Of a stretch of 43,740 nucleotides of DNA, positions 1 to 43,740 are shown in pieces (position 1 is the first letter of the stretch; each line of letters starts with the position of its first letter). The notes under the pieces are model-generated. The model was not told where the DNA came from and did not search any database. It worked only from the letters and a program-made list of their open reading frames with translations. Source of the stretch: Clostridia bacterium (GTDB taxonomy: Bacteria > Bacillota > Clostridia > Christensenellales > UBA1242); contig JAZSAE010000017.1 of assembly GCA_045601705.1 (NCBI GenBank), forward strand, positions 1-43,740. The letters run 5' to 3'. Made by a program: the position numbers and the translations under genes.

Positions 1-624
1 ATGAAAAAAGTTTTCATTGAATGTTTTAGAATAATTGAAGATGGAAGGTTTTTAATTGTAAATGTGTCGCCTGTTATAACCAAAAGACCAGGTAGAGAAT
101 TTGAAAGTATCAGATATCCCATCCATTTTGATTTTCACAAAATTTTACAAGAAGCAGGTTTTTATTTTATAGATGAAATAATTTGGATTAAACCAGAACC
201 TTGTGTTAAAAACCGTATAGGTGGATATCAACAAACAAGAAAAGCTTTAAGTTATAAACCTAATTGTATAACTGAAAGTATCATGGTTTATAGAAAGAAA
301 TGTGATTTCTTATTAGATAAAAATATAAATCAGTATAAAGATTATGATAAATTTTCTAATGAAAACATAGATACAAACAACTGTTGGTATATTACTCCAA
401 AAAGCGATAAAGACCACCCTGCAGTCTTTCCTGAAGAATTATGTCGTAGAATTTTAAAATACTATTCTTTCGAAGGAGATGCTGTATTGGACCCATTTGC
501 AGGTTCAGGAACTTTTGGAAATGTCGCAGACAAAATGAATCGTGTGCCAGTTATGTGTGAGATGGATGAAAATTATATAAAATTAATTACAGGAGGAAAA
601 ATTAATTATGACATTCGAAAATGA
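1..624 (+). CDS. DNA methyltransferase, N4-C/N6-A beta class (probably 5'-truncated by the window edge)
   Basis: C-terminal motif I VLDPFAGSGT, HPAVFPEEL and the EIIWIKP segment are typical of beta-class MTases. Motif IV (SPPY/DPPY) is not present, so it probably lies upstream of position 1. Overlaps the start of the next gene. Confidence 0.88.
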   Translation: MKKVFIECFRIIEDGRFLIVNVSPVITKRPGREFESIRYPIHFDFHKILQEAGFYFIDEIIWIKPEPCVKNRIGGYQQTRKALSYKPNCITESIMVYRKKCDFLLDKNINQYKDYDKFSNENIDTNNCWYITPKSDKDHPAVFPEELCRRILKYYSFEGDAVLDPFAGSGTFGNVADKMNRVPVMCEMDENYIKLITGGKINYDIRK

Positions 625-1477
625 TGTTATTGAAAAAACCATAGACAAATTAATAAAAGGTCTAGATTATAGGGAAGAAGTTATTCGCTCTATTAATGCT
701 GTTTTTCTTGATTTTACAATTGACTTTTTTAAAAAGATTGTAGCTGCAAAAATGGAATCGGAAGATATCACTTTAGAATGGTATAAAAAGTATTTTATAA
801 ATTCTGATAATTTTAGTGCAGATGAAGCAGCTATTTATGCAGGTATCAATAAAAAAACAATCACAAATATATATGGAACCGCAAACAAAGAAGTAGTTCT
901 AAATGTTGCAAATGAAAATTTTGAATATTTAAGCACTTTAATTAACGAATTGGAAAACGATTCAAATTCTGGATTAGCGATTTCAATAAAAATATCTTAT
1001 AATAATATTACAGTTGACTTGTCTTTATCTGAAAGCTTACTTGTAATTAATGCACTTGCAACAAAGAAAATACAGATTCGAGGCGGAGCATGGAGTTCTA
1101 TTGGTAAAAAGGTTGAAAAACCATTGATTGATAAACTATGTGAATTGGTTGGAATTCCAAAAAACAATATTGATAATAGTCATTTTAAAAAAGATAGAAA
1201 CAAATCTTTTGACAGAGAGGTTGACTACAAATTAATATCTAAAAACAGTAAAATATATAGAATTGAAGTAAAATTAATGGGCAAAGGTAATCCAGAGAGT
1301 GCGGATGCAACAATAGCTAGAGACTCTGATATTTTTGTTGCTGACACTTTAAGCGAACAAAATTGTAAGCAATTGGAATCGAGAGAAGTTAAATATCTAA
1401 TTTTAAAAGGTCAGACAGATACAATTAATAATTTTAAAACAATATTAAACGAATTAAACATTCCTTATACTAAATAA
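608..1477 (+). CDS. Type II restriction endonuclease, CfrBI-like family
   Basis: PD-(D/E)XK-like core EVDYK...RIEVKLMGKGNPE and a GGAWSSIGKKVEK segment that I recall from the CfrBI family. SD AGGAGG upstream and coupled to the MTase. Confidence 0.75.
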   Translation: MTFENDVIEKTIDKLIKGLDYREEVIRSINAVFLDFTIDFFKKIVAAKMESEDITLEWYKKYFINSDNFSADEAAIYAGINKKTITNIYGTANKEVVLNVANENFEYLSTLINELENDSNSGLAISIKISYNNITVDLSLSESLLVINALATKKIQIRGGAWSSIGKKVEKPLIDKLCELVGIPKNNIDNSHFKKDRNKSFDREVDYKLISKNSKIYRIEVKLMGKGNPESADATIARDSDIFVADTLSEQNCKQLESREVKYLILKGQTDTINNFKTILNELNIPYTK

Positions 1478-1484
1478 TTCTAGT

Positions 1485-1520
1485 AAAAAAAAGCACATCA
1501 TTAATTGAAGTGCTTTTTTT
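1485..1520. terminator. Bidirectional intrinsic terminator between the R-M locus and gap
   Basis: A8-GCAC.TCA-loop-TGA.GTGC-T7 inverted repeat between convergent genes. Confidence 0.8.
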
Positions 1521-1578
1521 ACACTAGTTTCAAATCGGTTAGACTAATTTCCAGTCTTTTATTTTTGATTAAACTTGT

Positions 1579-3542
<1,964 letters not shown>

Positions 3543-3548
3543 ATATAT

Positions 3549-3628
3549 ATGATACCCATAAGATACCTTTTCGGCAAATTATTTTTCACTGATAAAACCT
3601 TGCCGAAGCCCAATTTAAGTATTATAAT
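3549..3628. promoter_or_regulatory. Divergent sigmaA-type promoters directly abutting the start codons
   Basis: Minus strand: TTGCCG-17-TATCAT-6-ATG(3542). Plus strand: TTGCCG-17-TATAAT-8-ATG(3637). Confidence 0.75.
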
Positions 3629-3636
3629 TTGCTGTT

Positions 3637-3888
3637 ATGTTAAACGTTTGGGCAAAAATTATTATCGACCACAAAGTAAAGGAAAGTGTTGTTGTGGAAA
3701 TTGACCCTGACAATTTTTATGAAGGTGTGACACAGATTGCTAGTGCCTTAAAAATTCCTACACCCGTTATCACTCAATCGCAAGTGGACCATTTTTTAGA
3801 ATTCAATCTCTTAAAATTAAAACAACGAGACTTTATTGAAAGTATCCCCTTTGATTTTTTGGAATTTAATGCTATTATTGAAAAATAA
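3637..3888 (+). CDS. Small hypothetical protein, first gene of the mnmEG operon
   Basis: 83-aa ORF with a promoter upstream. Its stop overlaps the mnmE start (TAATG). Confidence 0.75.
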   Translation: MLNVWAKIIIDHKVKESVVVEIDPDNFYEGVTQIASALKIPTPVITQSQVDHFLEFNLLKLKQRDFIESIPFDFLEFNAIIEK

Positions 3889-5165
3889 TGAAAACAATTG
3901 TTGGTATTGCTACTCCGATGGGTTTTGGTGGTGTTGGAATCGTCCGTCTTTCTGGTCCAGACGCACTCACCATTGTTTCAAAAATGTTTAATCGTCCTTT
4001 GCAACCTCGTTATGCAACATTAGGGACTTTAAGTGGCGAAAATTTTACTGATACTGTTTTGGCAATCTACTTCCCTGCACCTCATAGTTTTACAGGTGAA
4101 GATGTTGTTGAAATTCAAGCACACGGTGGTTGGCACTTAATCAACCGAATTATGCAAACAACAATTCAACACGGTGCAACACCAGCCGAACCTGGTGAAT
4201 TTACTCGGATTGCCGTTTTGAATAACAAAATGACATTGACTCAAGCCGAAAGTAGTTTAGATTTAATTCACGCTGAATCTGATGCCGAATTACAAAATGC
4301 TTCACGCTTAATGTCAGGAGATTTAGAAAAACTCGTACAACAAATTGAGAACAATTTAATCGAAGTCCGTGCACAAATTGATGCTTATTTGGACTACCCT
4401 GAAGATTTGGAATCGCCTGATTTACCGATGTCACAAATCAATGAAATTAAAGCAACAATCAATCGATTATTAACAACTGCAAATCACGGACAAATTATCA
4501 AAAACGGAATTAATGTTTGTTTAATTGGTTGTCCAAATGCTGGTAAAAGTAGTTTATTCAATGCCTTAATCGGAGATAACCGTAGCATTGTAACCGATAT
4601 TGCCGGAACAACTACGGACACAATTTCCGAAAAAATTACTTATCAAGGAATTAAAATCAATCTGATTGATACGGCTGGCATTCGTGAAAATGCAACTTCC
4701 TTAATCGAAGCACAAGGAATTGCTCGTGCAAAAACCATCCTACAAGAGGCTGATATTTTATTGATTATTGTCGATGCAACAACACGTCAAATGGTTGACT
4801 TTCCGAAAGATAAAAAACACATTATTGTTTACAACAAAAGTGACCTCTGTCCTGATACACCAAATGATGGTATTGCTGTTTCGGCGAAGACTGGTAAAAA
4901 TATTGAATTATTATTAATAGCAATTGTCAAAATGGCAACCCAAACAGCACCGTCCAGTAGTAGTGTTTATCTTACAAACGAACGACAAACCAATTTATTA
5001 CGTCAAGCAAATCAGCTATTATGTGAAATCAATACGGAACAACCATTAGACCAAATTTCAGCAAACATAACATTGGCTTTAAGTTATATTGGTAAGATTA
5101 CTGGAACAGATATTGATGAACGCACATTAGACGAAATTTTTTCAAAATTTTGTCTTGGAAAATAG
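3888..5165 (+). CDS. mnmE: tRNA modification GTPase MnmE
   Basis: APHSFTGEDVVE, GCPNAGKSS, DTAG, NKSD and C-terminal FSKFCLGK. Confidence 0.97.
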   Translation: MKTIVGIATPMGFGGVGIVRLSGPDALTIVSKMFNRPLQPRYATLGTLSGENFTDTVLAIYFPAPHSFTGEDVVEIQAHGGWHLINRIMQTTIQHGATPAEPGEFTRIAVLNNKMTLTQAESSLDLIHAESDAELQNASRLMSGDLEKLVQQIENNLIEVRAQIDAYLDYPEDLESPDLPMSQINEIKATINRLLTTANHGQIIKNGINVCLIGCPNAGKSSLFNALIGDNRSIVTDIAGTTTDTISEKITYQGIKINLIDTAGIRENATSLIEAQGIARAKTILQEADILLIIVDATTRQMVDFPKDKKHIIVYNKSDLCPDTPNDGIAVSAKTGKNIELLLIAIVKMATQTAPSSSSVYLTNERQTNLLRQANQLLCEINTEQPLDQISANITLALSYIGKITGTDIDERTLDEIFSKFCLGK

Positions 5166-5174
5166 GAGGATACC

Positions 5175-6938
5175 ATGCAGAAAGAATACGATATAGTTGT
5201 AATTGGTGCTGGGCACGCAGGTTGTGAAGCAGCCGTTGCTGCGGCAAAATTAGGCAAAAAAGTTTTACTGACAACATTACACGAAAAAAGCATTGGAATG
5301 CTCCCCTGTAATCCATCTATTGGTGGCACAGCCAAAGGACATTTAGTTTGTGAAATTGACGCTCTCGGTGGAATTATGGGAATTCTAGCCGACAAAGCAG
5401 CAATTCAAATTAGAATGTTAAATGCTGCCAAAGGGCCAGCTGTCCGAAGTTTGCGTGCACAAATTGACAAAGAACTTTATCATCAAGTAATGGTTGAATT
5501 ACTTAACCAAACACCAAACCTAACTTTGGCAATTGGTGAAGTCAATGGTATCACTTGGCAAGATGACAAAGTAACGGGTGTAATTTTCCAAGGCGAACAA
5601 ATTAAATGCCAAGCTGTAATTGTCGCTACCGGTACATATTTAAAAAGTAAAACTTTCGTCGGTAAAGTTGTCAAAGACGAAGGTCCGGCAGGTTTACCAA
5701 ATGCAACTACACTCGAACAATCTTTCATTGATATGGGAATTGAAATTCGTCGTTTTAAAACTGGAACTCCGGCACGTGTCGATATTGACTCGATTGATTA
5801 CAGTCAAACAGAAATTCAAAATGGAGATGATAACATACGCGCTTTTTCCTTTTTGGCAACACAGCCAATTAAAAACGTATGTCCGTGCTACTTAACTTAT
5901 ACTAACGAAACGACACACCAAATCATTCGTGAACACATTAAAGAATCAGCAATGTATAGTGGTTTAATTGTTGGAGTTGGTCCACGCTACTGCCCCAGCA
6001 TTGAAGATAAAATTACTCGTTTTGCTGACCGTACACGCCATCAGACTTTCTTAGAACGCGAAAGTATGTCAAGTCGTGAAATCTATTTACAAGGACTGTC
6101 CAGTTCATTACCAGCATCTGTACAAGACCAATTCATTCACAGCATTAAAGGCTTAGAAAAAGCAAACATCATCCGTTCAGGTTATGCCATTGAATATACT
6201 TGCATCAATCCATTAGAATTATTAGCCACATTACGTCACAAACGTTATCGTGGTCTTTATTGCGCTGGCCAAATTAACGGCACAAGTGGTTATGAAGAAG
6301 CTGCTGCCCAAGGTTTGGTCGCAAGTATCAATGCTGTCCGTGAAATGGACAACCTAACACCTTTAATTTTATCACGTACCAATTCTTACATTGGAGTTTT
6401 AATTGATGACTTGACGACGGAAGGAACATTAGAACCCTACCGTATGTTTACAGCTCGTGCCGAATATCGCTTGTCATTACGTCAAGATAATGCCGATGCA
6501 CGCTTAACCCCGATTGGACGCGAAATGGGCTTGGTCGATGACTATCGCTACGAAGTCTTCCAAAAGAAACAAGCGCACTTGGAAAAGATTCGTCAAATGG
6601 TAACACCAAAAATTCGCCAAGAAGTTGCGAAACAAGAACATACTTTAAGCGAATTCATCACTGACCAACCCAAAGATTTACTCGACCAAATTACAACTGA
6701 AATCAAATATGCCGGTTACATTGCGCGTGAGCAATCGGCAATCAACGAAATCAAACGCCAAGAGGCCACCCTACTCTCACCAGATATGGACTACTCCAAA
6801 GTTGCTGGCTTACGCCGTGAATCACAAATCAAGTTGGACCAAATTAAACCCTTGAACATAGGTCAAGCCGCACGCATTTCGGGGGTAACTCCGGCCGACA
6901 TTACCGTGTTATTAATTCACTTGCGTAAACAAGGCTAG
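5175..6938 (+). CDS. mnmG: tRNA uridine-5-carboxymethylaminomethyl synthesis enzyme MnmG (GidA)
   Basis: GAGHAGCEAA, CNPSIGG, GPRYCPSIEDK and GQINGTSGYEEAAAQG. SD AGGAGG. Confidence 0.98.
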   Translation: MQKEYDIVVIGAGHAGCEAAVAAAKLGKKVLLTTLHEKSIGMLPCNPSIGGTAKGHLVCEIDALGGIMGILADKAAIQIRMLNAAKGPAVRSLRAQIDKELYHQVMVELLNQTPNLTLAIGEVNGITWQDDKVTGVIFQGEQIKCQAVIVATGTYLKSKTFVGKVVKDEGPAGLPNATTLEQSFIDMGIEIRRFKTGTPARVDIDSIDYSQTEIQNGDDNIRAFSFLATQPIKNVCPCYLTYTNETTHQIIREHIKESAMYSGLIVGVGPRYCPSIEDKITRFADRTRHQTFLERESMSSREIYLQGLSSSLPASVQDQFIHSIKGLEKANIIRSGYAIEYTCINPLELLATLRHKRYRGLYCAGQINGTSGYEEAAAQGLVASINAVREMDNLTPLILSRTNSYIGVLIDDLTTEGTLEPYRMFTARAEYRLSLRQDNADARLTPIGREMGLVDDYRYEVFQKKQAHLEKIRQMVTPKIRQEVAKQEHTLSEFITDQPKDLLDQITTEIKYAGYIAREQSAINEIKRQEATLLSPDMDYSKVAGLRRESQIKLDQIKPLNIGQAARISGVTPADITVLLIHLRKQG

Positions 6939-6943
6939 AATTT

Positions 6944-7573
6944 TTAACATTCAATGTAATCAATGTTAATTAATTGACCTTCATTAAATTCAAGCTTGTA
7001 GATACTCGGATTTTTTGGTTTCCCATTTAATAGCATTTTATTTTGATATTTTATTTTAAATATTTTGCCATCATACGAGAAACAATCACTAACAGATTGA
7101 AGATAGGAAAGTAAAATAATACCGTGCATAACAACAGCGATATTATCAACATTTGTTTTTATGAAGTCGTTAATGAACGATTGAAATCTTTTATCAACCT
7201 CATTCAAAGATTCACCAGCTTCCATTTTAAAATCTTTATTTACAAAAGATGTTTGGGTAAAATCTGCTGGTATTTCTTTAAGGTATTTGACACCAAATTC
7301 GCGTTCATCAATTCTTGAATCTAGTTTAATTTTTAAACCATTTCTTTCTGCAAGGTATTTTGCTGTTTGAATTGCACGAGGAGAATTACTAGCATAAAGA
7401 GCTTGAATGTTTTTTAATTCATCAACTTCACATAGTTTTCTTGCATTTTCTTCACCCTTAGGGGATAAAATCATATTTCGATTAAATTCTGACCACAATA
7501 CCTCGTCATTATTATCATAATTTTCAATTTCAATAAAAGGTGCTGAATGCCGAATCAAATAGATAGTTTTCAC
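6944..7573 (-). CDS. Histidine phosphatase (phosphoglycerate mutase-like) family protein
   Basis: IYLIRHS (RHG variant), SPRAIQTA, EREFG, GESL and VVMHG. Start moved to GTG 7573, which lies 6 nt after a TATCTT -10-like box. Confidence 0.85.
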   Translation of the reverse strand: MKTIYLIRHSAPFIEIENYDNNDEVLWSEFNRNMILSPKGEENARKLCEVDELKNIQALYASNSPRAIQTAKYLAERNGLKIKLDSRIDEREFGVKYLKEIPADFTQTSFVNKDFKMEAGESLNEVDKRFQSFINDFIKTNVDNIAVVMHGIILLSYLQSVSDCFSYDGKIFKIKYQNKMLLNGKPKNPSIYKLEFNEGQLINIDYIEC

Positions 7574-7610
7574 ATAATCAAGATACACTATCAAAATAGT
7601 ATCTCAAACT

Positions 7611-7638
7611 AAAAAAGAGCCGGAGCGGCTCTTTTTTT
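7611..7638. terminator. Intrinsic terminator
   Basis: A6-GAGCCG-GAG-CGGCTC-T7 hairpin downstream of the 7648-8193 gene. Confidence 0.85.
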
Positions 7639-7647
7639 AAACTAACA

Positions 7648-8193
7648 TTATAATTCTTTCAAGCGTTGGGTTAATAAGTTTTTGGTTGTGCCTGTTTTCA
7701 TTTTGGAAACAAAGTCAAACAATAGAATGGTTTGTTTGTGGTTTAATGTTGCTTTCTTGGTACCGGTTTTGCCCATTGATAAAGCAAAGACAGCATCAAC
7801 AACAGCGTGCATACGTTCAGCAAAATCGCCGGTTGGATTGTTTTTAACCATTTTTAAAATGTCTTCGGCTTCGTTAATTTTTGATGCCACAATCAATGAT
7901 GCCAAGAATTGTAAGTTAGCACCAGTACAGCTATCTTCACTGCTACCATAAATCAATTTCAACAATGCTGGATTACTTAGAACAGCAGCACGTAATTTGC
8001 TTTCAGAAACACTTTCCAAAATATTGAAAATATCTTCGCCAGCAAAAGCATTGATATCTTTAATCAATTTGTATTCCCACAAATCAATTGCCATTGTGAA
8101 ATCAATGGTTGCCAACTCTTTTAAAGCCAAAGCACCACCTTGATTTCCAATTTGTACCATTAAATCATATTTACGAATTTCTTTATTGTTCAT
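7648..8193 (-). CDS. Hypothetical all-alpha protein
   Basis: 181-aa ORF with host-like codon use. Own promoter (TTGCAA-17-TATAAT-7-ATG) and own terminator. Confidence 0.8.
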   Translation of the reverse strand: MNNKEIRKYDLMVQIGNQGGALALKELATIDFTMAIDLWEYKLIKDINAFAGEDIFNILESVSESKLRAAVLSNPALLKLIYGSSEDSCTGANLQFLASLIVASKINEAEDILKMVKNNPTGDFAERMHAVVDAVFALSMGKTGTKKATLNHKQTILLFDFVSKMKTGTTKNLLTQRLKEL

Positions 8194-8214
8194 AGCTTAT
8201 ATTATAAACAATTT

Positions 8215-9783
8215 TTATTTTTCTTGCAAGAGTTTCAAGTAGTCTTCTGGATTTGCAACAGCCAAATATAAATACAAACGTGGACCTGCATCACGACCAA
8301 ACAACATATTGTAGAAAATTTTAAAGTATGTTTGTTGACGTTGTTGATTTTCTTTTTTGGTTAATTCTGGTTTGTTAATAATTTCATATAAGAAATTTTG
8401 GATTTCGCTTTCACTATGTGTTGTTTTTAAGAACTCAGCCAACTTCGCCAAAACACCTTTTTGTTCATCATTTAAAGTTGCATAATAATCTTGATTGAAT
8501 GATGGTAATAATTTATAAATACGGTCCGGTTGATAATTTTCCAACCAGAATTTTACCTTCGCGAAACGTTCTTCAAAATTACCCAACGCAGTAATACCAG
8601 CCTGTTGTAACATTTTTAATGTCAAAGCTTGGTTAAACCCAGTCAACGGTGCAACGGTCGCTAAAGTACTAAAATTAACACGGTTACCTTTACTATTTGG
8701 CATTAAGCATAAGTCGAAAACTGAACGATCATATTCTGGCATACTATTTGGATCAGTTAAATATTTTTCTAAATTACGGTCGAATTCCATATAATGACGA
8801 ATAATTGTATCGTCGAAACCAAAATCAAAAGCATCACCTACCGGATATTTTGCATAAAGATAACGTAAAATTTCTGGTTCATAAACTTTTAATAATTGAT
8901 TAGGTGTAATATTTATTCCAGTACTACTGTGCATATTTCCCAAACCACGAATACCAACCCAAGCATAACACGTTGATGCTGGTGGTTCGATACCAAAAAT
9001 TTCACGAGCAATACGTGAACACACATCATAACTACCACCTTCACTATGATGGTCAATACCGGCTGCTTCAAAGCAAACATTTTCGGCTTGCCAACGCATT
9101 GGCCAGTCCACCTTCCAAACTAACTTAATGTTATTTGCCGTTTTTACATCGACACTATGTTGATGTCCACACTTACATTGATACGTTAAAACATCGGTTT
9201 CTTCATTAAAACCTAAAACTGTTGTGTCGTCTTTACCACAAACCGGACAATAAACTGCGACTGGATAATAATTTTCACGTTCGCCTTCACCACCATCTTG
9301 CGTTTTGAAAGACATAATAATGTCATAAATTTGTTTACGCTTTTTAATTGCTTCGGCAATTGCTTTTCCATAACGGCCACTACGGTATTCGTCAGCTTGG
9401 TAAATAACTTGAACTGGAATTTCGTTCATACCTAATTGTGGTAAAGCATTTTCAAATTCACGTTCAAAATACTTGGCACTACTTTCCCCTTCACTGTAAG
9501 GTGATGGAATTTCCACATAAGGCTTACCGATGTGCACAACATATTCGGCCGGAAAGTTTTTGGGAACTTTACGGAAACGGTCAAATTCGTCCCATGAAAA
9601 AATTTCACGAACTTTTTTACCCTTACTTTGTAAAACTTTTGCCACATAGTATTGCGTAATAAATTCACGATAGTTACCGATATGAACACTACCCGACGGC
9701 GAAATACCACTGGCAACAACGTATTCTTCTTGATTCGGATATTTCTTTAAAATTTCTTCTGCTAATTCATAACTCCAATGCAT
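8215..9783 (-). CDS. lysS: Lysine--tRNA ligase, class I
   Basis: SGISPSGSVHIGNYRE (HIGH-like), CPVCG/CKCGH Zn knuckles, KLVWKVDWPMRW, degenerate KMSKS (NMHSSTG) and GPRL. Confidence 0.95.
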   Translation of the reverse strand: MHWSYELAEEILKKYPNQEEYVVASGISPSGSVHIGNYREFITQYYVAKVLQSKGKKVREIFSWDEFDRFRKVPKNFPAEYVVHIGKPYVEIPSPYSEGESSAKYFEREFENALPQLGMNEIPVQVIYQADEYRSGRYGKAIAEAIKKRKQIYDIIMSFKTQDGGEGERENYYPVAVYCPVCGKDDTTVLGFNEETDVLTYQCKCGHQHSVDVKTANNIKLVWKVDWPMRWQAENVCFEAAGIDHHSEGGSYDVCSRIAREIFGIEPPASTCYAWVGIRGLGNMHSSTGINITPNQLLKVYEPEILRYLYAKYPVGDAFDFGFDDTIIRHYMEFDRNLEKYLTDPNSMPEYDRSVFDLCLMPNSKGNRVNFSTLATVAPLTGFNQALTLKMLQQAGITALGNFEERFAKVKFWLENYQPDRIYKLLPSFNQDYYATLNDEQKGVLAKLAEFLKTTHSESEIQNFLYEIINKPELTKKENQQRQQTYFKIFYNMLFGRDAGPRLYLYLAVANPEDYLKLLQEK

Positions 9784-9789
9784 AAAGAC

Positions 9790-9818
9790 AATATATAATT
9801 TTTTTTACAAAAATGCAA
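9790..9818 (-). promoter_or_regulatory. sigmaA promoter for lysS (leaderless geometry)
   Basis: TTGCAT-17-TATATT-6-ATG. Confidence 0.7.
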
Positions 9819-9829
9819 ATATTATCACT

Positions 9830-10960
9830 ATGGCTGATAATAATCAACAAAAACCACAACGTGGATTAGCTGAACCACCAACCGGTCAAGTTCTTTTAGG
9901 TCCACGAGAAGGTTTTGTTGAAAATATTGACACAAACATTGAATTCATCAAAAAACGCATTAAAAATAAAGACTTACGATTTGTAACGTTGACTATCGGC
10001 AAATACACACAGACCAAAGTGACGGTAGCTTATATTGACAGTATTGCCGAACCAAATATTGTACAAAGTGTAATTAAACGACTAAAACAAATTAACTGCG
10101 ATGGGATTATTGACAGTTCTTACATTAGCGAATGTTTAAATCCTGACCGTATCGCTTTATACAAGGCTGCTGCTGCCGAAGAAAAACCCGATGTGGTAAC
10201 TTCACGTTTATTAGAAGGTCGTATCGCAATTTTTGTAGATGGTAGCCCTGCTGTTCTAACTATTCCACATTTATTTTTAGAAAACATTCAAAACAGCAAT
10301 GACTACTACAGTGGAAATGCTGGAGTAACAATGAAACGGACGATTCGACTATTGGGTGGTCTTATCGCAATTTTATTACCAGGATTCTTCTTAGCTGTCA
10401 GTTTATATCACCTACCGATTATTCCGTTAAAAACATTAGAATCAATTGCAAATGCAACAGGAAACGATTTATTTCCACCAATTATCGAAATGATTGTTGT
10501 GATTATTCTTTTTGAGATTATTTACGAAGCCACACTTATTATGCCGAAACATTTAGGTTCTGCCATTAGCATCATTGCCGTTTTTGTCGTCGGCGAAGTT
10601 GCTGCGACAGTTGGTTTATTATCTGCACCAACAGTATTAGTAGTAGCAATATCAGGGATTACTTCTTACATTATGCCAAATATGATTGCCCAGATTAGTG
10701 TACTGCGTTTTATCTTTTGTTTAATCGGTGGTTTTTTGGGTTTGTACGGATTAGTTGCCGGCTTTATTGTTCTACTGGTTTACACAGCAGGCATTGACCA
10801 TTACGGTGCACCATATTTAGCACCATTCAGTCCTTATATTCCCGATGACCAAAAAGATGCTTTAAACAAAGCACCTTTCCCCGAAATGATTGAAAGACCA
10901 CAAAGTATACCCAACCAAAATCCGATTCGCCAAAAAACAATGGAGGCCGAAAATGAGTAA
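9830..10960 (+). CDS. Spore germination receptor subunit A (GerAA/GerKA family), N-terminally shortened
   Basis: EPP...GPREGFVE, EKPDVV..LLEGRIAIFVDGSP, TM region and C-terminal GAPYLAPFSP. Confidence 0.92.
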   Translation: MADNNQQKPQRGLAEPPTGQVLLGPREGFVENIDTNIEFIKKRIKNKDLRFVTLTIGKYTQTKVTVAYIDSIAEPNIVQSVIKRLKQINCDGIIDSSYISECLNPDRIALYKAAAAEEKPDVVTSRLLEGRIAIFVDGSPAVLTIPHLFLENIQNSNDYYSGNAGVTMKRTIRLLGGLIAILLPGFFLAVSLYHLPIIPLKTLESIANATGNDLFPPIIEMIVVIILFEIIYEATLIMPKHLGSAISIIAVFVVGEVAATVGLLSAPTVLVVAISGITSYIMPNMIAQISVLRFIFCLIGGFLGLYGLVAGFIVLLVYTAGIDHYGAPYLAPFSPYIPDDQKDALNKAPFPEMIERPQSIPNQNPIRQKTMEAENE

Positions 10961-11828
10961 CTACCAAAATCATCAAGCGATAAATTTACGACAATTATGC
11001 ACTGGTTATTTTTTATACAGTATTGGGATTAAAGTGTTAACACTACCCTCAGCCTTAGCACAGACAGCCGGAAATTGGGCTTGGGCTTCAGCTTTAATTG
11101 GTGTAATTTTTGAGTGTATTTTAGTTTTTATTGCAAGTTTAATTTTAAGTAAATGCGACAAGCAAAGTAAATTTTTCCGAATTTTATGTTGGTTGTTTGT
11201 CCCCTTGATAATAGTAGAAATTATGGTCACAAGTGTGGAAATTTACCATCTTGCATACACAAGCTTATTTACATCATTAGGAATCACAGTTTTGGTTATT
11301 ACGTTAATTGCCTTGGGTTTGTTTTTTCTTACCCGTCAACCACGTGCTTTATTTCGTGCTGGTGAAATTTTAAAACTATTTTTTGCTTTGGGGTTAATTT
11401 TAGCTATCATTCCAACTTTATACAATATCAAAATAGACTGGCAAGAACTAGTGCAAGGCAATAGTCAACAAATTTTACCAGCAACAGGAATTCACTTACT
11501 TTTTTTTGAAACGGCCACTTTCGTCATTGCTTTTGGCTCAGAAACTCGCAAATCCAATCGTGAAATATGCCGACTCAATTTAACAGCACTACTCTGTGGC
11601 ATTGGTTATTTTGTGTTTATGGTATTGTTCATTTTATTGTTTGGTAATTTAACACAACATCAAACAATGGGTCTAGTGGATATGACAACGGCATCACAAT
11701 TTATTACACATACCGGCAGTCTTGACTGGTTGATTTCAACATCAATTTTGGCAACAATTATTTTACGTTTCGGAATGCAATTAGTCGCTGTTGTCACACT
11801 CGTAAAAAGGGGGTTGAATCGAAAATGA
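10953..11828 (+). CDS. Spore germination receptor subunit B (GerAB/GerKB, APC-like), divergent
   Basis: Multi-TM protein with IGIKVLTLPSALAQTAGNWAW. Second gene of a gerA-type operon. SD GGAGG before ATG 10953. Confidence 0.75.
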   Translation: MSNYQNHQAINLRQLCTGYFLYSIGIKVLTLPSALAQTAGNWAWASALIGVIFECILVFIASLILSKCDKQSKFFRILCWLFVPLIIVEIMVTSVEIYHLAYTSLFTSLGITVLVITLIALGLFFLTRQPRALFRAGEILKLFFALGLILAIIPTLYNIKIDWQELVQGNSQQILPATGIHLLFFETATFVIAFGSETRKSNREICRLNLTALLCGIGYFVFMVLFILLFGNLTQHQTMGLVDMTTASQFITHTGSLDWLISTSILATIILRFGMQLVAVVTLVKRGLNRK

Positions 11829-12250
11829 TTAAACGCACTCTTAATTATTTATGGGGAAAAAAATTTTTCATTTTATTATTTGCTCTTTTGATAATCCTTT
11901 TACCCAATGCAATTGGTCGTGATTTACAAATACGCACAGCTACCGTAATAACTGAAATGAAAATTGAACGTACCGGTGAAAACATTAAAGTAACAGCTCA
12001 AAAATTCAAGCCATCGAATAAATCAGAAAATAGTGCCAGCGAAACCGTCACTTACGAAGGAACAAATATTCGCGAAATGTTATCCGACGTATCTTTGGCA
12101 CACTGTCAAAAAATTGAATTTACGGGCGAACCTGACCCCGACATTTTACACGAGTTGTACCACTTTCAAGACTTACGTGGAAATACACCAGTCAACGGAC
12201 AAGCAACCATTGGCGAAATACTTAAAAGTCTTGATTATCATTATCAATAA
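11825..12250 (+). CDS. Truncated GerAC/Ger(x)C-like subunit
   Basis: Third gene of the operon (ATGA overlap). Hydrophobic N-terminus followed by ATVITEMKIERTGENIKVTAQ and SLAHCQKI, which resemble the GerC N-terminal domain. No lipobox Cys. Confidence 0.55.
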   Translation: MIKRTLNYLWGKKFFILLFALLIILLPNAIGRDLQIRTATVITEMKIERTGENIKVTAQKFKPSNKSENSASETVTYEGTNIREMLSDVSLAHCQKIEFTGEPDPDILHELYHFQDLRGNTPVNGQATIGEILKSLDYHYQ

Positions 12251-12677
12251 TTCTTGGAATAAACAAATTAGCAATACCTGTAACCAACATCACAATGCTT
12301 GGAATCATTGCATTAGTTAAATCAGTCAAGAACCAGCGCCAAATGGTAATCAACAACAAACCAGTAAATACAATTTGATAAAGTAAGAAAAGTTGGTCAG
12401 CCTTCCAAATTTGTTTGGTTTCCATACGGATAATCATATTACCGACATAGTAAATAATAAAACAACAACCTAAAATAAACAAAATTGGAAAAAGTAAATT
12501 ATACCAAGGATTGCTTTCCGAACCCAAAGGAGCTGACTCGTTTAAACCAAGGTCTCGTTTAAAAGCATTAAAATTTAAAAATAAGTATAAGCAACAAGCA
12601 AATAACAAACCGAGTGCAGAAACAATTTTCAAAATTACAATCGTTTTATTTGAAATACGACGACGTTGCTTTGCCAT
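12222..12677 (-). CDS. Hypothetical membrane protein (about 4 TM)
   Basis: Hydrophobic segments. Starts 1 nt after the addA stop. Confidence 0.75.
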   Translation of the reverse strand: MAKQRRRISNKTIVILKIVSALGLLFACCLYLFLNFNAFKRDLGLNESAPLGSESNPWYNLLFPILFILGCCFIIYYVGNMIIRMETKQIWKADQLFLLYQIVFTGLLLITIWRWFLTDLTNAMIPSIVMLVTGIANLFIPRIIDNDNQDF

Positions 12678-12678
12678 A

Positions 12679-15540
12679 TTAAAATGATACCTTAATTAGT
12701 TCATTGTGTACAGTAGAATAAATGTAAGCTGTAACCGTAAATTGTGGTAACGCTTGCGCATATAAGCGCAACTGTTGACGATATTTTTGGACTAGGTCTT
12801 CTCGTGATAAACGGGTCGTTTTATAATCAACAATAATTGCTTCCGTACCTTTAACAGCCAATAAGTCCATAATACCTTGAACGATTGTTCCATCCTGTAA
12901 ATACAAAAATGGTAATTCACGATAAGTTGTATAACCATTTACTAATGTATCCACAACAGGTGGCAATTTTCCATATTGTAATTGACGGTGATATTCCGTA
13001 CCAAAATCTTTACCACCATCTTGTTGATAAATAACAGGTGCTTGATAATCTTGAACTGGTTCAACAGCACTTGCCAAAGCAGTAACGCTTTGTTTTACTG
13101 GTTTATTTTGATTACCCTGATAATGGCAAAGTGTGATTACTGGTTCAGTGTTGATTTGTTGTATCGGAATTTCTGGTGATATAGCCACATCAGAACGTTC
13201 TTCTACAAGACCAATTGGATTGATTAAATCCATCAAAGAAGTCGGTTGAATACTGTCAGGTTTATATTTCCATTTGCCAACAATATATAACTTTTCCTTT
13301 GGACGAGTTAATGCTACATATAATAAACGTTTCTTTTCTTCAAGTTCTTTAAAATCTTGATACTTGGCAATTCCATAACGCAAAACACGACTTCTTTGGA
13401 CATAATTATCAGTATCGACTGATACTATACTAATCCCCATATTTTTGTCCATAATGATTTTACTTTCTTTCTGTGCAACACTACTCCATTTTGAACCAAC
13501 ATTAAACAAAATAACCATCGGAAACTCTAAGCCTTTGGAGTGATGAATTGTCATTAAACGCACAGCGTTTTTAACGTTTGCACCAACATTAACTTCAATC
13601 TTGGCAATGTTGTGCTCAATCAAATACAGGTAACGTGCAACAGTATCAAAATCACTGACACCACGAATAGTTGTTAAAAATGTGTTAACGATTGGAATTT
13701 CCAACATTCCAAATTCAGTTGCAACTTGTGTTAATACTTCATAGGTTGATTGAGCACGCCCTAGCTCACGATACCTTGCCAAAGCATTATCACATTTGGC
13801 AACTTTCTCGATTAAAGTTGGGTTCAACTGTTCCAAACGCAAATGAGCCAACTCGTCATTTGTACAATGGAAAAAGTTTTGTAAAACAAGGTAACGAGAT
13901 AAATCATTAGTTGGATTCATTGCTGCAAACAAGAAATGATTCAAAAGTGCAATCTCAGGTTCTTGTAAAATTTCCACACTATATTCCACCACACAAGACA
14001 CACCACGTTGTAACAAATAATTTTGTAATACTTTTAAAGGTTTTTTTGTTTCACAAAGAATCGCAATTTCAGACAACGGACGATTAGCACTTTTAATTTG
14101 TTGATACACAAGTTCCATTTGAGCATTATCATTTTCGGCTGTTTCAATTTTGACAGCTTGCCGAACTGCATCAATATCAACCTGATTTTGTAATTCAAAT
14201 TTATGTCCTGTTTCATAATCATTAAGCAACCCCTTCATTACCAGGTTAACAAAATGTAAAATTGGTTCTTCACTACGCCAATTCTTGTTCAAGCGAATCA
14301 TTTCAATCAAATCTTCGTGAATTACTGCGTCGAATAATTCAGGGTCGCTTTCACGAAAACCATAAATACTTTGCTTAATATCACCAACAATACAAAAGAA
14401 TTTATCATTACCACGTAAAATATCAATAATACGATATTGTACCGGATTAGTATCTTGCCCCTCATCAACAAAAATATATTTATACTGTGCACAAATTGCT
14501 TGTACTGCTTCGGGATGCATTAAGACTTTTAAAGCATATTTTTCTAAATCATTATAATCTAATTTTTTATATTCCATTTTTTTGGCTGTATATGCTGCAT
14601 CAAAAGCCTGTACTAAATGAAGTAACTGCTGAACAATATGACGGTCCTGTTGCATATCAGTTTGAATTTGTAAAATTGGAAACTTAAATTCCTCCATTAT
14701 ATTATTACAAACTGTTTTAAACTGATTACGCATAACTTTAAAGTCATCATACAATTCTTTATTAAAATCTTTATTATAAGCTAATTGGGGGAAAGTTAAA
14801 TCTAGATTTTGAAAATCTTGATAAGTTTTTGCTGTAATAATTTGGTTAGCAAGATTGATGACAAAATCAGTTAAAACTGAATTTTGATTAAACTCAATAA
14901 AGATTTGGCGATATCTTTTTGCCAAACGATGATAATGTTCAATCAAAGCGCAAATTGCACCATTGTTTTCCAATTGTGTGTCATACGCACACAAAGCAGT
15001 ATCACGCAACCATTCATCTTTATCGTGTCGAGTTTCTAAAAAGTTATGAATTTTGATAACAACATCACGTAAATCATTGAGTTTACGACTGGCGAGTAGT
15101 AAATCGACAGCATCTTTCACGTCTGCATAATTATCTAAAACCACTTTTTCAAAAACAAGTGTTTTTATTTTTTCACTTTCGATTGTGTCCATAACAGCAA
15201 AACTTGGACTGACTTCGGCAATAGTAAACCAGGCACGAATGATACCAGCACAAAAACTATGAAAAGTACCAATCGCCGCTGCTTGTAATTCGGCATAAGA
15301 AAAACGATTCCCTAAAGACTGACTAAGTTGTTCTTTCAGTTTATGGCGCATATCTTGCGCCGAAGCATCGGTGAAGGTTAAAACTAATAACTGGTCAAAT
15401 CGAGTTTTACCACCTTGAATAAGGGTTGCAATACGATTGATAATCGTTGTCGTTTTACCACTACCAGCACTGGCTGAAATAGCAATTTTTGATGAATTTG
15501 AGTCAATGACTTTTTGTTGATCTTTAGTTGGTTTTCCCAT
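12679..15540 (-). CDS. addA: AddA/RexA-type UvrD helicase-nuclease
   Basis: ASAGSGKT, LTFT, GTFHSFC, VDEGQDTN, VGDIKQSIYGFR, MTIHHSKGLEF and YVALTR, plus nuclease GIMD..IVDYKT..QLRLY. SD GGAGG. Confidence 0.9.
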   Translation of the reverse strand: MGKPTKDQQKVIDSNSSKIAISASAGSGKTTTIINRIATLIQGGKTRFDQLLVLTFTDASAQDMRHKLKEQLSQSLGNRFSYAELQAAAIGTFHSFCAGIIRAWFTIAEVSPSFAVMDTIESEKIKTLVFEKVVLDNYADVKDAVDLLLASRKLNDLRDVVIKIHNFLETRHDKDEWLRDTALCAYDTQLENNGAICALIEHYHRLAKRYRQIFIEFNQNSVLTDFVINLANQIITAKTYQDFQNLDLTFPQLAYNKDFNKELYDDFKVMRNQFKTVCNNIMEEFKFPILQIQTDMQQDRHIVQQLLHLVQAFDAAYTAKKMEYKKLDYNDLEKYALKVLMHPEAVQAICAQYKYIFVDEGQDTNPVQYRIIDILRGNDKFFCIVGDIKQSIYGFRESDPELFDAVIHEDLIEMIRLNKNWRSEEPILHFVNLVMKGLLNDYETGHKFELQNQVDIDAVRQAVKIETAENDNAQMELVYQQIKSANRPLSEIAILCETKKPLKVLQNYLLQRGVSCVVEYSVEILQEPEIALLNHFLFAAMNPTNDLSRYLVLQNFFHCTNDELAHLRLEQLNPTLIEKVAKCDNALARYRELGRAQSTYEVLTQVATEFGMLEIPIVNTFLTTIRGVSDFDTVARYLYLIEHNIAKIEVNVGANVKNAVRLMTIHHSKGLEFPMVILFNVGSKWSSVAQKESKIIMDKNMGISIVSVDTDNYVQRSRVLRYGIAKYQDFKELEEKKRLLYVALTRPKEKLYIVGKWKYKPDSIQPTSLMDLINPIGLVEERSDVAISPEIPIQQINTEPVITLCHYQGNQNKPVKQSVTALASAVEPVQDYQAPVIYQQDGGKDFGTEYHRQLQYGKLPPVVDTLVNGYTTYRELPFLYLQDGTIVQGIMDLLAVKGTEAIIVDYKTTRLSREDLVQKYRQQLRLYAQALPQFTVTAYIYSTVHNELIKVSF

Positions 15541-18082
15541 CATTTTCCTCCGTAAAAGTTTTATAAGTAACCTTAACACCATCACTACGGTATCCCCCAG
15601 TAGCACGAGGACAAAACAATCGATCAGGACAATACTTACATACACCTTCATTTAATGCATAGGCTTCAACATTTCCGGTGATAATTTTCTCCACGGCATC
15701 ATCAACCAATTGATCAGCGTGTGCACAAATTTGTGTAATTGCTTGTTCGCTTATAATATAATGTACTTTTGGTTTTACATATTCTGGGGGAAACAAATCA
15801 CGCAAATCTTCATTGATAAAACCAATATAATCAAATATTTTTTTATCTGTATTTGCATAACCACCGGATAAAGGTAAATAACCTGCCCCAGCAAAGCGCC
15901 CTATCTTTTTTAGACTACTACCATAAACAGGCAATTGCAAACGACTACCTAGATAAATACTTTTTGGAATACTATCATCAACATTTCCTGTTTTATAATC
16001 TAAAACCCAGAAAGCACGTTGATTCTCTCCTAAATCGGCAACATCAATACGGTCAACACGACCAGATAAAGTTAAGCCATACGCCAATGGACGACAAACT
16101 GTGAATTCAATTTCGGTTGAAGCATTAAATTTTCCTGTTGCAAAAATACGGTCCAATTCTTGTAATATAAATTTAATTTCTTTTGCAATGTTTTGTGTTA
16201 GTGGTAAATATTCAAACTCTAACTCTTTTAAACCGATTTGAACGGCTTGCTCAATATTACGTTTTGAATCTCGATAATAAACTTCGAGAGCTTTGTGAAT
16301 TGCAGTACCCACAGTATCAGCAGCCAAACGATAGATTGGTCGTTCTTTTAAACGCAATCCCCTTTGTAAAAAATTTAAACGAGGACATTTGTAATATGTT
16401 TCTAGCATTGTCGGACTAACGTTTTTTTTAGGGAAAAATAAACTTTTACCGACTGTTATTGGGTCTTGATCATTAAACCACTGAAATCGATTATAAGGTT
16501 GATATACAACATAATTTTTAAATTCATCATTCATCCCGGATAATGTAACTTGATTTTCGGCAACAACCTGTAAAAGTTCGGCACGACGACAATTACGTTC
16601 ACGTTGTAATGACGCAGTTGGTGTTATTTGTGTACCTGCTAAATCGGCTTCTTGTAAAATATCATCATCTGATTGTCCTTGTGGAAAGTTTTCAGCTGTA
16701 CAGTTAGCAATAAATAAATATTTAACATAGCTTGGTACCCAATCATTAACCGATGCTACCAAAATACGATCTAGATTTTGTGGAATGTTAGAGATTTTTG
16801 TAGCACTACACAAGGTCCAAAACAAATTGATAAAATCACGTCGGCTTAAAACCTGTCCAGCACAACCAGTCCTAATTTGTTCCAAAATATTGAGTATTTT
16901 TTCATTTTCTGTAAAATTTTTTAATTGTTCACAAAGTTGTGTTACATCGGTCGCCGTTAATTTTTTCAATTGTGGTATATTGCGTGCACGTAAATTCGAT
17001 TTTATAATCTTGTTATCTAAATCAAAAAGAGTTGTATCATCAATTCCACTGTTTTGGTTGAATAAGACGGCAATTGTATTTTCAGTGTCATCATTATCCA
17101 ACATTTCTAACAAATCACGTAAATATTTAGCATCGGCAGTTGTATTTAATTTCGTACCAACATCCAAATTAACCGGTACTTGATATTTATGAGCAATCAC
17201 TTCCCATACGGGCGCAGTAGCATCAAAGTCAGCTAACAAGATAACAATTTCTTCAGGTAAAACACCTGTATTAAGCAATGAAACAATACGTTCCATAATT
17301 ATGGTTGCTTCGCCTCGTTCAGTTTCACAACAAATTTTTTCTAAATTCGGCGTAAATGATTTTGTGTTCTGTATCTTAAAATGTGGAAATTTAGCTAGTT
17401 GTGTATTAAGTTCGGATTCACTGCAAGCAATGGTAACCGACGATGCGTGATGACAGAGTTCAAATAAAACTTGCAAGCGTGCTGGCGAAAGACTGGTAAA
17501 ACCACAGACAAAAATACTAGCATTTTGAATACTGGTGCTTTTGGCTAAGTTTTGTGTCAGGTATTCCAACATATCTGCCGAGTCCGTTTGTGTTGCAATG
17601 ATTTGACGATAGGCTTGATAAATAATGTTAATGTCGTGGTACTTACGTTGAGCTACAGTTGACTGTGCTTTAGTTTCTAAAACTGCAAAGTCAACACAGG
17701 AACTGCGCATTTGGTTAATTGTATTAAACATTTTTTCTGCAAAATCATAATGCCCTGCACTCGACTTGAACCACGTTAACTGGTCTTGCACTTGGCGAAT
17801 GGCAGTCCATAAATGTAATACAGCACTAGTCTTATCAATAATAGCAGGTTGAATTCCCTGATTGATTTCAGAAGCTACTAACTGATACAACATCGAAAAA
17901 GTAATAACCCTAACATTAACTAAATGTGGTTGAGTTTTTAATAAATATCGTTCGGCCTGTAATGTGAAACGGTCAGGTACAACAACTAATTTTGTTTGTA
18001 AAACTGGTTGTGTCGCCGCTTGACGCAAGACGTACTCATTTGTTAAAACAAAATTTTCTCCTTGGTAAACTGTAACTTTCAC
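15524..18082 (-). CDS. addB: AddB/RexB-type nuclease subunit
   Basis: VVPDRFTLQAE, CGFTSLSP, PD-(D/E)XK GRVDRID..LDYKTG and the Fe-S staple Cys (CPR...CKYCPDRLFC). GTG start inferred. Confidence 0.85.
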   Translation of the reverse strand: MKVTVYQGENFVLTNEYVLRQAATQPVLQTKLVVVPDRFTLQAERYLLKTQPHLVNVRVITFSMLYQLVASEINQGIQPAIIDKTSAVLHLWTAIRQVQDQLTWFKSSAGHYDFAEKMFNTINQMRSSCVDFAVLETKAQSTVAQRKYHDINIIYQAYRQIIATQTDSADMLEYLTQNLAKSTSIQNASIFVCGFTSLSPARLQVLFELCHHASSVTIACSESELNTQLAKFPHFKIQNTKSFTPNLEKICCETERGEATIIMERIVSLLNTGVLPEEIVILLADFDATAPVWEVIAHKYQVPVNLDVGTKLNTTADAKYLRDLLEMLDNDDTENTIAVLFNQNSGIDDTTLFDLDNKIIKSNLRARNIPQLKKLTATDVTQLCEQLKNFTENEKILNILEQIRTGCAGQVLSRRDFINLFWTLCSATKISNIPQNLDRILVASVNDWVPSYVKYLFIANCTAENFPQGQSDDDILQEADLAGTQITPTASLQRERNCRRAELLQVVAENQVTLSGMNDEFKNYVVYQPYNRFQWFNDQDPITVGKSLFFPKKNVSPTMLETYYKCPRLNFLQRGLRLKERPIYRLAADTVGTAIHKALEVYYRDSKRNIEQAVQIGLKELEFEYLPLTQNIAKEIKFILQELDRIFATGKFNASTEIEFTVCRPLAYGLTLSGRVDRIDVADLGENQRAFWVLDYKTGNVDDSIPKSIYLGSRLQLPVYGSSLKKIGRFAGAGYLPLSGGYANTDKKIFDYIGFINEDLRDLFPPEYVKPKVHYIISEQAITQICAHADQLVDDAVEKIITGNVEAYALNEGVCKYCPDRLFCPRATGGYRSDGVKVTYKTFTEENDGKTN

Positions 18083-18089
18083 TAACCTA

Positions 18090-18163
18090 AAAATAACATT
18101 TTTCACCTTAAATAGCAACTCATGAAAATAGATATTTACAACTCAGTTGACTACCATTAAACT
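18090..18163. promoter_or_regulatory. Divergent sigmaA promoters for addB and the U32 gene
   Basis: Minus strand: TTGCTA-17-(TGt)TATTTT-7-GTG. Plus strand: TTTACA-17-TAAACT-9-ATG. Confidence 0.6.
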
Positions 18164-18172
18164 AGAAATAAG

Positions 18173-19360
18173 ATGAAAACAAATACACAAGTTGAATTAT
18201 TAGCACCTGCTGGCGATGTGAAACGTGCCATTATCGCATTGGATTATGGGGCCGATGCTATCTACTTAGGTGGCAAGGATTTCAGTTTACGTGCTCACGC
18301 AGCAAATTTTACCGATGATGAAATTCGTGAAATTGTACAAATTGCCCACAGTCGTGGTAAAAAAGTTTATGTGACCGTGAATATTATTCCACGCAATAAT
18401 GACTTCGACCAAATCATTGATTACGCAAAGCGTTTGGATACCTTAAAAATTGATGCAGTCATTGTTGCTGACTTAGGTGTAATCAAAGTTTTTCGTGAAC
18501 ATACATCTTTGGCAATTCACGTTTCCACGCAAGCTAATATTACCAACAAACACACAGCTTTAGAATTTGTGCGTTTAGGTGCCACACGCTTAGTCTTAGC
18601 ACGTGAATTAAATATTACTGAAATTAAAGAAATTTGTGATGCTGTAAAAGGACAAGCTGAAATCGAAGTTTTTGTCCACGGTGCAATGTGCGTTTCTTAC
18701 AGTGGTCGTTGTTTGCTATCTAACTATATGACGAACCGTTCCAGTAATCGTGGTGATTGTGCGCACTCTTGTCGTTATAAATATGCTTTGCAAGAAATGA
18801 AACGCCCAAATGAATACTGGCCAATTGAAGAAGACGAACACGGTACTTATATTATGAATAGCCGTGACTTATGTTTAATCAACCGATTGCAAGAATTGAT
18901 TGACGCTGGTGTCGCAAGTTTTAAAATTGAGGGTCGAGTAAAAAGTACTTACTATGTTGCCGGTGTCACACACGCTTATCGTCAAGCTTTGGATGGTATC
19001 AAACGTGACTACCTAACCGAACTAGATAAAATTTCGCACCGACCATACACGACAGGTTTTACTTTCGAAAAAGTACCAACACAATATTACCCTGCTGCAC
19101 GTGAAGAACAAACTTATGAATTTATTGGTTTAGTCACCGACAGCAATACAATGTTATTAAAAAATAAAATCAACCCTGGTGAGACCATTGAAATCTTATC
19201 ACCAAACCTTGATGTTGATGGGAAAACTTTCGTTTGGCAAGGCGCAATGCAAAACCAACCTGAAACAAGCGTGGAAATTTGTGGTTGTCCTTACAACTTA
19301 CATGCTAACGATATATTAAGGCGTCCAAAGCCGCAGCAACCGTCGTCTGACCAGATTTAA
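18173..19360 (+). CDS. U32 'peptidase' family protein, likely TrhP-type tRNA hydroxylase
   Basis: ELLAPAG, GADAIYLG, HVSTQAN, EVFVHGAMCVSYSGRC, NRGDCAHSCR and FKIEGR. Confidence 0.92.
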   Translation: MKTNTQVELLAPAGDVKRAIIALDYGADAIYLGGKDFSLRAHAANFTDDEIREIVQIAHSRGKKVYVTVNIIPRNNDFDQIIDYAKRLDTLKIDAVIVADLGVIKVFREHTSLAIHVSTQANITNKHTALEFVRLGATRLVLARELNITEIKEICDAVKGQAEIEVFVHGAMCVSYSGRCLLSNYMTNRSSNRGDCAHSCRYKYALQEMKRPNEYWPIEEDEHGTYIMNSRDLCLINRLQELIDAGVASFKIEGRVKSTYYVAGVTHAYRQALDGIKRDYLTELDKISHRPYTTGFTFEKVPTQYYPAAREEQTYEFIGLVTDSNTMLLKNKINPGETIEILSPNLDVDGKTFVWQGAMQNQPETSVEICGCPYNLHANDILRRPKPQQPSSDQI

Positions 19361-20228
19361 TCTGATATTCTAATTCTAAAACACGAGCATAACAATTTTT
19401 GACAGCCAAAGGATTACTACCATAATCTCGGCGACTGTACTTAATCGCATAGGGTGAACACCCCAACATTTTGCCAATTACATTGATATCATCTTTACTG
19501 GCAGTTGCATAATAAGCACGACGCATTTGTGCAACTACCCCACCAAAGATTAAATATTCGTTAGTATTACTACTAATTAACCACGATAAAATACTGGTTG
19601 CTGCTTGAATTTGATTTGCTAAAATGGCTGCACCTAATTCGTAAATTTGGTAGTCCAATGTTTTGGTTAAGTATGGTTGTAGATGTTGAATTTCCCAAAC
19701 GGGTAAATCTTGATAATAAGCCAAAAACTTCGTTAACTCATTATCAATTAACGTATAGTAACCACCCGTAGCTTCAACCAAATAGTTTGCAGCATCTCGA
19801 GTAATTTGGTGTGGAGCAATCTGTTTCGCAATTAACGGAACCAAAATTTCAGTTGGCATCGGGTTGCAATTAACAACAGTTGCACCTTTCAAATTTGCTT
19901 CGGGTTTTTCACGATAACTAATAAGTATCAATACATTCCCGGCAACAGGATTTTTAATGTATTGATTGATTGCACTGAAAGATGGTTTATCGCCTAATGT
20001 TGCCACAACCAAGCGTGAGTTCGTAAAAAAGGAAGTTGTTGTCAATGCCGCCACAATAGTTTCACCATTTGTATCATCACCAAATTTAGTAACCTCAGCA
20101 TCTTTTAAAGCATCTGTAATTAAACTAACGGATTTGTTAATTAAAAAATAATCTGTCCCATACAAAAGATAGACTGGTTCAATTTGATTTTTTAAACTAG
20201 CTTTTAACTGCGCAAAATCCATTATCAT
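19305..20228 (-). CDS. holA: DNA polymerase III delta subunit
   Basis: PVYLLYGTD, NELTK and EYQIKSG. Conserved comEC-holA gene order. Confidence 0.88.
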   Translation of the reverse strand: MIMDFAQLKASLKNQIEPVYLLYGTDYFLINKSVSLITDALKDAEVTKFGDDTNGETIVAALTTTSFFTNSRLVVATLGDKPSFSAINQYIKNPVAGNVLILISYREKPEANLKGATVVNCNPMPTEILVPLIAKQIAPHQITRDAANYLVEATGGYYTLIDNELTKFLAYYQDLPVWEIQHLQPYLTKTLDYQIYELGAAILANQIQAATSILSWLISSNTNEYLIFGGVVAQMRRAYYATASKDDINVIGKMLGCSPYAIKYSRRDYGSNPLAVKNCYARVLELEYQIKSGQTTVAAALDALIYR

Positions 20229-20229
20229 A

Positions 20230-21393
20230 TTAAAGCATAATTAAGGTCAAATAACAAGTAAACATCACTACTGCCAATGGGTACTTAATTTGTGGTTTCA
20301 CAAAAACAAACCGAGATAAAAGTAAAGTTGCGAGATAATAAACTATTATAGCAGTAACTCCATGCGTAATTGGTAAAGTTGCCCATGTAATTTCGCCAAT
20401 TGCACTGGTAACCCATATTACTAGATTTAAGATAGGTTCAACTAACCACATTACTACACCACAAATAAATGTACCAACGGCAAGCATTGATAAATAAAAA
20501 GCAAACATCAAAAGTGGAACTAAAACAACATTAGCAATCAAACCTAAGAGAGAAACACTACCAAAGAAATAAACGACAAAGGGGAAACTTCCTAAAGTAA
20601 CAGCAACATACATCGCAACGGCACTGGAAGGTAAAACCTTGAAAATTGTTTGATACCAAAGATGAATTCCTAACACACAAGAAAATGACAAAAGGAAAGA
20701 TGCCGAAACCAAAGCGTACGGATAGATGATTAAGATAATAATTGCTGTCAAAGATAAAACCGATAAGAAATCGGCAATATGTAAATGATGTTTTGCAAAG
20801 GAATAAATTAGACACATCATCACAGCACGGATGATTGAATATTGCCAACCACATAAGTAACCATAAAAACATAAAACTGGAGCAATGATCCAAAGATGGG
20901 CACGTTTCGGAACACGACACAAACGCAATAAAGTTCCAATTGCACCAAACAAAGCACTCACGTGCAAACCAGAAACAACTAAAATATGTGCCATTCCTGC
21001 AACAGTGAAATCATAACGAACTCCAAAAGTTAACACACTTTTATCACCAAAAAGCATTGTATAAACAAGGTCAGTATTTTCTTCGGAAAGAAACAATGAT
21101 AAGTACCAACGAGCATAACGCAAAATTACACCACGTAACCCTTCATCAGGATTATAACTTAAATAATATGGATTGCTCACAAAACAAGTTGTCAACAGAT
21201 AACTTAACATCACAAGCACGTAAACACAAATAGCAACAATCTTAAATTCACGTGGCAATTTCGTCCATAACAAAAGATTCAACAAAACAATTGCAAAGAT
21301 GACAGCGCACCACCAAGCTAACATTGCTGAACCAATCGCTAAAATCACAATCAAAGCCAACCAACACAATGGTCGAAAATTACAAAGTTTCAT
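20230..21393 (-). CDS. comEC: ComEC/Rec2 competence-domain membrane protein (minimal)
   Basis: MLFGDK, AGMAHILVVSGLHV, SIIRAVMM, SFLLSF and ANVVLVP. Confidence 0.88.
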   Translation of the reverse strand: MKLCNFRPLCWLALIVILAIGSAMLAWWCAVIFAIVLLNLLLWTKLPREFKIVAICVYVLVMLSYLLTTCFVSNPYYLSYNPDEGLRGVILRYARWYLSLFLSEENTDLVYTMLFGDKSVLTFGVRYDFTVAGMAHILVVSGLHVSALFGAIGTLLRLCRVPKRAHLWIIAPVLCFYGYLCGWQYSIIRAVMMCLIYSFAKHHLHIADFLSVLSLTAIIILIIYPYALVSASFLLSFSCVLGIHLWYQTIFKVLPSSAVAMYVAVTLGSFPFVVYFFGSVSLLGLIANVVLVPLLMFAFYLSMLAVGTFICGVVMWLVEPILNLVIWVTSAIGEITWATLPITHGVTAIIVYYLATLLLSRFVFVKPQIKYPLAVVMFTCYLTLIML

Positions 21394-21395
21394 TT

Positions 21396-22397
21396 TTAAC
21401 GTACAAGTTCAGTATCATTTGTTTGTAATACAACTGCCCTTTCTTCTTTTGTTTCTTTTAAAGATGTGCGTGGACGGAATGCTTGTTTCATTTGCGAAAG
21501 GCCAGCCACAACTTTCTTTGCTTTTGGTGGTGTTGTTTTTTCTATTTCAACTGCTTGTTCCAATATAGTTTGCTTTGTGGATTGTTTATCATCAATGATT
21601 ACTGGTTCAGGTGGCAATTCCTGTGCAACTTCATCTTCACTAACAAGATAAGGTGTCATTTGTGGCGAACGTACTTGATAATACTTCTCAAATTCCTGAC
21701 GTTTGACAGGGTCAATTGTCCCAATACCCTCATAAATTTTAGTGCCAATACGTTCGTTTGCATTTTTAACCTTTGGTAATTTTAATGGCTGGGTTAACCA
21801 TTTTTCAGTTTTGTCATTGATTTTTTGGTCATAATCAACAATTAACTTCGCTAAGGTTTCATCTTCTTTTGCAAACTTCGCAATAATTGCGACTTGCGAT
21901 TGATAATAATCTTCTTTCCCCAATCGAACAAAACGTTTAGCTTCATTTAATTCGTTTTGCCATTTTTTTAATAATTCATCGTTTTTTAATTGCTTTTGAA
22001 TTCTTTGTAACGTTTGTTGTGCAATGCGTTCGCATTCTTGTAATTGACGCACACGTTGTTTGGCTTTAGCATCTTTCACACGAATAAGATATTCTAGCTC
22101 TTCCCCTGTTTCATCTTCACCAAATGTAAAATCACCAAGATTGATTAAAACGCTATCTTGAACTAAACCACCAACCGAAGTAACACTTTCTCTTAAATAC
22201 AACTTACCATTTTTTTCAATATAACGAAAAGCCTTCTGGTCCAATTTGGGGATACTAACAAACTCACGAATACCAGTATCAATTAAACGATATTCATTTT
22301 TGATTTCTACTTTTTTCAAGTTACGCAAAATACGTTTTGCTTCTTCATCTTCATAAGCAAATAATTGTGTTACTTGTTTGGAAGTAATAACCATCAC
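21396..22397 (-). CDS. Hypothetical charged/coiled-coil protein
   Basis: 333-aa ORF coupled to recR (4-nt overlap, SD GAGGTG) and to comEC. Confidence 0.75.
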   Translation of the reverse strand: MMVITSKQVTQLFAYEDEEAKRILRNLKKVEIKNEYRLIDTGIREFVSIPKLDQKAFRYIEKNGKLYLRESVTSVGGLVQDSVLINLGDFTFGEDETGEELEYLIRVKDAKAKQRVRQLQECERIAQQTLQRIQKQLKNDELLKKWQNELNEAKRFVRLGKEDYYQSQVAIIAKFAKEDETLAKLIVDYDQKINDKTEKWLTQPLKLPKVKNANERIGTKIYEGIGTIDPVKRQEFEKYYQVRSPQMTPYLVSEDEVAQELPPEPVIIDDKQSTKQTILEQAVEIEKTTPPKAKKVVAGLSQMKQAFRPRTSLKETKEERAVVLQTNDTELVR

Positions 22398-22987
22398 AAC
22401 ACCTCGGTGCGATTACGCAGTGCCATACCAATCGTCATTTCATCTGCATATTCCAAAGCAACACCCATCGCAATTCCAGTTGCTAAACGTGAAACCTTAA
22501 TACCACTTGGCTTAATCAAAGAAGCCAAATAATTCGCTGTAGCTTCACCTTCTACATCTGCTGATAAAGCAATAATAACTTCTTTAATTTTACCACCTTG
22601 CAATCGTGTCATTAAAGATTTGAGATTAAGTTGGTCTGGTCCTTTTTTATTTAATGGAGATAAGACTCCGTGTAAGACGTGATAAGTTCCTTGGAAAGCG
22701 TGACAACGTTCAATCACCGTTATATCTTTCGGATGAGCGACAACACAAATAATTTCACTTTGACGTGTCGCACAAATTTCACATTTATCTTCAACGGCAA
22801 AATTACCACAAACTTCACAGAATTTAACTTGTCGCTTAACTGCATTGATTGCGGCACTGAATTGTTCAGCATCTTCACGAGACATTTCAATGACACGGTA
22901 AGCATAGCGTTCGGCTGTTTTATAACCGACACCAGGCAACTTCGTAAAATAGTTAATCAGTGTGTCGACACACGACAAGTTCGCCAT
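22394..22987 (-). CDS. recR: Recombination protein RecR
   Basis: LPGVGYKTAER, CEVC..CEIC, YHVLHGVLSP, Toprim EGEATA and LEYAD. Confidence 0.97.
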   Translation of the reverse strand: MANLSCVDTLINYFTKLPGVGYKTAERYAYRVIEMSREDAEQFSAAINAVKRQVKFCEVCGNFAVEDKCEICATRQSEIICVVAHPKDITVIERCHAFQGTYHVLHGVLSPLNKKGPDQLNLKSLMTRLQGGKIKEVIIALSADVEGEATANYLASLIKPSGIKVSRLATGIAMGVALEYADEMTIGMALRNRTEVL

Positions 22988-23021
22988 ATTTTAATATATC
23001 ATTAAGCAATTAATCTGCAAA

Positions 23022-25307
23022 TTACATTTTTACGATTTGTGCTACCGTAACAGTACAATCATCAGCAGGATAACCGTCGGCAAGATTAGTAACTTCGGCA
23101 ATTAGTTGGTCAGCTAACTGCTGTGGATTGGTTACATCAAGATTATTAATAAAGCCAGCCAATGCAACCCTTTCACCACCGAAAACATCCAACACACCAT
23201 CACTAACCAATACTACCATATCACCTGCCGACAACATTGCCTTGGTAATCTTTGGTTCAATCTCATCCAAAATTCCCAAAGGCAAAGAACCTGCTTCCAC
23301 TACTTCAACTTCACGTGCTCGTTTGATAAATCCATCGGCAGCGCCAACCTTAACAAAGTCAACATCACCGGTCGCCAAATCAAAGACACACATATCTAAT
23401 GCCGAAAAAATATCTTGTCCCGTAAAAGTTAATAACTGATTAACAGAATACATAATGATTTCGTCAGGGAAACCTGCTTTGTAAAAATTTTCAACCAAAG
23501 ATAATGCCAAAGTACTGGCTCGTGCTGCTCGTTCACCAGCGCCCATACCATCACATAATGCCATTAAAGTCTTTTCATTCGTAACTCGTAAAAAGGAAAA
23601 ATTATCACCACTGGTTTGGTTGACCCCTTTGGTAACTCCAGCCATTCCAAACAAAATACCGTACTTCGGTGCAGAACGTACTGAAACAATTGAATAGCCT
23701 TTTGTGTCAGCATCAACAACTTCATCAATAATCATTTTGTGCCCACAAACCTGACTAACCACCTTTTCAATACGCTGATTTTTTGCATCACCACGTGGAA
23801 CTAAAACCGAAACTACATATTCATTTTGTGTGGTTTTAGTAATCAAACAATCTTCGGCAAAAATATTGCGAAACAATAACTCTTCTTTAACCATTTCGCC
23901 ACGTTCATTATCAAAAACGACACTGCGACAAACATCATTTGCAAACTTACCACATAATTGAGAAATACCAGCTAATAAATTTGCCATTAAAATTTTACCA
24001 CTATCCAGTCCGGCAATAATTTGTTCTTTGTTTCGATTTACAACTAATAATTTATTCAATGCCGACATCAAAGTATTGATACGAGTACATTTAACTGCCA
24101 AAGTATTTGGTACATCAAGTAATGTTACTATTCCTTGTTTTAAACCAACTTTGGCTAAATGAGTAATTCCATTTTCTACTTCTTGACTTGAAGTTGTAGT
24201 TTTACGGCAAACACCACGATGAGGGCAACCATCACAAACACTACCCGTAATTTCGGTACATAACAAAACTGCTGTTTCTTGTGGTGGTAAAGACGCACGA
24301 GTTAAGTTACGATATGTATTTTGCATTTCATTAAAGACGGCAGCCAATGAACGCATTCGCATTGAAATACCTGCCGTATTGCGATTGATTGTATTTTTGG
24401 AAACTAAAAAACCACCTAAACCATTTGAGCCAAAAGTAAAGTATCGTGCTGTTTGTGGTGGAATACACAAAAATAAAATCATTGCCACCACAATAGGCAA
24501 CAAACTCCAACCGTCATAATAACCATAGGCATTAAAATAAATACCGATGACCAAGTCAGCAAAAAGCATTGCAACTAAACTATATAAACGTTGCTTACTT
24601 TTGAACACAACACAAATAATTGCCAGCAATACCATAATTGCAACATAGACTAAGTTAGTTGTGGCAAATGCTTTCCCTAAACCTAAAGCCGCAGCCAACA
24701 TTACAGTAGATTTTGGATTAACATAAAAAACACCAATAAGAATAACTAAGACACTGAAAAATTTATATAACTCGAAATATGGATTTTGCCAGCCACATAA
24801 TCCTAATGCTAAAATAATAACCAAACACATCAAGCCAACAACTTGGTTAATTGTCCACGGGAAATTAAACTTTTTTTGCGTAATAGCTTTAATACATTCA
24901 TAACAAGCCAACAAGAAAATACCACCAACCAAAACGGCAATTAAAGTTTGTGCAATATAGTTATTTTGAACAAAAGCAAGGTAAACATTAACGCCTTGCG
25001 ACAACAAAAAACCCACCAATAAAATTGGAAAGTACCAAACTTTCTTACCCTTACACCACCGTAAAACAAGACCCGTCAATATAAATACAGCACAGACAAA
25101 AATTACACTCAGCAAATTTAACTGTTCTGGACAACGCCACAACTCCACTACAATCAAAGCACAGACTGGCACAAGTTTAGGAATAAATGTTACTCCTAGC
25201 GCAAACATAAAAGCCATCGCAAAAGGACGAATTACTGTACCAACCACAGCCCAATCCAAAATCACTAAAATAACGACCGATAAAGCCGTAATCAATATTT
25301 TTTTCAT
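23022..25307 (-). CDS. spoIIE: Stage II sporulation protein E (membrane PP2C phosphatase)
   Basis: About 10 TM helices, a CxxCxxxxxC central domain, and PP2C motifs SGD, CDGMGAG, LDMC, KVGA, LPLGI, VSDGV and DDCTV. Confidence 0.92.
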   Translation of the reverse strand: MKKILITALSVVILVILDWAVVGTVIRPFAMAFMFALGVTFIPKLVPVCALIVVELWRCPEQLNLLSVIFVCAVFILTGLVLRWCKGKKVWYFPILLVGFLLSQGVNVYLAFVQNNYIAQTLIAVLVGGIFLLACYECIKAITQKKFNFPWTINQVVGLMCLVIILALGLCGWQNPYFELYKFFSVLVILIGVFYVNPKSTVMLAAALGLGKAFATTNLVYVAIMVLLAIICVVFKSKQRLYSLVAMLFADLVIGIYFNAYGYYDGWSLLPIVVAMILFLCIPPQTARYFTFGSNGLGGFLVSKNTINRNTAGISMRMRSLAAVFNEMQNTYRNLTRASLPPQETAVLLCTEITGSVCDGCPHRGVCRKTTTSSQEVENGITHLAKVGLKQGIVTLLDVPNTLAVKCTRINTLMSALNKLLVVNRNKEQIIAGLDSGKILMANLLAGISQLCGKFANDVCRSVVFDNERGEMVKEELLFRNIFAEDCLITKTTQNEYVVSVLVPRGDAKNQRIEKVVSQVCGHKMIIDEVVDADTKGYSIVSVRSAPKYGILFGMAGVTKGVNQTSGDNFSFLRVTNEKTLMALCDGMGAGERAARASTLALSLVENFYKAGFPDEIIMYSVNQLLTFTGQDIFSALDMCVFDLATGDVDFVKVGAADGFIKRAREVEVVEAGSLPLGILDEIEPKITKAMLSAGDMVVLVSDGVLDVFGGERVALAGFINNLDVTNPQQLADQLIAEVTNLADGYPADDCTVTVAQIVKM

Positions 25308-25313
25308 TGCAAA

Positions 25314-25378
25314 ATTATGACAAAAAATACAAAACGGATACTGTCGCTTTGTGTCAAATTAACACTAACGTTGTCAAA
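25314..25378 (-). promoter_or_regulatory. Spo0A-activated spoIIE promoter with three 0A-like boxes
   Basis: TGTCGCT (25342), TGTCAAA (25352) and TGTCAAA (25372) versus consensus TGNCGAA, spaced 10 and 20 bp. Extended -10 TGtCATAAT lies 6 nt before the ATG. Confidence 0.7.
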
Positions 25379-25396
25379 TTCTGCACAAGATTATGA

Positions 25397-25425
25397 TTGT
25401 GGCGTCAAGAAAAATTGTATATAAT
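25397..25425 (+). promoter_or_regulatory. sigmaA promoter for secA (leaderless geometry)
   Basis: TTGTGG-17-TATAAT-6-ATG(25432), no SD. Confidence 0.7.
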
Positions 25426-25431
25426 GGTTGT

Positions 25432-28065
25432 ATGGGTTTATTTGCAAGTGATAATACACGTTCCGTACGTAAATTACAACGTATAGCTGACTTAGTAATA
25501 GCTTTAGAAGATGACTATGCAGCTTTGGATGACCACGCTTTAGTGGCGAAGACAGCTGAATTCAAACAACGCTTGGCACAGGGTGAAACTTTAGATGATA
25601 TCTTACCCGAAGCTTTTGCAACAGTACGTGAAGCAGCTTATCGTGTTTTGGGACAAAAAGCATATTATGTTCAAATTTTAGGTGGTATTGCACTCCACCA
25701 AGGCCGTATCGCCGAAATGAAAACTGGTGAAGGTAAAACATTGGTTTCAACAATGCCTGCCTACTTAAACGCTTTGTCAGGCAAAGGTGTACACATTGTT
25801 GAGGTAAACGAATATTTAGCAAAACGTAACAGTGAATGGATGGGAAAAGTCCATCGTTTCCTAGGTTTAAGTGTCGGTTTAAGTTTATCGCATACGACAC
25901 CAGATGTGAAACGCTATGCTTACAGTCAAGACATTACCTATGTTACCAGTAGCGAAGTTGGTTTTGACTATCTACGTGATAATGTTGCTCACCACAGAAA
26001 CGACCGTGTTTTACGTGGCATGAATTATGCTGTCATCGACGAAATCGATAGTATCTTGATTGATGAAAGCCGTACTCCTTTAATTATGTCAGCACCAACC
26101 AAGGACAACAGCGACTTGTACAAAATTGCCGACAAATTTGTTCGTACGTTAACCAAAGACGATTACGAAATTGACTTAAAGGAACGTGCAGTTCGTTTAA
26201 CTGAATCTGGTTTTACCAAGGCTGAACGTGCTTTCAATATTGAAAACATCAGTGATGCCAATAATATGGAATTAAACCACTTCATCAATAATGCAATGAA
26301 AGCACACCACTTGTTTACTATTGATGCTGACTATATCGTTAATGCACAAAAAGAAATTATTATCATTGACCAAAATACAGGTCGTGCAATGGTTGGCCGT
26401 CGTTACAGTGATGGTTTACATCAAGCAATTGAAGCCAAGGAAAATGTACCAATTAAAAATGAAGATAAAACAGTTGCAACGATTACAATTCAAAATCTTT
26501 TTAAACTATATCGTAAACTTTCTGGTATGACCGGTACAGCCAAAACCGAAGAAGATGAATTCAAAAAAATCTATGGTGTTGACGTTGTAGCTATTCCAAC
26601 CAACAGACCTGTTTTGCGTGAAGATGCACCTGACGTTATCTTTCAAAATATGACCAATAAATTAGCCGCTATTTACGAAGATGTACTCTACCGTTATGAA
26701 CGTAAACAACCAGTCCTAATTGGTACAACAACGATTGAACGCAGTGAAGAAATTTCAAAATACTTAAAAAGCAAGAAAGTTCCACACGTTGTCTTAAATG
26801 CCAAGAACCACGAAAAAGAAGCCGACATTGTTGCCAGTGCTGGACGTTTAGGTAGTGTTACAATTGCGACTAATATGGCTGGTCGTGGTACAGACATTCA
26901 CTTAGGTGGTAATGCTGAACATATGGCAATGAACCAACTAAAAAAAGATGGTTTAACCGACCAGGAAATTTATGATGCTACGGCATACTTTGAAACCAAA
27001 GATGAAAAAATCTTAAATAATCGTAAATTATTCAAAGACTATCTTGAACAATTCCAAAAAGAAACAGCAGCAGAACGTGAGAAAGTTGTTGCATTAGGTG
27101 GTTTACATATTATCGGTACAGAACGTCATGATAGCCGTCGTATTGATAACCAGTTACGTGGTCGTGCTGGACGTCAAGGTGATCCAGGTAGTTCAATTTT
27201 CTACATTTCTTGCGAAGATGAAATTATGAAACGTTTTGGTAAAGATGTTATCGGTGGCACAATGCGTTTCTTAAACTTGGATGATGTTCAAAGTAAAATG
27301 ATTACTAAATTATTTGAACGTGTCCAAAAACGTGTCGAAGGTTACTATTTTGATAGTCGTCGTGTTACTTTTGAATATGACAATGTTTTGAATGACCAAC
27401 GTACAGTAATTTACCGTGAACGTGATAAAATTCTTGATGGCGAAGACGTACACGAACAAATTATGAAGTTTTTCCCAGATTTAGTTTACGACATCGTTAG
27501 TCAAGCCATTGACCCGACCCAACACTACTCTGAATGGGACTTGGTAAAAGCAAACCAAATTTTATCTGATAAATTATTTGGAACACACGTCGAATACCTA
27601 GACAAAGAAAACACCGACAAAGCTAATTTCAATGATGTTTACGAAATGGTATTAGACGCAGTTAACGAACAATACGAAGCCAAGATAGCTAAACTCAACG
27701 AAGAAGGTTTCAACTTTGCAGCATTTGAACGTGATATATTGTTATCGGTAGTTGATAAAAAATGGGTTAGCCACATTGACGCAATGGTCAACTTACGTAA
27801 CGGAATCAGTTTACGTGGTTACGGTGGAAAAGACCCATTGTTTGAATATCGTCGTGAAGCAATTGGTATGTTCAATGATATGATTGAAAGTATCAATAAA
27901 GAAACAGCAATTTTCCTTTTCAAAGTACGCATTGAACGTCAAGAAGCACCACAACCAACTCGACCAGTGATGTCAAATGTTAACTTAAAGAAAGCCGGTC
28001 GCAACGATGCCTGCCCTTGTGGAAGTGGTAAAAAATATAAACAATGCTGTGGAAAAATCAATTAA
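25432..28065 (+). CDS. secA: Protein translocase subunit SecA
   Basis: MKTGEGKT, GFDYLRDN, DEIDSILIDE, ATNMAGRGTDI, QLRGRAGRQGDPG and a SEC-C motif CPCGSGKKYKQCC. Confidence 0.98.
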   Translation: MGLFASDNTRSVRKLQRIADLVIALEDDYAALDDHALVAKTAEFKQRLAQGETLDDILPEAFATVREAAYRVLGQKAYYVQILGGIALHQGRIAEMKTGEGKTLVSTMPAYLNALSGKGVHIVEVNEYLAKRNSEWMGKVHRFLGLSVGLSLSHTTPDVKRYAYSQDITYVTSSEVGFDYLRDNVAHHRNDRVLRGMNYAVIDEIDSILIDESRTPLIMSAPTKDNSDLYKIADKFVRTLTKDDYEIDLKERAVRLTESGFTKAERAFNIENISDANNMELNHFINNAMKAHHLFTIDADYIVNAQKEIIIIDQNTGRAMVGRRYSDGLHQAIEAKENVPIKNEDKTVATITIQNLFKLYRKLSGMTGTAKTEEDEFKKIYGVDVVAIPTNRPVLREDAPDVIFQNMTNKLAAIYEDVLYRYERKQPVLIGTTTIERSEEISKYLKSKKVPHVVLNAKNHEKEADIVASAGRLGSVTIATNMAGRGTDIHLGGNAEHMAMNQLKKDGLTDQEIYDATAYFETKDEKILNNRKLFKDYLEQFQKETAAEREKVVALGGLHIIGTERHDSRRIDNQLRGRAGRQGDPGSSIFYISCEDEIMKRFGKDVIGGTMRFLNLDDVQSKMITKLFERVQKRVEGYYFDSRRVTFEYDNVLNDQRTVIYRERDKILDGEDVHEQIMKFFPDLVYDIVSQAIDPTQHYSEWDLVKANQILSDKLFGTHVEYLDKENTDKANFNDVYEMVLDAVNEQYEAKIAKLNEEGFNFAAFERDILLSVVDKKWVSHIDAMVNLRNGISLRGYGGKDPLFEYRREAIGMFNDMIESINKETAIFLFKVRIERQEAPQPTRPVMSNVNLKKAGRNDACPCGSGKKYKQCCGKIN

Positions 28066-28067
28066 CG

Positions 28068-28094
28068 AAAAAGCCCAAAAACAGGGCTTTTTTT
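28068..28094. terminator. Bidirectional intrinsic terminator
   Basis: A5-GCCC-loop-GGGC-T7 between the convergent secA and ABC genes. Confidence 0.8.
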
Positions 28095-28104
28095 ATGTCT
28101 TTAA

Positions 28105-29814
28105 TTAACCTTGGTAACGACGATAGTACTCGCCTTTCAGTGCCATCAATTCAGCATGTGTACCAGACTCAACAATACGTCCACCTTTGCAAACATAAAT
28201 ACAATCAACGTTTTGTACTGTCATTACTTGTGTAGTAACAAAAACTCGAGTTCGGTTTTTCAGTTTTTTAATAATAATATCATTACAACGCTTTTCTGAA
28301 GCTGTATCAAAACAAGTTAAGGCACGGTTTAAAATTAACAAATCCGGTGCATGTAAAACTGTACGAATCAAGTTTACGGCTTGTTGTTCAGCATTTGTCA
28401 ATAAAACAGTATTTTCGGTTAACCGAGTATTATAGCCATTTGGCAAGGAACGAATAAATTGGTCAAAACCAAACATCTGTGCTGCTTGAATAACATTTTC
28501 AGGCAAGGTTAATCCAACCCCGTACATAATATTTTCAGCAATAGAAGCATCAATCAAGAACGGATGATCAAAGCACATACCAACACGTTCATAGAACTTT
28601 TTACTACGAATACGAGCCAAGTCAATATCATTAATTTTAATTTGTCCTTTTTTTGGCAATTCTAATTTTGTCATTAAGTTCACAATTTCTGAACCTGTAC
28701 CATTTTCTTCTTCCAAGAAAGCAACAGTACCACCAAAAGGAATTGTAAATGAAACATCTTTAATTTTTTCAGTCGAAACATTTTCAAAGACAATATCTCC
28801 ATCAATTTTTTTAATATTTACATCTTCATCAGCAGTAACGTCATCCGGACAATCAATAATACCGAAGAAGACTTTGGCATAACTTTCGGTGGGTTGAATA
28901 ATGTTGGAAGCTGTTGTAATAATTTTGGTGTTTGACAAAAAACGTGAACTGTACAACAAGAAGGCTGGTAAAATCGCAAAGTCAGCCATACTTAAAGAAC
29001 CGTTAATGGCTAAAAAACCAAACACGACGGTAATAGCAAGGTACATAAAATTTGAAATAAAATTGATATAAGTTTCATTCAAACCAACAACTGTATCAAC
29101 ACCAACTACTCCTTCAATGGTATTCACAGATTTGAATTCATCTTTACCAACGAGACCATTTTCCTGGAAGAAACCGTGCAAAGAAGCGTGTTGTTCGGTA
29201 AAGTTATAAATCTTACCATCATCATCTTCTTTTCTTGTGTAATATTTTTGTGTTTTATTCACAACAATCTTTGCGATAATCAAAGTTACTGGTAAAGAAA
29301 TAATAACTAAAAGACTCAACGTGATGTTTAATGAAAGCATCATCACAATATTTAAGATAAAGAAGAAAATAGTACAGCAAATTTGATAAATCATAACCAA
29401 ACATTGTTGTAGCACTTTACGCCCTACTGCAATTTGGTGAGTTGTTTCACTAATTTCAAATTTATCAATAAAAGATAATGGTACAACATCTAACTTCGCA
29501 CGAGCATCATCAATAATACCCAAAGTTATATTATATTCGTATTTAATGATAATACTACGACATACCCATTCAAAGACTTCAGCTAGAATACATAAAATTA
29601 AATACAAAACTAACGGTTCGATAACAACGGCTAAATCGTGATTCAATCCCAAACTTTCAAAGGTATCCAATGCATCAGCTGTCAAACCGGGCATAAATGA
29701 ATACAAAGCCGTACCAATAATTCCACAAATGACAATAATGATAATCGGCCAAAGTAATGGCTTGAAGTATGCCATTGCTCGCATAAACACGGATTGCTTT
29801 TTCTTCTTTTTCAT
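28105..29814 (-). CDS. ABC exporter half-transporter (TMD+NBD) with a fully degenerate NBD
   Basis: TMD followed by IVFENV, SIAENI, LPNGYNT and GRIVESGTHAELM. Walker A reads LEEENGTGSE, the signature LTNAE and Walker B LLILNR. Confidence 0.85.
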   Translation of the reverse strand: MKKKKKQSVFMRAMAYFKPLLWPIIIIVICGIIGTALYSFMPGLTADALDTFESLGLNHDLAVVIEPLVLYLILCILAEVFEWVCRSIIIKYEYNITLGIIDDARAKLDVVPLSFIDKFEISETTHQIAVGRKVLQQCLVMIYQICCTIFFFILNIVMMLSLNITLSLLVIISLPVTLIIAKIVVNKTQKYYTRKEDDDGKIYNFTEQHASLHGFFQENGLVGKDEFKSVNTIEGVVGVDTVVGLNETYINFISNFMYLAITVVFGFLAINGSLSMADFAILPAFLLYSSRFLSNTKIITTASNIIQPTESYAKVFFGIIDCPDDVTADEDVNIKKIDGDIVFENVSTEKIKDVSFTIPFGGTVAFLEEENGTGSEIVNLMTKLELPKKGQIKINDIDLARIRSKKFYERVGMCFDHPFLIDASIAENIMYGVGLTLPENVIQAAQMFGFDQFIRSLPNGYNTRLTENTVLLTNAEQQAVNLIRTVLHAPDLLILNRALTCFDTASEKRCNDIIIKKLKNRTRVFVTTQVMTVQNVDCIYVCKGGRIVESGTHAELMALKGEYYRRYQG

Positions 29815-31556
29815 TCGCTCGCCTCCGTTAGTTTATCTTGCAAGAAAAATTTTGCATATTCTTGATTGGTTGCCAATAATCCAGCGTGTGTTCCTTTTAC
29901 ATAACTGTGGTCAGCTTTGGCAAAGAAAACTTCATCAGCATTTTCACAGATAATAGGCTTGGTAGTTGTAAAGATACAAGCCTTATTTTCGGCACGTAAT
30001 TTCTTTAAAACACTTTCCACCACATCATTAGATAAATTGATAAAACTACCATCGAAAATATAGAATTCGGCAGGTTTCATAATGCAACGAACTAAATTGA
30101 TATATGCCTTAACTTCTTGTGGCAATTTTGTACGACTAGAAATTGGTGTATCCAAAAATGATGGTAAGACTGCCAAGTTTGATGCACCGATTTCATTAAA
30201 TGCTGATAAAATTTGTTCATCAGTTAATTCTGGATTAAAAATACGAATATTCTCACGCACTGTGCCCGTTATAAACTCGGGATAAGTTGGACAATAAGAA
30301 ATCAATTTAGCACGGTAGTAGTTTTTGTTAATTTCCTTTGCGTTAATACCATTTATCAAAACAACACCAGCTTTTGGTTCAATATACCGTAAAAGAATTT
30401 TAATTAAAGTTGTACGCCCTGCACCAACTTCACCACAGAATGCAACAATTTTTCCTTTCTGTAATTCCATTGATAAATTTTCCATTGTAATACGACCATT
30501 CCAATAACGATGGGAAACTTGATACATTACCAATGAACTACCAAATTCAGTATCAATTTCGGTAATACCACTATCAATATCTTCTTCTGGCAATTGCATA
30601 AATTGGTCAATACGCTGATAAGCGATGCGTCCACGTGTCATTGGATTAATAATTAATTTAAAAATGTTATTGGTTGCTGTAGTACACAAAGAAATATACT
30701 GCAAAACCGTATTAACGATAACTAACTGCTCGGCAACGTTGGCAACGGTCACTGACATTGCACTAAATGCAATAATAGCAACGGTCGCAATCCCAAAAAT
30801 AATATTATTAACACGACTGAAAATGTGTTTAGATTGGTCAAGGTCAAAAATTTCTTTGGTTAATTCTCGGTTTTGACGTGCTGCTTCGGCAGAACGTTCA
30901 GTTTGTTTTCCAAGGAAACGAATATCCCGTGCGCCAGCAATACTTTCACGTGTAGCAACAAAAGATTTATCATAGGCTTCCACAGCCGCAGGTAAACGTT
31001 TATTGATAATAGCACGATTAATGAATAAAATAATAATTTCGATAAAAACAGCACCAATAATAAACAATACATAAATTGGTGATAAGGTTAAAATCAATAC
31101 GCAACTACCTAAAATAGTAATAATAAAATAAATAATTGCTTGCAAGTATTGTTCGTAATTATATTTAACCCAAGACGTATCTTCAATCATACAAGATAAG
31201 AACTTACTTGTTCCATATTCATACAACACATTAGTTGGCACACGTGTCATTTTTTCATACAACATATCACGGGCGTTACGACGACATTTAGCTCCGTAAA
31301 CACTGAGACGGTTACGTGCATAAAGCGAAACAAAAAAGATAATTATCAACAAACCGAGTACAATACCTGCGCTAATTAAAAAATCACTTGTGTCTGGAAT
31401 AAGACCAGCATCATTATTAACTTTTTGCGTAACGAGATTTTTTAAAATCATTGGATACAAAATGTTTAAGACTTCCATGAAAGCGAAAAAGAAAACGGCC
31501 ACAAGTAAATCTTTGGCCACACCTTTTTGGAAACCATACTTTTGCATCTTACGCAT
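29811..31556 (-). CDS. ABC exporter half-transporter (TMD+NBD) with a degenerate NBD
   Basis: TMD followed by GEVGAGRTT, GTVRENI, LPQEV, YIFDGS and GTHAGLL. Promoter TTGCAA-17-TATATT-8-ATG. Confidence 0.85.
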   Translation of the reverse strand: MRKMQKYGFQKGVAKDLLVAVFFFAFMEVLNILYPMILKNLVTQKVNNDAGLIPDTSDFLISAGIVLGLLIIIFFVSLYARNRLSVYGAKCRRNARDMLYEKMTRVPTNVLYEYGTSKFLSCMIEDTSWVKYNYEQYLQAIIYFIITILGSCVLILTLSPIYVLFIIGAVFIEIIILFINRAIINKRLPAAVEAYDKSFVATRESIAGARDIRFLGKQTERSAEAARQNRELTKEIFDLDQSKHIFSRVNNIIFGIATVAIIAFSAMSVTVANVAEQLVIVNTVLQYISLCTTATNNIFKLIINPMTRGRIAYQRIDQFMQLPEEDIDSGITEIDTEFGSSLVMYQVSHRYWNGRITMENLSMELQKGKIVAFCGEVGAGRTTLIKILLRYIEPKAGVVLINGINAKEINKNYYRAKLISYCPTYPEFITGTVRENIRIFNPELTDEQILSAFNEIGASNLAVLPSFLDTPISSRTKLPQEVKAYINLVRCIMKPAEFYIFDGSFINLSNDVVESVLKKLRAENKACIFTTTKPIICENADEVFFAKADHSYVKGTHAGLLATNQEYAKFFLQDKLTEASE

Positions 31557-31577
31557 GTGTTTTTAATATACATAAGA

Positions 31578-32258
31578 ATGCGCTTCTTTGCAATTAGTTT
31601 ATGTGTTATTGCCCTTGGTTTAGGCATTTGGTTAGACACAATACAACAAACTACACCAGTAATTGCTCCCGAACAATTTCATATTGTCCTTGACGCAGGA
31701 CACGGTGGTTTAGATAACGGAGCAAGTATTGATTGCGTCAGCGAAGCCGTCATCAATCTGCAAATTGTCAAAGTTTTAGAACAAGAACTACGCAACCGTG
31801 GCTGTGCCGTTTCGTTAACACGTGTTGACAGCGAGAGTTTAAATTCACCGTACGCCAGAAACAAAAAAGTGGACGATATGGCAAAGCGTCGAGCCAAAAT
31901 TAAAGACCTCCAACCAGATTTAGTTATTTCAATTCACCAAAATACTTATCCTTTAACCTCGGTAAATGGCTTACAATGTTTCTATGCGAACGAAACACCA
32001 GGCAGTCAAGATTATGCAACAGCGATACAAACACAGTTCAATCAAAGCAATCTTCCCTTTAAGAAAAAACCTAAACCGACAGATTTTAATCTCGTGGAAC
32101 ACTCCCCATGCCCAGCCGTATTGATTGAATGTGGTTTTCTAACTAATCCACGAGAACGTAAATTATTGCAATCACCAAATTACCAGCAAATATTGGCTTA
32201 TCATATTACAACAGCTGTTCTTTGTGAATACGAACGACAACAAACTGCACAAGTTTAA
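31578..32258 (+). CDS. cwlD: N-acetylmuramoyl-L-alanine amidase (Amidase_3), CwlD-like
   Basis: N-terminal TM, LDAGHGG, EAVINL, KVDDMAKRR, ISIHQN and LIECGFLTN. Confidence 0.75.
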   Translation: MRFFAISLCVIALGLGIWLDTIQQTTPVIAPEQFHIVLDAGHGGLDNGASIDCVSEAVINLQIVKVLEQELRNRGCAVSLTRVDSESLNSPYARNKKVDDMAKRRAKIKDLQPDLVISIHQNTYPLTSVNGLQCFYANETPGSQDYATAIQTQFNQSNLPFKKKPKPTDFNLVEHSPCPAVLIECGFLTNPRERKLLQSPNYQQILAYHITTAVLCEYERQQTAQV

Positions 32259-32276
32259 CTATTACTGCGTATGCTA
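32247..32276 (+). promoter_or_regulatory. Possible sigmaK-type promoter
   Basis: GCACA-16-CGTATGCTA versus consensus AC-16-CATA---TA, upstream of SD AGGAGG. Confidence 0.4.
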
Positions 32277-32295
32277 GAAATAGGAGGTACAGAAG

Positions 32296-32565
32296 ATGTG
32301 TAAACAATGTCCAACTGTTGGCGAATTCATTTGTGGTATTTTACGCTGTGGCCGTTGTTGTAACACTTGCGAAAAAGAATGGAAACCTTGTGAAAACAAG
32401 AGTGACTGCAAATGCGAAAACAAGTGCGAAAACAAATGCGAAAACAAATGCGAACGTGTAGAAAAAATCTATGAATGTGTTTGCCAAGAAAAAAAACAAC
32501 CTACTCCTTGTCATAAAACTGACAAAGATTGTGGTTGCTCGGATTGTGGTTGTAAATTTTTCTAA
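32296..32565 (+). CDS. Cysteine-rich small protein (20 Cys in 89 aa), candidate spore coat/exosporium protein or metallothionein
   Basis: Strong SD AGGAGG. CENK repeats and CxC/CC motifs. Confidence 0.75.
   Translation: MCKQCPTVGEFICGILRCGRCCNTCEKEWKPCENKSDCKCENKCENKCENKCERVEKIYECVCQEKKQPTPCHKTDKDCGCSDCGCKFF
32413..32454 (+). repeat. 12-bp tandem repeat (TGCGAAAACAAR, 3.5 copies) encoding CENK
   Basis: Read directly. A further degenerate copy lies at 32389. Confidence 0.9.
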
Positions 32566-32570
32566 TCTGT

Positions 32571-32600
32571 GAATAGATTTGTCTTGTGCGATAAATACTA
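32571..32600 (+). promoter_or_regulatory. Possible forespore sigmaG/sigmaF-type promoter
   Basis: GAATA-18-AATACTA versus sigmaG consensus GHATR-17/18-CATAMTA, followed by AGGAGG. Confidence 0.45.
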
Positions 32601-32615
32601 TTGCAGGAGGCAAAA

Positions 32616-33020
32616 ATGCAAACATTTACAACTCAATCTCACCAAAGAAATTACCAAGGAAATGTCGTGGTCGCAACTCCTGAATACCAGGCACGTTTAA
32701 AAAAGAAACGAAAGAAAATATTTTCTGGAATTACGACTGCTATTATGGCACTTGCTGTTGTTATAACAGGCAGTTTACTCGGCGCCACGACAGTACATAA
32801 TCAACAACTAAAACACCAAGTTAAAGATTTACAAATACAAACATCACAAGTCAATGCTGTAACAGAAGATAATACTGCCAGTGAAAAAGTTTCACAGCCA
32901 ATGACATTAGAAATGAAACACGATGAAAACCCTGAACCAAAAGAAACAAAAACAGCCGACAATTCACAACGTCGACTGCATCATTTAAAAAAAGTAAAAC
33001 CGTTACCCGTTACTGAATAA
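32616..33020 (+). CDS. Hypothetical bitopic membrane protein
   Basis: SD AGGAGG. Basic patch KKKRKK, a single TM, a short coiled coil and a disordered tail. Confidence 0.75.
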   Translation: MQTFTTQSHQRNYQGNVVVATPEYQARLKKKRKKIFSGITTAIMALAVVITGSLLGATTVHNQQLKHQVKDLQIQTSQVNAVTEDNTASEKVSQPMTLEMKHDENPEPKETKTADNSQRRLHHLKKVKPLPVTE

Positions 33021-33022
33021 AA

Positions 33023-34570
33023 TTAAACTAAAACACGGTCGTGCATCTTATCACCAGTGATTTCAATCACACGAGTTGCAACTGTATCGATAATTTCTTC
33101 GTCACTGGTATAAAATAACATTACGGCCTTGCTACGAATCATACCTTGGTTCAAGGCTGTAATACTTTCCAAATCCAAGTGATTAGTTGGTTCGTTAAAG
33201 ATTAAAAGATTTCCCTGCTCTAACATTGTTTTTGCTAACATACAACGCACTCTTTCACCACCAGACAAAACATCGGCTTTTTTCAAAGCTTCTTCACCAG
33301 AGAATAACATACGCCCTAACCAACTACGAATGAAAGTTTCATTTGTATCTTGCGAATATTGTTTAAGCCAATCTAACAAATTTAAATTAACACCTTCAAA
33401 ATAAGAACGATAATCTGCTGGCAAATATGAAGTCGTAATAGTCTTGCCGATAGTTACTGTACCACTATCGGCTTTTTCTAAGCCCATAATAACATTAAAC
33501 AATTTATCCATACGGACACTTTTATCGGTTAAGAAAGCAACTTTTTCGCCCTTGTTAATACGGAACGAAACGTTACGAAAGAAACCATTGACGGTTAAAT
33601 TCTCAACAGCCAAAATTTCATTACCTGGCTCACGAGCGCATTCAAAATTGATATATGGATATTTACGTGAAGATGGTTTAATATCTTCAATCGTGAGTTT
33701 TTCTAATTCTTTTTTACGGCTGGTTGCTTGACGTGATTTACTTGCATTCGCCGAGAAACGAGCAATAAAATCTTTTAATTCTTGTGCACGAGCTTCGGCT
33801 TTTTTATTTGCTTCTTTTTGTTGTTTTAATAGCAACTGACTGGTTTCATACCAGAAGTCATAGTTACCAACAAACATATTGATTTGATTAAAGTCAACAT
33901 CACAAATGTGTGTACAAACTTGGTTCAAGAAGTGACGATTGTGCGACACAATAATAGTAATATTTTTGAAATCCAACAAGAATTCTTCGAGCCAATGTGT
34001 ACCAGCCAAATCCAAGTTGTTTGTCGGTTCATCTAGAATCAAAATATCTGGATTACCAAACAAAGCACGTGCCAACAAAGCCTTAACTTTGATTTTCGCA
34101 TCCAAATCTTTCATTTTTTGGTCGTGGAATTCTTCGCTGACACCCAAACCGGACAACATAATACGAGCATTACTTTCAGCATCCCATCCATCTAATTCGG
34201 CAAATTCAGCTTCCAAAGCACCTAACTCATTTCCCTGTTCTTCGGTCATTTCGGGCAACGCATAATACTTTTCTTTTAAAGCAATAATTTCTGCCAAACG
34301 TTGATGACCACCAATCACAGTGTTAACAACGGTCAATTCGTCAAAGGCATTTTGGTTTTGCGCTAAAGTAGAAATACGTTTATTCTTACCAACAACAACT
34401 TCACCTTTATTCGGAGTAATTTCGCCAGATAAAATTTTCAAAAAAGTTGATTTACCTGCCCCATTTGCTCCAATAATGCCATAACATTCACCCGGTAAAA
34501 ATTTCAAATTAACGTCTTTAAATAAAACACGTTTTCCATATTGCAAAGATACATTTACTACTTGAATCAT
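33023..34570 (-). CDS. ABC-F family ATPase (YbiT/YkpA-like)
   Basis: Two NBDs and no TMD. GANGAGKST, LDEPTNNLD, GNYDFW, FSANASKSRQATSRKK linker and LSGGE. Promoter TTTCAA-17-TATACT-7-ATG. Confidence 0.93.
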   Translation of the reverse strand: MIQVVNVSLQYGKRVLFKDVNLKFLPGECYGIIGANGAGKSTFLKILSGEITPNKGEVVVGKNKRISTLAQNQNAFDELTVVNTVIGGHQRLAEIIALKEKYYALPEMTEEQGNELGALEAEFAELDGWDAESNARIMLSGLGVSEEFHDQKMKDLDAKIKVKALLARALFGNPDILILDEPTNNLDLAGTHWLEEFLLDFKNITIIVSHNRHFLNQVCTHICDVDFNQINMFVGNYDFWYETSQLLLKQQKEANKKAEARAQELKDFIARFSANASKSRQATSRKKELEKLTIEDIKPSSRKYPYINFECAREPGNEILAVENLTVNGFFRNVSFRINKGEKVAFLTDKSVRMDKLFNVIMGLEKADSGTVTIGKTITTSYLPADYRSYFEGVNLNLLDWLKQYSQDTNETFIRSWLGRMLFSGEEALKKADVLSGGERVRCMLAKTMLEQGNLLIFNEPTNHLDLESITALNQGMIRSKAVMLFYTSDEEIIDTVATRVIEITGDKMHDRVLV

Positions 34571-34630
34571 ATTTGGTAGTATATCACATTCTGGACCGAA
34601 TTGAAACGTTATTTTATTAACTTAATTAAG

Positions 34631-35725
34631 TTACGCTTTCTTACGTGCTTTTGCAATCACAGCAAAAGTTACAATACCAATACCAACTACACCAACCACA
34701 CAAACACCAATAAATAATGCTTTCATCCAATCTTCATTAAACCATTTATTGTTCACATAAACTACTGTATCAATATCTTTAATGTTTAAGTGGATTGCTG
34801 GACGAACACCAGCCATTTGTTTTACTGGACGATAAACAAAACAATTTTCGTATGGTTTTTCTTCAACACCTTCTTCGCTTACACGGTCATTACTAATACA
34901 CATTACATAATGACTTTCTTGACTATCTGGTGTACGTAACCACGCACGACCAGCATTATTTGTATTATCTGTCCATTTCAAGAAATTTTCTTTTACTTTC
35001 CAAGTGCTAATAAGTTCAACAATTGATGGTAACCATAAAACAGCATCTGTTCCCAAACCATATTTAGCTGTTAATTTGCTTGTTGCTGATTCAACTGTAA
35101 CATTATTGATATCGCTTTTACTGTACGCAAGTTGCGCAACAGTCATTGTTGTTTGAACTTCGTTTGTTCCAATCACACTACCACGAACAACTTTGTCTTT
35201 GTATTTTGCGTAGTCTTTATTATTAAGCATTTTTTCTGATTCAGATTCTAAAAATTTATTGACAGCACTGCGACCAAGTTTCACAACACCATCATCGCTT
35301 TGCCAATCAGTATTTGTGTAACCGTTTGACCAAATATTAGTAGTAATCACACCATCAACAATATCGTGATGTTTACCATCACCTGCCCAAGTTGTTTCGT
35401 TAAAAATTGCACCTGTATATGGATCAGCCATATAAAAAGTTGCAACGTTTTGGTCTTCGTTTACAAAAACAACACGCCAATCATAACCGAAGAAATTAAA
35501 TACCTTACCACTGGTAACAGCAGCAATTAAATCGTCCTTACGGAAATTATAATTTCCTGCTTCATCAAATAAGGCATCACCTTTTAATTTTCCATCATTA
35601 TTGCTTGCAGTAAGTACCTGCTTTGCTTGTGCTTGGAATTGCAAAGCTGGAACAGTTGCACAGCCACAAACAAACAATGCCAAACATACTAATAAAAAAC
35701 TGTAAAATAAATTTTTAATTTTCAT
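34631..35725 (-). CDS. Exported DUF6273-like (CLec-type fold) protein with an N-terminal signal/lipobox and a C-terminal TM anchor
   Basis: LFVCGC lipobox-like sequence, YDWRVV, LWLPSIVE, AWLRTP...GVRPAIHL, and a C-terminal TM plus KARKKA. SD AAGGGG before ATG 35725. Confidence 0.65.
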   Translation of the reverse strand: MKIKNLFYSFLLVCLALFVCGCATVPALQFQAQAKQVLTASNNDGKLKGDALFDEAGNYNFRKDDLIAAVTSGKVFNFFGYDWRVVFVNEDQNVATFYMADPYTGAIFNETTWAGDGKHHDIVDGVITTNIWSNGYTNTDWQSDDGVVKLGRSAVNKFLESESEKMLNNKDYAKYKDKVVRGSVIGTNEVQTTMTVAQLAYSKSDINNVTVESATSKLTAKYGLGTDAVLWLPSIVELISTWKVKENFLKWTDNTNNAGRAWLRTPDSQESHYVMCISNDRVSEEGVEEKPYENCFVYRPVKQMAGVRPAIHLNIKDIDTVVYVNNKWFNEDWMKALFIGVCVVGVVGIGIVTFAVIAKARKKA

Positions 35726-35732
35726 ATTTTGA

Positions 35733-35779
35733 TTTCCCCTTTCGACTATATGATAGCCTAAAAAAGGGGGAAAAGTCAA
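35733..35779 (-). promoter_or_regulatory. Internal promoter overlapping an SD-sequestering hairpin
   Basis: TTGACT-18-TATCAT. TTTCCCCCTTT is complementary to the downstream AAAGGGGAAA (the SD). Confidence 0.5.
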
Positions 35780-36276
35780 TCCCCCTGTTTAATTTTTTTC
35801 AACATTTTTTGTTCAGCCTTACTTAATCGAGAATTTTCAAATGATTTAACTTTGACTGGTGTAACACCATCGCCATTTGCAACGGCCTTTTTTCTTACAG
35901 GCATTTGGTCAAAAGCTGATTGTGACGCTGTAATTCCTTGTGTACCTTCGGCAATTCCAAAAATGCGTTTTGCCACAGACTGTACAAACTCTTCCGAACT
36001 CAAAGCCCCCATTGCTTGTTCCAAATCAGCTTTCTGATAAGGGTCATCGGCTTTAAATTCTGTATTTTCAAGAAATGCTTTCGCACGGTCTTTTGCATAC
36101 TGCTTACGTAAAAACTCTACTTCGGCTTCGGCAGTACGTTCGGCAATATTTTGTGTAGATATCTTACGTGCTTCGTCATGTATTTTTAAACGTTGAGTTA
36201 GTTTGTCCATACCTATGATTAACAACCATAGGATAACTAAACCAGCAATGCCCAAAAAAAGCCATAACCAATCCAT
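35776..36276 (-). CDS. Hypothetical protein with an N-terminal TM anchor
   Basis: 166-aa ORF. Promoter TTGTCA-17-TAAGTT-6-ATG. Confidence 0.75.
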   Translation of the reverse strand: MDWLWLFLGIAGLVILWLLIIGMDKLTQRLKIHDEARKISTQNIAERTAEAEVEFLRKQYAKDRAKAFLENTEFKADDPYQKADLEQAMGALSSEEFVQSVAKRIFGIAEGTQGITASQSAFDQMPVRKKAVANGDGVTPVKVKSFENSRLSKAEQKMLKKIKQGD

Positions 36277-36312
36277 ACCAATAACTTAACGTGAAAATAA
36301 AATTTTGACAAC

Positions 36313-39300
36313 TTATTTTACAGGTTGTTCGTTTTCAACAATAGCAACTTTAGTTTTCTTATCACGACAGAAAATTGCGTAGAAAGCTGGAACAACAAGC
36401 AAAGTAGTAATTGTACCAAATAACAAACCACCGATTGAAACTACAGCCAATGGTTGCATCAACGCACCACTACCACCTGGATTAAAGAAAGACCAACCAA
36501 ACGCCATCGGCACCATTGCTAAAATTGTGGTCAATGCTGTCATAAAGATTGGACGTAAACGAGTACGTACCGAAGCAACTAACGCTTCTTTCACCGACAA
36601 ACCGTCACGACGTGCTTGGTTGGCATAGTCAACAGCTAAGATACCATTGTTAATGACAACACCCATCAAAATTAAACAACCAATCAACGCTGGAAGTGAC
36701 AAAGGCATATTGCACATTGCTAACAAGATGAAAGCGCCAGTGAAACCTAACGGAACACAAATCAAAATAATAAATGGCATCAAGAATGATTGGAAAATTG
36801 CCACCATTACTAAATAAATCAATAAGAAACCAACCAACAAAGCCATACCCATTGAGGAATATGTTTCGGTCATTTGTTCTTCAAAGCCATTATCCAAAAT
36901 TGAAACTGACTTATCTTTGAAGTCGTCACTGTTCATCAATTCGTCTAAGTATTGATTCAAAGTGGACTGAATTTTAGTTGTATCAGCACTCGGATTAGCT
37001 TTGATTGAAATGGTTGCAGCATAACGACCGTTACTTTTTACAATCTTCACACCTTTGTTTTGGTCATAGATAACGGCACGGATACCAAGTTCATCCATCT
37101 TATCGGCAAACTTATTTTCCAAAGCCACACTAAAATCATCAAGCACACCACAAGCAACTTCGTAAGCCGTTTCTGTTGCATTGGCACGCGCATCAACTGT
37201 CAAAGTAACCGAAACTTCATTTGCCATTAGACCACTTGCCATAGAAGATGTTGCCACGTCAAAATCTGCAAAATAATTATTTTCATAATTTTGCAAAGCA
37301 TTATAAAGTTTTTCACTTGCTTGGTCGGTTGTCAGACTACGGTCGTCTTTTAATTTAACTTCCATTGTAATTGAAGCAACACCACCAGATAATACGTTCG
37401 CACCTGAATCATAGGCAATCACACATTTTTCAATATCATTACCTAAAACATCCATTACTTCATTGTATAAAGGTTGCGCTAAATCCTTTTCAGTATTCTT
37501 ATCAGCCACTTTGTTACCTGCAACTAATTTACCGTCAGTTGTTAAAGCAGCCGAAATGCTCAAAGTTCCTTCGTCGGTTGATGGCATTAAAATGAAGCCA
37601 TTGACCAACAATAAGCAAGCCGAACCAATAAACAAAACAAAAGCCAAAACAACAGTTAACCATTTTTTGTTAATGGCAAAGCGCACAGTCTTTTCAAAAA
37701 CTCGACCGGCTTTTTCACAGAAACTACTCCACCCGGTACACATTTTTTGCCAAAAGTTTGGTTTCTTATTTGCAACAACAACTTTCTCTTGTTTGGGATT
37801 GATTTTGAAAGTTGATACAATTGATGGCAAGAACATAACAGCCACCACAAAGGAACAAATCAAAGATAAAATCACAACCCAAACCAAGTCGATGAAGATT
37901 TCCATCATCATACCTTCCAAGAAAAACATTGGGAAGAAAACGCAGATGGTGGTCAAAGTTGAAGCCAACATCGCCATCATAATTTGTGACGCACCCTTAA
38001 CACACGCATCCTTCAGCGACATACCTTTGTTACGTAAACGGAAAATATTTTCCAATACGACAACCGAATTATCAACCAACATACCAACAGCCAAAGCTAA
38101 ACCAGCCATTGAAATGATGTTTAAATTGATTCCCATAAAATACATTGCAACAAAAGTTCCAACCAAAGCCAACGGGATTGAAATACCAATTGCTAAAGTC
38201 ATTTTGATTGAACGCAAGAACAAGAACAAAACGATTAAAGCTAAAACACCACCAACAATTAAGTTTTCACCGACCGAACCAATTGATTCGTTAATGTAAT
38301 CGCCTTGACTACTGATAATATCGTAAGTAAAGTTTGGATTTTCAGCTTTCAATTTTTCCAAAGTCACAATTACATTCGCACAAACTTCGGTTGTTACAGC
38401 ATTACTGCTCTTTTGAATCGCAATACTGTAAGTATTAACTAAACCGTCTTTAGAACTTTGCCAAGCTTGGTCTTGGTTGGTCATACTGCTGTCAATGTTC
38501 GATGAAACCGTACCAACACCAACCGTTGTCGAAATTTTATTCAAAACTTCATTTTCCAACCATTCTTGCTTTTTATCATCATCAGTTTCACCTTCGTAAG
38601 CCACAGTCACGTTCATTACAGCCAACAACGATGGGTCAATTTTCAAAATAGTTTTGTTAAATTTTGTTCCATAAGCCACAGTATCGTCCAAAGCCATATT
38701 TTCAAAAGCCAAAGACAATGCCGTTAAATCCACGGTCGCATCGCTGTTGTATTCCAAAGTCAACATCACCAAACCAAACTGGAACATTGTCGTACTACTG
38801 GTGTTTTTAATACCATTCACACCAGACAAAGCCAACAAAGCTTCATCAGTCAAAACTTCCAATTGACGGTCGTTCGGCATTACCGAAGCCAAGATTTCTT
38901 GTGGAGTACCTTCGGTTTGTATATTTAATAAGTAGTGTTTTAAAACCAAGTTCTCGGGATTGATACTGGTCGACTCAATTTGACCTGCTAAAAAAAGCAT
39001 CATTTCGTTAACATCACCAGCCAATACCATCCCCGTAGCATCATCAGTATAACGGTCTTCGTTTTCCACTGCTTTTTTTGCACGGTCAACGACATCTGCT
39101 AACTTTTCGTTGTACTGCTCCATTAAGTAAGATTCGTTCGGGTTAAGCACCACCACGGCGTATGGCAAGTTCATTGACGGGAACAAATCCACCGACATTT
39201 TAGAGAACGCAAATACGCCCAAAACGATAATTGCCATAATACAAACAAAAACGGTGTACGGTTTATGTACACCGACTTTTGCCAGCCAATTATCTTGAAT

Positions 39301-39333
39301 ATTTTTGTCTAATTGATCTTGATTTTTTTCCAT
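36313..39333 (-). CDS. RND (AcrB/SwrC-like) efflux permease with remodelled extracytoplasmic domains
   Basis: DLFPSM, FLFLRSIK, GMLVDNSVVVLENI, MPSTDEG, GVVINNGIL and RLRPIFMTALTT. Promoter TTGACA-17-CATAAT-8-ATG. Confidence 0.92.
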   Translation of the reverse strand: MEKNQDQLDKNIQDNWLAKVGVHKPYTVFVCIMAIIVLGVFAFSKMSVDLFPSMNLPYAVVVLNPNESYLMEQYNEKLADVVDRAKKAVENEDRYTDDATGMVLAGDVNEMMLFLAGQIESTSINPENLVLKHYLLNIQTEGTPQEILASVMPNDRQLEVLTDEALLALSGVNGIKNTSSTTMFQFGLVMLTLEYNSDATVDLTALSLAFENMALDDTVAYGTKFNKTILKIDPSLLAVMNVTVAYEGETDDDKKQEWLENEVLNKISTTVGVGTVSSNIDSSMTNQDQAWQSSKDGLVNTYSIAIQKSSNAVTTEVCANVIVTLEKLKAENPNFTYDIISSQGDYINESIGSVGENLIVGGVLALIVLFLFLRSIKMTLAIGISIPLALVGTFVAMYFMGINLNIISMAGLALAVGMLVDNSVVVLENIFRLRNKGMSLKDACVKGASQIMMAMLASTLTTICVFFPMFFLEGMMMEIFIDLVWVVILSLICSFVVAVMFLPSIVSTFKINPKQEKVVVANKKPNFWQKMCTGWSSFCEKAGRVFEKTVRFAINKKWLTVVLAFVLFIGSACLLLVNGFILMPSTDEGTLSISAALTTDGKLVAGNKVADKNTEKDLAQPLYNEVMDVLGNDIEKCVIAYDSGANVLSGGVASITMEVKLKDDRSLTTDQASEKLYNALQNYENNYFADFDVATSSMASGLMANEVSVTLTVDARANATETAYEVACGVLDDFSVALENKFADKMDELGIRAVIYDQNKGVKIVKSNGRYAATISIKANPSADTTKIQSTLNQYLDELMNSDDFKDKSVSILDNGFEEQMTETYSSMGMALLVGFLLIYLVMVAIFQSFLMPFIILICVPLGFTGAFILLAMCNMPLSLPALIGCLILMGVVINNGILAVDYANQARRDGLSVKEALVASVRTRLRPIFMTALTTILAMVPMAFGWSFFNPGGSGALMQPLAVVSIGGLLFGTITTLLVVPAFYAIFCRDKKTKVAIVENEQPVK

Positions 39334-39389
39334 AAGTACTTATTATGTACCTAGTTGGAATTTTTGTCAATGACGCTCGTACAAAATTC

Positions 39390-41978
39390 TTACAAAGCTT
39401 TTTTCAAAATGAATGCACCATCGTGATAGAAATTATTATTTGACAAATATGCCTTGCAATAATAATTTTCGCCGTCCGTCCAAACACTATAACCATAGAA
39501 ACTCGGTGAACCAACCCAGGTTACGCGTTCCCAGGTATGTGTTTCCAAGTTAAGTTTAGCCTGTGTGGAACCATTGGAATAATAGTAATCATCGCCATAC
39601 TGCCAAATGTATTCGCCGTAAATGTAATTGGAACCACTCCAACTCATAATTTCCCATGAATTTGTTTCGGTATCAAGTACATAGTGTTCACTGCCATTAG
39701 AATAATATATATCAACACCATCACTCCAAATATTTCTCGCATTTAAACTTTTGTTTGTTGGAACATACCAATCAAAATTCACATTTTCCCAGGTGTTATT
39801 TTCTTTTAAGATATATCGGTCTGAATAATAAGAGTAATAATAATTTTCGCCGTCCGTCCAAATACGATTACCACCAAAACTCGTTAATCCGTTCCAGGTC
39901 ATTACTTCCCAGGTGTTATTTTCTTTTAAGATATAGTGGTTTGAACCACTGGAATAATATGTGTTTGCACCGTCCGTCCAAATACATCTACCATCAAACC
40001 ACGTTAATCCGTTCCAGGTTACGCTTTCCCAGGTGTTGTTGTCTTTTAAGATATAGTGGTCTGAATTTTTGGAATAATAATAATTTTCGCCGTCCGTCCA
40101 AATATCTCTATACGAAGGGTTAAAGCTTTCACGCAAGACGAATTTATGTGCTTCCCAGGTGTTGTTTTCTTTTAAGATATATTGTTGTGAATTATATGAA
40201 TAATATGTGTTTGTGCCGTCCGTCCAAATATCTCTACCACCAAAACTCGTTAATCCGTTCCAGGTTACTTTTTCCCAGGTGTTATTTTCTTTTAAGATAT
40301 ACTGGCCTTCACCACTGGAACAATAATAATTTTCGCCGTCCGTCCAAACACTATAACCATAAAAACTCGTTAATCCGTTCCAGGTTACTTTTTCCCAGGT
40401 GTTGTTGTCTTTTAAGATATATTGGACTCCACCACTGGATTGATAATAATTTTCGCCGTCCGTCCAAATACGATTACCAACAAAACTCGTTAATCCGTTC
40501 CAGGTTACTTTTTCCCAGGTGTTGTTGTCTTTTAAGATATAGTGGCCTGAACTTTCGGAACAATAATAATTTTCGCCGTCCGTCCAAACATTATTACCAT
40601 AAAAATTCGTTACGTTCCAGGTTACTTTTTCCCAGGTGTGGTTTTCTTTTAAGATATAGTAGATTGAATCAACGGAATAATGATAATTTTCGCCATCCGT
40701 CCAAATATATTCACCACTAAAACTCGTTAATCCGTTCCAGGTCATTACTTCCCAGGTGTTGTTGTCTTTTAAGATATATTGATCGTAACCACTGGAATAA
40801 TATGTGTTTGCACCGTCCGTCCAAACATATCTACCATTAGATGGATTAACTTTGGACAAAGATACAGCATGATCTGTTTCTATTTCTTCCCAGGTATGAT
40901 TTGCTTTCAAAATATATTTCGTTGAACCATCGGAATAATAATAGTTGTCACCTTCCTGCAAAATGTTGTAACCATAAAAATTAGTTAAGCCATTCCATTG
41001 CATTGGTCGCCAAGTATTATTTTCTTTATCCAAGATGTATTGAGTATCTTCATTTGAATAATAGGTATTCACGCCATCGTTCCAAATATACATACTATCC
41101 AAACTATTTTGATCACTAAGTCGACTATAAACACAAAATGGTACTTTACTCCATGTCTGTGTGTCAATGTCTAATGAATACTGGTTACCATTGTAAGAAC
41201 AATAATATTCTCCGTCGTTAACCCAAATATTTGAGCCACTAAAACTGGTTACTTCGCCGTTCCATGTGGTTGATGTCCAGGTATTATTTGCTTTGTCCAA
41301 AACATATTGGTCACTGCCATTTGAATAATAGGTTTTATCTTCACAATTCCAAATATAATCACCATTGAAGTTGACAAAGTCACCGTCCCAAGTTTTTTCG
41401 TTCCACGTTTGTGTGGCAACATCAAGTTTATATTGGTCCGAACCAGAAGAATAGTAATATTCTACACCATCAGTCCAAACATAGTCTGAATTAAAATAGA
41501 CATTTTCCAAGCCTTTCCAAGTCATTGCTGCCCAATCACGGTCACGCATATCAACCACAAATTTAGTATTTTCTTCAACCGAAGTTGTTCGCAAACTGTC
41601 ACCTGCGCCGTTCAATTTCCAGCCATTATAAAATTGTGTAGCATTATCATCAATAACCGGCAAATTAAATTCTTTGTTCTTTTGGACAATTTGCAAACGC
41701 CAAATGGCATCGTTAACTTCATAAGTAACGATTGCTGCGTGTTCGTCTAAATTGTCAATGGTATTTTGCAAATCATCGACAATTTTATTTAACTCCTCAT
41801 TTTCGTTGGTTAACTTGTCGTTTTCGTCCGTCAAGTTTTCGTTTTCATTGGTCAACTTATCGTTACGGATTGTCAAACCACTGTTTGAGAAACCAAAACT
41901 AAGCGCAAACAATGTCGATATCGACGCTACAACGACCGAAATGAAAAGCATTAAAATTCGAAACAATTTATTATTCAT
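39390..41978 (-). CDS. Membrane-anchored surface protein: signal anchor, heptad stalk, small beta domain and 17 ~40-aa Trp/Tyr-rich repeats (probable beta-propeller/solenoid)
   Basis: SD AAGGAG. Repeat consensus WEKVTWNGLTSFxGxxIWTDGENYYxSxxxxxYILKENNT. Confidence 0.9.
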   Translation of the reverse strand: MNNKLFRILMLFISVVVASISTLFALSFGFSNSGLTIRNDKLTNENENLTDENDKLTNENEELNKIVDDLQNTIDNLDEHAAIVTYEVNDAIWRLQIVQKNKEFNLPVIDDNATQFYNGWKLNGAGDSLRTTSVEENTKFVVDMRDRDWAAMTWKGLENVYFNSDYVWTDGVEYYYSSGSDQYKLDVATQTWNEKTWDGDFVNFNGDYIWNCEDKTYYSNGSDQYVLDKANNTWTSTTWNGEVTSFSGSNIWVNDGEYYCSYNGNQYSLDIDTQTWSKVPFCVYSRLSDQNSLDSMYIWNDGVNTYYSNEDTQYILDKENNTWRPMQWNGLTNFYGYNILQEGDNYYYSDGSTKYILKANHTWEEIETDHAVSLSKVNPSNGRYVWTDGANTYYSSGYDQYILKDNNTWEVMTWNGLTSFSGEYIWTDGENYHYSVDSIYYILKENHTWEKVTWNVTNFYGNNVWTDGENYYCSESSGHYILKDNNTWEKVTWNGLTSFVGNRIWTDGENYYQSSGGVQYILKDNNTWEKVTWNGLTSFYGYSVWTDGENYYCSSGEGQYILKENNTWEKVTWNGLTSFGGRDIWTDGTNTYYSYNSQQYILKENNTWEAHKFVLRESFNPSYRDIWTDGENYYYSKNSDHYILKDNNTWESVTWNGLTWFDGRCIWTDGANTYYSSGSNHYILKENNTWEVMTWNGLTSFGGNRIWTDGENYYYSYYSDRYILKENNTWENVNFDWYVPTNKSLNARNIWSDGVDIYYSNGSEHYVLDTETNSWEIMSWSGSNYIYGEYIWQYGDDYYYSNGSTQAKLNLETHTWERVTWVGSPSFYGYSVWTDGENYYCKAYLSNNNFYHDGAFILKKAL
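39787..40825 (-). repeat. Array of about 9 near-identical ~120-bp coding tandem repeats
   Basis: Blocks TTCCCAGGTGT, TCTTTTAAGATATA, CCGTCCGTCCAAA and CGTTAATCCGTTCCAGGT recur every 117-126 bp. Confidence 0.95.
41791..41865 (-). repeat. Heptad (21-bp) coding repeats NDKLTNE/NENLTDE forming a coiled-coil stalk
   Basis: Translation reads NDKLTNENENLTDENDKLTNENEEL. Confidence 0.75.
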
Positions 41979-42032
41979 TTGTTCTCCTTTTGTATAGTCC
42001 CAGCATTAGTATGTGGCACTACTACTAAACTT

Positions 42033-42061
42033 ATAATAGAAAAAAAAAAAAAAAAAATCAA
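42033..42061 (-). promoter_or_regulatory. Promoter with a poly(T)18 spacer, candidate phase-variation switch
   Basis: Minus strand reads TTGATT-(T16 C)-TATTAT. The A18 run is at 42040-42057. Confidence 0.75.
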
Positions 42062-42091
42062 GCGATTTTCATTCATATACAAAAACACATT

Positions 42092-42122
42092 AAAAAAGTC
42101 CGCACCAACGGACTTCTTTTTT
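42092..42122. terminator. Intrinsic terminator downstream of the SPFH gene
   Basis: AAGTCCG-CACCAA-CGGACTT with A/T tails. Confidence 0.8.
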
Positions 42123-42138
42123 ATAAGTTTTTATTTTT

Positions 42139-43032
42139 TTATTTTGACTTAGTTGTCTTTTTGGTTGGTTCGGATTGGCTCAATGTTTCTTTAATCGAAG
42201 TAAACAAAGTCGCAACATTTGCTAAATCATTTGGCACGATAATTTTGGTCGCTTCGCCATTTGCCATAACTTTTAAGGCTTCGTAACCTTGCAAAGTTAA
42301 GTAAGCAGCATCAGGTTTTGCTTCCATAATTTTTTCGATTGCACACTTTTGACCTTCGGCTTCGGTAAGCAATGCGATTTTACGTGCTTCGGCTTTCAAG
42401 ATTTCAGCTTCTTTTTCACCTTCGGCAACCAAGATTTTACTACGCTTTTCACCTTCGGCTAACAAAATGTTTTCACGACGTTCACGTTCAGCACGCATTT
42501 GTTTTTCCATACTTTCTTGAATTGCGGCTGGTGGTAAAATGTTTTTCAATTCAACACGATTAACTTTAATACCCCAAGGGTCAGTTGCTGTGTCAATAAT
42601 TTCACGCATTTTGGTATTAACGGTATCACGACTGCTTAAAGTTTCGTCTAATTCCAATTCACCAACAATATTACGTAAAGTCGTTGCTGTCAAGTTTTCG
42701 ATTGCCGACATTGGACGTTCAATACCATAACTGTACAATTTTGGGTCAACAATTTGGAAGAAAACAACGCTGTCGATTTGCATCGTAACATTATCTTTAG
42801 TAATTACAGGTTGTGGACGGAAATCAGCAACTTGTTCCTTCAAAGAAATCATCGGCAATGCACGGTCAATGAAAGGCATAATAAAACGTAGTCCCGTTCC
42901 CAAAGTACGGTGGTACTTACCTAAACGTTCGACAATCACAGCAGTTCCCTGCTTGACGATACGGATTGAAAGCGCCAAAATTACGACTAAGGCAACACCA
43001 ATCACAATAATTGCAATAATCCAAGGTTCCAT
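42139..43032 (-). CDS. SPFH/band-7 stomatin-like protein (QmcA-like)
   Basis: IVERLGKY, VITKDNV, TTLRNIVG, WGIKVNRVELK and MEKQMRAERERR. Confidence 0.95.
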   Translation of the reverse strand: MEPWIIAIIVIGVALVVILALSIRIVKQGTAVIVERLGKYHRTLGTGLRFIMPFIDRALPMISLKEQVADFRPQPVITKDNVTMQIDSVVFFQIVDPKLYSYGIERPMSAIENLTATTLRNIVGELELDETLSSRDTVNTKMREIIDTATDPWGIKVNRVELKNILPPAAIQESMEKQMRAERERRENILLAEGEKRSKILVAEGEKEAEILKAEARKIALLTEAEGQKCAIEKIMEAKPDAAYLTLQGYEALKVMANGEATKIIVPNDLANVATLFTSIKETLSQSEPTKKTTKSK

Positions 43033-43072
43033 ATTTATTTTTTTTATTCTCCTTTTATTTTAATTATGTTTT

Positions 43073-43534
43073 TTATTTACTGGTTGTTTCTTTATCAGTC
43101 TTTGCCGTGTCAACTGGTTGAACAATCATCTTGTTACCTTCCACACGTTCAATTGTCACAAAATCATCTTTCTTCAATTCAGCATCGCAAACAGCAGTCC
43201 AAACGACATCATTGATTTTGATAGAAGATTTACCTTCAACAACATCGGCCAACAAACGAACTTTCTTACCAAAATATTGGTCAACATTAGTTGAAATTGC
43301 TGGCTTCTTTAAAAACTTTTTTACTAAAGGGCGTGTTCCAATAATTGCGACAATTGCCACAATGAAGAAAGTTAAAATTTGCCAAACTAATTCAACCTCA
43401 CAAGCTGCCAAAATTAAGGCAATAATTGCAGCCAACGAAAAGCAACAAGAGAAAAAATCTACCGTGAAAAATTCTAATAATAGTGTCGCAGCAATTACGA
43501 CTGACCAAATAATAATCATCATTGTTGTTGTCAT
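43073..43534 (-). CDS. Short NfeD-family protein (YbbJ-like), partner of SPFH
   Basis: TM segments with LLEF and TRPL, then an OB-fold with WTA and VEGNKMIV. Promoter TGGACA-18-TACAAT-6-ATG. Confidence 0.88.
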   Translation of the reverse strand: MTTTMMIIIWSVVIAATLLLEFFTVDFFSCCFSLAAIIALILAACEVELVWQILTFFIVAIVAIIGTRPLVKKFLKKPAISTNVDQYFGKKVRLLADVVEGKSSIKINDVVWTAVCDAELKKDDFVTIERVEGNKMIVQPVDTAKTDKETTSK

Positions 43535-43553
43535 CTTTATATTGTATCAAAAA

Positions 43554-43740
43554 TTATTTTCTTTTGTCCACTTTTTTGTCCACTTTTTTTTGCAAAGCGC
43601 TGATACGCTCACGGTACTGAATCGCTAATTCAAAGTTTAAATTCTGACTGGCAGCATTCATCAATTCCGTCAACTGTTCAATTGTCAACTCATCTTGAAC
43701 AGCCGAATTTTCGCCCTGCTCTTTTTGTGTAATATACAAA
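43554..43740 (-). CDS. uvrB: C-terminal UVR domain, probably the end of excinuclease subunit UvrB (truncated by the window edge)
   Basis: IEQLTELMNAASQNLNFELAIQYRERI matches the UvrB/UvrC motif at the very C-terminus. Confidence 0.65.
   Translation of the reverse strand, partial: LYITQKEQGENSAVQDELTIEQLTELMNAASQNLNFELAIQYRERISALQKKVDKKVDKRK

Follow-up and report, generated by a model that had tools for sequence, protein, structure and literature searches.

Start-abutting promoters and predicted leaderless first cistrons in one clade of small-genome gut Clostridia

Most discussion of leaderless initiation concerns Actinobacteria, Deinococcus and archaea. In the classification of GeneMarkS-2, group C comprises species with frequent leaderless transcription, i.e., Mycobacterium, Streptomyces, Corynebacterium and Deinococcus-Thermus, in which the first genes of operons have a Pribnow box at a distance of 6-8 nt from the start, Shine-Dalgarno (SD) sequences precede internal and leadered genes, and 25-50% of the operons are predicted to be leaderless (PMC6028130). 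According to Supplemental Table S4 of that study, group A holds 366 of 370 Clostridia, and Firmicutes are rare in group C (36 of 1064, 24 of those being Lactobacillales) (PMC6028130). Zheng et al. (2011) described "TA-led" genes with a TANNNT motif about 10 bp upstream and, in low-GC genomes, a TG peak before the box, a signal that was checked by dinucleotide shuffling (PMC3160421). The values given there for Firmicutes with leaderless genes average 4.2% of genes (range 2.4-16.6%), and the TA-led genes are concentrated in Lactobacillales and Mycoplasma, including Lactococcus and Streptococcus. Of the 1646 transcription start sites (TSSs) mapped in Clostridioides difficile 630, six belong to leaderless mRNAs (5' UTR <10 nt), and about 90% of the 5' UTRs contain an SD motif (bioRxiv 10.1101/2020.08.10.244764). 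A search of the literature outside subscription journals retrieved no description of leaderless starts in the lineage studied here.

The window, i.e., the whole analysed stretch of 43,740 nt of contig JAZSAE010000017.1 (GCA_045601705.1), stems from a Clostridia bacterium with a genome of about 0.84 Mb and 34% GC. Like in group C, a Pribnow-like box is present, with a modal gap of 6 nt to the start codon and a promoter-anchored peak at gaps 6-7, and the remaining genes use SD-type ribosome binding sites. About 16-21% of all genes (a net lower bound) and 25-37% of the first cistrons in the clade are predicted to be leaderless, the latter being similar to the 25-50% of operons in group C, with the criteria applied by our own motif scan. 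The full TATAAT and the TTG of the -35 box are visible because the DNA is low in GC. Unlike in group C, the trait occurs in Clostridia, in a small low-GC genome, and is limited to one clade of a family. Compared to the TA-led Firmicutes in the figures of PMC3160421, the lower bound of 16-21% of genes is reached here in Clostridia. C. difficile 630, as represented by its TSS map, belongs to the same class and shares the promoter type and the anti-SD, whereas here about one third of the first cistrons are predicted to be leaderless. The mechanism is already known from group C, and it is the lineage that is new.

An earlier note on this DNA had listed 15 lead genes with promoter motifs, spacers and distances, all of which are found letter for letter in the window. 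None of the 15 has an SD core of at least 4 nt at 4-13 nt upstream, and 14 have both a -35 and a -10 box, spoIIE being the one without a -35, as had been reported. The promoter of the class-I lysyl-tRNA synthetase (9781..9818, minus strand; TTGCAT-17-TATATT-6-ATG(9783); PF01921) is retained in 17 of 17 genus loci having an N-terminus, and reads TTGACT-17-TATACT-6-GTG in the most distant genus genome, G007. Both boxes of orf8193 (8191..8229, minus strand; TTGCAA-17-TATAAT-7-ATG(8193)), the -35 of which overlaps the 3' end of the lysRS coding sequence upstream, are also retained in 17/17 genus loci, with varying letters and a fixed length of the discriminator. In the footprints across the genus, both promoter boxes and the gap length are retained, while the letters of spacer and discriminator change.

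Counterparts in genome G008 were found for the GT2 glycosyltransferase (3540..3577, minus strand; TTGCCG-17-TATCAT-6-ATG(3542); PF00535; TTGCGT-18-TATTAT-6-ATG in G008), the first gene of an ABC exporter pair (31554..31593, minus strand; TTGCAA-17-TATATT-8-ATG(31556); TTGCTA-17-TATATT-8-ATG in G008), and the U32 peptidase (18135..18175, plus strand; TTTACA-17-TAAACT-9-ATG(18173)), for which G008 has ATGACG-17-TATACT-7-ATG two codons off. A TGn element precedes the -10 of recR (22985..23020, minus strand; TTGCAG-16-TATATT-5-ATG(22987)), which has TTGCCC-18-TATATT-6-ATG in G008 and an SD (AGGTG) in its place in G032, and of the ABC-F gene (34568..34606, minus strand; TTTCAA-17-TATACT-7-ATG(34570)), with TTACCA-17-TATAAT-8-ATG in G008 and TTGACT-17-AATAAT-5 in G032. 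It is also found at addB (18080..18118, minus strand; TTGCTA-17-TATTTT-7-GTG(18082); PF21445) and nfeD (43532..43570, minus strand; TGGACA-18-TACAAT-6-ATG(43534); score 11), the N-terminus of which aligns with the SD-led orthologue of G030 at an offset of +4. The RND transporter promoter (39331..39370, minus strand; TTGACA-17-CATAAT-8-ATG(39333); PF00873) likewise scores 11. Three leaderless-type starts were detected beyond the earlier list. These are mnmE (3851..3890, plus strand; TTGATT-16-TATTAT-9-ATG(3888), with TGn), which has TTGATA-16-TATTAT-7-ATG in G008 and an N-terminus that aligns with the SD-led G022 orthologue at an offset of -2, orf12677 (12675..12712, minus strand; TGTACA-17-TATCAT-6-ATG(12677); TATACA-17-TATCAT-6-ATG in G008), and holA (20226..20262, minus strand; TTTACT-17-TATGCT-5-ATG(20228)). 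Gaps of 8-9 nt, as at orf3637, U32, ABC, RND and mnmE, would imply leaders of 1-3 nt instead of zero.

Some members are weak. The holA promoter and that of orf3637 (3600..3639, plus strand; TTGCCG-17-TATAAT-8-ATG(3637)) are not conserved in G008, the former being the weaker sequence and the latter having a match there. The -10 of orf36276 (36274..36311, minus strand; TTGTCA-17-TAAGTT-6-ATG(36276)) agrees with TATAAT at 3/6 positions and stays under the scoring threshold. The spoIIE gene (25305..25319, minus strand; TGT-CATAAT-6-ATG(25307); PF07228, PF19732) has an extended -10 and no clear -35, and no orthologue was present in the sampled G008 DNA. PF00300 spans the histidine phosphatase (7571..7607, minus strand; TTGAGA-16-TATCTT-6-GTG(7573)) from residue 4 on, and its GTG start is the least supported because the N-terminus could be aligned in just one other genome.

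Pfam supports the names GT2, His-phosphatase, class-I LysRS, AddB, U32, RecR, SpoIIE, SecA, ABC, ABC-F, RND and NfeD, and, for the internal genes, GAPDH, MnmG, AddA/UvrD, GerA and SPFH. Strong SDs, which had been claimed for the internal genes, were confirmed for gap, mnmG, addA and the gene at 10953, with cores of 5-6 nt located 5-8 nt upstream of the starts; the AAGGAG of the SPFH gene is unusually distant from the start, at 16 nt upstream. No convincing promoter or SD was assignable to the GerA family gene at 9830, which is divergent from lysRS with 46 nt between them. An Rfam scan of the window yielded no family at gathering score, and a riboswitch or leader RNA does not explain the upstream regions in the window. 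An alternative genetic code was also considered; readthrough of TGA or TAG barely extends the long ORFs, and table 11 was retained.

A comparison of the positional enrichment with shuffled controls, which the earlier note had suggested, revealed a pronounced excess throughout the genome. A -35/-10 promoter scoring at least 9 and ending 4-9 nt before the start was found at 133 of 722 unbiased longest-ORF starts, compared to 16.5±3.8 (maximum 27) in 200 dinucleotide shuffles, 19-31 starts when decoy spacings were used, and 1.2% of the internal ATGs (46/3705). The gaps 5, 6, 7 and 8 account for 30, 39, 33 and 20 starts, and 121 of the 133 start codons (91%) are ATG. Within the window, a score of at least 9 is reached by 12 of 34 unbiased longest-ORF starts versus 0.71±0.80 (maximum 4) in 500 dinucleotide shuffles (15/33 with the starts of the earlier note). 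By the unbiased measure, the share in the window is about double that in the genome (35 vs. 18%). When the count was anchored on the promoter instead, an ATG opening at least 100 codons followed TTGNNN-16..18-TANNNT in 55 cases at gap 6 and in 63 cases at gap 7, above a background of about 13 per gap at gaps 20-59. Of 159 starts, 56 have a -35 TTG at spacer 17 and 18 have one at spacer 18, while about 4.4 are expected per spacing, and this concentration (74/159) identifies true sigma-70-type promoters. They have a TTGACA-like -35 (T 69%, T 56%, G 45%), a TATAAT-like -10, a spacer of 17±1 bp and an optional TGn (G at 43%), as is characteristic for sigma-70/sigma-A. The gene calls were home-made (longest ORF plus codon-usage score), and the fractions are therefore rough; the 166 "other" starts, with GTG or TTG, are probable miscalls.

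It had been proposed that leaderless initiation is the default for first cistrons. The frequency is indeed very unusual for Bacillota, but with about 25-37% of first cistrons "default" is too strong. Among the divergent genes, such a promoter is found for 25% when the longest start is taken and for up to 39% when any candidate within 30 codons is allowed, compared to 3-10% at decoy spacings. The best promoter lies at gap 4-9 for 85 of 293 first-gene-like ATG starts (29%), equal to 43% of the 198 having any promoter that scores at least 9. An SD of 5 nt persists at 16-26% of the first cistrons. SDs of at least 5 nt are present at 43% of co-directional genes with less than 25 nt spacing versus 16% of divergent genes, and the promoter motif is 2-3 times rarer at the tightly packed internal genes, where the SD occurs. 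The median length of divergent intergenic regions is 73 nt in G000 and 55 nt in G008, versus 196 and 173 nt in outgroups.

The pattern had also been said to correct several start codons, and comparative evidence upholds this for secA 25432 and the addB GTG 18082, the aligned counterpart of which in G008 is an ATG preceded by a TATAAT at gap 5. The true secA start (25397..25434, plus strand; TTGTGG-17-TATAAT-6-ATG(25432)) lies 13 codons inside the longest ORF; proof comes from the M-G-L/F N-terminus, which is conserved, and from relatives, in which the position of 25393 is occupied by non-start codons. The M-G start is common to 17/17 genomes, and the footprint was found in 11 genus loci. Within the leaderless clade a TATAAT at gap 5-8 precedes it in 5/6 genomes; outside of it an SD is present at the same start in 10/11, and in sister genera the distance between the promoter and this ATG is larger by about 15-20 nt and accommodates the SD. 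When 22 leaderless starts of G000 were compared with SD starts of outgroup orthologues, 12 pairs had N-termini agreeing to within ±5 residues, a limit of ±10 residues included 17 pairs, and the other 5 were offset by at least 11 residues. The pairs with offset 0 include proteins starting with MKIIFMG, MARLTII, MKFICDG and MFEEVKV.

The trait characterizes one clade within a family of ~1-Mb gut Clostridia, and not the lineage at large. A strong signal is present in the six sampled genomes that group together as one SecA clade; some sister genera show a weak one (only 6-9% leaderless genes), and in others none was detected. The reference of the earlier note to "this lineage" thus holds for the clade, whereas sister genera with genomes just as small, and other families, rely on SD. 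Orthologues of 69 leaderless genes of G000 are leaderless in 49 and SD-led in 4 cases in G008, compared to 2 and 11 of 26 in G030. The latter, an AT-matched control from another family (GC 0.37), has leaderless-type promoters at 13 of 331 starts versus 17.7 at decoys, and G022 has them at 4 of 350. Genome reduction was rejected as a sufficient cause, as G116, G079, G054 and G109 of the same family (1.1-1.3 Mb) lack the signal. The anti-SD GGATCACCTCCTTT is intact in all five complete 16S 3' ends of the genus; it was taken from these relatives, as no 16S gene was found in the window's own genome. Ribosomal protein S1 was considered as a correlate and discarded, because its absence does not track the trait. 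A multi-domain homologue (TIGR00717; below cut-off everywhere) is present in G022, G030, G122 and G112, and a search of five genomes of the leaderless clade did not find it, nor was it found in the SD-dominated G116, G079, G054 and G109.

Taken as a whole, it is very probable that ordinary promoters abut the start codons and give rise to leaderless first-cistron mRNAs. The promoters are of the housekeeping sigma-70/sigma-A type (TTGnnn-17±1-TAnnnT, often with TGn), and with a -10 that ends 5-8 nt ahead of the start codon, transcription is expected to begin at the A of the ATG or 1-3 nt before it, as far as promoter geometry can predict. The resulting mRNAs would have neither a 5' leader nor an SD sequence. 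Direct recognition of a 5'-terminal AUG by a ribosome carrying initiator tRNA is established for leaderless mRNAs elsewhere, and the same translation mode may apply here. Operon-internal genes and a minority of first genes keep SD pairing with the intact anti-SD.

Could TANNNT and TTGNNN words near starts simply be functionless chance occurrences in AT-rich DNA? The genome has 34% GC, and loose TANNNT-like hexamers (at least 4/6) occupy 24% of decoy positions. However, the eight-fold excess over dinucleotide shuffles, the sharp peak at gaps 6-7, the -35 at exactly 17-18 bp, the conservation of the elements across the genus and the lack of any excess in the equally AT-rich G030, G116, G079 and G109 refute chance, the probability of which is negligible. 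A TA-rich box about 10 nt upstream could also be a non-SD translation signal or a required unstructured region within a longer 5' UTR that originates at a promoter located further upstream, similar to group B, and A-rich or AT-rich stretches before starts do favour initiation in many bacteria. Such a signal would need neither a TTG at exactly 17-18 bp nor a TGn extension, would not be depleted at tightly packed internal genes that use SD with an intact anti-SD, and would leave divergent regions that are too short for two leaders plus promoters. The genome is also unlike group B, the Bacteroidota type, in which, as described for GeneMarkS-2 (PMC6028130), the motif precedes all genes, and in which SD pairing is not used. 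This explanation is highly unlikely.

Real promoters could, alternatively, be combined with true start codons further downstream, resulting in short leaders within the annotated coding sequence. The starts were called by the longest ORF or by the promoter itself, and the five of 22 orthologue pairs with large N-terminal offsets would fit. Against this stand the 12 pairs within ±5 residues of SD-supported outgroup starts, the universal secA start, the 91% ATG, and the Pfam domains of GT2, MnmE, LysRS, SecA and RecR, which begin at residues 1-8, making downstream starts a most unlikely explanation. Compared to these alternatives, start-abutting promoters with leaderless mRNAs are the preferred reading.

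Leaderless initiation is a known mode of translation but is rare among these bacteria, and here about one third of the operons have a start-abutting promoter. Gene finders that assume SDs will place starts wrongly in these gut bacteria, which are abundant and uncultured, and longest-ORF rules overextend secA, addB and the phosphatase by 7-13 codons. The comparison separates the leaderless trait from genome size and base composition. It is conceivable, and proposed only tentatively, that the clade converted at least a third of its transcription units from short SD leaders to leaderless ones while the anti-SD was kept, which would represent an independent, graded origin within Bacillota, beyond genome reduction or AT content alone. 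The uneven spread permits a comparative search for what lets a Firmicute ribosome tolerate or prefer 5'-terminal AUGs, and, if the proposal is true, these genomes would form a natural series for finding permissive changes of the ribosome or of initiation factors.

All 15 promoter strings that the earlier note had placed directly before start codons are present in the window, with spacers and distances to the start as claimed, and a Shine-Dalgarno (SD) core was found at 0 of the 15 starts. The gene names assigned there agree with Pfam. Further leaderless-type starts, i.e., starts with a promoter -10 box ending a few nucleotides before the start codon, were detected at mnmE (3888), an orf at 12677, and holA (20228). 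The claim that internal genes keep strong SDs held for the named genes (5-6-nt cores, 5-8 nt upstream) with the exception of the SPFH/Band-7 gene (42139-43032, minus strand). The one word that resembles an SD at this gene, AAGGAG, is set back 16 nt from the ATG, a spacing far over the usual 5-10 nt, and an A-rich run fills the interval.

The window is one entire contig (C17) of a bin of 836,631 bases in 73 contigs (G000), which is 92% complete, has a GC content of about 34-35%, and is fitted by genetic code table 11. Genes were called with a custom script (ORFs of at least 50 codons, codon-usage log-odds, greedy overlap removal, longest-ORF start), and 722 of 778 calls, those with an ORF closed upstream and at least 80 nt from a contig end, were analysed. 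A hexamer was taken as a -10 box when it carried A in second and T in sixth place, matched TATAAT at 4/6 positions or more, and ended 4-9 nt upstream of the start; a start was scored positive when -10 matches, -35 matches (best of spacers 16-18) and one point for TGn added up to at least 9. In the window, 12 of 34 longest-ORF starts and 15 of 33 starts chosen in the earlier note were positive, versus 0.71±0.80 (maximum 4) in 500 dinucleotide shuffles for either set. The positional enrichment over shuffled controls, which that note had set as a check, was also found genome-wide, where 133 of 722 longest-ORF starts were positive versus 16.5±3.8 (maximum 27) in 200 dinucleotide shuffles, 19-31 at decoy spacings, and 46 of 3705 internal in-frame ATGs. 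A promoter-anchored test agrees with this gene-anchored test: TTGNNN-16..18-TANNNT followed by an ATG that opens at least 100 codons occurs 55 times at a gap (distance from -10 to start) of 6 nt and 63 times at 7 nt, versus an average of 13 for each gap from 20 to 59 nt, and TATAAT alone gave 11, 18, 24, and 14 cases at gaps of 5-8 nt versus about 3. A set of 159 ATG starts has TANNNT at a gap of 5-8 nt. In 56 of these the spacing between TTG and the -10 box is 17 bp and in 18 it is 18 bp, versus about 4.4 expected at any one spacing, and G rises to 43% at the TGn position. The boxes are thus complete sigma-70-type promoters, more than AT-rich words.

Leaderless-type starts are about twice as frequent in the window as in the whole genome, where 18% of genes are positive by longest-ORF starts (about 15-16% net of decoys). 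When any candidate start within 60 codons was allowed, 221 of 727 genes were positive versus 90-92 at decoy spacings, a net share of about 20%. Divergently transcribed genes must own a promoter, and 44 of 178 (25%) were positive versus 5-7 at decoys by longest-ORF starts, 69 versus 17-19 with candidates within 30 codons, and 93 versus 36-52 with the -10 box alone, a net share near 37%. When 293 ATG starts resembling those of first genes were examined for their best promoter within 150 nt, it fell at a gap of 4-9 nt in 85 cases and elsewhere in 113, and 95 had none. ATG is the start codon at 121 of the 133 leaderless starts. The share of genes preceded by an SD of at least 5 nt is 16% for divergent genes, 26% for spaced co-directional genes, and 43% for co-directional ATG genes in tight packing. 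Leaderless-type promoters also occur at 13% of tightly packed genes, which places these promoters inside the terminal part of the preceding gene, as exemplified by orf8193, the -35 box of which sits inside the last lysRS codons. By these frequency measures, the leaderless-type arrangement is the commonest single layout, present at about a third of first cistrons, and to call it their default, as had been proposed, is too strong; the underlying observation and the kind of interpretation stand, and only the degree was overstated.

In 22 orthologue pairs with a leaderless-type start in G000 and an SD-supported start in an outgroup of another family (G030 or G022), the N-termini differ by at most 5 residues in 12, by at most 10 in 17, and by at least 11 in 5. 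The SecA N-terminus M-G-(L/F/I) is found in 17/17 genomes compared. The secA ATG follows TATAAT by 5-8 nt, without an SD, in 5/6 genomes of the leaderless clade, versus an SD at 5-13 nt in 10/11 genomes outside it. Leaderless secA looks as if it had lost about 15 nt of leader, because in two sister genera the -10 box lies about 22 nt upstream with an SD between it and the ATG. Within the genus, -35 box, -10 box and discriminator length of the lysRS and orf8193 promoters are kept in 17/17 loci each while discriminator and spacer letters vary, and the same holds for secA in 11 loci; the lysRS start is GTG in the most distant member. In the clade member G008 (371 kb sampled, 76-78% protein identity), 13 window genes had an N-terminal match, and a -10 box at a gap of 5-8 nt is present in 11 and absent in 2, with ±8 codons allowed, which favours a match. 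Orthologues of leaderless G000 genes are leaderless in 49/69 cases in G008 (4 SD), versus 2/26 in G030 (11 SD) and 0/17 in G022 (8 SD).

The share of positive longest-ORF starts was compared between genomes, with samples of 40-100 kb for all genomes except G000, G008, G030, and G022. It is 18% in G000, 19% in G008, 15% in G046, 18% in G130, 14% in G032, and 10% in G088, with means at decoy spacings of 3, 4, 3, 4, 2, and 1%, respectively. Four genomes of the same family (G116, G079, G054, G109; 1.1-1.3 Mb, GC 0.32-0.40) have 2-5% (decoys 5-8%) and an SD at 38-54% of starts; G040 has 9% (6%), G030 4% (5%), and G022 1% (3%). G112 and G122 show a small, sharp peak at a gap of 6 nt in 180 kb each (9 and 12 genes versus 0-4 and 0-6 at each other gap of 2-39 nt), which corresponds to roughly 6-9% of genes. 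Only 48 genes were scorable in 100 kb of G126 (C2:1-100000) versus 66-104 in other 100-kb samples, which may reflect weak caller training on little sequence or an unusual stretch. Genomes are small in the genus (19 species genomes, 0.6-1.1 Mb) and measure 0.6-1.6 Mb throughout the 121 sampled genomes (58 genera) of the family and 1.4-3.2 Mb in the order's other families. AT content or genome size alone does not explain the trait. Median divergent intergenic regions are 73 and 55 nt in the clade versus 196 and 173 nt in the outgroups. The six genomes with a strong signal group together on a single, 100/100-supported branch of a SecA maximum-likelihood tree. This is consistent with one origin of the trait but no proof, because only one gene underlies the tree and the measured trait itself served to define the groups.

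Judged from the geometry, transcription would start about 6-7 nt past the -10 box, at the A of the ATG, so that the mRNA would open with AUG; where the gap is 8-9 nt, a leader of 1-3 nt would remain. In other systems it is established that ribosomes translate such mRNAs by recognising the terminal AUG with the help of initiator tRNA and IF2 (PMC10783764), and the same would apply in this lineage. The 16S 3' end is GGATCACCTCCTTT in 5/5 complete 3' ends within the genus (16S matches in 7/19 genomes, two of the seven cut or partial). A multi-domain homologue of ribosomal protein S1 went undetected in 9 of the 11 family genomes that were searched, among them G000, a scarcity shared by genomes rich and not rich in leaderless starts; G022 and G030 encode one within ORFs of about 720-750 aa.

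Several window genes deserve mention in their own right. The lysRS gene (8215-9783, minus strand) encodes a class I, archaeal-type lysyl-tRNA synthetase (PF01921, 362 bits). This query matched 17/18 other genus genomes and none of 12 genomes from 12 other families of the order, which suggests that the usual class II enzyme was replaced specifically in this lineage. The divergent 46-nt spacer (9784-9829) is occupied by the lysRS promoter; the neighbouring GerA-family germination gene (9830-10960, plus strand; match from profile position 110/466) has no recognisable -35 box or SD of its own there, and what is conserved upstream of it is the lysRS -35 region read in reverse complement. This gene and SpoIIE with both domains (23022-25307, minus strand) are still encoded in a genome of about 0.84 Mb. 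A pair of neighbouring ABC exporter half-transporters (28105-31556, minus strand) scores weakly against ABC_tran (45 and 55 bits). Positions 1-2000 have a lower GC content (0.30 versus about 0.36) and contain a CfrBI-type restriction endonuclease gene (608-1477, PF09516) with a strong SD.

The layout is exactly that of GeneMarkS-2 group C, to which 90% of Actinobacteria and 97% of Deinococcus-Thermus were assigned (PMC6028130), versus only 36 of 1064 Firmicutes, 24 of them Lactobacillales, while 366 of 370 Clostridia were group A (Supplemental Table S4 therein). Zheng et al. (2011; PMC3160421) listed leaderless genes in 56 of 209 Firmicutes, concentrated in Lactobacillales and Mycoplasma, with a mean of 4.2% and a maximum of 16.6% of genes, and the start map of C. 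difficile contains six leaderless mRNAs among 1646 transcription start sites (bioRxiv 10.1101/2020.08.10.244764). A search of the openly accessible literature found nothing on leaderless starts in this lineage. The mechanism is already known and the lineage is new; the clade-limited, graded distribution of the leaderless trait is useful.

Follow-up and report, generated by a model that had tools for sequence, protein, structure and literature searches.

In lamprey VLR, LRR and ankyrin binders the framework of the repeats is conserved, and diversity is concentrated on one surface, at a few sites in each repeat. In Kelch propellers, the loop between the second and third strands of a blade and the end of the loop that connects to the next blade form the face that binds ligand or substrate. 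Diversity-generating retroelements (DGRs) subject every reverse-transcribed template adenine to A-to-N change, and the VR of their targets lies in a C-type lectin or Ig fold, as described in PMC5758913. In the Vlp family of Mycoplasma hyorhinis, changes in a promoter poly-A tract switch genes ON and OFF and the gain or loss of repeats produces size variation, according to PMC10502178.

The window analysed here is a stretch of 43,740 nucleotides within which a first-pass annotation had described a repeat array with a frozen scaffold and hypervariable NNT and NNC codons, attributed either to DGR-like retrohoming or to diversifying selection accompanied by homogenising gene conversion. As in lamprey VLR, LRR and ankyrin binders, the repeat framework of the array protein is conserved and its diversity is concentrated at a few positions per repeat; unlike that of the lamprey VLR, this diversity is germline, lying among blades and paralogues with no somatic assembly. 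The array protein also resembles the DGR targets Mtd and TvpA in its rigid scaffold and in its few hypervariable positions rich in Tyr, Ser, Asn, Asp and Gly, some of them with NNY codons. Unlike those targets, its genome returned no reverse transcriptase (RT), template repeat or Avd in the searches performed, the variation shows no adenine specificity, and the variable codons are spread over at least nine tandem propeller blades rather than lying in one 3' VR of a C-type lectin or Ig fold, as targets are characterized in PMC5758913.

Organization of the array gene

Analysis with Tandem Repeats Finder (TRF) placed the array at 39784-40837 with a period of 120, 8.8 copies and 76% matches, confirming the 120-bp units of the first-pass annotation, and the NNT and NNC columns quoted there were reproduced. 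The array is enclosed by a single long reading frame (Table 1). Its blade repeats of 40-41 aa follow a motif of their own, TWNGLTSFxGxxIWTDGxNYYYSxxSxQYILKxNNTWEKV. The sequence of the N-terminal anchor is conserved across the N-termini of the paralogues, and no Cys occurs among the first 35 residues of the protein, so that the segment is not a lipoprotein signal. A 21-bp tandem repeat at 41800-41864 falls within the coiled-coil stalk. Two plus-strand reading frames crossing the array (39755-40123 and 40148-40720) were rejected as genes and are regarded as by-products of the repeat.

Table 1. Features of the array locus and its upstream region, in window positions
Feature	Positions	Strand	Description
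Promoter-like site	42033..42061	-	TTGATT, 17-nt spacer (16 T + C), TATTAT; 9/12 consensus match only; conserved in 6 paralogues
Homopolymer	42040..42057	-	18 T on coding strand, between the hexamers; spacer formed by the tract
Conserved 5'-UTR hairpin	41994..42022	-	9 pairs, 2 with compensatory CG/UA changes; 9 family members
Whole ORF	39390..41978	-	862 aa + stop; TM anchor, coiled coil, small beta domain, 17 blade repeats of ~40 aa; encloses the array
N-terminal hydrophobic anchor or signal	41889..41966	-	aa 5-30; TM predicted from hydrophobicity
Coiled-coil stalk	41739..41867	-	aa 38-80; sub-threshold matches to coiled-coil families DivIC, bZIP, ZapB
Blades 1-5	40854..41528	-	Old and diverged; low-confidence part of AF2 model
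Second propeller	40164..40853	-	Blades 6-11, aa 376-605; predicted six-bladed Kelch-type; AF2 pLDDT >90; VIA
Third propeller	39393..40139	-	Blades 12-17, aa 614-862; predicted six-bladed Kelch-type; AF2; VIA
Young amplified block	39780..41000	-	Blades 5-14, containing the array first noticed; scaffold DNA identity; TRF
Non-orthologous segment	39352..41871	.	G000 (this genome) versus sister genome G005; flanks 98.5% and 97.1% identical

Predicted fold of the blade repeats

An AlphaFold2 (AF2) model covering aa 150-862 had a mean pLDDT of 78.5, with 362 of its 713 residues at 90 or above. The third propeller (model residues 465-713) was matched by VIA to the six-bladed Kelch propellers of KLHDC2, KLHDC3, RAG2 and LZTR1 with Z scores of 11.8-12.0 and an rmsd of 3.5-4.0 over 236-245 residues, including KLHDC2 chain 8sh2_B at Z 12.0, rmsd 3.9 and 245 residues. 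The second propeller (model residues 227-456) was matched to other six-bladed propellers in lower VIA rows, at Z 7.8-8.7, with the rows spanning model residues 223-469. The AF2 model and the VIA matches show four-stranded blades closing into a ring, as six or seven do in Kelch propellers, and establish the fold class: the array encodes blades of Kelch-like six-bladed beta-propellers, two of them modelled with confidence. A Foldseek search with the whole 713-residue model returned multi-propeller proteins only, at TM scores of at most 0.25, and a features search of the ESM Atlas gave scores of at most 0.85, which serve as leads only.

Likeness to the propellers of KLHDC2, KLHDC3, LZTR1 and Keap1 extends to four-stranded blades, six per domain, matched over ~240 residues. 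Unlike these proteins, the array protein (P0001) is recognised by none of the Kelch models in Pfam at E up to 1, its blades have their own length and motif, and it is bacterial, predicted to be membrane-anchored and built of several propellers. Searches of its sequence against Pfam, NCBIfam and PDB sequences found nothing for the repeats, returning only the sub-threshold coiled-coil matches, and a profile of 50 homologues reached a best E of 0.35 against PDB sequences.

The two variable stretches per repeat reported by the first-pass annotation correspond to the terminal part of the long loop between blades (FxGxx) and to the SxxSxx hairpin. The same columns vary in distant homologues, as found in 425 repeats from 114 of 120 proteins. 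From the strand order and Kelch topology, the hairpin between the second and third strands and the end of the loop into the next blade would both lie on the top face, so that the variable residues would occupy loops equivalent to those making up the substrate face of Kelch proteins.

The repeat belongs to a large family. Among 7999 candidates scored, 727 proteins carried it at E <=0.001, and the family is absent from the copies of Pfam and NCBIfam searched; a limited literature search found no description of it, which does not establish its absence from print. Adhesin-type modules occur in the homologues, namely YadA heads, Laminin_G_3, phage fibre repeats and Flg_new, and true Kelch repeats are present in one homologue (P0077), where they occupy a region apart from the repeats described here.

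Third-base conservation at variable codons

The codon columns were tabulated for repeats 6-14 (nine repeats). The codon before I/V-W and that at the second loop position after Ser are NNT in all nine, and the codon before the conserved Gly is NNT in eight, the exception being TCG in repeat 12, which is missing from the original list. The fourth loop position is NNC in seven of nine, with GAT and CAA in the remaining two. These columns are nevertheless a chosen subset, and third bases are mixed in four other loop columns (AGA/GAA/AAT/TAT; AGT/GTT/GAA/AAA/TAT; TCA/GGA/GAA/TAC; CAA/CAC/CAG/TAC/CGA). The description of the scaffold as frozen likewise holds in part: TGG AAC GGA TTA ACG, TGG ACG GAC and TAT ATC TTA AAA are invariant or nearly so, but scaffold codons differ synonymously by a mean of 0.22 between pairs of repeats. 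By a minimum-change count, third-position changes number 8 over 8 loop codons versus 10 over 23 scaffold codons.

The NNT/NNC pattern exceeds expectation from the codon usage of the genome. Genome-wide, T/(T+C) is 0.73-0.87, and the Asn and Asp codons of the array gene are only about half T-ending. In 52 repeats from seven family genes, T was retained as the third base in 49, 49, 51, 48 and 47 repeats at five scaffold columns, and in 45, 51, 45 and 45 at four loop columns. Column-wise third-base conservation is thus a trait of the family and is equally strong at columns that do not vary. In the homologue repeats described above, the three NNT columns favour Y, S, N, D and G, while residues encoded solely by NNR codons (K, E, Q, M and W) make up 4-7% there.

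Age of the blades and probable selection on the loops

The identity of scaffold DNA is 74-97% within the group of blades 5-14 and 83-97% within blades 6-14, versus 42-68% between blades 5-14 and blades 1-4 and 15-17. Blades 5-14 are therefore a young amplified block. Within repeats 6-14, pN is 0.545 and pS 0.18 in loop codons (pN/pS 2.95), as against 0.09 and 0.22 in scaffold codons, and loop changes relative to the consensus comprise 68.1 non-synonymous and 3.9 synonymous. In a codon model of the eight loop codons, a freely estimated omega ran to its upper bound, and omega = 1 was rejected for the loops of the array locus (C17) with 2dlnL of 20.6 on a scaffold tree and 19.7 on a star tree (p about 6e-6), in a test that comprises eight codons from nine related repeats and in which non-synonymous change is saturated. 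Constraint on third bases may inflate omega.

These results are probably best explained by a recent amplification of blades followed by point mutation and diversifying selection on the propeller loops of a surface protein, without a retroelement. With its membrane anchor, coiled-coil stalk and small beta domain followed by 17 blades, the protein would be a surface-exposed propeller protein that probably binds a ligand, as an adhesin or in a lectin-like manner. One founder blade would have been amplified recently into blades 5-14, which would inherit its codons down to the third base. Single-base changes at codon positions 1 and 2 would then have been fixed at some eight sites in each blade, which lie in the hairpin joining the second and third strands and in the final residues of the loop entering the next blade, presumably by diversifying selection rather than by some other targeted mutator. 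The NNT/NNC look would accordingly have three sources: descent from a single founder unit, the tendency throughout the family towards Tyr, Ser, Asn, Asp and Gly, each of which has NNY or NNT codons, and T-biased codon usage.

Of the two processes that the first-pass annotation had coupled, selection is retained and homogenising conversion is not needed, given that synonymous divergence in the loops equals that of the scaffold, as fits a young amplified block. A stronger role for conversion would make the blades old, with their scaffold homogenised while selection protects long-diverged loops. Silent-site signatures are indeed gene-specific, scaffold pS being 0.28-0.50 within genes and mostly 0.42-0.69 between them, and the loop codons of young blades (29-71% identity) have diverged as much as those of old ones. 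Such concerted evolution is unlikely, however, as loops long free of conversion should be silently saturated, as they are in the old blades (pS 0.82), whereas loop pS in the young blades does not exceed that of the scaffold, and column-specific third bases such as the NNC are common to the young blades.

It is similarly improbable that the loops are simply unconstrained, with no adaptive diversification and an NNT look produced by amino-acid preference and codon bias. In its favour are the bias of the family towards Y, S, N, D and G and the T-biased codon usage; in addition, loop pN/pS is only 0.68-1.09 in five of the seven family genes tested, and the minimum-change contrast between positions 1+2 and 3, loops versus scaffold, is not significant (Fisher p = 0.15). 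Against it, omega = 1 is rejected for the loops of the array gene, where loop pN/pS is 2.4-3, and the ratio is 2.3 in the gene G005_C8. Moreover, Asn and Asp are T-ending at the listed loop columns although only about half so across the gene, and bias is therefore insufficient without shared descent.

The source is a metagenome-type assembly of 73 contigs in which near-identical blades could have been put together in the wrong order or number, and strain variants with fewer blades might have been strung into a longer tandem array. Identical stretches between blades exceed assembly k-mers, joints that skip or go back occur inside the array in contigs of other samples, and several paralogues stop at contig ends. 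An artefact of this kind is nonetheless very unlikely to account for the array, which is internal to a 43.7-kb contig and lies in an intact reading frame whose blade number fits 6 + 6 blades folded with pLDDT >90; arrays of the same kind are found in paralogues and in genes of other genomes.

Adenine controls and the retroelement reading

Mutagenesis of the DGR type, acting in cis or in trans to rewrite the AAY codons of each blade, would accommodate NNT in 26 of 27 cells at the three loop columns and NNC in 7 of 9 at the other, and all observed residues are reachable by AAY-to-NNY change. The excess of changes at codon positions 1 and 2 would also fit an AAY-targeted mutator, and the case against such a mutator is made by the adenine controls and not by omega. 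Among consensus adenines, 19 of 35 are invariant in all nine repeats, and the consensus base is G, T or C in 11 of the 22 nucleotide columns that are highly variable. Silent third-position adenines were retained in 39 of 39 and 46 of 47 cells, including the TCA in the middle of loop 2, and at other loop columns position 3 itself varies.

The components of a DGR were sought across the genome (G000, 92.5% complete). PF00078 (RVT_1) had no match at E up to 0.01 in a search in which control genomes do match, and the best match to Avd (PF05635) scored 13 bits against a cut-off of 33.8 bits, inside a 796-aa ORF. BLASTN and TBLASTN searches with the array over all 73 contigs, of the kind proposed in the first-pass annotation to find silent or non-coding AAT/AAC copies, recovered only paralogous coding genes, and these contigs contained no non-coding copy of the template kind, in which adenines would occupy the variable positions. 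With neither DGR parts in the 92.5%-complete genome nor an adenine signature, and with a predicted propeller where DGR targets have C-type lectin or Ig folds, the array is not a DGR footprint, and the probability left to DGR-like mutagenesis is negligible.

No retroelement is thus required to produce an NNY pattern of the kind read as a DGR footprint. It is sufficient that repeats were amplified recently, that binding loops favour Tyr, Ser, Asn, Asp and Gly, and that codon usage is T-biased. Silent adenines offer a control within the array itself by which the two readings can be told apart.

A shared promoter cassette with a variable poly-T tract

At least eight paralogous loci share a common promoter, in which a homopolymer of 6-18 T lies between candidate -35 and -10 elements that are consensus matches only. 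Tract length varies between otherwise near-identical loci, subject to the errors that assemblies can make in homopolymer length: T18 in G000 and T14 in G005 at the array locus, T18 and T11 at C70, and T8, T16 and T14 at C53, the last on a metagenome contig (L028). Metagenome scans for the promoter cassette found no contig with a first pattern and this one contig with a second.

The common promoter, the varying length of its poly-T tract and the replaced gene body (Table 1) suggest a contingency-locus family of adhesins, in which the tract may switch genes on and off. Penicillin-binding proteins (PBPs) and Mur ligases are present in the host genome, which indicates that the host makes peptidoglycan. 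It is plausible, and put forward tentatively, that this walled ruminant-gut bacterium with a 0.84 Mb genome keeps a contingency repertoire of at least eight propeller adhesin loci under one promoter and 5'-UTR cassette, by a strategy like that of Vlp in which three layers act together. Slippage in the promoter poly-T would turn each gene on or off, gene bodies, bounded by the conserved N-terminal anchor and the stop codon, would be swapped as cassettes, and blades would be amplified while their top-face loops diversify under selection.

Like Vlp, the array family is a multigene family with a common promoter and 5' region, a promoter homopolymer whose length differs between genomes, and internal tandem repeats. 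Unlike Vlp, to which it has no sequence relation, the array protein is not a lipoprotein and belongs to a host with peptidoglycan, and its repeats are predicted to be folded propeller blades instead of short low-complexity units. If poly-T switching and cassette exchange do operate, walled gut bacteria with small genomes would vary their surface in the manner of mycoplasmas and would do so with structured binding domains.

Contigs from other samples

Contigs from other samples break at the poly-T tract, which proves nothing. Contig X1 has joints from ~39352 to ~42180 with sides of less than 30 letters, at best a weak echo of cassette replacement. Contigs X1, X2, X3 and X7 align to the window as pieces 95-99% identical that cover the flanks and some of the gene. 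Within the array itself there are only short pieces with ambiguous joints, some skipping about 400-630 bases, which may reflect real differences in blade number or mis-placement among near-identical blades, and no conclusion is based on them. One joint, 40105 to 40872 with 43 other letters, occurs in both X1 and X2.

Repeat array and fold of the encoded protein

Tandem Repeats Finder identified an array with a period of 120, 8.8 copies and 76% matches, enclosed by a single long open reading frame (ORF). When anchored on the [IV]W motif, this ORF contains 17 repeats (blades) of approximately 40 aa each, and the repeats numbered 6–14 in the first-pass annotation are blades 6–14 of this numbering. 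Two long ORFs that run antisense to the array on the opposite strand, and whose translation is a periodic 'PRCYFLLRY...', are by-products of the repeat rather than genes.

Coordinates of features in the window and in two further contigs of the host genome
Feature	Position	Strand	Remarks
Repeat array	39784-40837		
ORF enclosing array	39390-41978	minus	862 aa
Antisense ORFs	39755-40123, 40148-40720	plus	
Small beta domain before blades	41529-41732		aa 83-150
21-bp tandem repeat	41800-41864		3.1 copies
5'-UTR hairpin	41994-42022	minus	9 pairs
T18 tract	42040-42057	minus	inside promoter-like site
Promoter-like site (hexamers)	42061-42033	minus	
Flank towards stop codon	37019-39351		98.5% identity to G005
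Flank towards start codon	41872-43735		97.1% identity to G005
Depth peak, SPFH/stomatin gene	42350-42523		
33-bp repeats	42387-42493		
Decayed member, contig C53	38862-39610		
Decayed member, contig C27	28222-28828		

Sequence searches of Pfam, NCBIfam and PDB gave no match to the repeats, the sole output being coiled-coil matches below threshold at aa 23–100. Using residues 372–745 as the query, a word-seeded HMMER search of 7999 scored candidates returned 727 proteins at E <= 0.001, almost all of which lack a Pfam domain over the repeats and the best of which are merely 35–53% identical to the query. Nine homologues were re-scanned, revealing adhesin-type partner modules (YadA head, Laminin_G_3, phage fibre repeats and Flg_new) and only weak or spurious family matches in the repeat region.

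An AlphaFold2 model of aa 150–862, built from an alignment of 50 sequences, had a mean pLDDT of 78.5 (>90 across most of aa 379–850), with four strands per repeat and a low-confidence fold for blades 1–5. Foldseek matched the whole model to multi-propeller proteins at TM <= 0.25. VIA-align against 48,161 chains separated two domains, model 227–456 (blades 6–11) and model 465–713 (blades 12–17). The latter was best matched by six-bladed Kelch propellers, namely KLHDC2 (Z 12.0, rmsd 3.9, 245 aligned), KLHDC3 (Z 12.0), RAG2 (11.9) and LZTR1 (11.8), with matches spanning the former reaching Z 7.8–8.7. The gene belongs to a large family of Kelch-like propeller repeats that lacks annotation.

Each blade has the strands IWTD, NYYYS, YILK and TWEKV in that order, after which comes a 13-residue loop, TWNGLTSFxGxx. 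Variable residues occupy the hairpin that joins strands 2 and 3, as well as the last residues ahead of strand 1 of the next blade; these positions correspond in Kelch domains to the B–C and D–A loops of the substrate-binding face. By analogy with Kelch topology, the variable residues would share one face. The small beta domain preceding the blades carries an 'F-x-GW' pattern reminiscent of the Listeria-Bacteroides repeat (Flg_new); no significant Flg_new match was obtained in the 862-aa protein, the domain being present in some homologues. The 21-bp tandem repeat codes for coiled-coil heptads of the stalk (NDKLTNEN...) and could be a source of stalk-length variation.

Origin of the codon pattern in the variable loops

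The first-pass annotation had listed loop codons that vary at positions 1 and 2 and retain T or C at position 3, and its lists were reproduced by the codon table of blades 6–14. The codon preceding the conserved Gly is NNT in 8/9 blades (the omitted exception, repeat 12, is TCG), the codon preceding I/V-W and the second codon of loop 2 are NNT in 9/9, and the fourth codon of loop 2 is NNC in 7/9. Third bases are mixed in four further loop columns. The scaffold had also been described as frozen, and the stretches quoted are invariant or nearly so, but scaffold synonymous sites of blades 6–14 differ by a mean of 0.22 per pair and the description therefore applies to only parts of the unit.

A footprint of a diversity-generating retroelement (DGR), which had been raised as one source of this pattern, is rejected on the strength of components not found in the 92.5%-complete host genome and of the behaviour of adenines. 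DGRs are described as mutating all reverse-transcribed template adenines and as having variable regions of C-type lectin or Ig fold (PMC5758913). The host genome, G000 (836,631 bp, 73 contigs, 92.5% complete), contained no match to the reverse transcriptase family RVT_1 and nothing above cut-off of the Avd (DGR accessory protein) type. BLASTN and TBLASTN of the array against its contigs found only paralogues, all coding genes, and no non-coding template copy. Across all nine blades 19/35 consensus adenines of the unit are invariant, and of the 22 nucleotide columns in which at least three of nine blades depart from the consensus, 11 have a consensus other than A. Silent third-position adenines are the cleanest control because protein-level selection could not hide mutagenesis there; these were retained in 39/39 cells of the nine blades and 46/47 of six canonical blades, including the TCA midway along loop 2.

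The NNT/NNC appearance is instead accounted for by amino-acid preference, codon bias and descent. In 425 canonical repeats from 114/120 homologues, the high-entropy columns are the same loop columns and show a preference for Y, S, N, D and G, with K, E, Q, M and W totalling only 4–7% at the three columns listed as NNT. Genome-wide T/(T+C) is 0.73–0.87 (404 ORFs, 189,235 codons), and Tyr is TAT in 80–95% across the seven family genes tallied. Among the 52 repeats of these genes, four loop columns carry third-position T in 45, 51, 45 and 45/52. Scaffold columns are equally specific, for example with T in 49, 49, 51, 48 and 47/52, and C or G in 42/52 at others, so retention of the third base is not peculiar to the variable codons. 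The codons AAT, AGT, GGT, GAT, TAT, TGT, CGT and GTT are interlinked via single steps at positions 1 and 2, and a third-position change in the observed loop codons is silent or yields a stop or K, E, R or W, residues disfavoured at these columns.

Probable selection on the loops and history of the blades

The other reading proposed, in which two loops of each repeat are under diversifying selection, is supported by the loop pN/pS of blades 6–14 and by rejection of omega = 1.

Synonymous and non-synonymous differences (Nei-Gojobori)
Set	pS	pN	pN/pS
Blades 6-14, scaffold	0.22	0.09	0.42
Blades 6-14, loops	0.18	0.545	2.95
Old blades, loops	0.82	0.44	0.54
Paralogue C16 loops, 7 repeats	0.37	0.30	0.80
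Paralogue C16 loops, 8 repeats	0.41	0.37	0.91

Relative to the consensus unit, the loops have accumulated 68.1 non-synonymous and 3.9 synonymous changes (binomial p between 0.002 and 4e-6 according to kappa). When the 8 loop codons were examined by likelihood under a codon model, omega was at the upper bound and differed from 1 on both the scaffold-derived tree (2dlnL 20.6) and a star tree (19.7), in a data set that is small, saturated and composed of blades related to one another; scaffold omega was 0.70, no different from 1. A conservative minimum-change contrast of loops against scaffold was not significant (p = 0.15), and loop pN/pS exceeds 2 in only 2/7 family genes.

Scaffold DNA is 74–97% identical within blades 5–14 (83–97% within blades 6–14), compared with 42–68% between blades 5–14 and blades 1–4 and 15–17. 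In the young blades, loop codons share only 29–71% identity, a range equal to that among old blades. Homogenising gene conversion had been offered as one possible source of the uniform scaffold. Because loop and scaffold synonymous divergence are equal, recent amplification of blades is a likelier origin than long-term conversion with protected loops.

A paralogue family with a poly-T promoter

TBLASTN located family members on G000 contigs C16, C20, C70, C55, C53, C27 (two), C28 and C71, several truncated by contig ends and two (C53 and C27a) containing stops. The decayed C53 and C27 copies have in-frame stops or a 58-aa ORF, and short or degenerate T tracts; the C53-type locus is intact in the metagenome contig L028. 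At E <= 1e-10 with the TBLASTN query used, the family was found in 10 of the 18 further genomes examined within the genus and in none of 12 representing other families of the order.

The upstream cassette TTGA-T(n)-C-TATTATAAGTTRAGTAGTAG...ACATACTAA...GGAGAA-ATG is common to six G000 members, and C27b has a variant with T13. In the window gene (C17) the tract forms the 17-nt spacer of the promoter-like site; at n = 18 a consensus scan reads TTGATT, 17 nt, TATTAT (9/12 match), in a scan that as a whole was not above shuffles. G000 contains seven A/T homopolymers of at least 12, comprising four at family promoters, two terminator tails and one unexplained. At loci with near-identical upstream sequence the tract differs in length between genomes, homopolymer lengths in assemblies being error-prone.

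Poly-T tracts at family loci in the host genome, its sister genome G005 and L028
Locus	G000	G005	L028
C17	18	14	not found
C70	18	11	not found
C53	8	16	14
C16	10		
C28	interrupted		
C27a	degenerate		

As assembled, the family promoter has the apparent anatomy of a promoter-homopolymer phase switch, resembling that described for the vlp genes of M. hyorhinis (PMC10502178). Unlike mycoplasmas, the host encodes PBPs and Mur ligases and therefore has a cell wall. The 5'-UTR hairpin is conserved among nine family members, with two adjacent compensatory pairs (CG to UA) in 3–4/9.

Replacement of the gene body and occurrence in gut metagenomes

The syntenic locus of G005 has the order RND-type transporter, family gene, SPFH/stomatin gene and NfeD gene. 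Between near-identical flanks, identity drops exactly at 39352 and 41871 to just 65–71%, the level seen from repeat to repeat, over 2.5 kb running from just past the anchor-coding part to just beyond the stop codon. At this position, the genes of G005 and of a further genome, G018, have in common a C-terminus unlike that of the window gene, together with a coiled coil resembling that of paralogue C28. It follows from the 97–98.5% flanks, the divergent gene body and the different C-terminus that close relatives have exchanged the gene body, as a cassette lying downstream of the conserved anchor-coding part. Together with the poly-T promoter tract, cassette replacement makes the family a candidate surface-variation system.

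The richest sources of the gene's words were metagenomes labelled sheep, goat and bovine gut (shares 0.13–0.30), and four of these yielded contig pieces that were 95–99% identical across the flanks and over portions of the gene. Summed contig depth peaks within the SPFH/stomatin gene in all four runs (157, 55, 62 and 17), probably reflecting contigs of other organisms that match its conserved, repetitive Glu/Lys-rich part.
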